A stretch of DNA of 64,000 nt from Squalus acanthias (GCA_030390025.1 CM059432.1:63986001-64050000); one strand, 5' to 3'; positions 1-64,000 are shown, numbered from the stretch's first letter. Numbers and translations are program-made. Notes: generated by a model from the sequence alone, not told the origin.

Positions 1-162
1 TATTGATAGATTTTTGGACTCTAGGGGAATCAAGGGATATGGAGATCGGGCGGGAAAGTGGAGTTGAGGTCGATGATCAGCCATGATCTTATTGAAAGGC
101 GGAGCAGGCTCGAGGGGCCGTATGGCCTACTCCTGCTCTTATTTCTTATGTTCTTATGTTCT
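1..162 (+). mobile_element. CR1 LINE 3' end (ORF2 terminus, 3' UTR and tail)
   Basis: Encodes IDRFLDSRGIKGYG..., the CR1 ORF2 C-terminus, then a 3' UTR ending in (TTCTTATG)n. Near-identical to 8657-8921 (reverse) and 16820-17010. Confidence 0.9.
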
Positions 163-516
163 TTACCTGAATACTGGCCACTCGAGCACTCTCGTGTTCT
201 TTCTTGGATATCGGTAATATTTATAGTAGCTGATCTCAGGAAGACCAATTGAGAATGTCTGTTACAAAATGTGTGGAAATGTGTGAAATTTATAAATGGT
301 AATCAATAGTTGTTATAATTTTGTATAAGATTTATAATACAAATATATAAAAAAGACTATTTAATAATTTTAATTCATTTTTTGCAAAAATATTTTATTT
401 TACATTCATAGCCAAGGCTAGTAACACATACTAGCTCTTACTACACTAACCTAATTAAAAATAAATGCACCCACATGTATTAAAATGTATATTCTGCTAG
501 CTTATTTTATTTTTAG

Positions 517-557
517 GTAATAAGCATATTTTACTTTGTAGGAATATCCATTGGAAG
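517..557 (+). CDS. Candidate 41-nt host exon (VISIFYFVGISIG-R), unidentified membrane-protein-like
   Basis: Acceptor cttattttatttttAG, donor AAG|GTAAGA, open hydrophobic frame, phase 0 to 2. Frame-compatible with 17021-17063. No homology confirmed. Confidence 0.3.
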
Positions 558-574
558 GTAAGAAACTAAATTGA

Positions 575-1275
575 GTAGTGGAGCAAAGAGATCGGGGTAT
601 ACGGATGCATAAATCGTCAAAAGTCACAAGTTACTAAGGCCATGACATGAAGAGTGCAAACAATGTACTGGGGTTAATTTCCAGAGGAATAGAAAACAAA
701 AGCAGTAAGGTAATGTTGAGTTTATATAGAACCTTGGTTGGATCACACTTGGGGTACAATGTGCAGTTCTGGTCTCCATACTACAAGAAGGATATTGAAG
801 CCCTGGAGAAAGTGTAGAAAAGATTTACAAGGATGTTACCAGAATTGATTAGAAAAGCTTGAGCAGGCTGGGGCTCTTTTCTCTGAAATAAGACTAAGAG
901 GAAATCTGACAGAGGTTTTTAAAATGATGAAATGGTTTGATAGGGTGGATGTGGAAAAACTGTTTCCACTTGTGGGTGAGTCCAGAACACGGGGGCATAA
1001 ATATAAGATAGTCACTAACAGATCAAGTAAAGAATTTAGGAAGAATTTCTGTACACAGAAGAGTGGTGAGAATATGGAACTCACTGCCACATGGAGTAAT
1101 TGAAGAATCCAGCATGGATGTATTTAAGGGGAGGCTTGATGTATACATGAGGGAGAATGGAATATAGGGATATGGGCAGGGGACAATGTGGGGAAAGGTA
1201 ATTTGAGCAGGATAAGGCTCATGTAGAGCATAAATGACACAGACTTGTTGGCCTGAATTGCCGGTTTCTTAGATT
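575..1275 (+). mobile_element. Degraded CR1 LINE ORF2 3' fragment
   Basis: Remnants of EQRD-GV, VQFWSPYYKKDIEALEKV and RKNF-TQ motifs with stops and frameshifts. Confidence 0.85.
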
Positions 1276-1416
1276 CTACATAATTGAATAATTGAAATCA
1301 AACAGCAGGGCAGAGATACCTGCTTCATATAGACTTTAAAAGTATTTGGATGAAAATATTTATTTTAATGCAGTTATTGAAAGCTTAATGGAGGAGCCTG
1401 AAAACACAATCAGTTG

Positions 1417-2350
1417 CTCACTCACACAATCACCCATTCATTCACCCACACATTTATCCACTCAGACACTCGCAGAATCACTGTCATTCATACCCTCACT
1501 TGCGCAATTATTCATAGAACCACTCATTCATTTACTCACACAATCACTTACACACACAATCAGTACCACGCTCTCTCACTCACACATTTACTCACTTGCT
1601 CATACAATCACTTTCACTCACTCACTCACTCACTCACTCACTCACTCACTCACTCTCTAACTCACTCACTCACTCACTCACACACTCACTCTCTAACTCA
1701 CTCACACACTCACTCACTCACTCACTCACACACTCACTCACTCTCTAACTCACTCACACACTCACTCACTCACTCACTCACACATTTACTCACTTGCTCA
1801 TACAATCACTTTCACTCACTCACTCACTCACACACACTCTCTAACTTACTCACACACTCACTCACTCACTCTCTTACTCATTCACTCTCTCACTGTCTCA
1901 CTCACTCACTCTCTCACTCTCTCTCTCAGTCTCTCACTCACTCACTCTCTCACTCTCTCACTCTCTCTCTCAGTCTCTCACTCTCTCTCTCTCTCAGTCT
2001 CTCACTCTCTCACTCACTCACTCACTCACTCACTCTCTCTCTCACTCACTCACTCTCTCACTCACTCTCTCACTCTCTCACTCACTCTCTCACTCAGTCT
2101 CTCACTCAGTCTCTCACTCTCTCACTCTCTCACTCACTCACTCTCTCACTCACTCTCTCACTCTCTCACTCTCTCTCTCACTCACTCTCTCACTCTCTCA
2201 CTCTCTCACTCACTCTCTAACACACTCACTCTCTAATTCACACATACAATTACTTTTACTCACACAACTACTTACTCATTCACACAATCGCTCTGTCTCT
2301 CTCACGCACATTCATTCTATCACACATTAATTCACTCCGATGCACACACG
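1417..2350. repeat. Compound microsatellite (TCAC)n/(TC)n
   Basis: Long run of CACT/CTCA tetramers grading into TC-rich variants, with degenerate edges. Confidence 0.95.
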
Positions 2351-2429
2351 CATACAGTGTGCAATTGGTTACTGCTGCCTGTCTTCTCTTGCCTGCCTCA
2401 TCTCAGAGTGAAGTTATTTTGCTGTGTAT

Positions 2430-2800
2430 TTTTCATGGGGAAATAGAAGAATTGAGCATTTGTGCAAACAAGGCATCTGTGACCTGCATGATGCAACTGT
2501 TCATTGGAGATTGGGCGATTTGGCGGACTTCTGCTGTTGCTTGGCAGGACTCTGTAAAGTCAGAGCTCAAGGGAACGGGTGCCTTGACAACAATTCTCTA
2601 GTGGTTGCAGCATTGTGCATAGTTATGTGATGGCTTCCTTGAGGAATCATCATCTCTGCATAAATCACATAGGGGCAAATCCTACAAAGCGCAGAGTGCC
2701 AACATGCCTGTCTGACCGGCCTCCTTTGATTCTCCTCCTCCAAAACCTGTAAATACTGAGGAACATCCAGAGCAATACATTTATAGGCAGCATAATCTGA
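2430..2800 (-). pseudogene. Ancient Harbinger (HARBI1-like) transposase remnant
   Basis: Minus strand reads ...APVPL...IAQSPMNSCIMQVTDALFAQ, resembling the ISQS-xH-CI-QVTDALFAR segment of HARBI1-like nucleases; many stops. Confidence 0.55.
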
Positions 2801-3069
2801 AATATCATTTGGAAAACAGGCTGAATCAGCAGATGCAGTACAGTTGTAAGAAGCTAGTTCTACAGATTTAAGGATCTTTGTACCCAAGCACAGAAATAAA
2901 CAAGGCGACAGCCACCAGGTACCGTCTGTTGCTGCAAAAAGCAGTATTACAGGAGGAAAAGATAATGAATGGATAATGGCAGCAATTTAAAGTAAGAGCC
3001 CAGTTTTAAGAACTCTTAAACATTACTGAAGGGGCCTACTTTGTAGTGCCAGTTTGACACAGACCCTGT

Positions 3070-4792
3070 GGCCGGAATTTTGCCGGCGTTCAGAGTGAGG
3101 GTTTGGAGGCGGGTCCGCTATCAAAGTCACAAAGATTGACAGCGGGTCGGTATTCCGCTGTAAACCCACCTCCTTGTCAGTTTCCCAAGGTTTGGGTCTG
3201 CCATCCCTGAACAGACCCGACACCAAGTGGCAGGTCAGCTAATTTAGATACTTAAAAGCTTGTTAAAAGGTAGTTAAGAACCATTTTCCCATGTACTTAC
3301 CATTTTACCAGGTTTTTAACGAGGTTCCCGGAGAGCAGGTATCATGTCAGGTAAGTATGTCGGGTGTTGTGTCAGCATGGAATAATTTACTAACCTGACA
3401 GCTGCAAATGTTCTATGAAGGCTCACATTTCATAGGTCTTCACTTTCCAAGGTTAGAAGCTTTGCTTACTGCATTTGGAAGACAGACTGAGCTTTATGCA
3501 GGTTGCAAGTGTTTGGAGCAAACTCTCTATCCAATGTCACCTCATTGGAACAACCTTTCACCATTGACAGATCGCTTCTGTCATCTCAACCTCACATGCC
3601 ATCTATTCCATCAGCATCGGTGCCCTTGAAAAAATCTCACCTTGGTCCTCAGAATCCCACCACGATCAGCCCCAACACCAGCAGCACCAGGCACACCAGC
3701 AGCACCAACAACAACACCAACTTTCTCCGCAATCAACTGATGCTGCACAGGACACAGGGCATCAGCACCCGACCACATTGCTGCCCGAGACGCCAGCGAT
3801 GGCCTCACCATGTCCAGATTTACTTTACTTAATACTCTGGCTGCCACATGATGCACTAAGTTGGCACCACCCCACACCAACACCATAAAGCATCCCTACA
3901 ATGTCCAAGCCATTCCTTTCACACTCAATGTCTCACCATTCATTGGAACTCACTAAGACACTTTCAAAGGTGCACACAAATCTGTCCAAGAAAGCAAAGT
4001 GTTGAAAATAAACATTTCAATGCTTGACAGCACATTAACAGAAACTTCACACGAACATTAGCTAAAGCATACAAGTGCCTACACTTATGTGTTAGTTTGA
4101 ATGATTGGACAAGGATGAGGGCGAGTGTGAGGGGCGGCGAGTGAGATGGGGAAGTGATAACGTAGATAGAGAGGGATGGGTGGAGGTGTAAGGTAAGTTG
4201 GTGTGAGTAAGGATGTGCAGGAGTAGGATAGGAAAGGCAGAGTGATGGGGATGTGATGAGTGGCACAGGAGGATGAGGTTGAGTGTGGCTTTCCAGTAAC
4301 GTTTCGTGATCTACTGAGATCATTGAAAGGTTTGCGCCACTGCAGCCAGGTCATCCTGACAACATCCCTGCTTGTGTCCTCCTGTGCAATGTGTAACCAG
4401 GCTGCATTTGTCTCCTGGGGAGGTGTCTTCCACCCATGGGAAGGGAAGAGAACCTCCCTGCGAGGGAGTAATGGGGGAGCCTGGGTGCAGCCGTGCACCT
4501 TTGTGCAGTGCTTGTCAGTGTTTGCAGCACCTCAATGCTGTAGAACACTGACAGCACTACTGTCAAAATGAATGTGGACATAGTCCCTTTAAGGAAACTG
4601 GCTGATGACGTGTCATCAAATGACATCATCAGACCCGCTTCCTATTAATTGGCCGGGAATCTCGCAGGGTGGGCTTTCCAAGCCTGATCAACGGAAAATC
4701 TTGTTGGAGGCCGGGATCAAGACAGATGCGGGGTTCCCACACACCATGGACGTCGCCCGCCCCGGACCTGCCGAGGTTGGAAAAATCCAGTC
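3070..4792 (-). mobile_element. Non-autonomous PIF/Harbinger element with Myb/SANT remnant
   Basis: Imperfect TIRs GGCCGGAATTTT / AAAAATCCAGTC. Minus strand 4300-4500 encodes RREVLFPS...AAWLHIAQE...TWLQWRKPFNDL. Internally similar to 8390-10231 and 52243-53760. TSD not resolved. Confidence 0.85.
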
Positions 4793-5049
4793 ATGAACTT
4801 CTGTAGCACTCCTCAGGCACAATAGCTGGTTTATGAAGCTTTCATTAATTTGAATGGTTAATTCATATTTTTGCTCTGTAGGGATATATACAGTGATCTC
4901 CCCCAAGGGTTAGTGTTGGGATTTTTACACTTCTCAAGATATAAAAATGATCTTAGGGACCAAGGGCACAATATCAAAATAGGGACTACAACTATAGGGA
5001 CTATTGTTAACTTTGAAGAGAACTGTAAGCGACTTCAAGAGGACATAGG

Positions 5050-5400
5050 CAACAATGACAACTTACATTTATATAGCACCTTTAATGTAATAAAACGTCC
5101 CAAGGCGCTTCACAGGAGTGTTATCAGAAAACAAAATTTGACACCGAGCCAAATAAGGAGATGTTAGGGCAGATGACCAAAAGCTTGGACAAAGAGGTAG
5201 ATTTTAAGGAGCATCTTAAAGGAGGAGAGAGAAGTAGAGAGCCGGAGAGATTTAGGGAGGGAATTCCAGAGCTTAGGACCTAGGCAGCTAAAGGCACGGC
5301 CGCCAATGGTGGAGCATTTAAAATCGGGGATATTCAAGAGGCCAGAATTGATGGAGCGCAGAGATCTCTGGGGTTTATAGGGCTGGAGGAGATTACAGAT
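5050..5400 (-). mobile_element. L2 LINE 3' fragment
   Basis: Minus strand RSLRS..SGLL...[17 protein letters not shown]...FK..LK, plus the L2-type 3' UTR and (TTG)n-like tail. Confidence 0.85.
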
Positions 5401-5500
5401 TAGTAGATTGGGCAGATCGGTGTCAGATGAATTTAATGTGAAGAAATGTGAGGTAATGCATTTTGGGAAAAAGAATGAGGACATATACATTAAACACTAA

Positions 5501-6457
5501 GGGCTGGATTTTGTCAATGGGAAGCTTTTGGAGGCGGGACTGCTGCTTGCCGGCTTTCAATCCCACCTCCATCAGCTTCTGGCCAACCAGCGGGATTTTC
5601 CCCTGATTGACCTTGTTAAGCCCGCCCAGTGGGCTCAGCAGGCCAATTAGGGGGAAGTCACTGACAGAGCACGTCAACATCTGATGTGCCATCTGTCAAG
5701 ATTTCTTGAAAGAAGAAATGTCAGTGTTTGACAGCTCTGTGAAGCTGTCAAGCACTGACATTCTGTGTAGTTTGATGAGTCCTTGTGTTCAGGACTCATC
5801 AAACCTTTCTACTTTGCAGAAATCTCCTGGCTGTTGATTTGGAGGATCCAACAGCCAGTCTGTGAAATCTACAATGAAGATGTCGGGACTCCGGATCCAC
5901 AGCGGCTGACGGCTGTAGGCAGAAACAAAGGTAAGTGAACATTTTATAACACTTAACACTCAGCTTACATACTTAAGCTGAACCCCTAAGTCTACTATAT
6001 CTTTCAAAGTTTTAGGGCTGGATTTTGTCAGCCCCGGGGAGGCGGGAATGGAGGCAGGACTGCCGGTAAAGTTGCAGGAATTGGGGGCGGCTGGCCCAAA
6101 CACTCCACACTTGCACCCATCAGTCACCTCTACATCTCACTTTCAGACCCCTCCCACCCCTACAGATCTCCTTCTCGTCTCCTACACCCTGGCGGGGTTC
6201 TCCGAGGTCGGGAAGCCTGCACTTCGGAGCTAAAAACAGGGATAATCCTATTTTCTGCCTGTTAACTACCTGTTAACAGGCAGTTAATAGGTTTTAATCC
6301 CTTTCCTGCCTCGAGGAGACGGGACCCGGGGCAGGACGGCTTCCCCCCTCCTGGCAAGAGAGCACGGAGGCGGGTTGGGGGCAGGTTTGCCAGCCGCCCC
6401 CAAATCCTGCAACTTTACCGGCAGTCCCGCCTCCCCGGAGCTGACAAAATCCAGCCC
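5501..6457. mobile_element. Harbinger-type MITE, TSD TAA, with internal foldback duplication
   Basis: TIR GGGCTGGATTTTGTCA at both ends. TAA at 5498-5500 and 6458-6460. Excision restores the CR1 sequence. Related to 38215-39059 and 59630-60460. Confidence 0.9.
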
Positions 6458-6553
6458 TAAAACTTTGAAAGATATAGTAGACTTAGGGGTTCAGAGATAC
6501 AAATCTTTAAAAGTGGGAGAACACGTTGATAAAGTTGTTAAAAAAAATATATG

Positions 6554-7248
6554 GGCCTGTAATTTCCGATAGGAGGCTTCCTATGTGCAGATGCCTCCTA
6601 TCGGAAAAAAATCTACGCTCTTACCTGAGGCCTCTCCACAGTCGAAATGCGCAGGGCCCATGTATCCAGGGGCGCAGGCAGTTCGCAAGCGTCCCTGGGA
6701 TCATGTGGGCCAGACCAGCCAGTAGGAGAAGGGAATCTCCCTTCATACTTTTGACAGATAGACTCGTCAAATATATGAATGGAGATCACCCCAAAAGCAC
6801 ATCAAAATATTAAATAAATTTTTTAAAAACCATCACGTTTTTAAAATGAGTTAAAATTACATTAAATTAAATATTTCAAACAAAAACGGGGCTAAAAATA
6901 AACTTACCTTTTTTAAAAGTATTTTAAAATTATAAATGAGTGAAAAATTATTTTTTAAAAACTTTTTTTCAACTCTTATGCTGGTAAAAGCAGGCCTTAT
7001 GCCTGCTTTTACCAGGCGTAAGATTTTGAAGTGTTTTCAGCGGACGGAGGTTCTGCAGAAAGCGGAACTCTCCACCCGCAGAGGCCCTTCTCCAGGGCAG
7101 GCGTCCGATCTGTCAAGAGCATTCTTGACAGATTGGAAATGCCGGTTTTCAGCGCATGTGCTTCGCATGCTTGAAACTGACATTTCCGACGTCCCTACGG
7201 GTGTGTACACAGTCCGTACATACCCGTAGGCATCGGAAAATACGAGCC
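6554..7248. mobile_element. Harbinger-type MITE, TSD ATG
   Basis: TIRs GGCCTGTAATTTCCGAT / ATCGGAAAATACGAGCC; ATG on both flanks. Same family as 18056-18811 and 53990-54734. Confidence 0.85.
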
Positions 7249-8389
7249 ATGGAATCCTAGGTTTTATAGATAGGAGTATAGAATATAAGTGGTAATGCTA
7301 AACATATACAAATCATTGGTTAGGGCACAGTTAGAATGTTATGTCCGTCTTGGGTACCTTCATTTAGGAAGGTTGTGATGATATCAAGGATGAGAGGCTG
7401 TATAATAAAAAACTAATGAAACTGGGCTTCTTTTTACTGGAAAACAGATGGTTATGAGGAGAACTAATAGAGCTGTTTAAAATTATTTGAGGTTTTGATA
7501 TGGTAAATCAGGAAAGAATATTTTCACTGGCTAGTAGGTTGGTAATAAGAGGGCACAAATTTAAGATAATCACCAAACAAATGAAAGGAGTGGTTAGGAG
7601 ATTTTTTTGTTTTACACAGATGGTTGTTAGATGGAATGCCCTACTAGAAATAACGGCAGAAGCAGAATCCTTAATAGCTTTTAGAAGGGAAGTGGATAAG
7701 TATTTGAAATTTGAAAAGTTTAAAAAAAAATGGATTTTGGAAAAGGGCAAAGGACGAGGTCTAAAGGGATATCTCTTTCAAAGAGCTGAAACAGGTGCAA
7801 ATGACCTTGTTCTGTACAGTAAAATTCTATGATTCCATAAAATAACACTGGGGCCTTTACTGAGCCTTGCACAGATTTTGTGAGCACATTTTATCTACTC
7901 AAGGCACTTCTAGCCTTTACAGTCTGGAGCACTGCCTGATAATATGGACACCAGTGCCTGAGGGTCAGTAGTGCTACAGCAGCACAGATTGTGTTTTTGG
8001 CCCCATGGTTAACAGTATTTTGTTTTTGCTTCATCTACTCGTAAACAACTTGGATGGACAAGCTGATGTTCACCGCCTGCAATTTAGTGCAAAATAGTCT
8101 GGGGGAGGCACAATGCAGTAGATTTTCTTTCTTCTGTAACTGACATCACTGTAAGTCAACAGATAATAATGAAATATTATTTCAGCATTCAATTATATTT
8201 AGGAACAATTTTTCCTCGTGATCAAAGTGAGAAAAGTTGGTGTAATTTGTGAATAAATGTGTCAGAAATGATGCAGAGAAAAATGTGAGCAAAGTCCTTC
8301 AATCTAGATGAAACCATAAGCTTACATCAGTAATTCAAATCGAGACATTACACGTGCACCGCCTCAGATTTAGATGCAGTAGAGATGAA

Positions 8390-10231
8390 GGCCGCAAATT
8401 TAATTCTGGAGGCGGGATGGGGCGGGGCAGCTGGTTTCCGGGTTCCGGTCCGCTCTGCAGACGTGATTTTCCCTTGATTGGCCTTGTTAAGCCCGCCCTG
8501 CGAGCTTAACGGCCAATTAACAGGAAGCGGATCTGATGACATCATTTGATGACGCGTCATCTGCTGGTTTCCTTAAAGGGACCATGCACAATTTTATTTT
8601 GACAGTTCATCTGACAGTGTTTGACAGCATTGAGGTGCTGCAAACACTGACAATCACATAAGAAAATAAGAAATAAGAGCAGGAGTAGGCCATACGGCCC
8701 CTCGAGCCTGCTCCGCATTGCAATAAGATGGTTGATCATCGACTTCAACTCCACTTTCCCGCCCGATCTCCATATCCCTTGAGTCCCCTAGAGTCCAAAA
8801 ATCTATCTATCTCAGCCTTGAATATACTCAAAGACTCAGCATTCACAACCCTCTGAGTGAAGAAATTTCTCCTGATCTCAGTCTTAAATGGCCTACCCCT
8901 TATCCTGAGACTATGCCCCCTGCACTGCACAAAGGTGAAGACTTGAACCCAGGCTCTCCAATGACTCTATCCATATGCTTATGGAGGGAGTCACAGCACG
9001 CAGGGAGGTCTTCTTCCCTTCCAAGGGCGGAAGAGACCTCCCCAGGACACCAACTTACCTTGAACCTCCACCCAACCCTCTCTATCTACTTTATCACTTT
9101 CCCATCTCACTAAGCCACTCCTCACACTCACCCTCATCCTACTGCAAGCATACCAACTAACAACACACAAGGGTAGGCACTTGAAAGGTTTAGCCAATGT
9201 CCATGTGAAGTTTCTGGTAATGTGTTGGCATACAGTGTAATATCTTTTTCCAAAAGTGCCCCTTATTGGACAGATCTGAGCGCACATTGAGAAGTGTCTT
9301 ACTGAGTTCCAGTGATTGTTCAGTCATAACTCCCCCCCCTCCGCCCCCCCCCCCCCCCCACTACAGTGATGTGTGTGCATGGAATGGCTTGGATATTAAA
9401 GGGATGCTTCACGGTGCTGGTGTGGGATGGTGTCAACCTGACGCATCATGTGGCAGCCAGGGTTTACAGCATCAAGTGAAGAAAATCTGGCCATGGTGAT
9501 GCCATCGCTGATTTCCCGGCCAGCAATTTTGTCAGGGGCTGATGCCCTGTGTCCAGTGCAGCATCAGGTGGGTGAGGAGGAGGTTGGTGCTCCTGGTGCT
9601 GGTGCTGCTGTTGTGGCTGGTTGTGGTGCTGTTGTGGCTGGTTGTGGTGCTGTCACCGCTGCTCTTCCTCCGAATCTGCCAACCAGGATGAGAGGATGTA
9701 AATGGCTCCCATCCCGTTGCTATAGATTTCAGTTGAGGCAAGAAGCTTGCAAGCGCAAACTCAAAGTGGCCTGAAATTATTCCAATCAGGTCACACTGCA
9801 GATGTGTGTCAGCTTGAACAGTCACAAGGTAGGTAGATTTGCAAAATCTTATCCCAAACCTCCAAAAGCAAATTTGTTGCTTTGAATGTCAGCCATGTTA
9901 CAGGAGTGCTTTTAAAGTGCTGCACCAATGGCAACAAATCATGTCCTCGAGAAGCTCGTCTCCTTGCAGCTGGCATGTTTCTGACAAGAGGCACGAAAAT
10001 GGGAAACCACTATAAAAATAGGATTAGCAAGGCTGTTAACAGGCTGTTACCTGCCTTAACACTTGTCCCACCGATTCCCATCGGGTCAGTTTGGGAGCGG
10101 CTGACCCGACACTCACGAAAATCGCGTGGAGGCGGGATGGAGGCGGGTTGGGTGTCTGAAGCCATTTTTACCGATTTTTGCTGCCGACCCACCTCCAAAC
10201 CCGCCTCCTCAGGGCTATTAAAATTGAGCCC
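8390..10231 (+). mobile_element. Non-autonomous Harbinger element (Myb and transposase N-terminal remnants), containing a CR1 insertion
   Basis: TIRs GGCCGCAAATTTAAT / ATTAAAATTGAGCCC, flanks GAA/GTA. LMEGVTARREVFFPS on plus; Q/H-rich N-terminal remnant on minus at 9540-9712. Confidence 0.85.
8657..8921 (-). mobile_element. CR1 LINE 3' fragment nested in Harbinger
   Basis: RGHSLRIRGRPFKTEIRRNFFTQRVV...GYGDRAGKWS and CR1 3' UTR. Confidence 0.9.
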
Positions 10232-10258
10232 GTAATGTATGCAACTTTAAAGACACGT

Positions 10259-10928
10259 GGGGGAATTTTAACAAACCTGCCCTTGGCAACCAGCAGGGCA
10301 ATTAAAATGGACTGGGACATTTACCCATTCGTCTCCCACCCCAACTGCAATTTTACAGGAACCAAGGACATCCGCCGGAAGATGGCAGAGTCCTTCTTTA
10401 CATATGCACGTTGGGTCCCGATGACATCATCGGGATTCGACTGCCATTTTAACTTTAGCTTGAACAGGGAAGCAACTGCAGCTTTCCTGACAGGCAGAAG
10501 CGTGTGGGAGGAGTATCAGCTGAAGAAGAGGCCCCTCCAGCTAAGTTTATTTCTTTCCCTTGCGGCGTCAGGAGGAGCGGGAGTATCCTTCTGAGACTAA
10601 CAAGGAATATGCAAGCCTCCCTGTCTGAATTCCCCCCACCCCTTCCCAAAGTGCAGACTGCTCCGGGACCTCCATTCCCCTCCTCCCGCTGCACCCCACC
10701 CCCGATTCCCGCACAGACTTTGGGCCAAGCCGACGGCCTCCAAGGTGCCTGGTTTTATAGAATGGGCAGCCGCTTCTCGAGAACTTCCTGGTTGTTTTGA
10801 GTGGGAAGTCCGGCTGTAACATGTTAATGAGACATGGCCATTAAATTTGGCTAGCCCTCACACTGCCACTCCCAGATGGGATGACCTCTCGCCAGGCCAC
10901 TTTCCTGCCTGAGAGTTAAAATTTCCCC
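10259..10928. mobile_element. Harbinger-type MITE
   Basis: TIRs GGGGGAATTTTAAC / GTTAAAATTTCCCC; flanks CGT/CAT, consistent with a TSD altered by CpG decay. Confidence 0.75.
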
Positions 10929-11072
10929 CATGTGGTTTTATTATAATTTTCATACAATGAATATTCCTGCAGTATTTTTATATGTTTATAATGCTATAGT
11001 AGTAATTCTCTTAAAATTTCATCAATGTTCTTTTATGCATTTTAATGAGCATTTATTCTAGTTGTGCATATT

Positions 11073-11597
11073 TCTACAAGGCACAAGTAAGGAGTGTGAT
11101 GGAATACTCTCCACTTGCCTGGATGAGTGCAGCTCCAACAACACTCAAGAAGCTCAACACCATTCAGGACAAAGCAGCCCGCTTGATTGGCACCCCATCC
11201 ACCACCTTAAACATTCACTCCCTCCACCACCAGCGCACCGTGGCTGCAGTGTGTACCATCTACAAGATGCACTGCAGCAACTCGCCAAGGTTTCTTCAGC
11301 AGCACCTCCCAAACCCGCAACCTCTACCACCTAGAAGGACGAGGGCAGCAGGCACATGGGAACACCATCACCTCCAATTTCCCCTCCAAGTCACACACCA
11401 TCCCGACTTGGAAATATATTGCCGTTCCTTCATCGTCGCTGGGTCAAAATCCTGGAACTCCCTCCCTAACAGCACTGTGGGAGTACCTTCACTACACGGA
11501 CTGCAGCGGTTCAAGAAGGCAGCTCAAGGGCAATTAGGGATGGGCAATAAATGCTGCCGTTGCCAGCGATACCCACATCACAGGGACAAACAAAAAA
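11073..11597 (+). mobile_element. 3' fragment of the LINE family seen full length at 43826-47076
   Basis: YKAQVRSVMEYSPLAWMSAAPTTLKKL... and tail GGGCAATTAGGGATGGGCAATAAATG. Confidence 0.9.
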
Positions 11598-11947
11598 GAA
11601 CTTACCAAAATGCAAATGAGACAGGAGAAATTATAATGAGGAATAAGGAAATGGCTGAGAAATTAAACAAATACTTTGGCCGTGATTGTACCCTCAGCGG
11701 TGGGTTGGAGTCGGGTTGGCTGTTTGAGGTTTCCGGTCCTGCTGCCAGTTTAATCCGCTCTGAAATAACGATTTTCCCTTAAGTGGGCTGATTAAGCCCG
11801 TTGTGCGCGATACCCGGCCCAATCAGTGGGTTCGGGTCTGCTGCTCGCCTCTGCTGACGTCTTCCATTCAGCTGCATTTAAGGGGCACATGCAGCCTTGT
11901 TGTTTTTCATTCCTATTCTGATGCTTCTCAGTGTGGCACATAACAAA

Positions 11948-13833
11948 ATGACTGCTTCAAGACCAAAGGCCTCTCCAAGATTCGATGATGACTCCCTTCA
12001 TGCTTTTGTGGAGGGAGTGAGGGCGCCAAGAGGTACTGTTCCCATCAAATGGACGGAGGAAGCCTCCTCAGCAAACCAAGGCAGCCTGGCTGCAAATTGC
12101 TGAGGAGGTGCGCGCCAGGTCTTTGTACTCACGCACCTGGGTTCAGTGTTGGAAAAGGTTCAATGACCTGCTACACACAGCAAAAGTGAGTATAACATCA
12201 CACTTACCTTCAGTCTGCTCCCCATCTCCTCTCATCACCAGCACTCTGCACTGTTAACCTACTCCTGCACATCCCACTTTACCCTTACATCCCTTGCACC
12301 CTTCACCATCCCTCTCACTCTATATACAGAATCACTTCACTATTCTACTATGCACCCCTCACACTCGCTATCACTGTTATGCAATGACAACAAATAACAA
12401 CGCACAGGGAGGGCCCTTGGTATTGGCACCTCACTCCATCTTTGTCTCCCTCTAAGCATCTATGCTATGGATTCTCTACACTCACTCCAACATTCTCGCT
12501 CAAACTCCACTTGCGTCCCTCATTGCAGGAAAGGAGAGCCCACAATAAGAAGGAGAGGGGCAGGACAGAAGGAGGGCCACCTTTGATTGCCCACTTGACC
12601 ACCGCTGAGGAGGCTGCTCTCGACATCGTCGGAGGTGCTGAGGAGCTGGAAGTGGGGGACAGTCAGACGGGTGCAGTAGAGCAACCTGGTGACAGAATAG
12701 ATTTGCAACCCTCTCATTTAGATTGCATGAGTGACTGAAATGGCATCTGATGTTCATACAGATTGAGTTCTGATCATCTGCACAATTCGATGTGCCTGCT
12801 ACGTTAATATCACATGTCTAACTCATGCATTTACTCCCCCACAGGACCATCAAGAGCCTCCCTCCCCACTGTCCAGGCGGAAGAGCCGGAAGACTCCTCA
12901 GAGGAAGCTGCAACCTCTGAGGGCGCAGTGTCAGCAGAATCGAGCACACCCGGCACCAGCGCAGAGACGCACACCTCGGTGGGTCATTCGCGAGATAGAT
13001 TAGTGTTGTCACCTGGTGTATCACAGCTCACAAGTGAGCTTCAGCAGATGGTGGAGACAGGGACAGCAGTGGAGAGTCCTCATCGGAGGTTGCAGGACGC
13101 TCCTAGCTCTGCTCAGCTGCATGTGAACCCTGTGCCTCTGGGGCCATCCAGAAAGAGAGCGGTGCTGGAACTTCAGCAACAAGTGCAGGAGTCTCTGACA
13201 GGATTTGCATCCACGGTAACTGCGAGTGTGCAGAGAATGGTGGAGTCCATCTCAAACATGAGCAATGCCGTGGTGGAGGCAATGGCGCATGAACGTGCCG
13301 CCATGGAGAGGGTGGCAACATCCTTGGAGGACATAAGTCACCAGACTCAACAGAGCACGGTGACTCTTCTAAATAGATGGTCTGCTATGGAGGATAGATG
13401 GGCATATATTGAGGAGAGACACCAGAGGTACATGGACGTCCCCGTTATGAGGACTGTCAGTACAGAGACGGGTCCTCATGGCCCCACTGATGTGCAGCAA
13501 GGTGCTCTTCAGCTACTTGAGAGGGATGTTGGTGGTCGACAACAAGGAAGTGTGGGCTCCTCTCCAAGCGCTCACACTCCCATGCCACTGCGGAGCCCTC
13601 GGTCAGAGCCCCAGATTCCTCACCCAACTGAAATGGCCGTCTCAGCCCCTGCACAGCCGCAGGAAGAGCAGACTGTTGCTGAGCCCTCCCAGGTTCCCAA
13701 ACCCAGAGGACGCCCGCCAAAGGTGTCAAAGCAAGAGCAGCATGAAAGTGAGCAAGGTGCCTCCACATCTGCTGAAGCCACAGGGGAAGCACTACATAGA
13801 AGCACGCGTAAGAGAAAGTTAACACACAAATAG
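11948..13833 (+). pseudogene. Harbinger Myb/SANT (trihelix) DNA-binding gene, 3 exons, about 462 aa, one frameshift
   Basis: Exons 11948-12185, 12529-12688 and 12845-13833 with GT-AG introns in phases 0 and 1. Motifs PRFDDDSLHAFVEGV, AAWLQIAEEV, RTWVQCWKRFNDL. Apparent 2-nt loss near 12025. C-terminal PKPRGRPPK and RSTRKRK. AATAAA at 13903. Confidence 0.85.
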
Positions 13834-14032
13834 TCACAAGGGTTGTCACTTGGGTGTTCTGATGTAATACAAAGTGAAGATTATCATCGTTATTTCAATT
13901 GTAATAAAGAAATGTGATGGCAAAGATTCAAAGAGTTGGCCTATGTGTGCCCAGAAATGGAAGTGTCACAGTGAGGTACCAGGGTGCCTTTCATCTGTAA
14001 TGATGGTGGTGAGAGTGATAGGAACCCACAGT

Positions 14033-14206
14033 TTATTGTACAGATGCCCTGCGCTGACACCCTCTGCCCTGTGCAGCATCAGGTGGGAGAGGAGGAGGTT
14101 GGCGCTCCTGTTGTTGCTGCTGCTGTTGTGCCTGGTTCTGCTGCTGCCACAGCTGCTCTTCCTCCAATTCTGAGGGACAGGATGAGAGGATATAAATGGT
14201 TCCCAT
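14033..14206 (-). pseudogene. Truncated N-terminus of the convergent second (presumed transposase) ORF
   Basis: MGTIYILSS...EEEQ-polyQ...PPDAAQGRG then stop; homologous remnants at 9540-9712, 3660-3770 and 52750-52890. Assignment rests on position, which matches the clearer HARBI remnant at 25810-25960. Confidence 0.55.
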
Positions 14207-14220
14207 TCTGCTGGTATATA

Positions 14221-14781
14221 CAGGAAACTCTTTGGTATCCGGCACCGACGGGACCGGCGTGGTGCCGGTTGATCGAAAGTTCCGGATAACGGAGAGTTAT
14301 ATCTACCGAGGCTATTTTTAACATTAAAAAATCAAGAACTGTGCAGTATACAGTATTTGGTTACTCACCTACAGAATGTTGTGTTAAATGGATGGTGGAA
14401 GATGCTTGATTAAGTACTGTACTGCCAGTTGAGGGTAACTCTTTAATTACTTAACAGTAAGTGAGACTCCCGGCAGCGCGGGAGAATCAGACTCCTGTTA
14501 CTGCAGTGTTCGGACTTCCGACAGCGCCAGGAGGCCGAGTAGTGGCACTTTGGAGAACTACCCCCACTGACTGACTCGGCGTTCGCGGGAGACTCGGACT
14601 CGGATTCGGCAACATTGCCGGTTATTTGAGAGGAGTTTTCGGAGTACTCGGCGTTCGCGGGAGACTCGGACTCGGACTCGGCAACATTGCCGGTTATTTG
14701 AGAAGAGTTTTCGGAGTATGATTTTTGCCGGTTAAGAGAGAATTCCGGATATTTAGGTGCCGGTTCAACAAGAGTTTCCTG
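14221..14781. mobile_element. Tc1/mariner-pogo (Tigger-like) MITE nested in Harbinger
   Basis: TIRs CAGGAAACTCTTTGGTATCCGGCACC / GGTGCCGGTTCAACAAGAGTTTCCTG; flanks TA/CA. Internal 72-bp tandem duplication at 14574-14718. Confidence 0.8.
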
Positions 14782-17020
14782 CATCTCAGTTGAGGAATAG
14801 ATGTTATAAGCGCTCAGTCAATGTGGGGAAAGGGTTTTCCAAGGAGTTCACAGTGCATATTGATCTCAGCTTAAACACTTACAAGCTCAATAGACCTGCA
14901 AAATGTGTTCCAACACATCAAAACACAAAGTTCTGCCATCTGAAAGTCAGCCATGTTACAGGTCTGCTTTTATGCTGCAGGAGCAGCTGTCAAGAATTCA
15001 GGTAGTTGCTGAACCCGGCACAATCAGCTGGCGTGTTTGGCGCACAACGTGGAACATGCTGAAAATGTCGTAAAATGGGAAGAGCCTGTTAAAATGGGAT
15101 TATGTAGGCAGTTAACAAGCTGTTAACTGCCTTAAGTGCCTCTCCCAGACCCGACACTTTGCAAAGCTGCGTGGAGGCGGGATGGCGGCAGGTTCGCAAC
15201 CCGCCGTCAATCATTTAGATTTTCACTCCTGACCCGCCTCCAAACCCACCCTCTGAGCGCCGGCAAAATCACAGCCTTTGTGTCTGTCTTCACTGAAGAA
15301 GACGCAAAAAACTTCCCGGAAATAGTGAAGAACCAAGGGTCTAGCAAAAATGAGGAACTGAAAGAAATTAGCATTAGTAAAAAAATAGTACTGGAGAAAT
15401 TAATGCGACTGAAAGCCGATAAATCCCCTGGACTTGATGGCCTACATCCTAGGGTTTTGAAAGAGGTGGCTATAGAGATAGTGGATGCATTGGTTGACAT
15501 TTTCCAAAATTCCCGTGGATTGGGAGGTAGCAAATGTAACCTCACTATTTAAGAAAGGAGGGAGAGAGAAAACGGAGAACTATAGACCAGTTGTCCTGAC
15601 ATCAGTAGTAGGGAAAATGCTAGAATCTATTTTTAAAGACATGGTAACAGGGCACTTAGAAAACAATAATAGAGCTGGGCAGAGTCAACACGGATTTATG
15701 AAACGGAAATCGTGTTTGACAAATCTGTTACAGTTTTTTGAGGTTGTAACTAGCAGAATAGATAAGGGGGAACCAGTGGATGTGGTGTATTTGGATTTTT
15801 AGAAGGCATTCGATAAGGTGCCACACAAGAGGTTATTAAACAAAATTAGGGCTCATGGGATTGGGGGTAATATACTAGCATGGATTGAGGATTGGTTAAC
15901 AGACAGAAAATAGCTAGTAGGAATAAACGGGTCATTTTTGGGTTGGCAGGCTGTAACTAGTGGGGTACCGCAAGGATCAGTGCTTGGGCCTCAGCTATTC
16001 ACAATCTACATCAATGATTTGGATGAGGGGACCAAATGTAATATATTCAAGTTTGCTGATGATACAAAGCTGGGTGGGAATGTAAGTTGTGAGGAGGATG
16101 CAAAGAGGCTTCAAGGGGATATAGACAAGCTAAATGAGTGGGCAAGAACATGGCAAATGGAATATAATGTGGAGAAATGTGAAGTTATCCACTTTGGTAG
16201 GAAAAATAGAAAAGCAGAGTATTTTTTAAATGGTGAGAGATTGGGAAATGTTGGTGTTCAGAGAGACCTGGGTCTCCTTGTACACGAATCACTGAAAGTT
16301 AACATGCAGGTACAGCAAGCAATTAAGAAAGCAAATGGTATGTTGGCCTTTATTACAAGAGGATTTGAGTATAAGAGTAAAGACATCTTACTGCAATTAT
16401 ATAGGGCCTTGGTGAGACCACACCTGGAGTATTGTGTACAGTTTTGGTCTCTTACCTAAGGAAGGATAAACCTGCCATAGAGGGAGTGCAACAAAGGTTC
16501 ACCAGACTGATCCCTGGGATGGGGGGATTGACCTATGAGGACAGATTGAGTAGACTAGGCCTATATTCTCCAGAGTATAGAAGAATGAGAGGTGATCGCA
16601 TTGAAACATACAAAATTATTACAGGGCTTGACAGGGTAGATGCAGGGAGGATGTTTCCCCTGGCTGGGGAGTCTCGAACCAGGGGTCACAGTCTCAGAAT
16701 AACGGGTCGGCCATTTAGGGCTGAGATGAGGAGAAATTTCTTCACTCAGAGGGTGGTGAATCTTTGGAATTCTCTACCCGAGAGTGCTGTGGAGCCTCAG
16801 TCGTTGAGTATATTCAAGACAGAGATGGATAGATTTTTGGATATTAAGGGAATCAAGGGATATGGGGATAGTGCAGAAAAGTGGAGTTGAGTGGAGTGGA
16901 TTTGAGTGGAGTGGAGGAGTGGATTTGAGTGGAGTGGATCTTATTGAATGGTGGAGCAGGCGCGAGGGGCCAAATGGCCTACTTCTGCTCCTATTTCTTC
17001 TGTTCTTATGTAAATGATAG

Positions 17021-17063
17021 GTTTTTTTTCCCTATCTTTAAATATTTTGGACTACATTGTAAG
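17021..17063 (+). CDS. Candidate 43-nt host exon (R-FFFPIFKYFGLHCK)
   Basis: AG at 17019-17020, strong donor AAG|GTAAGA, phase 2 to 0, in frame with 517-557. Unconfirmed. Confidence 0.3.
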
Positions 17064-17419
17064 GTAAGAATAAGAAAAACTGTCAGAATTTAATTTATAG
17101 TCCAAATATTTCTATAATTCTATTTTATATTCAGTATTTGAAATTGGTCCTTTTGCAAATTTATGATGTGTAGCTGTTTTGAAACCTACAAAAGCAATTT
17201 AGCATTTAACATGTAAAGCATGATTTTAACCATAAAAATCTATTGAAATTACTAAAATAAATTTATGAATAAAAACTACAACAGTGGGCTAAAAGATAAT
17301 TGAAATTTCTATAAGCCAGATTCCTGTGAATCCAACATCAAAGCATTATGCTTAAACCTATTGGGAGCAGTAAAATAACAGGATTAAATTCAATGACGTA
17401 CTAGACGTCAAATCATTAT

Positions 17420-17490
17420 TGAGTGTCTTAGACGTCCTCTGTTTAGTTGTAAAGGGGAGATGGGTTTCACTGGCTATTGCCCAAGACTTC
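17420..17490. repeat. 71-bp dispersed direct repeat, copy 1
   Basis: Matches 19380-19450 with one mismatch. Confidence 0.9.
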
Positions 17491-18055
17491 TAAATAATGT
17501 AATAGTTCTAATTGTTCTTCTAGTGTCCTGTTAGTTTCATGCCATAAATTTGAGTATTTTACTTTCTTCTATCCATTCTTGCAGAGATTTGTGTTTGTTT
17601 GAAGCTCACCGTATCTCTGCGGCATTGGGAGCCCCTGCTCAATATTGGCTGAGTCCCCTTCACTCTCAGCATTTGAAATTATCCAACAGATGTTCCACAC
17701 ATTCACAAATTGTTCTGACTGCCTCACAAATTGTTCTGACTGCCTCAGCCTATCTTTCCCCTCATTTGCTTCCAAACCAGGGATCCAATTTCTAGAGCTG
17801 GCATGAGTAGACGGAGAAGATTGTATATAGTTAGCCATATTTTTCAGCTGTATACTTGATGTCGTTCTTATTTAGTTTTTAATTGACCAGGCATTAGATA
17901 CATAGTGCTCATGACAAGGTATGAATTGTCTTCCTTGTGAGGAGCATTTAGGTGTGGACGTTGCTACCAGTATCACTGTTAACCCCAATGGGAAAAGCGA
18001 TCTCCTATGCCATGGTGCTATAGCATTATTTTATTTAATGCTGTCACACAATATT

Positions 18056-18811
18056 GGCCCAGAAATTCCGTTCGCAGCCCTCCCGCAGGCGGAGGGCTGC
18101 GATTTGGAAAAATCTCCGCCTGGACTGGAGGGCTCCCGGGAGGCGCGGAATTCCGTTGCTGTGCCTCTTCAAACTGCCGGTGTGCAGGGCACGCATATCC
18201 CAGGGGCGCAGGTAATTCGCAGCGTCCCTGGGATCACGTGGGCCATGGGGAGCCAATCAGAGCAGGGAATCTCCATTCATAGATTTGACAGGAAGACCTG
18301 TCAAATCTATGAATAGAGATCAGCCCCAAAACATAAGTAAAACTTCAAATAAATTTAAAAAAAAATCACATTTTTAAAATGACTATAAATTACATAAATT
18401 AACTATTTTAAACAAAAATTTAAATTTTTGAAAAAAATAATTAAAGTTTTTAACGGGGCTAAAAATAAACTTACCTTTCTTTAAAGTATTTTAAAATGAT
18501 AAATCAGTGGAAATTTTTTTTTTTTACTTTCTTCAACTATTAGCCTGGTAAAAGCAGGCCTTGCGCCTGCTTTTCTAGGCACAGCTGTTTCCGACTTACC
18601 TGGACTGAAGCAATTGTGAAAAAAACGGAAGTTTCAGCCGTACGCGCTGCCTATCCGGCGCAGGCGTTTGACCTGTCGAGCCCTTTCTTCACAGAACAGA
18701 AGTTCCAGTTTCCAGCGCATGCGCAGTGCATGCCTAAAATCGGCACTTCCGTTGGCCCTACGGGTGAGTACACAGCGCGTACACACCTGTAGGGAACGGA
18801 ATTTCTGGGCC
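18056..18811. mobile_element. Harbinger-type MITE, TSD ATT
   Basis: Perfect 18-bp TIR GGCCCAGAAATTCCGTTC; ATT on both flanks. Confidence 0.92.
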
Positions 18812-19379
18812 ATTATGTACTGTTGAATAATATGCAAATAAAAACTCTAGAATTTACAAAAATGCAAAAGGGAAAATTCTTCTCATTGGAATCCCAACTG
18901 AGTCAGGGACAGAGGCACTGTTAAGTTTTAATGCCAATCTATGCAAAGGCAAAATAAATGAATGTAGGCAGCACTGGGTGCATTGCATTCGCAAATATTT
19001 GCCCATGTCTACCAGTTCTACAGCAGCAATGCACTAAATTCACATCATTAATAGGGTGAAGAATAAAATCAAAATTTCCATGCTACTAAATGTTTGTGTG
19101 TCACATTCTCTGACATTGATGGGGCTTATTAATGCCTCAGACATGATCAAATCCTGGAGATGAAAAGACAAGCTGTAAAAATTAAATATCCAAGAAAGGT
19201 AGAGATGTACAGCAGATCAATCAACAACTGAGCAGATCAATGAACAACTGAAAAGGAAACATAGGTTAACATTTCATCAGAATTGTTGATTCTGACATGT
19301 TAACCTATCTTTCTCTTTCTGATCCCAACTGATTTGTGTATTTGTTGCATTTTTTCTGGTAACCAGTTTCTGCTTCAGC

Positions 19380-19450
19380 TGAGTGTCTTAGACGCCCTCT
19401 GTTTAGTTGTAAAGGGGAGATGGGTTTCACTGGCTATTGCCCAAGACTTC
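19380..19450. repeat. 71-bp dispersed direct repeat, copy 2
   Basis: Matches 17420-17490 with one mismatch. Confidence 0.9.
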
Positions 19451-21365
19451 AACTATATTTTATTTATAAAATGTATTTCAAGGCAGTTCAAAACAAAGCT
19501 GCCTTTTCTGTTTGTAATAGCAGTTCCCACAGGTAGGTGTCAACATCAATCAGGTTTCTGTGTTAAATGTGCAAGAGATGGTTTTTATTTTATCCTTTGC
19601 ACACAAGTCAGCTCATGATAGTAGCTTTGTGTTCAAAAACAGTGCATTGATACCATAGGCAAGTATTGTTTAGTCACAAAACTGGGAAAACATGGGCCCA
19701 ATCGTACTGACAGTACATTGATAGCTAATATATTATCCTTAGGATTTTCAGAGATACCACACAGTGTTAAATAACAGGAAGAATATGGTGAGAAAATATT
19801 TGCATCCTTTTCCAATTAACAATCTCACACACTGAACGTAAAACATGTTTTTATAATAGTGATGCATGGGGTGAAATGGTAGTGCATCAGTATTTTTTAA
19901 ATTAAAACTGCTGCAAATGTGTCATAGCTTGTTAAATTGGAACATGTTTATAAATAAAATGATCTTTATAAAGCTACACCATTAGCCAAAATACAGTTCT
20001 AGAGTAAATGAGTCTATTCAATCCATTAGTTTAGATCTTGGGTGTAAAGTGGTAAGGAGCAAGGGTAAAGGAATAGGGTCATAATTGCTCCATGGTGATT
20101 ATAACCAAAATGCATTATGCAATTTCTTTTGACATATAAGCTGTTAGGTTGCATTTTATCGACTTGATGACTGTACATTTTGAAAACAAGAAAGTGAATA
20201 AAGCCATAGGAAGCAGCAGTTATTGAACCGTTGGAAAATTTGTGTCTCTGCCCTGCTGAAGGTGGCAGGATCCTGCTGATTCAGCAGCCATAGATCTAAA
20301 GAAAGGGTTGTTGGCATTTGAATTTGTGGCAATGTGCTCTTGCAGCCTCACATTGTGTATGCTTGGGTACATCTCGTTTAACCTGCCACTGGAGCAGAAT
20401 GGATATGCCTGACATAGCATAGAATGAGACCTGCTGCCGCACATTTATAATCCAAGGAAAGTCTTATTATGGTCTTTTAGAACTCTGACTTTTGATTGAT
20501 ATAAAAAGTAGTTTGATTTTGCAATTTCTTTTGTGGAACTTGCTTTCTTTCTCATCAAGGCAAGGGATGTCGATGTTTTTCCACTTTGACCCAGTCCCAG
20601 CATCAAAAAATTCCCAGAGTAGGCATAACATAGCCAGCTGCAGAATGTATGGAACTTCCTTAATCTGCTCCAACAAGGTATCTACCTTCATTCAAACCTC
20701 AGAAGAGCATCTCCAATTACAGCGCTGTAATTTTTAATTCATCTCTCCATTATAGCTATGGTCTGTTATTGCTAACCTGGTGACAAATTATGTGTTTTAG
20801 ACTTATCTCCACTGTGGTCTTGGATACGACTGTCTAGCTGGATACAATAACAAGAAGAAATAATTTACAAAATTGTCCCTGGTGATAGCTGTAAGCACAG
20901 AAAGACTTGGAAACCTTGTAAATTGAGTGCCAGTCGGCAACAGATTCCCCATTGCCTAATGCATAGTCCAGCAAATCTCTTCAGTAAGCAATGGTTAACT
21001 CAGCATTTAAACTGCATGCAACACAGGTAGTATATTAAGCATGACCCGTTTGAATTATTAGAATATATTGAGGTGCAGAAACACTTGCTGTATCTCCCTC
21101 ATGAAGATGGACATGCAGCTCGAGTCTTGAGGTGCTGCTCATCAAGTACACCATTCAGTATGGCTTTGGACTGCTCTGAGCCTGAGAGCAAAAGATGGGT
21201 GTCTCCTACAACCTGTCAAACAAGACTACCATATTCCATCTGGATGGTCAAAGGCTTGCTAGAAGATTAAAGATAACAAGTAGGGCTGAGCTTTTCTACT
21301 AGCTTTTCCACATCTTTGTCGCAGTGTACCGCAATGTGATTAATAAGCTAAGGAGCTGAATCATT

Positions 21366-22054
21366 GGGGTGAATTTTAACCCCAAAAAATGGGTGGGTTG
21401 GGATCGGGTGAGATGTTAAAATTTTAAAAATCTCAAACCCGACCCTAACCCGCCACCAACCCACCCACTTCCAGGTTTAACGGAGGCGGGACAAGAGGCG
21501 GGCAGCAAACCCGCTCCCAGAATGTGGGTTGGCAATTTAAATATTTTAATGAGGCTGGCCGCTTCAAATGGAACCTGCTTTGCAAGTTTAACCCTGGCCG
21601 ACCAGGTTTCCCGGGCTTCGGGAAAAGGCAAGTGCCTTTGCAGTACAGCTTGTGGGCTAAGAGAAGCAGGTTCCCCCAGCCCCCCAAGCTAACCTTCTTC
21701 CCTTGGATCGGACACCCCCATCAGAACCCCTCCATGCAACGACCCCCCCGACCATAGATCAGAACCCCTACCTCCCCCAGGGTCAGGGATCGAATCCCCC
21801 CCACGCTCCCACGAGCAGCTGCAAGCTCCTTACCTGAGGCTGCGGTCTGCTCTGGAGTGCTCCCTGCCTGACTAGAAGTTAAGCTTGTCAATCAGGCTGA
21901 CTTCCAGGCGGGGATCCTGCTGTTAAAACAAATACGCACGCTGTGGAGTTAAAACTCCACAGCATTCGAAGAAACCCGGACTTCCGGGTTTCCTGACTGA
22001 AACTCTAACACCCCCACCCTGCTCACCAAACCCGCCCCTGTCAATATCTGGGGC
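21366..22054. mobile_element. Harbinger-type MITE
   Basis: GGGGTGAATTTTAAC / GTCAATATCTGGGCC ends; flanks ATT/ACT; GC-rich body. Confidence 0.7.
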
Positions 22055-22372
22055 CACTGTAACTGCAGGGATTTTTCAACCCTTATTGACATATTCTTCT
22101 CAGAATGAATAACACACCATTTTCCCATCTACTGTCCCATTTCATTCCGTTTATGTAGGGATTTAGTCAGCACCTGTCTTTCAGAAGGGGAACTAACCAT
22201 TCTGTAAAGGGTGGTGTCATCAGCAAAAAGAATATTGTTTTTGAAGATAATAAGAGGAAAATATTTTCTTATAGAGTATATTTTCTTTTAATTATGCGTT
22301 AGTTATTTTATTATACAGCCATTGCCATGCTTTGCTCTCTCAGCCAGAATCACATATTATTCCAGGATGCAA

Positions 22373-22487
22373 AGTTCTGGCGACTGGTCATCGACCTGAA
22401 ACGTTAACTCTCTTTCTCTCTCCACAGATGCTGTCTGACCTGCTGAGCATTTTATTTCAGATTTCCAGCATCTGCAGTATTTTGCTT
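22373..22487 (+). mobile_element. Penelope-derived short repeat with degenerate hammerhead
   Basis: Homologous to 43020-43152; core mutated to CTGGCGA...GACCTGAAACGTTAAC. Confidence 0.75.
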
Positions 22488-23618
22488 CAATAAATATTTG
22501 GTATTTGATTTAACATAAAGGTGACATTTAGTAACTGGGTTAAATCTTTGAGACTCCACTCCTGTCGGCGAGTCATGTTTGATTGGAGCGCATTTCAGAG
22601 AATTGAGCATGGAAGTCACTGTTCCTGATTTGTGATGTGCCTGATTTTTCTAACCTCCAAGTTCAATTGTGCTCAAATGAGACTCCATGCCAAGTGTGGA
22701 ATCTGTGAAAATGTACCCTCCTAGGTCCTTTAATTACACCATGGGATAATAGTAGATGAGCACTTAACACTAAGACCTGCCTTAACTTGATTTGTAACAC
22801 TTTTATTTTCAATGAGGATTCTAGTATAAGAATAACAGTGAACAGCTGAATATAAAATAAGGCCCTGAAATTACACTGCAGGAGCAACCCATTTAAAGTA
22901 AATGGCTTATAGTCTCTGCTAAAATAGTGAGAGAATAACTTCAAATAAATGCATTAGATGTTCGTAAATAATTATCCTGCAGAGTAACTTCTGGGTCATA
23001 ATTAATTATTTTACATTCAGATCACTTTTTCAGCAGTACGAGCAATCCAACCTAAAAATAAAACTATTACAAATCAATTTTAATTCTGGTTGTAGGGCAG
23101 GCACTAGATCATTGGATTATAGATAGGAGGATAAACAATCATAACAGACATTGAATAGCTGCACTAACGGTTGAATTGTTTTAAACAGTTTAATGATTGT
23201 AAATTAATATACGATTGTACTGTTTAATATATTACTGCACTACAATTTGTACTTTAATACATTGGATGAAGAAGGTTATTCCACATCCTACTCAAACTCC
23301 TGGTTGAAATGAACAGTTCCACTAGTTGCCAAAAAACAGGTTTTATTCCTTTACATCCAACCTCTATCACTTGGTGACTTCCGAAAGGGAGATTTTAGTA
23401 AATGCTTTGTCAAAATGACAGGGCATTCTATGCCCTTGGCCAGGAACTGTCTGTCCCTATGCTTTTATGTCCAATCCACTGTGAGCAGCCAGCTGGCAAT
23501 GGCACTTTGGCTTCTGCGTGGGCTGCTGATGTCATTTTGTAATGTTTGTCTAATTATTTTTTGTCTAATCTGACCATTGGATGCATTACATTACTTTTCC
23601 TCCAGATTTAGACATATT

Positions 23619-26499
23619 GGGGGTTAAATTGGACAGGGCCCGAAAATGGGCGTGGGGATCGTGATTGCGCGATTAACCCACGCCCGTTGATTCCGATGCA
23701 GGCAGCATGCCAACTTCATGCTATCTGCTAATTTACATGATTGCAGCATGCAGACAGCACTAAGTGCACTGCTGAATGGCTGCACGCCTAAGCAGGGGGA
23801 GCAAAATTGTGAGAGGCTTAAAGCCAGCCTGCACCTCTTAAAGTGGAGGTGCAGTGTGGCTGGAACAGGTGCTGGAAGTCATTGTGGAAGATATTCTGAC
23901 CTGGAAGAAGACACAATAATGGTGCAACAGAGGAGAGAGCAGGCTCCAAGACTTTCTGAAGCTGCACTGGTGGCCTTGGTGGAAGAGATGGAGAGGGGGA
24001 GAGATGTGCTCTATCTACAGGGACCAGGAGGCCCACCAGAAAAACTTTGCGAAGACAGTAGGACCAGATAGCCGTGGCGGTCAGTGCCAAGAGTCGAGCT
24101 CCGAGGACCTGGATGTAGTGCCGCAAAAAGTTCAATGACCTCACATGAGTTGCTAAGATCAGTAAATTCTTCAAATGCCATATTCCATCAACTGCACCAC
24201 TAGCCTCACACACTGCTCACCACACCCCCATCACTCACCTACCAACAATCTCTATCAATCACAACTCATATCTAATATTCATAGTTTCACCTCACCCTCA
24301 CACATTTAGCACTGCTACAAGCCTCACACCCACATCTCACAGCTTGCACACACTGCCAGCTATTCATCCATGACAGCCACATCACCCAAACACATTGCAC
24401 CACACTCACTGACACACTTCTCTCTCTGTTGCAGGACAAGGTGGCGCACAAATGGAGGCAGCAGGAGCTAACCGGTGCGGGACAGGCACACCTGCAACTC
24501 CTAAACCCCATGGAGGAGACGGTGCTGTCCATTATTGGAAAGGCCATTGCTGAGGTCGTGGCCAGTGGGGGGGCTGAAACCATAGAGGATGATGGTATCA
24601 TCATACCTAATCCCCCTTTTCACATCCCACTCCCCCTCATCCTACAATCTTTTCTGATTTACAAGTTGCACCTTGTAAGCATGGTGTAAGCCAAGCAGAC
24701 GCTGTGATGGTCAGTAACAGAGGAAAGGCAAGGTGTGGGACTGTTGGTGAGTTGGCAATTTTTTTTTTATTATTCGTTCATAGGATGTGGGCATTGCTGG
24801 TAAGGCCAGCATTTATTGCCCATCCCTAATTGCCCTTGAGAAGATGGTGGTGAGCCGCTTTCTTGAATCGCTGCAGTCCATGTGGTGAAGGTAGTCCCAC
24901 AGTGCTGTTAGGGAGGGAATTCCAGGATTTTGAACCAGCGAAGATGAAGGAACAGTGATATACTTCCAAGTCAGGATGGTGTGTGACTTGGAGGGCACCT
25001 TGGAAGTGGTGGTGTTCCCATGCGCCTGCCGCCCTTGTCCTTCTAGGTGATTGAGATTGCGGTTTTGGGAAGTGCTGTCGAAGAAGCCTTGGCGAGTTGC
25101 TGCAGTGCATCTTGTAGATGGTACACACTGCAGTCATGATGCGCCAGTGGTGGAGGGAGTGAATGTTTGAGGTGGTAGATGGGGGTGCTAATTAAATGGG
25201 CTGCTTTGTCCTGGATGGTGTTGAGCTTCTTGAGTGTTGTTGGAGCTGCTTTCATCCAGACAAGTGGAGAGTATTCCATCACACTCCTGACTTGTGCCTT
25301 GTAGATGGTGGAAAGGCTTTGGGGAGTCAGGAAATGAGTCAACCGCCGCAGAATACCCAGCCTCTGACCTGCTCTTGTAGCCATCGTATTTATGTGGCTG
25401 GTCCAGTTAGGTTTCTGGTCAATGGTGACCCCCAGGATATTGATGGTGGTGGATTCAATGATGGTAATATCGTTGAATGTCAATGAGTGGTGGTTAGACT
25501 CTCTTTTTGGAGATAATCATTGCCTGCCAATTGTGTAGCGCGGATGTTACTTGCCACTTATCAGGTCTTGCTGCATGTGGGTATGGACTGCTTCATTATC
25601 TGAGGAGTTGCGAATGGAGCTGAACACTGTGCAAACATCCCCACATCTGACCTTATGATGAAGGGAAGTTCATTGATTAAGCAAATGAAGATGGTTGGGC
25701 TTTGGACACAGCCCTGAGGAACTCCTGCAGCGATGTCTTGGGGCTGAGTTCATTGGCAGAATGTCTTTTGTTGTATGCATGTTATCCATGTGTGTGGGTT
25801 GCGCACTGGAGTCATGAAGCGCAGACATCTGACACACTGTCCCTTGCTGAGGTTCAGGTAGGAGAATTGCTCCCGGAACACCCTGGGCGAATATGGTCTC
25901 CTGCTGAGAGTCCTTCTCCCCCTCCTCCTCCTCCCTCTTCTTGCAGCTTGCCGTCCTCTGTGTTACCTCTGCTCATTCTCCCAATTATGCTGTATTCCAA
26001 GGGGAATACCGACTACTGGACCCATGTCTGGGAGCAATTGGTTTGTGCAGAAGCCTTGAACTCAGGCCAAAGACCTTCAGTGCCTGCCACACCACTCCCT
26101 GTAAACTTTAGCAAATTTAAAGAACTCTAGAAAGCACCTGACTTGTACAATTGCAGCAAGAGGCAATAGAATTCAATCAGCAACTAACCTGAAAGAGTTG
26201 ATGATCTCTTTAAATAGCACTGGTGGGACGTCCTTCCTGCTGCTGAACGCGTGTTCAGCTGTGTGAGCTTAAATGAGGGCGTTAGCTGGAGCTTTGAGCT
26301 TCAAAATTGATGTCATGATCTGTCTACTCTGCATATTTCCGGCCGACGTTCACTGCACGTGGGTTAATGCCTTCACCAACATGGCGTCTGGCACGACTCG
26401 CATCAGCAGTGTGTGCGCGTGCCGCTGATGCCATTTTGGACCTCCAAGGGCACTCGTAGCGCCCAAAAAACGGGTGCTGCGAATCTAGATTTTGCGCTC
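23619..26499 (+). mobile_element. Decayed Harbinger element: Myb exons on plus, HARBI1-like N-terminus on minus, nested LINE
   Basis: Myb exon 1 from 23919 (APRLSEAALVALVEEM...RTWM*CRKKFNDL), exon 2 at 24435-24594. Minus strand 25810-25920 reads RRPYSPRVFREQFSYLNLSKGQCVRCLRF. TIRs degenerate. Confidence 0.8.
24760..25745 (-). mobile_element. 3' fragment of the 43826-47076 LINE family
   Basis: INILGVTIDQKPNWTSHI...MEYSPLVW...SWNSLP, shared tail and poly(A). Confidence 0.9.
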
Positions 26500-27277
26500 A
26501 ATTTTTTGTTCTAGCATTGTTGGTTATACATTCCAAGCCAAGATGCTTTGTTTTGCTAGTCTTTTGTGCTTACTACTGCAACATTTGCTCGATACAAAAA
26601 AGATTTAATCCAAACAAAAGCATCGGGCTTGTACGTGAAATATGAAAAACATGAAAAATTTTCAGCCCCCTCTGAGAAGTTAAGCTGAGGCCCTGTCTTG
26701 TGCACAGTGCAAAACCAATTTTTTTTATAGAGACTTCCCTTTGGGAGCACGAAGTCGGAAATTACACTTACATTTGTTAAAAATATTTGACGAGAGCGAG
26801 AAGAGGTGTGTTGTGAAATTTGATTTTGCTCTTCGATGTTATAAACTGAACCGTTTTAGCTTCTTGTGAAGTTTCTGAAGAAATATATCCTGATAATCGG
26901 GTAAATTTTATGAACTAGTACTCTTGGCACGGTGCTTTGTTCAATAGGAAGGCAGATCGAACAGTTGGGTGTGCCTGATTTTTGTGCTTCCTGATTTTTC
27001 ATACAATAAAATTAATATTTGAAACTTGGAAAGACCTTGAATTCTCTCCCATCATGTGAGGCTGTCTGCCAGTAGTGCTAACTCATCAAATGTACTCCAT
27101 TTGCCACTTGCTGTGTTTTAGTAATAAAAAGTATATCATCACAAATATTAGAGAATGTTCTGTGGAGTACAACACCTTGGAACCGTATGTTCCAGATGAT
27201 ATTTTTGCTTTTGAAACATTCAAAACATAGCAGGGGTGAAATTGCATGAGGATTGTCCTGCTCATCCACTGTAACCT

Positions 27278-27600
27278 GGAATCGTAGAATGATACTGCAC
27301 AGAAGGCAGTCATTCGGCCCATCTTGCCTATCGCCGGCTCTTTGGTAGAGCTATCCAATTAGTCCCACTCTCTGCTCTTTCCCCACAGCACTGTAATTTT
27401 TTTCCCTTCAAGTATTTATCTAATCCCCTTTTGAAAGTTACTGTTGAATCTGCTTCCACCACCCTTTCAGGCAGCGCATTCCAGATTACGACAACTCGCT
27501 GCGTTTAAAAAAAAATCCTCATGTCGCCTCTGGTTCTTTAGCCAATCACCTTAAATCTGTGTCCTCTGGTTACTGACCCTTCTGCCACCTTCTCTGCTCT
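27278..27600 (-). mobile_element. CR1 3' fragment
   Basis: Reverse of RGHRFKVIG...RVV-IWNALPE and CR1 3' UTR. Confidence 0.8.
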
Positions 27601-27606
27601 AACGTA

Positions 27607-27735
27607 CTGACGAAGGGTTCGACCCGAAACATTGACTCTGTTTCTCTCTACTCGATGCGGCCTACCTGCTGAGTGTTTCCAGCATTTTCTGTTGTTATTT
27701 CAGATTTCCAGCATCCGCAGTATTTAGCTATTGGA
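27607..27735 (+). mobile_element. Penelope-derived short repeat with hammerhead-like core
   Basis: CTGACGA AGGGT TCG ACCC GAAAC followed by the same body as 43020-43152; stems I and III mutated. Confidence 0.75.
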
Positions 27736-28149
27736 TTATACTGCAATGTCTTGCGAACTCACTGATGGCAAATGATTATGCCAGTTTTTGTGCAGTTATT
27801 AAATGTGAGTACACTGTAAGCACACGGCACAAAGCTGGCGTGAAGAGTTTATTGAAACAAAAGCTTAGCAAGATAAGATCTTGCAGCAATGCTTCAGCAT
27901 TCTAAAATCAGTAAAGCCACCAGAACCTAGAAATTACTGATGGTGATATTACTGGATAACAATTGAATGCATTTGTATGATGTATGTTTTCCCACTGTTT
28001 TTGCAGTTATAAACCAATTAAAATAAATCCCAGTGCTAAAATAATGGACAGAGGAATGTTATACAAATGCATTAAGGTTTGTCCACTAATACCACCAAAA
28101 GTAATTACTAGGCTTAGATCATAAAAATGCAATTTTGGATGTGAGGCAT

Positions 28150-30361
28150 GGCCTAGAAATTGGAACCTTTAGTGCCAGCTATTAAGGCCGATTTTGAAGA
28201 AAAAGTGGCGTCCGCGTCGCTTCCAGCCACTTCCGGCGCGGAACGCAGCGGCCGCCATATTGGGCAGGTCAGCAGCGCTGCTGTTGCCTGCGCTCACCTC
28301 AAACATTTTAATATCAGGAACGTGACATCATTCGGCGTGCAGTGCTGAATTGATGCACGCTGAGCGATTTTGGATGTCGCCGCTCCTCTTACTGCCCTCT
28401 CCAAAGCACGCCCATGCGTGCAGCTGTTGCCAACTCATAGAACCAGGAGAAAGCAGCTATAGATCTCTGCCAAAGTCTTCGATAACTCTGCAGAGTATGT
28501 CCAGTCCAGTGAGATGGCTCATGGTCATTGCTGCAGAAACTCATCAGCAGATTGAATGCCTTTTCTATACATGTTAGATGTCAGCATTCAACCGGAGCAA
28601 GTCAGTGAGTTCTGGCACGTAATGTGTACAGAACAGCATATGGTTACAAATAGTCAGAGGGACTTATAATGCATCTAAATGTCTGATACTTTACTGTTGG
28701 TCAGTTGTGTACCGCAAGACAAACATGAGGGCACCAAATTTTCAAATCTTTCTAATAAGCGCTTGCAGTAAACTGGAAATGAAATGATATTTGGGCTTTG
28801 TAAATGTTTACTGTTATTGTTACAAACATCCGTATTGAATATGCATCCTGTTCCTCTGAAGTAACAGGTGTGTGCGTATTACATTTTCAATTAAAGGAGA
28901 CCTAGTGACTTTTTCCTGTTTCTGAAGGAATTTGTACATCTGCATTTACTCGTATCGATATTCAGGTGTTCAGGGTATCCAGTAAATTTTTCACATCTCT
29001 TGGTCTATTCAGGAAGGAATCATGGATCACCTATGCCAGCTCTGACATCCAGTATTGCAAACAAATCTCCCAATTCCAGTACAACACTACCCTTTCCAAA
29101 TGCTTATCCAGGTACTTTATAGAGAGATAGGGGGAAAAATTGGGTTGCTTTGCGCCTCACGTTAGCGCCCTAAGAGGGCGCTAATGGGGCGTAAAGCAAC
29201 TAGCACCCGGGCGCGGCGCCGCTCACGCCTCCCGTGAAATTCAGCGGGAGGCTAGCGGCGGCGCTAACCGGTAGCGCCCTGCGGCGCTGTGCCGCCGGCG
29301 ATGACGTCATTGCCGTGCACAGCGTCCCACTCGCGCTTCGGCCGTGATTTTGGGAGCGCCCCCTGACTTACCGCTGGACGCTATGTCCAACGGGGTCAGG
29401 GGGGCCTACCTGCAGCCGGGGAGGCGCAATTTAAAGGCGAGGTGCGGGGCGGCTATTTTTGTTGCTAGCTGCCTGCCAGCACCTGCCTGCGCTCCCGTCC
29501 CCGGCCTCCTGAATGACCCCCCACCCCCGCGGAGTGCCGGCTGCGCTCCAAGAGCCCGGCACTCCCGATCCCCGGGGGCCCAGCTGGGCCCCAGGTTGCG
29601 CTGTGCAAGGCCCCTCCCCTTTAAGAAGGGGAGGAAGGCCTGCAATACCGTGGCATGTAGCGCCACGATAATGACTCACAGCGCCTCAAGAGGGATGCGG
29701 TGCGCTTCCAGATCGTGGCCGGGGTGTGAGCGGGGTTCTGCGCACGGCGATGATGTCATCGCCGGCGGCGCAGCGCCACGGGGTGCTACCGGTTAGCGCC
29801 GCCGCTAACCTCCCGCTGAATTTCGCAGGGGGCGTGGGCGGTGCCGCGCCCGGGCACGAGTTGCTTTGCGCCCCATTAGCAACCTTTTAGGGCACTAACG
29901 GGAGCCGCAAAGCAACCCAATTTTTCCCCCTTACAGTGAAAAGCCTCTGTAATAACAAAGACTTTTCACTATATATGTGTATTAAAAGAATAGGTTGCTT
30001 GTATTTGTATGCTAGGGAGTAGAATTGGAAATATTGGTTGCATCCTTTAAAATATGTCAGTGTATTTTTAGGCTTTCGTTATCTTGCATACCCTCTCTGT
30101 CAACCTACAAACATAACCGGAAACATTGCACTTCACTTTAAGAAATCGCGATTTCCTGAGAGAGCCACACAGATAGATTAGTACCTTCCTGCTGATCTTA
30201 TCGCTTGAAAAAGCGCGTTGCACGCGAATTTCTGCGCTGCGCTCATTTAAATCAGCAGGCAGCACCAAAATACCGGTGCTACCTGCGCTCTTTTTACGGG
30301 CAGCCGTTACCTTGGCCCGGGGTGGCACCGCCCATTTTTGGGCTTAACCAAATTTCTAGGC
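28150..30361. mobile_element. Possible old Harbinger-type element; ends only
   Basis: Inverted termini GGCCTAGAAATTGG (28150) and CCAAATTTCTAGGC (30361) with CpG-rich subterminal regions. No clean TSD, so they may be two separate half-elements. Confidence 0.45.
29130..29930. mobile_element. Foldback MITE with about 190-bp TIRs
   Basis: GGGGGAAAAATTGGGTTGCTTTGCG... mirrored at the right end; flanks ATA/TTA. Related to 41422-42162 and 63238-63876. Confidence 0.92.
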
Positions 30362-31601
30362 AATTTTTTTTTCGGTAGATGAGAGTTGACCAGTAATGAG
30401 TCCAGCATCAAGAACCATAAACAGTGTAAATTACTGAGAGGCAACATCTCATTGCAACAATAACAAATGATGATTACTGCAAATTTTTCTCAGAAGTTTC
30501 GTAGAATTACAGCACAGAAGGAGGCCCTTTGGCCAATTGTGTCTGTGCTGATGCTATTTCTTCAACAAGAGATATCTGCTGTAACCCTATTTCCCTGCCC
30601 TTTTCCTTTATCTTTTTATATTGTTCCTGTTCAAGTACTTATCCAGTTTCCTTTTAAATGTTATGTCTCAATGGCAACTTATGATGAAGCATTTCATATT
30701 TTAATAACTCCCTGTGTGAATCTTCTAACTGCTCCTTTTATACTTATTGTGGTAATCCTGAGTCTATGACCCTACTGTTCAGTTTCTGTCCTGAATTCTA
30801 TTTGCATTTCTTTCATGTTCAACCTTAGCTGTTTCAACAGCACTTTTAGTAGTTACGTCACTCATTTATTTTCTTCCTGTGCAGCACTTTACACTTGTTA
30901 ATTTAAAATTTCATCTGCCATTGGACATGTGCGTGGGGCAGATTTTCCTCTGGAGTTACGCTGACTCCTCAGTTTACCTCTGGTAGGCTTCGAAGCAAAA
31001 TCGGGTGAAGAGCCACTCCTCTGGCTCCTGACCACCCACCGCCATTTTTCACTGGAAATGACTGGAGGTGGGGGTGTAGCTCCAATATATCAGCCCAAAT
31101 ATGGCCAGATTATTATAATGAGGTGAACATGATAGGAAAATCAGTCCTATATTGTCTAACATTCTTTAGTACCTGGTTAGCCTCTTCAGGTTCAACTGCT
31201 CCTTCCAGTTTGGTATCACCTGTGAATTTGACCAGTTTGCATTGCGGTTCTGAATTCAAGAATAATTGAGCTCGGAGTTCTCAAAAAATAGGTCAGTGCT
31301 GAACACGATAAGCTCTGGCTGACTTCAAAATCACTTGTTTATCTGAATGCTTTGCCATGCTGATGACAGTATTGGAGCTGGAGTTCAAAGTTGGAAGTCT
31401 ATATTACTGCTCTGTCTTGTCGCTTTTACTGCACTTAAAATAGGCTGCTGATGTTTCAAGTTTAGTAATAACACAATTAAAATTGACAAGTGTATGTTGC
31501 TTCCAGTGGTTCATTTGGAAAATTTGCTTTTGTAGTGACTTAATCATTTAGGATAGAAATTAATTTGCCATTGTCTTTGGAAGGCAAATATATGATTCAT
31601 T

Positions 31602-32239
31602 AGGGGCAGTTTTCAACAGCCGCCCGTCCCATTTATGAGCTAAACAGTAGTTAAAAATGACAGGGAAACAGCGGCCGCCCTTGGACGCACAAAGTCTGCC
31701 TGATGCAATTTTCAGGCGGGCCTGTAAATGGGCACCCAGCATTTCCACTCAAAACTGGTTTGCATATGCAAATTGAGGTCCTACACTGGTTGTAGGACTC
31801 CATTTGCAATTTTTACATACAAATGCATGAAGTGTGTGCTTTGAACATTCCACCCATTTGTACCAGGTGGGAAGTGCCAAAACCTCCAGTCCTTAAAGGG
31901 AGCACTGGAGGTCATTCCAAAAATATCCTGGAAGATTTCTTTAGGGAAATATTTGGGGGATCTGGAGGAGCCCACTGCTGGTTACTGGGTAGGTCCCCTC
32001 CAGTACACCTACCCGCTCCCTTTTTAGTGCCAGTCACTGACTCTGCTTACTCATGGAGCCACCAGATTTTTGACACCCCGATTTGCCAAGCTGCCCGCTA
32101 GCACCCATTGCATTTAGACAGCTTGCCGACTCTATAATAATGAGGCACAAACTGGAAAATGATCCGGGCCTCCCTCTGAAGGGTTTGGACACACCACTCT
32201 CTCTGTGCCCGTTTTAGGCTTATGTTTAAAATCGTCCCC
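31602..32239. mobile_element. Harbinger-type MITE, TSD ATT
   Basis: AGGGGCAGTTTTCAAC / GTTTAAAATCGTCCCC; ATT on both flanks. Confidence 0.7.
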
Positions 32240-35200
32240 ATTGTATTTTCCAACATACGTAAGTCATAACATCGAGATTGTAGACTGCTTTTCACCGTGA
32301 CTGCTGTTACATTCTATGGATAAGAGGAGCTTCCTAAGCTTCTGTAGACCATCTCAAGGGTCGACAGTTTTCAGTATAAAGGGACAAGCAGAATGGACTG
32401 TCTTTCTAATAGAGTCTATTTAAAAGAAGTGTTTAAACCATTTTTCATAGGATTACATAGGATATACGGCATAGAAACAGGCCATTTGGCCCAACCAGTC
32501 CATGCCGGCATTTATGCTCCACTCGAGCCTTCGCCCGTCTTTCCTCATCTAAATCTATCAGCATAACCCTCTATTCCCTTCTCCCTCATATGCTTGTCTA
32601 GCCTCCCCTTAAATGCATCTATACTATTCGCTTCAACCACTCCCTGTGGTAGCGAGTTCCACATTCTCACCACTCTTTGGGTAAAGAAGTTTCTTCTGAA
32701 TTCCCTATTGGATTTCTTGGTGACTATCTTATATTGATGACTTTTAGTTATGCTCTTCCCCACAAGTGGAAACATTCTCTCTGTATCCACTCTATCAAAA
32801 CCTTTCATAATTTTAAAGACCTCTATTAGGTCACCCTTCTTTTTTCAAGAGAAAAGAGACCCAGCCTATTCATCCTTTCCTGATATGTATACCCTCACAT
32901 TTCTGGTATCATCCTTGTAAATCTTCTCTGCACCCTCTCCAATGCCTCTATATCCTTTTTATAATATGGCGACCAGAACCGTACACAGCACTCCTAAGTG
33001 TGGTCTAACCAAGGTTCGATACAGGTTTAGCATAACTTCCCTTCTTTTCAATTCTATACCTCTAGAAATAAACCCGAGTGCTTGGTTTGCTTTTTTTATG
33101 GCCTTGCTAACCTGTGTTGCAACTTTTAGTGATTTGTGTATTGGTACTCCGAGTTCCCTTTGTTCCTCTACCCCACCTAGACTCACACACTCCAAGTGAT
33201 AAGTGACCTCCCTATTCTTCCTACCAAAATGTAATACCTCACATTTATCTGTGTTGAACTTCATTTGCCAATTATATGCCCATTCTGCAAGTTTATTAAT
33301 ATCCTCCTGTAACTTGTTGCAGTCCTCCTCAGTATTGACTATCCCCCCCAATTTGGTGTCATCCGCAAATTTAGAAATTGTGTTTTTGATTCCAAAGTCT
33401 AAATCGTTAATATAAATTGTGAACAACAGTGGTCCCAGCACTGATCCTTATGGAACATCATTACCCACCTTCTGCCACTGTGAATAGTTACCTTTTACCC
33501 CTACTCTCTGCTTTCTGTCTTGAAACCAGCTAGCTATCCATTCTGCTACTTGTCCCCTGACTCTGCATTCTCTGACCTTGTTCATCAGTCTATTATGGGG
33601 TACCTTATTGAAGGCCTTTTGAAAATCTAGATAAATTATATCTGCTGCATTACCATTGTCTACTCTCTCTGTTACCTCTTCAAAAAATTCAATGAGTTTG
33701 GTCAAGCAAGACTTTCCCTTTTGTAATCCATGCTGACTATTCATTATTATATTTTTGTTTTCTAGATGTTCTTCTATTTTCTCCTTTAGTAGGGATTCCA
33801 TTATTTTTCCTTACATCGATGTTAAGCTAACCGGTCTATAATTCCCTGGACATGTTCTATCCCCCTTCTTAAATATAGGTATTATGTTAGCTATCCGCCA
33901 GTCCTCTGGCAATACACCTTTTTCTAATGAATTATTACATATGTGCAGTAAAGCCTCTGCTATCTCTTCCCTAGATTCTTTTAAACTGCGTGGATGCAAT
34001 CCATCCGGACAAGGGGTTTTATCCTCTTTGAGTTTGATTTAATATATCCAATCTTTTTATTTTGAATGCACTTATCTCATTACTAATCTCATCATCCAAT
34101 GTCATGTCCACCTGCTCTATCTTCTTGGTAAATACTGAAGCAAAATAATTATTTAATATTTCTGCCATCTCTCTATCGTTACCTGTGGTATTATCCTGTC
34201 TATCCCTTAATGGCCCTATTCCCATCCCAACCTTCCTTTTTTTATTGATGTGCCTGTAAAATATTTTACTATTTTGTTTGATGTGCCTTGATAATTTAAT
34301 TTCATAGTTCCTCTTTGCCTTCCTAATTTTTTTTGACTTATCTCCTAATCTCTTTGTAATCTCCCTTATCATGCACTCCCCTGCTGTCTATGTACTTAAT
34401 GTTTGCCTCTTTCCTTACCCTCAATTGTTCCCTTACGGCTTTATTCATCCATGGAGTCTCATTAGTGTTTAGTTTGTTCTTTCCTTTTAGCGGAATATAT
34501 TGTTCCTGCACTCTGTTGAACGCCGTTTTAAATGTTTCCCATTGCTGTTCTACATCGTTGTTTGCCAATATTGTTGCCCATTTTATTTTCCCAAGTTCTA
34601 TGCTCAGTCCCTCAAAATCAGCTTTTCTCTAATCTATTACCTTGGGTTTCGTCATACTTATGTCATTCTCTTTTATTATCTTAAAGCGTATTATATTATT
34701 GTCACTATTGCCTAGATGTTCCCATACTTTTACTTCTCTTATCTGCTCTGGCTCATTCTCCATTACTAGATCCAATAACGAATCCTCCCTTGTTGGGCTT
34801 TTTTCCATATTGGGTTAGAAAGGAGTCCTGTACACATTGTAGGAACTCCATTCCCTTGTCCCCTTTACCTACCTCTTCTGTCCAATTAATATCGGGGTAG
34901 TTGAAATCCCCCATGATTATTATTCTATGTTTTTTACTCATTTCCCTAATTTGTCTGCATATTTCTTCCTCCACCTCCCTTCCAATATTAGGTGGTCTGT
35001 AGACTACATCTATTAGTTTGATTGATCCTTTATTATCTTTTAAATCTATTCATATGGATTCTATTTCTGTCTTGCTGATAGCTGCGTCACTTTTTTCTAC
35101 TGCCATTATGTTATCCCTAATAAGTACAGCTACTCCACCTCCCCTTTTTCCCTTTCTATCTTTTCTAAATATATTATACCCTACAATGTTTAATTCCCAG

Positions 35201-35510
35201 TCCGGATTTTTCTGTAGCCATGTGTCAGTAATCCCTACTATCTCTGGTTCCTTGCAACGCATGATTGCCTCCAGCTCCCCTGTTTTGTTACGAACACTGT
35301 GCGCATTGCTGTACAGACAGTTTAACTCATTTTTAATAGGATTTCCTCTCACTTTATGTTTAACCATCTTTTTAGACTCCTGTTCTATAACTCTATTTAT
35401 TCCCTTGCCATCAATGTCCTCCCTTACTTTTTTCTTTCCTATGCTCTCTTTTTCTGTTTTGTTTATAATTAGGCTGGTTACATTTCTTGTAGATCCCTTC
35501 CCCCATCTTG

Positions 35511-36660
35511 CTAGTTTAAAGCCTTTGCCACCTCCCTACTTACGATTTCCGCTAGGACACGGGTCCCATCCTGGTTCAGGTGGAGCCCGTCCCATTGGTA
35601 CAGCTCCTTCCTGTCCCAGAACTGGTGCCAGTGTCCCATGAAAAGAAACTCCTCTTTCCCACACCAGCCCTTTAGCCACGTGTTAATTCTCCTGATCTGT
35701 CTGCTTCTAATGCGGAGATGCCGGTGTTGGACTGGGGTGGACAAAAATGAGAAGTCGCACAACACCAGGTTATAGTCCAACAGTTTTATTTAAAATTACG
35801 AGCTTTCGGAGCTGTACGAAGGGGCAACAGCTCCGAAAGCTCGTAATTTTAAATAAAACTGTCGACTATAACCTGGTGTTGTGCGACTTCTCATTTTTGT
35901 CTGCTTCTATGCCAATTTACATGTGGCTCCGGCAATAATCCAGAGATTATTACCCTCGAAGTCCTGCTTTTTAATTTAGAGCCTAGCTCCTGATAGTCTT
36001 TCAGCAGGACCTCCTCCCTGTTCCTACCTATGTCGTTTGTTCCAACATGGACCACGACAACTGGATTTAACCCCTCCCTTTCCAAGTTCCTCTCCAGCCG
36101 CCACCAGATATCCCATACCCTGGCACCAGGTAGACAACACACCCTTCGAGATTCTCATTTTTGGCTGCAGAGGACACTATCTATCCCCCTAATTATAGAG
36201 TCCCCTATCAATGCCACAATTCTATTCTGCTCTTCCCCCGCCTTGTACAGCCTTCTGAGCCACGGTGCTTTGGTCTGCATTGTGGCTGTCCTCCCTGCAG
36301 TCTTTCTCCTTGTCCTCACAGGTAGCAAGTACTTCGTAACTGTTGCACAGGACCAGTGTCTGCGGGACCTCTTTCTCAACTTCTCCTAAATCCCTGCTAC
36401 CCGGCTCCCTAGCAGTCACATCCTCCCCTTCCTGAACCTGTGCTTTCCTCTGGGGTGTGACTGCATTCTGGATAAAACTGTCCAGGAATTCCTCCCCTCC
36501 CTTATGTGTCGGAGTGTCTCCAACTCGCACTCCAACTCAATGACTCTGAGCCGGAGAGATTTGAGATGGAGACATCTCCTGCAGACGTGTTCGCTCGGGA
36601 CAGACTCACTGTCCACAAACTCCCACATTCTGCAGTCGAGACCCACAATCTGCCCTGCTA
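35511..36660 (-). pseudogene. CR1 ORF1: zinc finger/leucine zipper plus SGNH esterase domain
   Basis: CRMWE...HVCRRC, heptad leucines, GDSIIRG, VVVHVGTND, DGLHLN. Frameshifted and interrupted at 35710-35897. Confidence 0.9.
35710..35897. mobile_element. Palindromic Penelope-type short insertion, 12-bp TSD
   Basis: Inverted arms form a long hairpin. TGTCTGCTTCTA at 35698-35709 and 35898-35909. Same family as 50033-50238. Confidence 0.88.
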
Positions 36661-36920
36661 TATCTTAGTCTAGCCTTATTTTATTTATTTAATTAGTTAA
36701 AGTCTTTATTCAATGATTATTTATAGTTATATTAATTAGTTTACCTAGTTAAGCTATAAATTTAATACAGTACTTTGCAGTTTTCCGCACCTTGTTTAAA
36801 CCACTGTCCTAGGTTAGAGAGAAAAGAGAGAAAAACAACCTTAATACTCACCAACCAATCACCTACCTGCTGTCCTGTGATGTCACTCCTTGTTTTTTTG
36901 GAAATCGTCGAAGGTTTGGC

Positions 36921-37320
36921 CACCGCTGATATCGCCTCCAATTAGGTTCGCGCTGCCCGGTCTCCCGCTGTTTAACTACCGCCGCCACTGATACCGCCTC
37001 CAATTAGGTTCGCGCGGCCCGGTCTCCCGCTGTTTAACTACCGCCGCCACTGATACTGCCTCCAATTAGGTTCGCGCTGCCCGGTCTCCCGCTGTTTAAC
37101 TACCGCCGCCACTGATACCGCCTCCAATTAGGTTCGCGCTGCCCGGTCTCCCGCTGTTTAACTACCGCCGCCACTGATACCGCCTCCAATTAGGTTCGCG
37201 CTGCCCGGTCTCCCGCTGTTTTAAGTACAGCCGCCACTGATACCGCCTCCAATTAGGTTCGCGCTGCCTGGTCTCCCGCTGTTTAACTACCACCACCACT
37301 GATACCGCCTCCAATTAGGT
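36921..37320 (-). repeat. 62-bp CpG-rich tandem repeat (about 6.5 units) at the CR1 5' end
   Basis: ATTAGG recurs at 36941, 37003, 37065, 37127, 37189, 37252 and 37314. Confidence 0.95.
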
Positions 37321-37445
37321 GTATGTCACTACATGCTGTTCCTGACGAGCTGGTTTAATGACCAAAAGGGCAGTATCAAAAATAACCAAGACATTTTAAA
37401 ACGTCTAGAATTTCACCCATTACAATCAAGGTCATATCTCAAAAA
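37321..37445 (+). CDS. Candidate host exon (VCHYMLFLTSWFNDQKGSIKNNQDILKRLEFHPLQSRSYLK)
   Basis: Open 125-nt frame ending at AA|GTAAGA. Its putative acceptor tttttcatAG (about 32450) lies on the other side of the CR1 insertion. Speculative. Confidence 0.2.
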
Positions 37446-38059
37446 GTAAGATTGATAACCCTGCCAAATGTTCTGTTTTACAAAATGACATAATGACTAA
37501 ATGTTTGTTAAGTTGTTTGATGGCAGCTGGTGTTGAAGGCCAGTGACTGAAGTAAAATAAATTATTCCACTTAAGAAAGGTCTCGTAAAACCTATGATTT
37601 CATAAAACACAAAACAATTATTTACTCTGTCTTTGTAGAGGAATAGGTCAGGGTTTCTGGGCTGTAGCTCAGTTTGATCAATGGCCATTTTTTTGCATTA
37701 GGTTTGGGAAAATGAAATCCCTGTTGGCTGTGGACATGATACTTGTGAGCTGAAAAATAATGAAGGTGCAAAGCATTTAACACTTGTCACAACAGTGCAC
37801 CTGAGCTAACATTTGAGATTTTTTATGATCCTTTCGAACTGAAGGCTGATGACTAAACATAAAAAAGAAAAACTGAGATAAATTGTATTCAGCATTCCTG
37901 ATGCAAGACTTTATGCACCAGGAATGCCTATGAGAAAATGAAGTGTGTCCTGCCCATGATTTTCTATCCATTTGTCGAAGATGAAAATTTATTACTGTGA
38001 ATGTAGGATTTTTTGGAAAAAAAATAGAAAACTTTGAAAGCAAAGAGAGGGCATGAAAA

Positions 38060-39510
38060 AATATTGGCAAGTAAAATCAAGGAAAACCCAAAGTTGTTTT
38101 ATAAATACATAAAGAGCAAGAGGATAACTAAAGAAAGAGTAGGGCCTATGAGATCAAAAATGTAACCTGTGTGTTGAGGCAGAAGACGTGGGTGTGGTTC
38201 TTAATGAATACTTTGGGCAGAATTTTCATTGACCCGTGGAGGCGGGTTTGGAGGCGTGTGGGGTGGGAAAATAGCAGATTCGGGGGTACCGAACCCATCC
38301 CGCCCCCAACCCGCCTCCATGCCAGTTTCACAGGAGGCGGGTACCCGACCTGTGCTGGGACCCGCCGCCCCGAGGCGGGAAGGGGATTAGTGCCAATAAA
38401 CTGCCAGTTAACAGGTAGTTAACAGGCAGTTTTTTGCCTAATCCCTATTTTTATGCCCTGAAGTGTGGGCTTCCCGACAGGTCCGACCCACGCCGATTTA
38501 GCGAGGCGTACCATGGGTCTGCAGGGGTTGGAGGGGTCGATATGTCCGGTGGGCAGGTGAGTGATGGGTGCATGTGTGCAGAGGTAAGTGTGTAAGGTAA
38601 GTGTAAAGTGTGGAAAAAAGTTTTACTTACCTTAACTTCCTCCTGCAGGTGTCAGCCCTTCAGGTCTCAGGAGTCAGAAATCTCACCAGCACAGAAAGCA
38701 GAATGGCCGTTGAGCTGTCAAAAGCTGCAGCCTCTGCTTTTTGTTCTGCAGAGATCTCTAAATCAGCCTGAGAGGAAGGAATTAACTTAGAGGACAGATT
38801 GTCAGTGTTTGACAGCTTCAAGGAGCTGTCAAACGCTGATATTTCATCTGTCAAAAGCTCTTAACAGATGAAATGTCAATCTGTGACGTCACCTGTTGTT
38901 GGGTGGCCCTTAATTGGCCTGCTGAGCCCGCTGGGCGGGCTCAATAAGGTCAATCAAGGGAAAATCGAGTGGGTTGGCCACAACTCGATGGAGGCGGAAC
39001 TACAACCCCCAAAGTGGGAGTCCCGCCTCCTGCTCGCCTCCATTGATAAAACCCAGCCCTTTGCGTCTGTCTTCACAAAAGAGAGTGATCATGCAGACAT
39101 TGTAGTTGAGGAGGAGTGTGAATTATTAGATGAGATAAACATAGTGAGAGAGGAAGTATTAAGGGGTTTAGTATTTTTGAAATTAGATAAATCACCAGGC
39201 CCGAATGAAATGTATCCCAGGGTGTTAAGAAAAACAAGGGAGGAAATAGCGGAGGCTCTGACCATCATTTTCCAATCCTCCCTGGCTACCGGTGTGGTGC
39301 TGGAGGACTGGAGGACTGCTAACACTGTACCGTTGGGAGAAAGGGATAGACCGAGTAATTACAGGCCAGTCAGCCTAACCTCGGTGGTGGGCAAATTATT
39401 AGAAAAAATTCTGAGGGACAGTATTATAGTCATTTAGAAAGTCATGGATTAATCAAGGACAGTCAGCATGGATTTGTTAAGGGAAGGTTGTGTCTGACTA
39501 ATTTGATTGA
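38060..39510 (+). mobile_element. CR1 ORF2 fragment split by a MITE
   Basis: KIKENPK...VVLNEYF | ASVFTKE...NYRPVSLTSVVGK...QHGFVKG. Confidence 0.9.
38215..39059. mobile_element. Harbinger-type MITE, TSD TTT
   Basis: GGGCAGAATTTT / AAAACCCAGCCC termini; TTT at 38212-38214 and 39060-39062. Confidence 0.9.
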
Positions 39511-40056
39511 GTCTGCCTCCACCATCCTTTCAGGCATTGCATTCCAGATCCTAACCACTCACTGAGTAAAAATGTTTTTCCTCATGTCACCTTTGATTCT
39601 TCTGCCAATTACCTTAAATCTGTGTCCTTTGGTTCTCGCCCCTTCTGCCAATGGGAACAGTTTCCCTCTATCTACTCTGTCCAGACCCCTCATGATCTTG
39701 AACACCTCTATCAAATCTCCTCTCAATCTTCTCTGCTCCAAGGGGAACAACCCCAGCTTCTCCGGTCTATCCACAAAACTGAAGTCCCTCATCCCTGGAA
39801 TAATTCTCGTAAATCTTTTCTGCACCCTCTTTGAGGCCTTCACATCCTTCCTAAAGTGCGATGCCCAGAATTGGACACAATACTCCAGTTAAGGCCGAAC
39901 TAATGTTTTATACAGGTTTATCATAATTTCCACGCGTTTGTACTCTATGCCTCTATTCATGAAGCCCAGGATCCCGTAAGCTTTTTAAACTGCTTTCTCA
40001 ACCTGCCCTGCCACCTTCAACGATTTGTGCACATATACCCCTAGGTCTCTCTGTTC
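39511..40056 (-). mobile_element. CR1 ORF2 3' fragment
   Basis: EQRDLGVYVHKSLKVAGQV...RVQKRFTR...GDLIEVFK. Confidence 0.88.
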
Positions 40057-40805
40057 ATGACTATCCCCAACAAGTGAGAGTCTAACTACCGCCCCTTGAC
40101 ATTCAACGGCATTACCATTGCCGATTCTCCCACCATCAACATCCTGAGGGTCACCACTGAGCAGAATTTTAACTGGACCAGCCACATAAATACTATGGCT
40201 ACAAGAGCAGGTCAGAGGCTGCGTATTCTGCGGCGAGTGTCTCACCTCCTGACTCCCCAAAGCCTTTCTACCATCTACAAGCATAAGTCAGGAGTGTGAT
40301 GGAATATTCTCCACTTGCCTGGATGAGTGCAGCTCCAACAACACTCAAGAAGCTTGACACCATCCAGGACAAAGCATCCTGCTTGATTGGCACCCCATTC
40401 ACCATCTTAAACATTCACTCCCTCCACCACTGGCGAACCGTGGCTGCAGTGTGTACCATCTGCAAGATGCACTCCAGCAACTCACCAAGACTTCTTCGAC
40501 AGCACCTCCCAAACCTGCGACCTCTACCACCTAGAAGGACAAGAGCAGCAGGCGCATGAGAACACCACCACCTCCAAGTACCCCTCCAAGTCACACACCA
40601 TCCTGAATTGGAAATATATCGCGTTCCTTCATCGTCACTGGTCAAAATCCTGGAACTCCCTCCCTAACAGCTGTATGGGAGTACCTTCAGGGACTGCAGC
40701 GGTTCAAGAAAGCAGCTCACCACCACCTTCTCAAGAGCAATTAGGGATGGGCAATAAATGCTGACCTTGCCAGCGATGCCCACATCCCAGGAACGAATAA
40801 AATAA
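40057..40805 (+). mobile_element. 3' fragment of the 43826-47076 LINE family
   Basis: TFNGITIADSPTINIL...MEYSPLAWMSAAP and shared tail. Confidence 0.9.
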
Positions 40806-41218
40806 ATGAAGAAAGATTGGATAGGCTGGGTTTGTTTATTTTGGAACATTGGAGGCTGAGGGGAGACTTGATTGAGGTGTCTGAAATTATGGGGGGCCTA
40901 GTAGAGTGGATAGAAAGGACCTATTTCCCTTAGCAGAGAGGTCAATAACCAGGGGGCATAGATTTAAAGTAATGGGTAGAAGGATTAGAGAGGAGTTGAG
41001 GAGAACCTTTTTCACTAAGAGGGTGGTGGGGGTCTGGAACTCACTGCCTGAAAGGGTGGTAGACGCAGAAACCCTCATTGCATTTAAAAAGTACTTGGAT
41101 ATGCACTTGAAGTGCCGTAACCTACAAGGCTACGGACCAAGAGCTGGAAAGTGGGATTAGGCTGGCACGATGGGCCGAAATGGCCTCCTTCTGTTCTGTA
41201 AACGTCTATGATTCTATG
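40806..41218 (+). mobile_element. CR1 3' fragment
   Basis: EERLDRLG...RGHRFKV...WNSLPE...GKWD and (TTCTATGA) tail. Confidence 0.88.
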
Positions 41219-41421
41219 AAAATGCTTGAAATGCACATAAGTCAGTTAGTATCTGAAAGAGAAAGAGTGATTAATGTTTTGGCTGTAACATTTCATCAGC
41301 TTAAAGTTTATATTTGAAGCAAATATTAATTGTCTATGAACTGGGGATCATAGAGAAACCCTGTGGTTAATGCCTGTTTCATTGCATATGACAAATTAAC
41401 ACCAAGGTGTATAAAGACTTT

Positions 41422-42162
41422 GGGGGAAAAATTAGGTCGCGCCCCGTTTGGGGCGCAAATATCGTCTGGACGCAAATATTAGCGCCTGGCGCTAATTATC
41501 GCCACTGACTGGAAACTTCACTTTTACCGCCCCGGGAGGTGAGTGGAGCGCTAAATCAAGCGCTGCACACCTGTCTTAAGGCGCAAAGGCCGAGCAGTGA
41601 GGCGCTAACTCAGCGCGCGAGCGCAGCGCAGCTGCTGCCAGTTAGCGAGGGAACACAGACACACTGGCGCCGGCCAGTTCTTAAAGCAGGGGGGGGCCAA
41701 CTGTTAGGATCAGTAGGCAAAACTACCTCACAAAGCGTTGAGTAAATGCAGAAGTCTCTCTTTCTCTCTCTCCGAATCTCTCTCTCTCTCTCAGAACGAG
41801 TGGTGCAAAAATGTCGACCACAGAAAAAGACAGGAAGAGGCCCTCTTTAAATAGCGCCCCCCCCAGCCCCACAGCGATTGATAGCGTTCCAGTCTTCCGG
41901 TCGTTGGATGCGCCAGGCGGTAAGGCAGGGGGCGCCACTCAATTTCCGCTCCGGGGCGCCACAAGGGCGTTGCACCATGGAATGACGTCACAATCTGCGC
42001 GCGCAGGTGGTCGCAGCGGTAAGGTTTAGCGCCGCCGCACAATCTCTAGTTAAGTTCCCGAGCGGCGCAAACATCGCTGCGCCCGGGCGTTAGCGGCTTT
42101 GCGCCCCATTAGCGCCCTCTTAAGGCGCTAACGGGAGGCGCAACCAACTGAATTTTTACCCC
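41422..42162. mobile_element. Harbinger-type MITE, TSD TTT
   Basis: GGGGGAAAAATT / AATTTTTACCCC; TTT at 41419-41421 and 42163-42165. Confidence 0.88.
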
Positions 42163-42229
42163 TTTGTGTTGTTCTTATTTAGAGGTTTAAAACAATAACA
42201 ACCAAGAACATACATTAAAATGACAATAG

Positions 42230-42921
42230 CATAAGAGCTCCAAACGGCAAGGCTGAGGACGTGGAGGTCCTGACAAATTTAACGGCAGGACCTCATTATA
42301 ATTTATTTCTTCCATTTCCTGCCTGGCAGCCAGCAAAATTGACAGGCTGGCCAGCTGCCGGGTGGGAAAATCAGCAGCAGGAGGCCGCAGCCAGGGACCC
42401 TTGGGGACGGGCCCTGGCAATCGCAGTCGTGGAGCAGGCTTCAGTTTGGGAGGGTTGTCGGCAATTGCGGGACAGGCTTCAGATCGGGCTGGAGGTGGGA
42501 GGTCGCCGATTGTGGCGGGGTGGGGCGGGGGAGGGGAGAGAGAGGCCGCGATCGGCAGAAGGGAGGCCAAAGGTTTGGTTGAGGGGCCGAGGGGAGCAGT
42601 CCTGCTCCTTTTGGCCCACAAGGAGTGCTGTAAAAGGCTCTTGCCTTCTCAAGACTGCAGCTCTCGCCTCTGTATCGCTGCCAAGTTTCTTGAGTCCTGG
42701 GAAACTCGGCCAGCAGCAATTAAATTTAAATTAGGCTCCCAATTGCACTGTGGGAGCCTGATTTAAATATGATAATGAAGTATCCTGCATCTCCACTCAC
42801 ACGACTCAAAGCCTGCTGCCGTAAAAACAGCAATGGGCGGGTTGGGGACATGTTCTGTTTTTTAGGGTTTAACCCCTCCTGACATCCTCCAGCCCATTGT
42901 GAGGGTGTTAATATCGAGGCC
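42230..42921. mobile_element. Partial Harbinger-type MITE
   Basis: Right terminus GTTAATATCGAGGCC; body resembles the reverse of 21366-22054; left end not found. Confidence 0.6.
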
Positions 42922-43019
42922 TATGTCTTCAGCTCCCATTATACAAACACTTTTACTTCTTGGGTTCATAAGCATGTCATACTTGTTCCTAAAGTGGCAG
43001 CTAATATTAGAAAGGAGAG

Positions 43020-43152
43020 TTCTGATGAAAGGTCATCGACCTGAAACGTTAACTCTCTTTCTCTCTCCACGGATGCTGCCTGGCCTGCTGAGTTTTTCCA
43101 GCGTTTTCTGTTGTTATTTCAGATTTCCAGCATCCGCAGTATTTTGCTATCG
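43020..43152 (+). mobile_element. Penelope-derived short repeat with intact minimal hammerhead, 15-bp TSD
   Basis: TATTAGAAAGGAGAG at 43005-43019 and 43153-43167; GAGTT-CTGATGA-AAGGTC ATC GACCT-GAAAC GTT-AACTC. Confidence 0.85.
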
Positions 43153-43276
43153 TATTAGAAAGGAGAGGTCATTTATTTGTCCATTTTTTAAAATTTCAAA
43201 CTGTGGGTGTAAGTTGTGATACAGGTGAATCCAAATTCACATGAAGGAGGCCTGCACTACAAGGCTTTGACAGGAG

Positions 43277-43825
43277 TCATCCATGCCTTTGTTATATCTA
43301 AACTTGACTATTCCGATGCTCTCCTGGCCAGCTCTCGATCTCTCACCCTACATAAACTTGAACTCATCGAAAACTCTGCTGCCCGTGTCCTAACTCGCAC
43401 CAAGTCCCGTTCACCCAGCACCCCTGTGCTTGCTGACCTACATTGGCACCCGGTCCAGCACGCCTCGATTTTAAAATTCTCATCCATGTTTTCAAATGCC
43501 TCCATGGCCTCGCCCTTCTCTATTTCTATAACCTCCTCCAGCCCTGCAACCCTCTGAGATCTCTGCGCTCCTCCAATTCTGGCCTTTTGCGCATCCCTGA
43601 TTTTCTTTGCTCCACCATTGGTGGCCGTGCCTGTAGCTGCCTAGGCGCTAAGCTTTGGAATACCTTCGCTAAACCTGTTCACATCTCCCTCCTCCTTTAA
43701 GGTGCTCCTTAAAACCTACCTCTTTGACCCTGTGCTATTAGCTGCTTAGGTGGCTCAGTGTCAAATTCTGTTTGATAATGCACCTGTGAAGCGCCTTGGG
43801 ACGTTTTACTACGTTAAAGGCGTTA
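43277..43825 (+). mobile_element. L2 LINE 3' fragment; tail resumes at 47077-47103
   Basis: IHAFVISKLDYSDALL...NSAARVLT...GGRA...KLWN; 3' UTR split at TTAAAGGCG|TATATAAATG. Confidence 0.88.
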
Positions 43826-46800
43826 GCGGGAACGGTAGCATAGTGGTTATGTTACTGGACTAGTAATCCAGAGTCCTGATCCAGAGACGTGAGTTCAAAT
43901 ACCCACCACAGCAGCTGGGGAATTTAAATTCAGTTAATTAAATAAATCTGGAATAAAAAGCGAGTATGGTGACCATGTAAATATCGGATTGTCGTAAAAC
44001 CCCATCTGGTTCAATAATGCCCTTTAGGAAAGGAAATCTGCCTATTTGTGATTCCAGACCCACAGCAATGTGGTTGACTCTGAACTGCCCTCTGAAATGG
44101 CCTAGCAAGCCACTCAGTTGTAACAAACCGCTATGAAAACCAATAATAAGAATAAAACCGGACGGACCACCCGGCATCGACCTTGGCACCGGCTTCGGAC
44201 ATGATAATGGCACACCCAGCCAAGTCGACCCTGCAAAGTCCTCCTTACTAACATCTGGGACTTGTGCCAAAATTGGGAGAGCTTTCCCACAGACTAGTCA
44301 AGCAAAAGCCTGATATAGTCATACTCACAGAATCATACCTTTCAGCCAATGTCCCAAACTCCTCCATCACCATCCCTGGGTATGTCCTGTCCCAGCAGCA
44401 GGACAGACCCACCAGAGGTGGTGGCACAGTGGTATACAGTCGGGAGGGAGTGGCTCTGGGAGTCCTCAACATTGACTCTGGACCCCAGGAAATCTCATGG
44501 CTTCAGGTCAAGCACGGGCAAGGAAACCTCCTGCTGATTACCACCTACCGCCCTCCCTCAGCTGATGAATCAGTACTCCTCCATGTTGAACACCACTTGG
44601 AAGAAGCACTGAGGGTAGCAAGGGCACAGAATGTACTCTGGGTGGAGGACTTCAATGTCCATCACCAAGAGTGGCTCAGTAGCACCACTACTGACCGAGC
44701 TGGCTGAGTCCTGAACGACATAGTTGCCAGACTAGGACTGCAGCAGGTGGTGAGAGAACCAACATGAGGAGAAAAACCTACTTGACCTCGTCCTCACCAA
44801 TCTACCTGTCGCAGATGCATTTGTCCATGACAGCATTGGTAGCAGTGATCACCGCACAGTCATTATGGAGACTAAATCTTGTCTTCACACTGCAGGACAC
44901 TCTTCCATCGTGTTGTGTGGCACTCCCACCGTGCTAAATGGGATAGATTCAGAACCGATCTAGCAGCTCTAAACTGAGCATCCATGAGGTGCTGTGGGCC
45001 ATCAGCAGCAGCAGAATTGTATTCCACCACAATCTGTAACCTCATGGCCTGGCATATTCCTCATTCTACCATTACCATCAAGCCAGGGGACCAACCCTGG
45101 TTCAATGAGGAGTGCAGAGGAGCATGCCAGGAGTAGCACTAGGTGTACCTAAAAATGAGGTGCCAACCTAGGAAGCTGCAACACAGGACTACATGAATGC
45201 TAAACAGCGGAAGCAGCATGCTATAGAGAGAGCTAAGCAATCCTACAATCAATGGATCAGACCAAAGCTCTGCAGTCCTGCCACATCCAGTCGTGAATGG
45301 TGGTGGACAGTTAAACAACTAACGGGAGGAGGAGGCTGCATGAATATCCCCATCCTCAATGATGGTGGAGCCCTGCATGCAAGTGCAAAAGACAAGGCTG
45401 AAGCGTTTGCAACCATCTTCAGCTAGAAGTGCCGAGTGGATGATCCATATCAGCCTCCTCCTGAGGTCCCCACCATCACAGAAGCCAATCTTCAGCCAAT
45501 TCGATTCACTCCACGTGATATCAAGAAACAGCTGAGCGCACTGGATACAGCAAAGACTATGGGCCCCGACAACATCCCGGCTGTCATGCTGAACACCTGT
45601 GCTCCAGAACTAGCCGCCCCTCTAGCCAAGCTGTTCCAGTGCAGCTACAACACTGGCATCTAACCGACAATGTGGAAATATGTCCAGGTATGTCTTGTGC
45701 ACAAAAAGCAGGACAAATCCAATCCAGCCAATTACCGCCCCATAAGTCTACTCTCAATCATCAGCAAAGTGATGGAAGGTGTCGTCGACAGTGCTATCAA
45801 GTGGCACTTACTCACCAATAACCTGCTCACCACTGCTCAGTTTGGGTTCCGCCAGGACCACTCGGCTCCAGACCTCATTACAGCCTTGGTCCAAACATGG
45901 ACAAAAGAGCTGAATTCCAGAGGTGAGGTGAGAGTGACTGCCCTTGACATCAAGGCAGCATTTGACCGAGTGTGGCATCAAGGAGCCCTAGTAAAATTGA
46001 AGTCAATGGGAATCAGAGGGAAAACTCTGCACTGGCTGGAGTCATACCTAGCACAAAGGAATATGGTTGTAGTTGTTGGAGGTCAATCATCTCAGCTCCA
46101 GAACATCGCTGCAGGAGTTCCTCAGGGCAGTGTCCTTGGCCCAACCATCTTCAGCTGCTTCATCAATGACCTTCCCTCCAACATAAGATCAGAAGTGGGG
46201 ATGCTCGCTGATGATTGCACAGTGTTCAGTTCCATGCGCAACTCCTCAGATAATGCAGCCCATTCAGGCTTTGGCTGATAAGTGGCAGGTAACATTCGTG
46301 CCACACAAGTGCCTGGCAATGACTCTCTCCAACAAGCGAGAGTCTAACCACCGCCCCTTGAAATTCAACGGCATTACCATCGCCGAATCTCCTGCCATCA
46401 ACATCCTGGGGGGTCACCATTGACCAGAAACTTAACTGGACCAGCCACATAAATACTGTGGCTGCAAGAGCAGGTCAGAGGCTGGGTATTCTGCGGCGAG
46501 TGTCTCACCTCCTGACTTCCCAAAGCCTTTGCACCATCTACAAGGCACAAGTCAGGAGTGTGATGAAATACTCTCCACTTGCCTAGATGAGTGCAGCTCC
46601 AACAACATTCAAGAAGCTCAACACCATCCAGGACAAAGCAGCCCGCTTGATTGGCACCCCATTCACCACCTTAAACATTCACTCCCTCCACCACTGGCGT
46701 ACCGTGGCTGCAGTGTGTACCATCTACAAGATGCACTGCAGCAACTCACCAAGGCTTCTTTGGCAGCACCTCCAAAACCCACGACCTTTACCACCTAGAA

Positions 46801-47076
46801 GAACAAGGGCAGCAGGCGCATGGGAACACCATCACCTGCAAGTTCCCCTTCAAGTTACACACCATCCTGACTTGGAAATATATCGCCGTTCCTTCATCGT
46901 TGCTGGGTGAATATCATGGAACTCCCTCCCTAACAGCACTGTGGGCGTACCTTCACCTCAAGGACTGCAGCGGTTCAAGAAGGCGGCTCACCACCACCTT
47001 CTCAAGGGCAATTAGGGATGGGCAATAAATGCTGGCCTTGCCAGCGACGCCCACATCCCATGAACTAATAAAAAAA
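43826..47076 (+). mobile_element. Single-ORF APE+RT LINE with tRNA-like 5' head, disabled
   Basis: A box TAGCATAGTGG (43836), B-box-like GTTCAAATACC (43893). ORF about 44130-47020 with PDIVILTESYL, DFNVHH, SDH, NYRPISLLS, LDIKAAFD, VPQGSVLGP, LADD. A-rich tail. Confidence 0.9.
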
Positions 47077-47611
47077 TATATAAATGTAACTTCTTGTTGT
47101 TGTCTCATTCGCATACTTGTTGCAAAGGTGTTCATCCCAAGAGGAGTAGCATGAGATAATTGAGAACAAAGAAGACAGAGGCAAACCACAATATAAGGAG
47201 ATATTGGTTGTGCTCAGATTGTCTCTGTAGCTTGTTGGAAAATTTAAATAAAAAGTTCTTAAAATAATCAAGAGTGGTAACAGAAGCAAAGATGTTGCTG
47301 GTAAAAGCTTGAGATCAGAATAGAGGAAATGCAGATCGACCATGAAGATTGGTGGGGCTGGTACTGATTCCAGGCAATGGGCTCTCACAGCCCGCCTGCC
47401 ACTGATGATGGAATTGGTCTGCTGAAAATTGAGCACCATCTCCCTTTATCCCCTTTCCTTTCATCCACCGCTCCATTCCAATCTTGAATGTTCACATACT
47501 TTCTGTCTCAACCATTAAACCTAGAAATAAATTCCACGACCTTACAACTCTTTGTGTAAGGAAGTGTCTCTTGCTCTCTGTTCTAAATCTTACATTTAAT
47601 CTTGTATCTAT

Positions 47612-48120
47612 CAGCCAGATTTTAAACCCCCGTACACAAAGAGAACAGGATGTGCGCAGGGGGTCTAAAATATCAGCAGTGTGATACTTACCTTGTCACT
47701 TACCTTGTCTCCGCCACACTCACTCCCCATGCCATTTTAACAGGCACATTTAGGGCAGCATTGAGGCAGCTGAGGGCCTCATTGACATGGAAAAGTCAGG
47801 ATCTGATGATGTCATTCAGATCCAAATGTTGTTTTAACCTTGTACTCATGCACAGTGTCGTTCGCTCCCGGGGCAGCTGGTGTGAAAAGGCCAGAAGAGG
47901 CCCAGCTAAGTAACAAAATGTAATTTCTTGAAGGTGTCGTTGTGGTCCAGGAGGAACAGGAATGCACCTCTGGGCCCTACAAGGAATCTTTGGCTCTCCT
48001 CTGCCTAGGTTTTCCCACTCATCCCCTGCCACCCCCCCCCCGCCCCCCGCCCCCCGACCCCCGAGTGTGATTGCATCCAGAGCCCTTCTGATCCACTTAC
48101 CCGACTCCCCGGGACCTTTC
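47612..48120. mobile_element. Partial Harbinger-type MITE
   Basis: Left-end-like AGCCAGATTTTAAAC and GC-rich body like other MITEs here; truncated by L2. Confidence 0.5.
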
Positions 48121-48129
48121 TTGTGGGCT

Positions 48130-48487
48130 GCAGAAGGTCACAGAGATAGGGAGGGGCGAGGCCATGAAGAAATTTAAACATGAGATTTTAAATTGGAGGT
48201 GTTGGTGAACTGGGAGCCAGTGTAGGTCAGTGACTACAGTGTGATAGGTGATTGGGACTTGTTGCGGGTTAGAATACAGACAGCAGAGTTTTGCATGAGC
48301 TGGATTTTGTTGAGAGCACAGGATGGGAGGCCGACCAAGAGAGCATTGGAATAGTCGAGTCTGGAGGTGACAAAGGTGTGGATGAGGGTTTTGGCAGCAG
48401 GTGGGCTGGACTAGGGGCAGAGACGGGCGATCTTACAAAGGTGGAAGTAGTTGGTCTTTGTGATGGAGAGGATATGGGTCAGGAGCT
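48130..48487 (-). mobile_element. L2 fragment
   Basis: Reverse of [16 protein letters not shown]...QNSA; similar to 55258-56172. Confidence 0.8.
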
Positions 48488-48624
48488 CTGCTACGCGTAC
48501 TTATTTTGTACCTTTGTAATCTTTTAAAAAAAAAATTCTTATACTTCTTCCTTGCTTGTTATCTTAAAGATGTGTTGAAAATATTTGTAACACTAGATTA
48601 TTTCAAGCCAACTCAGGGAATATA

Positions 48625-49050
48625 TGCCACATCAATCCATCAGCAGTGCACCAATGCATAGCAGGTGACAGATGCATTGTTTGCCAGGACAAACTCTATC
48701 TTAACTTTCTTCATCCAGCAGCCCTACATTCTTTCTATGTAACATATTTCTTCATTGTAGGTAGCTTGTATGTGGGCAGCTGGAGCCCTACAACAACTGT
48801 CATGGAGTTCCTGAATAGTAAGGACACCAATCCATCAAGGTGACCATATGCACAAAATTATGCACGCAAACTCCTGCTACCCTGAGAGGAGTTATGTTAT
48901 GACAACTTATTATTATTTGAAGGAAGGGGAAGATTGGATGGATAGCTGTTCAGCCGACAAGTGTATCCTCTTCAGCACCGGTTTTAGAGACAACCACAAA
49001 AGTGAACAACAGCATAATGAGGCCCATGAGTCCACCATGATCATAATATA
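48625..49050 (+). pseudogene. Ancient HARBI1-like transposase remnant
   Basis: INPSAVHQCI/QVTDALFART, EFLNSK, DHMHKIMHANSCYPE and ADK, collinear with HARBI1-type QVTDALFAR, NRKG, CDH...VNARYPGS and GDKGY. Confidence 0.65.
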
Positions 49051-50032
49051 AGAATGTTGAAATAGTAGGCTGAAAGAAAGATTTGAATGATTTAAAAATA
49101 TCTATATTTCTTCTCATGACGTGCGTGACACAGACAAGAATGCATTTATTGCCCATCTCTAGTTGTCCAGTGACTTGCTAGGCTGCTTCAGAAGGCATTA
49201 ACAGTTCACCCTGTATGGTGGGACTGGAGTTAGGACAGGGCAGGGATGATGTTCCCTTCCCTGAAGGACATAGGATTACATTACATAGGATATACAGCAC
49301 AGAAACAGGCCATTCGGCCCAACCAGTCCATGCTGGCGTTTATGCTCCACTCGAGCCTCCTCCCGTCTTTCCTCATCTAAATCTATCAGCATAACCCTCT
49401 ATTCCCTTCTCCCTCATATGCTTGTCTAGCCTCCCTTAAATGCATCTATACTATTCGCTTCAACCACTCTCTGTGGTAGCGAGTTCCACATTCTCACCAC
49501 TCTTTGGGTAAAGAAGTTAAATGGCTGTAATCCCCTTCCCACCTCGAGGATGACCGGGTCAGGTACCCACCTCCTGGGAAGATGGCATGGAGGTGGGTTG
49601 GGGGCGCAATGGGTACCCGCCCCTAGATTCTGCCATTTTCCCGGCAGTCCCGCCTCCAAACCCGCCTCCCCAGGGCTGCAAAATCGCCCCCTTTGTGTGG
49701 TCCAACCAAGGTTCGATACAGGTTTAGCATAACTTCCCTACTTTTCAATTCTATACCTCTAGAAATAAACCCTAGTGCTTGGTTTGCTTTTTTATGGCCT
49801 TGCTAGCCTGTGTCGTAACTTTTAATGATTTGTGTATTTGTACTCCTGGATCCCTTTGTTCCTCTACCCCACCTAGACTCGCACCCTCCAAGTGATAAGT
49901 GACCTCCCTATTCTTCCTACCAAAATGTAATACCTCACATTTATCTGTGTTGAACTTCATTTGCCAATTATATGCCCATTCTTCAAGTTTATTAATGTCC
50001 TCCTGTAACTTGTTGCAGTCCTCCTCAGTATT

Positions 50033-50238
50033 CATGATGTGGAGATGCCGGTGTTGGACTGGGGTGGACAAATGTGAGAAGTCGCACAACACCAGGTTAT
50101 AGTCCAACAGCTTTATTTGAAATCACAAGCTTTCGGAGCGCTGCTCTTTCACCTGACGAAGGAGCAGCGCTCCGAAAGCTTGTGATTTCAAATAAAGCTG
50201 TTGGACTATAACCTGGTGTTGTGCGACTTCTCACATTT
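50033..50238. mobile_element. Palindromic Penelope-type insertion with hammerhead, 12-bp TSD
   Basis: CTCCTCAGTATT at 50021-50032 and 50239-50250; long inverted arms. Confidence 0.9.
50149..50185 (+). ncRNA. Minimal type I hammerhead ribozyme motif
   Basis: TCAC-CTGACGA-A-GGAGC AGC GCTCC-GAAAG CTT-GTGA: stem I TCAC/GTGA, stem II GGAGC/GCTCC, palindromic AAGCTT stem III. Confidence 0.75.
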
Positions 50239-50519
50239 CTCCTCAGTATTGACATTAGTGAACCAGTTTATATGATCAAGAGGTTTTTTTGCAGTATAAC
50301 CTCCCATGGTCTGAAAGATCATAGCAGTGTGATACCTGTTGCATAGCTTTCCATACAGTGAGTCATTTCTATGGAGCAGGTGGAAGAGGAGGCTCAGCTA
50401 CAACCGTTCCAAGAGGACACTGAGACTGACGATCCTAGCTGAACTCCAGATACAGACAGAAAGAATCATATGGTGCAAGACACCATCTCTGCCATTGTCC
50501 TCTGCCCTACCACAGATAC

Positions 50520-51360
50520 TTTGTGCTTTGAGGTGCCTGCTGTACATGGTTCATGTCTCTGAGGCATACAGCAGGGCGGGTATCACTGCTGCTCTGTAGA
50601 CCATGAGCTTAGTGCCGGGTTTGAGGTCCTGGTCTTCAAACACTCTCTTCCTCAGGCGACCGAAGGCTGCACTGGCACACTGAAGGCAGTGTTGGACTTC
50701 GTCATCGACGTCTGCCCTTGTTGACAGTAGGCTCCCGAGGTATGGAAAGTGGTCCACGTTGTCCAAGGCCTTGTCGTGGGTTTTGATAATCAGGGGGCAG
50801 TACTGTGTGGCGGGAGCAGGTTGGTAGAGGACCTTTGTCTTATGGATGTTTAATGTAAGACCTATGCTCTCGTTCGCTTCGGTGAAGGTGTTGACGATGG
50901 TTTGGAGTTCGACCTCCGAGTGAGCGCAGATGCAAGCGTCGTCTGCATACTGTAATTCGACGGCAGAGGATGGGACGACCTTGGATCTGGGCTGGTGGCG
51001 ACGGAGGTTGAACAGTTACCCGTTTGTTCTGTAAATTAGCTCCACTCCAGCGGGGAGCTTATTGAGGGTGAGATGGAGCATTGCAGCAAGGAAGATCGAG
51101 AAGAGCGTTGGTGCGATGACACAGCCTTGCTTGACCCCGGTCCGTATGTGAATTGGGTCTGTGGTGGAACCATTGGTCAGGATCACGGCTTGCATGGAGA
51201 GGTACCACCAACGCAAGATCCTGCAAATCCATTGGCAGGATAGGCGCACCAACGTTAGTGTTCTCGCTTAGGTCAACATCCCCAGCATCGAAGCTTTGAC
51301 CACGCATTTTTAATGTGGAAGCAAGTCATCCTCGGTTCCGAGGGACTGCCTAAGAAGAAG
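50520..51360. mobile_element. RTE-clade LINE fragment with 5' inversion, 11-bp TSD
   Basis: ACCACAGATAC at 50509-50519 and 51361-51371. Minus arm: GVKQGCVIAPTLF, QYADD, FPYLGS, LYASET. Plus arm: ERYHQR..KILQIHWQDRRTN, then (AAG)n tail. Confidence 0.9.
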
Positions 51361-51611
51361 ACCACAGATACCATGGATACCCCTCCTTGATTCTGCATTC
51401 TTCTAATCTATCTACTGTTCCTAAAATATCATCCTTGAAATATGTGGCAGAGATTTCCTCTGGTCACTCGGTGTTATGAAATTGTACACATTGCACAGCG
51501 GAAATGTTCACCCTGCAGTGTGATCTTCCGCTTGTAGTGTGATGTCATGAGCTATTTTATTTGGAGAAATGTCTTTGATTTAACATGTCATGTCCATATT
51601 GGGAAAATACC

Positions 51612-51648
51612 AGTTCTGACGAAGGGTCATCGACCTGAAACGTTAACT
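51612..51648 (+). ncRNA. Minimal type I hammerhead ribozyme motif in Penelope-derived repeat (51611-51711)
   Basis: AGTT-CTGACGA-AGGGTC ATC GACCT-GAAAC GTT-AACT; flanked by near-perfect 12-bp TSD TTGGGAAAATAC / TTGGAAAAATAC. Confidence 0.75.
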
Positions 51649-52242
51649 CTGTTTCTCTCTCCACAGATGCTGTCTGACCTGCTGAGTATTTCCAGCATTT
51701 TCTGTTTTTATTTGGAAAAATACTAAATGGTTTCCTTGTGATAGCAATGCTACCTAGATATTTTTGCCTGGGACGATGAGATCCTTCTGCATTACAGGAC
51801 TTAGCTTAAATACTTAGGAATGATTTGTGTATTGTACTTTGCTGGAACTATATTGAATTCTATGACTAACTTATACTATTTTGTCTCCTGCTTGGCTTTC
51901 TTTAATTATTTTGTCCCGATCATTTTCCTTCACTGGTTATTTATTACTATTCATCTGTGTAAAGACCAGAACACACAAGTGTAATGTAAGAATGTTATAT
52001 TAAATTGTAATATCACATCTAGAATTCCTTCTTTCATTATGTGACTTAAGGTCATAAAAAGACAAAGCTGTTTAAATCATTTCGATGCAAAGTTAATTAA
52101 ATACTGCAGCAGTAATTGCATCCCCAGACAAAGGCTGGGATGATTCAAATATGCCTACCAGAGTTTGGTATATTTTCAGTATTTAATGAATAGATTTTGT
52201 TTGTATTAATGTTTGCTTATAACTGATTGATAGTGAAACCTA

Positions 52243-53760
52243 GGCCGGTCGGAAACCCGCTGTCAACCTGCCTCCACACGAGCCTCCCAGGTGTCGGGTC
52301 TGTCAGCGGAGATCTGACCCGACACCAAGCGGCGGGGGAGACAATTCAGCTACTTAAATGGCTTGTTAAGAGCCAATTGAAGAGTATTTTGAGGCTTACT
52401 TTTAATTTTACCTTCTCCCCCCACGGGTTACCCACTGTTCAAGGAACATGCCAGCTCAACCTGGCGTGAGTTGACTCTGCTCTGCTGTTTCTGAAAAGCT
52501 GACAGCTGCAGAAGTGGTGTCAAGGATGCCATGTTGCAGATGGTGAGTTTCAGAGCGCAGAAAATGTTGGTTACTGCATTTTTAATACATATAGAGATTT
52601 CTTTAGCTTACAAGTTTTTAGATCCAACTGTATGTCCAGTGCCACCTCATTGGGAGAACCTCTCTCACCATTGACTGATCGCTTCTGTCATCTCACCTGC
52701 AGCTGCCATCTATTGCAGCAACATCAGAGCCAATGAAACAATCAGACCTTGGTCCTCCGAATCCTTCCGCGATCAGCCCCAACACCAACATCACCAAGCA
52801 CACCAACAGCACCAACAACATCACCAACCTCATCACCAACCTTCTCCGCCATCACCTGATGCTGCACTGGACACAGGGCATCAGCCCCTGACAAAACTGA
52901 TGGCCAGGAGGCCAGCAATGCCATCACCATGGCCAGATTTACTTCACTTGACGCTGTACACCCTGGCTGCCACATGATGCGCCAGGTTGACACCATCCCA
53001 CACCAGCACCGTGAAGCATCCCTTTAATGTCCAAGCCATTCCATGCACACTCATCACTATAGCGGGGAGTGGGGGGGGGAAGTTATGACTGAACAATCAC
53101 TGGAACTCAGTAAGACAATTCTCAAGGTGCACTCAGATCTGTCCAATAAGGGGCACTTTTTGAAAAAGAGATTTCACTGTATGACAACACATTACCAGAA
53201 ACTTCACATGGACATTGGCTAAACTTCTCAAGTGCCTACCCTTGTGTGTTGTTAGTTGGTATGCTTGCAGTAGGATGAGGGTGAGTGTGAGGGGTGGTTA
53301 GTGAGATGGGGAAGTAATAAAGTACATAGAGAGAGTTGGGTGGAGGTGCAAGGTAAGTTGGTGTCCTGGGGAGGTCTCTTCCACCCTTGGAAGGGAAGAG
53401 AACCTCCCTGCGTGCTGTGACTCCTCCATAAGCATATGGAGGGAGTCATTGGAGAGCCTGGGTGCAAGCGTTCACCTTTGTGCAGTGAGTGTCAGTGTTT
53501 GCAGTCCCTCAATGCTGTCAAACACTGACAGAACAACTGTCAAACATGTGGACGTGGTCCCTTTAAAGAAAACCGGCTGATGACGCATCATCAAATGACG
53601 TCATCAGACCCGGTTCCTGTTAATTGGCCAGGAAGCCCGCCTTAACAAGGCCAATCAAGGAAAAATCATGTCTGCAGAGTGGATGCAGCTGGGAGTGGGA
53701 CCGGAACCCAGAAACCAGCTCTCCCGCCCACATCCCGCCTCCTCCATTACATTCGCGGCC
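52243..53760 (-). mobile_element. Non-autonomous Harbinger element, TSD CTA
   Basis: Largely the reverse complement of 8390-10231; GGCC termini; CTA at 52240-52242 and 53761-53763. Confidence 0.88.
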
Positions 53761-53989
53761 CTAGAGTACATTTGTCATGCTCCCACTGGGCATAACTTTT
53801 CACTGATGACTTTTAAGAAGAACAGCTTTTATTCATATCAGAATTTCTTTTCATACCTTTTCTTATCTCCAATATAATATACAGAAAGGTCTATTGAAGG
53901 TTGTCATCTGTATTCAATGTTGTTATGTGAATCTCTAGAACTTAAAAGAAGAAGGGACACAAAAAGCTTTAAAAGTCTTGTGTGATAAT

Positions 53990-54734
53990 GGGCCATAATT
54001 TGCAGCCCCTACAGGTGCGTACGAGGTGTGCACGTGCCCGTAAGGGCCGGACAAGTTCCGGGTTTAGGCATGTGCTGCGCATGCGCTAAAACCCGGAACT
54101 TGTGATCTGTCAAGAATCCACATCCCCGGGAAAAGGGCCTCCGCGGGCAGAGAATTTACCCAATCTCTGCCCAGCGAATGCCCGTGAAATTCTTAGGCCT
54201 AGTAAAAGCAGGCATAAGGCTTGCTTTTACCAGCGTAAGAGTTTTAAAAAACAGAAAAATAAAATTTGATCAATAATTTATGCATTTAAAAACCTGTGAA
54301 ATAAGGTAAGTTTATTTTTAGCCCCTTTAAAACATGTAAATTCATTTTTCAAAAAATTACATTTTTGTTTTAAATATTTAATTAAATGCCATTTTAATTA
54401 ATTTTAAATATGTGATTTTTTTTTTATTTATTTGAAGTGTAGAGGTATTTTTTGGGGTCTTCCCATTCATACATATGGGGTTTCCCTACATATGGAATCC
54501 CCATAAGTATGAATGGGGATTCTCTCCTGTCATTCGTTGGGCCGGCCCACATGATCCCAGGGGCACTCGCGAACCAAGTATGCCCCTGGGATACGTGGGT
54601 CTCTACCCGCAGGTACCCGGAGAGGCCCAGGTCCGCGAGTCTCCGTACCTCCTGGACCACCAGGTAAGTGGGCATTTTATTTGCGGATTGGAGGCATTTC
54701 CCCGCGGGAAGCCTCCAACCGCAAATTCAGGGCC
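53990..54734. mobile_element. Harbinger-type MITE (family of 6554-7248 and 18056-18811, reversed)
   Basis: GGGCCATAATTTGC / GCAAATTCAGGGCC; flanks AAT/AGT. Confidence 0.85.
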
Positions 54735-55049
54735 AGTGTTTTTTTTTAAGGAATTGAAATTTTCTGCCTGCTCTCTTGAACGAAGTGACTCTTGCTGAGG
54801 CCCTGAACCATTGGTGCCAGCGTCCCTCCAATACCCCACCAAAGTGTCTGTTCTTCATGTGGGAACTTGGATAGTGACTGTTAGTAGGCTATTTGACTGT
54901 GAATGGCATCACAGTCAAGCCCATCCTAACCTACTGATGTTCATACATGCACAATTTCCAACAGAATAGTAATCAAGAACAAGAATCCTGGCTGATATTT
55001 CTCCTTCTTGGGTCAGTAGCTGATGTCAATTGTAATTAAGGAAGAAGAA

Positions 55050-56228
55050 AGAACTGAGACTGATGTAGTGCTTTCATATACTCAGGATGTCCCAAAATTC
55101 TGTACAATGAATAGATTTCTTTTGAAGTGCAGTACATCTTTTACATCCACCTGAACAGATAGACAAGGCTTCAGTTTAACACTTCATCTGGGAAAAAGCC
55201 CACCTCTGACAATGCAGCACATCCTCAGTGCTGCGCTGAAGTGTCAGCCTAGATTATACAACAACAACAACAACTTGCACTTATATAGCGGCTCTAATGT
55301 AGTAAAACATCCCAAGGTGCTTCACGGGCGCGTAATCAAACAAAATTTGACACTGAGCCACATAAGGAGGTCAAAGAGGTAGGTTTTAAGGAGCGTCTTA
55401 ATGGAGGAGAGAGAGGTAGAGAGTGAGGGAATTCCAGAGCTTAGGGCCCCGGCAGCTGAAGGCACAGCTGCCAATGGTGGAGCGATTAAAATTGAGAATG
55501 CGCAAAAGGCCAGAATTGGAGGAGCACAGAGATCTCGGAGAGTTGTAGGGCAGCAGAGTTTTGGATGAGCTCAAGTTTATGGAGGGTGGAAGATGGGAGG
55601 CCGGCCAGGAGAGCATTGGAATAGTCAAGTCTAAAGATAACAAAGGCATGGATGAGGGTTTCAGCAGCAGATGAGCTGAGGCGGGGTGGAGTCGGGCGAT
55701 GTTATGGAGATGGACGTAGGCAGTCTTGGTGATGGAGCGGATATGAGATCGGAAGCTTATCTTGGGGTCAAATATGACACCAAGGTTGCGAACGATCTGG
55801 TTCAGCCTCAGACAGTTGCCAGGGAGAGGGATGGAGTCAGTGGCTAGGAAACGGTTTGTGGGGGTGACCGAAGACAATGGCTTCGGTCTTCCCAATATTT
55901 AGTTGGAGGAAATTTCTGCTTATCCAGTTCTGGATGTCGGACAAGTAGTGTGACAAATCAGAGACAATGGAAGGATCGAGAGAGGTAGTGGTGAGTTCGA
56001 ACTTGGTATCATCAGCGTATATGTGGAAACTGATGCTGTGTTTTCCGATGAGGTTGCTGAGGGGCAGCATGTAGATGAGAAATAGGAGGGGGCCAAGGAT
56101 AGATCCTTGGGGGACTCCAGAGGTAATGGTGCAGGAATGGGAAGAGAAGCCATTGCAGGTGATTCTCTGGCTATGTGCTCAAGTCTCTGGAGTGGGGCTT
56201 AAACCTACAACCTCCTGACTCAGAGGCA
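55050..56228 (-). mobile_element. tRNA-derived SINE (55050-55257 and 56173-56228) split by an L2 fragment (55258-56172)
   Basis: L2 part: [34 protein letters not shown] and (TTG)n tail. Flanks join as CCTAGATTAT|GTGCTCAAG with a B-box-like GGTTTAAGCCC on minus. Confidence 0.75.
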
Positions 56229-56981
56229 ACACTTTGTACCCAACGTAGCACCCAATGGAGCACTGTGCAGATGCAAGGCATACCACAAACTGACAGGTCC
56301 TATGTTATCCAAATGCATTCAGCTTCTAAATTCCAAATAGGAAATTACATTAGTAACAGAAGTTTGAGATAAATTTACAGGCTATTTACCAAGTATTCCC
56401 ACTGAAAGAATATAAATAAAGGTAATATTGATAAGAGAAAGACAATTTAGGTGAACAAGATATTAAGAATGTTGTCCCCCCCATGATAGCAGGCAACACA
56501 GAAGTCTAAAGGGAACTGGAAAAAGCTGATGATGAAAGGCAGAAAGTAGGAAACTATGGAGACAGACTCTCATGCCTTCCACATGTGGCAGCTTGCAAGA
56601 AGACCAGCTCAAAAATGTACATCAGATGCACCACACTCCATAGAGACTCCACCTCCTCCTGCTGGATGAGTGTTGGAAGGGTTATAACCAGATAGGCACA
56701 CAATCCATGCATTCAGGCAATACTGGCACATCCAGCCAGAGGCCACGACAGCTATGAGTAGCCTTGCAATTCCTCCAGACCCAGTCCCATGTCTGCTGAA
56801 ACTGCCCCAGTAGTCGCTTCCTGCCTCCAAAGTGTAGGCTAGTTTACCTCTCATCAGTAGCTGCAGGTAGGTACGTCCCCCAGTGGTAGTAATATGCTAC
56901 CCCACTCTGTAAAATATCTCTGGGATATATACTGGTTTGGAATGGTTGCTTTATGGCCTTTGAGAAATACCAGATATATGG

Positions 56982-57438
56982 TAGCAAAATACTGCGGATG
57001 CTGGAAATCCGAAATAACAACAGAAAACGCTGGAAAAACTCAGCAGGCCAGGCAACATCCGTGGAGAGAGAAACAGAGTTAACGTTTCAGGTCGAAACCC
57101 TTCGTCGGAACTGAGAGAAAAGCAAGAAATTAAACAGATAAAAATGCAAGGGGGAGGCTGGGGGGAGGAATACAAGAACAAAAGGGTTGGTCTATGGTAA
57201 GTAGAGACATTAAGAGATGCTCAAGGCAAGACGAGATGGTAATGGGACAGGTTAAGAAACAAAAGCTGAGGTGTGAAAAGCTGGCAGAATGAGACAGCTG
57301 CCGTAGGGGGAGAGAGAGAAATTTTTTTTTTTTTAAAAGGAAAAAGGCACGGACCAAAAGGGGTGGATAAAATGTATATATATGTGGGAGGGGCCGGGGT
57401 TATGATCTGAAATTGTTGAACTCGATATTGAGTCCGGA
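56982..57438 (-). mobile_element. Penelope-like element 3' portion, 8-bp TSD
   Basis: ATATATGG at 56974-56981 and 57439-57446. Minus strand begins SGLNIEFNNFRS*, resembling the C-terminus of a Penelope GIY-YIG ORF, and continues into the hammerhead-bearing repeat (core mutated to CCGACGA). Confidence 0.8.
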
Positions 57439-57685
57439 ATATATGGATCGATTTATGGAGGCCTACTCCAGGTATTTCAGATAGCAACAACCCAATCTGA
57501 TGCCATCACATTGTCCAACAGACTCTGATGCTCCCCCCCCACCCCACCCCCAACCTTAACTGATCACCACCACCAAGACCCCAGGCTTCTACAAGTAACT
57601 CATTCTTTGAAGGGTAAATCATCTAAAGATGCCAAATCATGCCAAAGAAGTAAGTGTATCAATGCATGGTCTTGTAGGTAGTGCA

Positions 57686-59310
57686 TTCATAGAATCATAG
57701 AATTATAGAAATTTACGGCATAGAAGGAGGCCATTCGGCTATTCAGTCTAATCCCACTTTCCAGCTCTTGGTCCATAGCCTTGTAGGTTCTGGCACTTTA
57801 AGTGCATATCCAAGTACTTTTTAAATGTGATGAGCGTTTCTGCCTCTACTACCCTTTCGGGCAGTGAGTTCCAGACCCCCACCACCCTCTGGGTGGAAAA
57901 GTTCTCCTCAATTCCCCTCTAATCTCCTACCAATTACTTTAAATCTATGACCCCTGGTTATTGACCTCTCTGCTAAGGGAAACAGGTCCTTCCTATCCAC
58001 TCTATCTAGGCCCCTCATAATTTCATACACCTCAATTAAGTCTTCCCTCAGCCTCCTCTGCTCCAAAGAAAACAGACCCAGCCTATCCAATCTTTCCTCA
58101 TAGATAAAATCCTCCAGTCCTGGCAACATCCTCGTAAACCTCCTCTGTACCCTTTCTAGTGCAATCACATCTTTCTTGTAACGTGGTGACCAGAACTGTA
58201 CGCAGTACTCTAGCTGTGGCCTAACTAGTGTTTTGTTCATTCAAGCATTAACTCCCTGCTCTTATATTCTATGCCTCAGCTAATAAAGGAAAGTATCTCT
58301 TATGCCCTCTTAACCACCTTATCTACCTGTCCTGCTACCTTCAGAGATCTGTGGATATGCACTCCAAGGTCCCTCTGTTCCTCTACACGTCTCAGTATCC
58401 TACCTTTGATTGTGTATTCCCTTGCCTTGTTAGCCCTCCCCAAATGCATTACCTCACACTTCTCTGGATTGAATTACATTTGCCACTTTTCTGCCCACCT
58501 GACCAATCCATTGATATCTTCCTGCAGTCTACAGCTTTCTTCCTCACTATTAACCACACGGCCAATTTTTGTATCATTTGCAAACTTCTTCATCATGCCC
58601 CCTACATTGAAGTCTAAATCATTGATATATACCAAAAAAAGCAAGGGACCTAGTACTGAGCCCTGTGGAACCCCACTGGAAACAGCCTTCCAGTCACTAA
58701 AACACCCATCAACCATTACCCTTTGCTTCCTGCCACTGAGCCAATTTTGGATCCAACTTGCCACTTTCCCTTGGATCCCATGGGCTTTAACTTTTCTGAC
58801 CAGTCTGCCATGTGGGACCTTGTCAAAAGCCTTACTAAAATCCATGTTGACTACATCAAATGTGTTATCCTCATCGACCCTCCTGGTTACCTCCTCAAAA
58901 AATTCAATCAAGTTAGTCAGACACAACCTCCCCTTAACAAATCCACGCTGACTGTCCTTGATTAATCGTAATTACTCAGTCTATCTCTTTCTCCCTTTTT
59001 AAACAATGGTACAACGTTAGAAGTCCTCCAGTCCTCCGGCACCACACCTGTAGCCAGAGAGTATAGGAAAATGATGGTCAGAGCCTCCGCTATTTCCTCC
59101 CTTGCTTCTCTTAACAGCCTGGGATACATTTCATCTGTGCCTGGTGATTTATCTACTTTCAAAGATGCTAAACCCCTTAACACTTCCTCTGTCACTATGT
59201 TTATCTCATCTACTATTTCACACTCCTCCTCCTTAACTACAATGTCTGCATCGTCCCTCTCTTTTGTGAAGACAGATGCAATGTATTCATTAAGAACCAT
59301 ACCCACGTCT
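57686..59310 (-). mobile_element. CR1 LINE ORF2 RT to 3' end
   Basis: NEYIASVFTKE...CLTNLIEFF...VPQGSVLGP...FAND...YCVQFWSP and tail. Confidence 0.93.
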
Positions 59311-59629
59311 CCGCCTCAACACAAAGCATTAACCTAGCATACAACTGCTGAATGTGGAAGACAATACATGTTTTCATAATATGGGATTTTTAACCTCAAA
59401 GGATAAAAGATTAGGAACAGGCATGAATTATAAAGTGTTAATAGAGGGCAAGGAGTGTCAACTTCAGACAGGATAATAAAAATTATTGCATTACACATAA
59501 GCTTGAAGGCAGTCTGGTTGGGAAGGTGCTTCTCAAAGAATCCCTCCAACTACTACTTCCTCAGAAAAATCCATTTCAATGCGAACTGGAAATCCAGGAA
59601 TAGCCGGCTAAAAATTAAAGTAACATATT

Positions 59630-60460
59630 ACCTGCCGAGATGAGTTGGGGGTGGGACTGCTGCCTTCCGGGTTCTAGTCCCGCCCCCAGTGACATCTGAC
59701 GAATAGACGCTATTTTCCCTTGATTGGCCTTGTTAAGCCCACCCTGCGGGCTTGCCGGCCAATTAAGGGAAAGCCGGTGTCAGATGACGTCAGTGCATGA
59801 CGCTTCATCTGCCGGTTTTCTTAAAGGGACAAGTCCCATAATTTTTTGACAGCTGAATTGTCAGTGTTCGACAGCATTGAGGTGCTGTCAAACACTGACT
59901 ATCACTGTCCAAAGGTGAGCCCTTGCACCCAGGCAAACCAATGACTTTCTCCTTAGGAGAAAACAGATGGCAGCTGCATATGAGATTGCAGAAGCCATCT
60001 GTCAGTTCTCCCGATCAGATGAGGCTTCACAGAAACATATAAACAGAATAAAAATATTTCTCACTACGTTCTCTCACCTATCATACTTACCTGTGCACCA
60101 TTGCACCCATCACACTATCTCTGCAGCTGTCATTTGCACACTTACACTGCAGCAGACCCACAGCTCACTTCGCTGACCCTGGCGGGGTTTCCCGCCGTCA
60201 GGAATACCGCATCAGCAGACGGAAAATGGGAAAAAGCCTCTTCAACTGCCTGTTAACTACCTGTTAACAGGCAGTTAATTGGCTCTAATCCCCTTCCCAC
60301 CGCTAGGAGACAGGTGCCTGCGCGAGTTGGGGACCCGCCTCCCGGGAAGATGGTTCGGAGGCGGGTTGGGAGCAGGGTTTGGACCCGCTCCCAATTTTTC
60401 CCATCTTCCCAGCAGTCCCGCCTCCAAACCCGCCTCCTCAGGGCTGGTAAAATCCAGCCC
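59630..60460. mobile_element. Harbinger-derived MITE; left end unclear
   Basis: Right TIR AAAATCCAGCCC; subterminal regions shared with 8390-8650 and 5501-6457. Confidence 0.75.
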
Positions 60461-62342
60461 ATTATATTTGGTTCATTTTTTAATTTGCTTCAGTAACTAA
60501 GAAATTACCAAACTAGCTGGTTGTTGATTAAAAAGAATCTCAAAGACAGTATAGCTCCATGGGGTTGTGGGCCTGTTGTTAGGGTGATTTTATCAAAAAA
60601 AGAAGAAAGATTGATGAGATTGATTTCCTAGTAAAGTACATGAAAGCACTCGAGAGTGGGGTTATATTGGCTGCTCTAACATTGGGCAGACACCTTGTTT
60701 TATAATTTCTTTGCTTAATGATGGCTGTGAAGAATTTAGAAGAAACAAGGTATATAGTCTCAATCAAATTCCAAGTGGACAGGAGTTTATCGCACTAAGC
60801 CATTCTCGGATTCAGAGCAGCCGGTATTAATTCAGCAGTACTTAGAGAGACTGCACACATCTGCAATTAAAGATAATGAAAAGTCAAAATACAGTGAGAA
60901 GGAAATATACTTCCAAGGCTGCGATTAAGTATATTGCCAGAGAAATATAGGGAGCAGCTTGACGTGACACTGTTGTCACTCGTGATGCAATCCCTTGTAA
61001 GCAGGAACTGAAACTCCTAGTTAAGCATTGTTTGCTAAAGCATCCGGTAAACTATGGGAATGATATGACTTGCTTTTTGGGCTCAAGCAACATTTATTAA
61101 TTTAAATATTTTATGTTCCCTGCAATTAGTAGGAACATTTTTGCCAGCCATCTATGCTTGTTATAGTTGCGTCCACTGAATATAAAAAATAATGCCCATA
61201 GTATACCTGGGCTAGGAATGCCTAACTCTATTCTTTGCCATTGTTGTTCTTCACATGAATATGTAGTAATCCACATTAATGTGGAACTCTCCATTGTTAA
61301 GTCAGGTAATCGCCAGCTGATTTAAACATATGCCGACAGAGTTGTAGAACACATGGATTCCCATTAAAGGGCTTACTTGAAAATTGAAGACAGTGACAGC
61401 TCGCTAACTTTCTTTTATCATAGTAGAAAGGATTACTGGCCAAAATATTTAGACCTTTATATAAATTGTGTATGTCTTTTATTTAAATGTGTCACCTCTT
61501 AAAAAATCTCATATTTCAACCTAAACAAAATTGAAAATAACATTCATTTATGTTTTTTATTCAATTACTTTTGTCAGAAATGATTGACAGTAAATGTGAA
61601 CTGTAATGAGCCACAAACTAGCAGAGAAGCTCCTATAATACAAATAATTGGGAACATGTCAACTCAATTATTAGTCACTTCTGTTGCCTGACAACAGCAA
61701 TAATGTTGACCTCTAATAATGGAACTGACAACTTAGCATTGCTCTACAGAAATAAAACTGCCACTTCAACAATGCCAGGCACTTTGTGCATTCAATTTGC
61801 CCTTTACCTGTAGTTCAATAATTATTCTAGTATGTTTGTAGACAAGGCTTGACCTGTTAATACAAAGGACTGATTCTGAGTGGTTGAATGATGAGTCATG
61901 AAGCAGATGGTATGGGTAGGACTGGAACTATTAGCACTAAAGTCAACATAGGGCACTTGGAGGGAAAGAAGCCTTTTGTAACATTGTACATGGTGTATTG
62001 GCTTGCAGTCATGCATATTATAACATCTTACTTTGACTGTTTGCTCAGATGAAAACTGACGTTGAAAATCTGAGTGCAGATCGATAGTGTGGTTTGGGTA
62101 AGAGTATTTGATCATAGTGGGTGCAGGAGGCGTGAGTTAATTTCCTAAGGCTGAATGATGCCTTTATTTTAACATTTTTTCCCCCGACTAAATCACTGGA
62201 ATTTGAAATAATTAAGGATCAGTTTTTAATTGATTTTCATCAAAAAAAAATTGCCAACTCATGCAATTACTTGAAATATTGCAATATTTACCTCATGAGA
62301 TTTGGGTCTGTGCTCCTCTTTTAGCTGCACCTTGAATTACGT

Positions 62343-62985
62343 TGGTGTAGATTACCATGCAGATGGGAGTAAGATGGTGAGGTGGTATGTTTGCACTGCG
62401 TTCCCACCCCCACTATTTTTACTTAACCTGACTTCAGACACGAGAAGACCGCCCATCTAAGTGGAGCCGGGGCCTAATTTAAATGGCAGTGTTGCATCCC
62501 AAAATACCTTATTGGGACGCACACACCACTATAACAGACTACAACCCACATGTTCTCTGTCCCGCCAGCAAAAACTGGCAGCTGCAAGGATCCAGGCCCA
62601 GGTAAGTGGCTTTTAAATACATTATTAAATGTTCATTTTCGGCCAGGGTGACCAGGAGTGCGCCACCTGGCCACACAAGGATACCTTGGGCTTCCCTGCC
62701 CTGAGCTTCCCCCCCTTCCCCGATAACGAACTTCCCAAACTCCCTCCGCAAGTATATACCTACCCTGCTGGGGACTGTTTTCATTGGTCCCCGACGGTCG
62801 CCTAACACCCACACCCCCGTGCAATTTTGACTCCCATTCTCCGGCAGTGACGTGATTTCCGCTAGCTTCGAGCGGGAGCTAAAGTCGGGTAATTAAAAAA
62901 TTTCCTGGGCCTCACACTCCGGGGAAGACGGATGATTCGCCTCCCACTTCAGCCCCTGATTCTCGCCCAGAGTTAAAATCGGCCC
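62343..62985. mobile_element. Degenerate Harbinger-type MITE
   Basis: Right end GAGTTAAAATCGGCCC; body similar to 10259-10928. Confidence 0.55.
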
Positions 62986-63237
62986 TTTCCTTCTTTCTTC
63001 TTGGCCTCTCCTACATTTCTGGTGTCTTATCTTTATTATGTTCAGGCAGCCCCTAGCACTAGATAGCATTCAAAACTAATCATCTGAAGATAGCCTGGGT
63101 TTGAATCTTTCACCCACTGTGAAACAAGTACCCTGCCCCAAGGATCGTTCTAATCAGTCAGCACTGTGAGGTTTTCAGTTTCAATTTTGAATCCATTATC
63201 ATTTGGAGGATGTTAAATAAGTTATTTTAAACACAGA

Positions 63238-63876
63238 GGGGGAAAAATTGGGTCATGCCTCCTTTGGGGCGCTACTTTTAGTGCCCCGAAAAAGTTAGCA
63301 CTCCCGTGCCAGAAATTGAATGGTAGCACTCTTGGGGCGCTACCATTCAATATCACGACGCTACGTGCAACAGTGCCGCCGTAGTGGCATTACAGGCCTC
63401 CCTCCCCTGATTAAAGGGGAGGGGCCTAGCACAGTGCACACCGGGGCCCTGCTGGACCACTGGGGAGTGGGGTGCCGGCAAAAGAGCCCGGCACTCAAGA
63501 GGAGTGCCGGGCTGACCGATCGCGGCCGGCATCCTGCAGGAGGAGACGAAAGGGGACAGGTGCTGGCAGGCGGCCCCAAAAAAATGGCCAACCCGGCACC
63601 TGCACTTTAATTTGCGCTGCCGCGGCCGCAAACACGGCACCCTGACCCTGTCGGACATAGTGTCCAGCAGTAGGTCAGGGGGCGCAAGCAGGACTCTGCG
63701 CACGGCGATGACTTCATCGCCGGAGGCACAGCTACGCAGGACGCTACTGGCTACCGCCACCGTTAACCTCCCACTGAATTTAACGGGGGATGTTAGCGGC
63801 GCCGCACCCGGGCGCTAGGTGCTTTGTGCCCCGTTAGCACCCCATTGGGAGGCACAAAGCAACCCAATTTTTCCCC
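63238..63876. mobile_element. MITE related to 29130-29930
   Basis: GGGGGAAAAATTGGG / CCCAATTTTTCCCC termini; shared body in reverse orientation. Confidence 0.85.
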
Positions 63877-64000
63877 AAAACTGTTCACAAACTTTGGTAA
63901 AATAAATATTATTTGGGTCACAGTATTCAGATTTTATTTATTTGAAATGTTTTCATTATTAAAATCAGTAAAGCATTGTTTTTTTTCAAATACTATGTAA

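Follow-up and report, generated by a model that had tools for sequence, protein, structure and literature searches.

A probable target-site hot spot for Harbinger-type elements within CR1 copies of Squalus acanthias

Two different Harbinger-type elements are inserted at one homologous CR1 codon, in two diverged copies of this LINE, within 64,000 nucleotides of the Squalus acanthias genome (GCA_030390025.1 CM059432.1:63986001-64050000; the window, hereafter), and this double insertion is real. The coincidence probably reflects a hot spot set by sequence, of a kind already known, in which ordinary target choice by the transposases meets a matching site in an abundant repeat.

Results

The larger element (E1), the smaller one (M1), their hosts and the empty copies with which they were compared are located in the window as follows.

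11618..11677, + strand: 5' remnant of host 1, ORF2 linker ending LNKYF (tblastn)
11675..11677, + strand: TTT target-site duplication, left copy of E1 (sequence)
11678..15276, + strand: E1, non-autonomous Harbinger-type element of 3,599 bp, 12-bp terminal inverted repeats (10/12 complementary)
11948..13833, + strand: Myb/SANT-like gene of E1 (PF13873, E 7.5e-06, 26.2 bits against a cut-off of 21.7)
14033..14206, - strand: glutamine-rich frame of E1, 57 codons, convergent with the Myb gene
15277..15279, + strand: TTT target-site duplication, right copy of E1 (sequence)
15277..17011, + strand: 3' part of host 1, ORF2 residues ~388-911, then the 3' end (RVT_1, E 2e-13)
32452..35337, - strand: CR1 ORF2 copy, near-complete and with endonuclease, its homologous site (~34142-34144) empty
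38040..38214, + strand: 5' remnant of host 2, ending LNEYF (sequence comparison)
38212..38214, + strand: TTT target-site duplication, left copy of M1 (sequence)
38215..39059, + strand: M1, Harbinger-type MITE of 845 bp, 12-bp terminal inverted repeats (9/12 complementary)
39060..39062, + strand: TTT target-site duplication, right copy of M1 (sequence)
39060..41219, + strand: rest of host 2, ORF2 residues 388-543 forward and 716-907 inverted (~39512-40060)
57690..59335, - strand: CR1 copy related to host 2, site at 59280-59282 empty

The LNxYF|xSVFT codon run of the CR1 ORF2 is interrupted at the same codon by both insertions, and removal of E1 restores LNKYF|VSVFT, and that of M1 LNEYF|ASVFT, each in one frame. 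Compared with one full-length CR1 ORF2 relative, the downstream CR1 halves of both loci begin at its residue 388, and exact 3-bp duplications (TTT), as made by PIF/Harbinger elements, stand at all four flanks. Junctions, restored frames and alignment therefore agree with the initial annotation, which had placed two different Harbinger elements at one CR1 codon, both with TTT. The site is filled in two of the four CR1 copies of the window that cover it, by different families; under uniform insertion the odds of a second insertion on the homologous base are about 1 in 1,750, a figure to be read with the fact that the window was picked afterwards. The coincidence exceeds uniform chance, the choice of the window being post hoc.

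PIF/Harbinger elements have short terminal inverted repeats that start with GG. E1 and M1, both with short terminal inverted repeats, are non-autonomous elements of the PIF/Harbinger type. E1 also has the Myb/SANT-like partner gene of the superfamily, whose transposition requires this protein as well as the transposase, with a PF13873 match over the curated cut-off; the gene has a frameshift in its first exon and probably two introns, judging from splice sites placed by eye. Because no DDE transposase family was found in the 21 frames of E1 that were scanned (35 have at least 50 codons), it was classed as a non-autonomous derivative. Its glutamine-rich frame, common to related elements at 3604-3766 and 9538-9724, gave no significant family and no homologue among 323 candidates and is tentatively, from its position, taken for the N-terminal remnant of a deleted transposase. 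M1 was treated as a non-coding MITE with relatives in the window at 5501-6457 and 59645-60460, the closest of which sit elsewhere than at the CR1 site.

The hosts, which we take to be CR1 from their motifs and in agreement with the initial annotation, the matched proteins carrying no names, have the ORF2 homology of APE-RT elements, with an RVT_1 match and collinearity with full-length ORF2 relatives. CR1 copies are normally 5'-truncated when they insert. Upstream of the site, host 1 resembles CR1 over only ~60 bp and host 2 over 175 bp, and no endonuclease domain was found there in either. The 3' part of host 1 has two frameshifts and two stops; in host 2, ORF2 residues 544-715 were not found in 39060..41219, and the 3' end (40806-41219) lies beyond another LINE fragment. 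Most likely, both hosts were already 5'-truncated and dead before E1 and M1 arrived, and the earlier proposal that insertion disables the LINE is not supported, as both lack the endonuclease and carry other lesions.

It could be argued that a single ancestral insertion gave rise to both, through duplication or through retrotransposition of a filled CR1, and that the element then diverged or was replaced, as the same base, the same TTT duplication and related terminal repeats would suggest. However, the hosts are 63% identical downstream of the site (140/223 aligned bases), host 2 is 89% identical (261/294) to the empty copy at 59280, and E1 and M1 have in common one 87-bp subterminal match at 71%, plus shorter bits, with nothing internal beyond subterminal motifs. 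Because the hosts are so diverged and the elements alike only subterminally, the insertions are independent by these comparisons, which exclude a single duplicated insertion and make a copied ancestral insertion extremely improbable.

A symmetric 15-bp target-site matrix was built without the E1 and M1 sites, from 20 ends of the 12 other Harbinger-type elements of the window, placed by the register of their terminal repeats. The duplication is exact in three of these elements and has one mismatch in five, while the other four gave one end only. The matrix is to be read as a description of 20 aged half-sites, with ends of our own choosing and five uncertain. An A occupies -4 in 17 of the ends (p 1e-7), -2 in 13 and -6 in 11, a pyrimidine occupies -1 in 18, and the triplet is A/T-rich; the preference of PIF/Harbinger for an extended palindromic target (9-15 bp) is thereby found in ends other than those of the two elements under study. 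At 12.39 bits the E1 site outscores every position of the window, and the M1 site has 7.98 bits, a score reached by 30 of ~64,000 positions (99.95th percentile, top 0.05%). Within host-type CR1 DNA each ranks first, the E1 site among ~1,760 positions and the M1 site among ~1,570. The E1 site kept rank 1 in all 12 leave-one-out runs, with the M1 site at rank 1-6, and the ranks were 1 and 2 both with a matrix from exact-duplication ends only and with one from the 15 non-CR1 ends only. The held-out sites of the eight two-ended elements fell in the 86th-100th percentile, and under bootstrap the M1 site had a share of 0.008 to 0.30 and a rank of 1 to 17.

One insertion per host would land on the site in both with a probability of ~0.10 under the matrix, to be compared with the 1 in 1,750 of a uniform coincidence, and falling to 0.028 when the matrix is damped to 0.75 and to 0.0025 when it is damped to 0.5. 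These low joint odds with a damped matrix favour an explanation mostly by chance, in which a weak preference and post-hoc selection from windows rich in CR1 and Harbingers would have produced the pair with no real peak at the site; so do the small number of events, two, chosen from a scan over many windows, and the fact that most of the sequence depth of the host-2 subfamily has an intact triplet away from contig ends. Nevertheless, a matrix blind to both sites places each at or near the top of its host, whereas among 1,000 random training sets none put both first and three put both in the top ten, and the E1 site outscores the whole window. We consider such a chance origin unlikely, and a sequence-driven hot spot the better account of the pair.

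The copies at 34140 and 59280 are empty at the site, as had been described, and a fifth, far more distant LINE at ~45400 is also uninterrupted there. Across the four window copies the homologous site scores 12.4, 8.0, 7.2 and 3.5 bits, the last being that of the 34140 copy (rank 41). The earlier suggestion that alteration of the site accounts for the empty copies is not supported by this comparison, as the 59280 copy has its base change inside the duplicated triplet and its site, at 7.2 bits, is still the first of its host. That change is particular to the copy, because ~98-99% of the summed contig depth in four public runs carries the intact letter at 59282 (516,994/520,392 in run X1); contig depth is no copy number, and these values suggest that intact sites are common and usually empty.

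The hot spot depends on codon choice and not on the amino-acid motif. The motif is widely conserved across CR1 proteins, its pattern occurring at 94 places in 152 proteins, and distant metagenome CR1 loci, at 35-51% identity, score a mean of 1.0 bits at the site in the 15 of 80 that parsed there (2 mis-parsed). The idea of a high-copy LINE landing pad at a protein motif could thus be retained in part: the site is preferred through its extended palindromic target, but a landing pad formed by the protein motif as such is not supported, since the score follows the codons. Given the 14 Harbinger-type elements that the window contains, the matrix roughly predicts occupancies of 0.62 for sites of the E1 type, 0.04 for the M1 type and 0.002 for that of the 34140 copy, with 0.02 for the 59280 site when it has its majority letter, from which occupancy would be around 60% in host-1-type copies, 2-4% in host-2-type copies and 0.2% in those of the 34140 type. 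Since the M1-type value is only ~4%, luck and post-hoc choice still contribute to the pair.

A dedicated targeting of LINEs, in which Harbingers would have adapted to the CR1 ORF2 as a safe haven or to inactivate the LINE, in the manner of Dada, would accord with the filling of two of the four site-covering copies by different families, with the conservation of the amino-acid motif and with the presence of 5/14 of the window's Harbinger-type elements in CR1. However, the same flank motif is found at the 15 non-CR1 ends, which are alone enough to predict the sites; the closest M1 relatives sit elsewhere; both hosts lack the endonuclease, while the only near-complete ORF2 of the window is empty; and the distant CR1 loci score as low as stated above. 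Three other Harbingers in CR1 (at 5501, 6554 and 49691) occupy other ORF2 positions, near residues 705, 750 and 775, nine of the 14 have no CR1 context, and 2/14 are at this site, not most copies as in a Dada-like element. Such targeting is, on this evidence, very unlikely, and ordinary target choice at a well-matching site is preferred.

No third filled CR1 copy was found by any search run. When contigs of the four public runs were compared with 58200-60600 at 80% likeness, none of the 24 loose-end rows covered, out of 6,757, fell at 59278-59286; none fell either at the MITE end at 60460, where many must exist, so that these rows carry no weight against filled copies. Terminus patterns had no matches in viral contigs or in metagenome contigs, and a chimeric MITE-CR1 peptide had none among two candidates. 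In the 150 best representative proteins, no residues derived from terminal repeats stood before the motif, none of 94 candidate stretches in viral contigs was confirmed as a CR1 relative, and no insertion occupied the site in the parsed metagenome loci.

Discussion

The nearest known system is Harbinger3_DR of zebrafish, whose target is given as AAACACCWGGTCTTT in PMC3016246, where, as in PMC2836001, the work is credited to Sinzelle et al. 2008; target preferences spanning 9-15 bp are ascribed to the PIF/Harbinger superfamily in the latter. As in Harbinger3_DR and Harbinger3N_DR, the window elements duplicate 3 bp within a palindromic target of 15 bp. The Harbinger3_DR flanks match the E1 site at 10/12 bases and the M1 site with 4/12 mismatches, and the element at 5501 has a left flank that agrees with one of them at 6/6. 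The Myb-like partner gene of E1 is a further likeness. The triplet differs, being CWG in zebrafish and mostly A/T in the window (TTT, TAA, ATG, ATT); moreover, the window motif looks looser, E1 and M1 are non-autonomous, and their preferred site lies inside a high-copy LINE. By analogy with Harbinger3_DR, the window motif probably reflects transposase choice.

Two other systems offer partial parallels. PIF and the mPing Tourist-like MITEs (PMC2836001) have in common with the window elements a non-coding MITE mobilised in trans, a 3-bp duplication and a preference that reaches beyond it, although the plant preference is of 9 bp and that of the window of ~15 bp. Dada (PMC3706591) is likewise a DNA transposon that occupies a single position in a conserved multicopy sequence, but its duplications are of 6-7 bp and its specific targets are small-RNA genes, whereas the window Harbingers have many unrelated insertion sites, CR1 being one good match among them. 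A literature search that did not extend to most subscription papers or to Repbase yielded nothing on hot spots of Harbinger insertion within CR1.

We envisage that the Harbinger transposases of this genome would pick a loose 15-bp palindrome, approximately A-R-A-N-A-Y, a mostly A/T duplicated triplet and the mirror image, and that the x-Tyr-Phe-(Ala/Val)-Ser codons of some CR1 subfamilies would happen to spell this palindrome well. CR1 being very abundant, independent Harbinger families mobilised in trans could then strike the same base more often than elsewhere, presumably at no cost to the LINE family when the hosts are dead 5'-truncated copies already. From this, the CR1 site would be expected to be enriched genome-wide.

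A more speculative proposal is that the site of the host-1 subfamily comes so near to the ideal Harbinger target that a large share of its copies, up to ~60% as the matrix predicts, are filled at this one base, and that it is thereby a de facto site-specific sink, from which active CR1 lineages would have been selected to escape through synonymous codons. The near-complete and apparently younger CR1 copy keeps the amino-acid motif yet reaches only 3.5 bits, as this proposal would have it, but the same copy has better-scoring positions elsewhere, at 9.8, 9.3 and 8.9 bits, and insertions into truncated copies cost the lineage nothing. We regard such avoidance as highly doubtful; if true, it would be a case of target-site avoidance between two transposon classes.

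Most likely, neither a new mechanism nor an anti-retrotransposon system is indicated by ordinary target choice at this site. Its significance is rather that a known 15-bp transposase preference would become a base-exact hot spot when a high-copy repeat matches it. The matrix gives an occupancy ranking across CR1 subfamilies that can be tested, and a common insertion position inside CR1 would be prone to homoplasy, so that it should not be taken as orthology or common descent when this genome is analysed by nesting order or with retroposon-style methods.

CR1 copies and their Harbinger insertions

The most complete CR1 copy in the window is the following:

32452-35337, minus strand: near-complete CR1 ORF2 with endonuclease

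Its top predicted Harbinger sites (33693, 33381 and 32776) score 8.9-9.8 bits under the 15-bp target matrix built from 20 other Harbinger ends in the window, and all of them are empty. A second CR1 copy, 95% identical to it, carries at its RPHL(E/G) motif the right end of a Harbinger, with a TTT triplet (49519-49694), and the left end of this Harbinger, together with approximately 300 bp of CR1, is deleted at this locus. In the MITE at 5501-6457, also within CR1, the right end and about 35 bp of CR1 sequence flanking the element on the outside are repeated internally in inverted orientation (5978-6095 and 6389-6494), which suggests that fold-back or template switching took place once the MITE had inserted.

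Three of the four CR1 copies spanning the LNxYF|xSVFT site end approximately 50-175 bp upstream of it (11618, 38040 and 59335), which may be due to chance or to a stretch of the linker between endonuclease and RT where 5' truncation is favoured. In CR1 host 2, the copy split by the 845-bp MITE, an inverted internal block adjoins a deletion (39512-40060), an arrangement that looks similar to the twin-priming inversions known from L1.

Harbinger derivatives and tandem repeats

Related Harbinger deletion derivatives retaining pieces of the Myb gene lie at 3070-4793, 8390-10231 and ~52240-53760, where, by eye, a transposase gene appears to have its outermost two ends joined to each other; the second is interrupted by a CR1 3' end (8656-8922). 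E1, the non-autonomous Harbinger-type element with a Myb/SANT-like gene, contains a 72-bp tandem duplication (14574-14718) whose copies are 97% identical. The window also holds two tandem arrays (36919-37320 and 1403-2337), one well conserved with units of ~62 bp and the other degenerate.

Follow-up and report, generated by a model that had tools for sequence, protein, structure and literature searches.

The locus and its insertion site

The window analysed here is a stretch of 64,000 nucleotides of Squalus acanthias DNA. Judging by its sequence, it holds a dead copy of an elasmobranch Zenon LINE, that is, an element of the CR1 group with one ORF and a poly-A end. The copy sits within the 3' end of an older LINE. 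The left part of this host (43213-43825, + strand; BLASTN and tail alignment) stops at a duplicated TA and resembles L2 remnants at 5079-5399, 48125-48385 and 55286-55655 (BLASTN), while the right part (47077-47102, + strand) was delimited by alignment with intact tails. From the tail type, we take the host to belong to the L2 clade. The first-pass annotation had described a 3.25-kb block interrupting an L2 tail after 43825, with the tail continuing from 47077, and comparison with two intact L2 tails of the window bears this out; the same reference yields a target duplication of 2 bp (TA). The annotation also let the element begin at 43826, slightly too early: contig flanks and consensus starts place the family start at 43828/43829.

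The element opens with a tRNA-derived head (43828-43905, + strand), which was defined from an Rfam tRNA match, a motif scan, contig flanks and consensus starts. The Rfam match (43829-43883; 24.7 bits, E = 0.0087) stays below the 29-bit gathering score, nothing in the whole window matches Rfam at gathering level, and ARAGORN called no tRNA in the head. Of the A- and B-box-like motifs first noticed at the start of the block, the A box was recovered by motif scan at 43836-43846; the B box (43892-43903) is degenerate, was missed in this copy by a strict pattern, and contains one extra base that is absent from 13-89 contigs per run. With its tRNA derivation and two boxes the head is of SINE2 type, at a sub-gathering Rfam score. 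The element as a whole does not have the size (about 100-700 bp) or the non-coding character of a SINE2: at 3.25 kb, with an apurinic endonuclease (APE) and a reverse transcriptase (RT), it is not classed as a SINE.

The head is followed by a SINE-like body (43906-44119, + strand), recognized from the part it has in common with a fragment at 49141-49275 and from consensus starts. We take this body to be Deu-like; in the present copy it is short by about 20 bp near 44040, where contigs have loose ends. A linker (44120-44231, + strand), delimited by eye from consensus starts and by a frame check, leads to the endonuclease. Predicted folds are unremarkable in all three parts (z = -0.11 for the head, +0.71 for the body and -0.54 for the linker), and this decayed copy thus lends no support to a ribozyme or IRES fold.

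A single decayed ORF (44232-47015, + strand, with its stop codon at 47013-47015) was recognized from Pfam matches, translation and protein identity, and comprises the apurinic endonuclease, the RT and a C-terminal region. Two of the six ORF pieces submitted to Pfam gave matches: Exo_endo_phos_2 within 44252-44704 (E = 7e-6, below the curated cut-off) and RVT_1 within 45664-46275 (E = 1e-31, matching about 45706-46245). Nine stops across the six in-frame pieces, plus frameshifts, make it a dead ORF. Its identity is 68-78% to three close proteins, one of which is a named whale-shark model; for the RT, the named relatives are a whale-shark model (72%) and a moth protein (40%). Other single-ORF relatives reach up to 50%, among them proteins 940-1,060 residues long (42-49%), encoded on 3.1-4.3-kb contigs, and the other LINE remnants of the window reach 26-32%, with one 32-residue match at 44%. 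The gap between body and endonuclease is only about 110 nt, which leaves no room for an ORF1, as had been claimed. This absence is real, but to present it as a peculiarity was an overstatement, because it is standard for Zenon: in the portions of Stuart et al. (2026, PMC13343379) available to us, all Zenon elements are without ORF1 and all end in poly-A, an end unique among CR1-group elements.

The 3' tail common to the element and the short derivative (47002-47069, + strand) is made up of the final codons of the LINE itself plus its 3' UTR. It is kept in four copies within the window and is predicted to form a stem-loop (fold of 46990-47076: z = -2.67, with 0 of 200 shuffles equally stable). 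AATAAA occurs at 47024, 43-52 nt upstream of the A-tail, and at 47067. The A-rich end AATAAAAAAA (47067-47076, + strand) was delimited from the sequence and from contig flanks, which diverge after 47064-47076 in all four runs considered below, and A-rich 3' ends are found on all four window copies, in keeping with the poly-A end of Zenon. The other three copies, all identified by BLASTN, are 5'-truncated and hence uninformative on the head junction; they lie at 24765-25755 (- strand, 85% identical), 40057-40805 (+ strand, 90%, within a CR1-type remnant) and 11073-11597 (+ strand, 89%).

Several further repeats surround these copies. A short repeat at 43018-43157, with copies at 22373, 27604, 51612 and 56976-57112, starts with CTGATGA, a hairpin and GAAA, a layout that we take to resemble that of minimal hammerhead ribozymes in Penelope-like elements; the family has no Rfam match at gathering level. 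At 32452-35286 (- strand) lies a long remnant of CR1 type that matches endonuclease and RT, and upstream of it there is a tandem array with a 62-bp period (36919-37320).

The front end in other elasmobranch elements

Is the head a property of this locus or of the family? We examined the first 400 nt of each of about 1,004 vertebrate CR1-group consensus sequences in the available portion of PMC13343379 (Supplementary Table 2). Seven starts contain the body motif, all of them elasmobranch Zenon, and it is absent from the remaining 1,000 or so. Compared by eye, all seven open with head, body and linker, and their first 400 nt identify our element as Zenon, SquAca_Zenon-1 being the nearest consensus. 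The seven represent four sharks and one ray: spiny dogfish (SquAca_Zenon-1/2/3, with identical start positions), white shark (CarCar_Zenon-1), whale shark (RhiTyp_Zenon-1), catshark (ScyCan_Zenon-1) and Atlantic stingray (HypSab_Zenon-1). Six B-box spellings match six starts, every one an elasmobranch Zenon. In the same source, Zenon elements of five elasmobranch species are more than 84% identical and group with crustacean elements, and the family makes up 4.4% of the dogfish genome, 6.8% of the whale shark and white shark genomes, 0.7% in the stingray and 0.018% in the chimaera. T-runs occur in the three hagfish and coelacanth Zenon starts of this supplement, and by eye none of the three has such a head; their 5' ends, partly in lower case, may be incomplete, which weakens the polarity of a gain of the head.

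As far as these sequences go, the head is a family-wide feature of elasmobranch Zenon in sharks and a ray. A one-off chimera or assembly artefact, in which a SINE would lie by chance ahead of a truncated LINE, has in its favour only the prior expectation that such neighbours arise often. It is refuted by the recurrence of the head-ORF junction in the seven consensus sequences of five species and in whale-shark gene models, and the single insertion site in the L2 tail speaks against it as well; we consider it next to impossible. Nor do the full-length elasmobranch Zenon consensus sequences in the available supplement offer another 5' UTR or an ORF1: they keep head, body and linker.

Public sequencing runs give the same picture. 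At least half of the sampled words of 43826-44700 are contained in 14 of the 24 listed runs, from five organisms, whereas in six (X19-X24) the share is 0.08 or less. Contig depth, loose ends and joints were taken from four of these 24 runs, from four organisms. Summed contig depth, which is not a copy number, is 587k, 141k, 372k and 17k in the linker bin (44168-44284) versus 41, 60, 25 and 0 in unique flank; for the three larger runs, depth in the head bins is of the same order as in the linker. Toward the 3' end depth climbs, as expected of 5'-truncated LINEs. Among the 24 loose ends listed, out of 17,695, none falls within 44090-44250. In three runs, the contigs with unrelated flanks before 43828 number 683, 953 and 804, counts that may include SINE copies. 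Relative to this copy, one run differs at 199 places; T>C and A>G account for 94 of these, a pattern that we read as about 6% CpG decay.

Gene models were a further source: 15 proteins were found with an endonuclease piece. Body-derived peptides precede the endonuclease in the whale-shark models P0006 and P0014; of the body peptides, two were matched in 0 of 2000 shuffles and a third in 16 of 2000, each with 0 of 404 control windows. Linker peptides are contained in models P0005, P0006 and P0015, and two of these, P0006 and P0015, cross into the endonuclease frame, through either an indel or an intron. When proteins were searched with the body-linker peptide, 11 candidates came back, none of them a match, and scans of genome, metagenome and viral contig collections found nothing.

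Positions 44152-44154 read ATA here and ATG in six of the seven published elasmobranch Zenon starts. The distance from this ATG to the endonuclease is similar to that of the first Met in seven of the nearer full-length relatives (24-43 residues). Yet this codon does not share the frame of the endonuclease, either in this copy or, by eye, in the stingray consensus; the offset is equal in both despite a 6-nt indel, and no in-frame ATG for the endonuclease was seen. From these sequences, translation of the ORF would need a frameshift, reinitiation or a non-AUG start. The ATG at 44133 shares the endonuclease frame, but we do not take it for the start codon: all three dogfish consensus starts read ACG at that position. 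In the available part of Supplementary Table 3 (PMC13343379), intact ORF2 is nearly absent among near-full-length elasmobranch Zenon (0/2313, 1/1419, 3/612, 0/59, 0/396 and 1/294, one cell being garbled), which suggests either that Zenon is largely extinct or that the ORF2 start was mis-called.

The family and its loss of ORF1 were known already; the available parts of PMC13343379 describe neither the SINE head nor the T-run avoidance or the short derivatives. The words tRNA and promoter do not occur in the available main text of PMC13343379, SINE occurs once (in the reference list), and its supplement, to the extent available, is without tRNA. A CR1-Zenon-like LINE is named once in the accessible text of bioRxiv 10.1101/443036, where tRNA goes unmentioned, and a motif search of two supplementary files of PMC4824008, available in part, gave no match. 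A search of the accessible literature, outside Repbase, Dfam and subscription papers, turned up no account of the head on shark Zenon.

Short derivatives and the origin of the front end

An old short derivative (49141-49275, - strand; nhmmer E = 8e-6) joins the body directly to the tail. Its 49141-49271 segment scores 36 against the body and 39 against the tail, each with 0 of 1000 shuffles. A 16-bp upstream continuation lies past nested insertions at 50251-50266 (- strand); this motif has two matches in the window, and 0 of 100 shuffles had at least two. Beyond 50251-50266, matching to the tRNA head is no better than chance (288 of 1000 shuffles), and the SINE label of the fragment thus rests on the family and not on this copy. 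Of the first-pass description of 49141-49271 as an old SINE, the direct joint of body and tail stands; a tRNA head was not found there. The insertions that split the derivative (49141-50266) all lie within the SINE body and comprise a CR1-type 3' end, itself holding another repeat, then a palindromic repeat. A repeat at 50030-50248 (related to 35710-35901), which adjoins the old SINE-like fragment, has a hammerhead-like core, is internally palindromic and is flanked by 10-bp direct repeats.

Comparable body-to-tail joints occur in contigs of the four runs, as seen among the 15 listed of 9,693. The joints 44122>46974 (10, 21, 9 and 7 contigs in the respective runs), 44122>46980 (8, 18, 7, 2) and 44112>47001 (6, 26, 4, 1) were found throughout, while 44118>47002 (0, 3, 4, 19), 44120>47002 (0, 1, 0, 23), 44133>46952 (2, 1, 1, 0) and 44188>46929 (2, 0, 0, 0) were found in some; taken together, joints at 44112-44122 are present in all four runs, that at 44133 in three and that at 44188 in one. 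Among the joints listed, 5' and 3' parts of the LINE are combined, its middle is lost and there are several breakpoints, the pattern of SIDE or bipartite elements. As to the very 5' end, the head was not found on the local fragment, and the contigs are too short for head-to-tail linkage. The breakpoints reach into the linker and the end of the ORF, which argues for deletion from the LINE, more than once. These sequences point to SINE-sized forms made by repeated internal deletion of the Zenon LINE.

Multiple breakpoints would also suit an opposite history, in which an old Zenon lineage had head and body as its native 5' UTR and Deu-type SINEs in general descend from it by internal deletion. 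Published cases go some way in this direction, as far as the accessible texts extend: Zenon produced internally deleted elements in Lepidoptera (PMC6740152), Zenon tails are found on bivalve Deu, V, Core and Meta SINEs (PMC11481361), and LINE 5' ends have been proposed as a source of SINE bodies (Kojima 2018, PMC5786205). However, the SINEs of chimaera and coelacanth that combine tRNA and Deu parts bear an L2-like tail (PMC5499810), Zenon-masked DNA makes up just 0.018% of the chimaera genome (PMC13343379), and non-elasmobranch vertebrate Zenon starts in the available supplement are without the body motif. We regard this reverse polarity as improbable. The presence of tRNA-Deu SINEs in chimaera and coelacanth, together with other Zenon starts that have no head, makes capture the best reading: the front end was likely taken by a Zenon ORF from an older tRNA SINE. 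Either a LINE adopted a SINE head or the SINE arose by deletion, according to the first-pass annotation; in our view both probably happened, capture earlier and the derivatives later.

T-runs, transcription and known parallels

Runs of T stop Pol III. Over 3,244 nt, TTTT is absent from the sense strand of the element and occurs 15 times on the antisense strand; the element falls within the longest TTTT-free stretch of the window's + strand (3,816 nt). The three other window copies (2.25 kb) hold one TTTT, private to one copy, and six other LINE remnants of the window have 2.8-8.2 TTTT per kb. None was seen by eye in the first 400 nt of the seven elasmobranch Zenon starts, within a supplement that holds 2,750 TTTT in all (PMC13343379). 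Separately, about 2.1 kb at 12181-14314 are TTTT-free on both strands.

With composition held constant the depletion is modest. Base shuffles average 5.3 TTTT, with 4 of 500 as low as the element; TTTT is missing from 10 of 300 dinucleotide shuffles, and likewise from 113 of 2000 shuffles of the element's own codons. The last result, with 37 of 898 codons in the wrong frame, is not significant, and all these controls were made on one copy. Codon choice itself may be the T-run effect (phenylalanine is encoded by 14 TTC and 4 TTT). T-run depletion is suggestive of Pol III rather than proof of it.

A serious rival holds that Pol II transcribes the chimeric family, either from a body promoter or by host read-through, with the head as a relic or as a mark of the start site. 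Low T content would then be a Zenon trait, as the borderline codon-shuffle test allows, and T-run avoidance may indeed be general in Zenon, the head-less Zenon having been compared by their 400-nt starts rather than their coding regions. LINEs are Pol II transcripts by default, as far as the accessible texts say (PMC10886601, PMC5786205), and the length of SINEs, 100-700 bp, has been ascribed to a limit in Pol III processivity (PMC10886601). The two AATAAA motifs fit Pol II equally, and a capped RNA would dissolve the problem of translation. Set against this, A and B boxes are retained across five species of the published consensus set, with a canonical B box in three; hundreds of contigs begin at the tRNA 5' end, some perhaps from SINE copies; and T-run extension declines from 0.18 to 0.12 to 0 while A-run extension stays at about 0.28. 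We find Pol II transcription rather unlikely, if well worth keeping in mind.

Pol III transcription of the element has, from its sequence, about an even chance. We lean slightly toward a scenario in which the 5' end of Zenon is a captured tRNA-SINE head and body that drives such transcription, and in which the LINE has shed SINE-sized derivatives. In this scenario, the fusion between a tRNA SINE front end and a Zenon ORF would date to an elasmobranch ancestor, and the fused element would have spread and later shed short forms. Its A and B boxes would launch a 3.3-kb Pol III transcript starting at the head, which, being without T-runs, would run past the A-tail as far as the first TTTT in the genomic sequence beyond it (47620 here). 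The ORF protein would bind the 3' stem-loop and prime reverse transcription at the A-tail, a mode of priming that would leave a very short target duplication. Repeated internal deletion would then yield SINE-sized derivatives that keep front end and tail. Translation of an uncapped RNA is the weak point of the Pol III model. R2 is translated uncapped. To go further and call elasmobranch Zenon an autonomous SINE, made by Pol III from a captured tRNA promoter, purged of T-runs, translated uncapped from an unusual start site and the immediate parent of its own SINEs, is a reading of these sequences of which we remain more doubtful than confident.

In the usual division, LINEs are Pol II mRNAs and SINEs short Pol III RNAs, and, in the accessible text of PMC5786205, 'SINEs cannot encode a protein'. 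A high-copy LINE of sharks and a ray that opens with a tRNA SINE head blurs this division, whichever polymerase reads it. Should it be Pol III, the element would provide a natural 3.3-kb protein-coding Pol III transcript in which uncapped translation could be put to the test. A conserved SINE body standing before an ORF also makes the function of the body assayable; if these elements are autonomous SINEs, the 'highly conserved domain' of SINEs could for the first time become open to tests of whether it acts in translation or transposition, and such elements would have reached 4-7% of some shark genomes. Counts of SINEs, tRNA pseudogenes and LINEs overlap in shark genomes, and should be read with this in mind.

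Among known systems, whose descriptions we take from the accessible parts of each source, elasmobranch Zenon (PMC13343379) is the same family, matching in its 5' 400 nt, length (2.9-3.3 kb), single ORF and poly-A. SacSINE1 and LmeSINE1 (PMC5499810), of sharks, rays, chimaera and coelacanth, likewise combine, as described, a tRNA head with a conserved body; they differ in being non-coding, shorter than 470 bp and tailed like L2-2_CM or CR1-4_DR. R2 is a protein-coding LINE without a Pol II promoter of its own, freed by a ribozyme from an rRNA co-transcript (PMC5786205); unlike Zenon, it is a Pol I co-transcript, is site-specific and has no tRNA head.

The first-pass contrast, by which SINEs share only the 3' tail with their partner LINE, was drawn too sharply: elements sharing both ends are on record in the available texts of PMC5786205 and PMC6740152. 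Bipartite derivatives of RTE and Vingi, such as Bov-tA, are SINEs that share two regions with a LINE (Kojima 2018, PMC5786205); there, however, the tRNA head was joined after the deletion and the LINE is without it. RTE-1_DAn and related elements, on the other hand, are LINEs with tRNA-like sequence (PMC5786205). The Persaeus elements of Lepidoptera (Wang et al. 2019, PMC6740152) are short elements with both Zenon ends produced by repeated internal deletion, which keep the Zenon 5' end and have neither tRNA homology nor a Pol III promoter, whereas in sharks the parent LINE itself bears the tRNA head.
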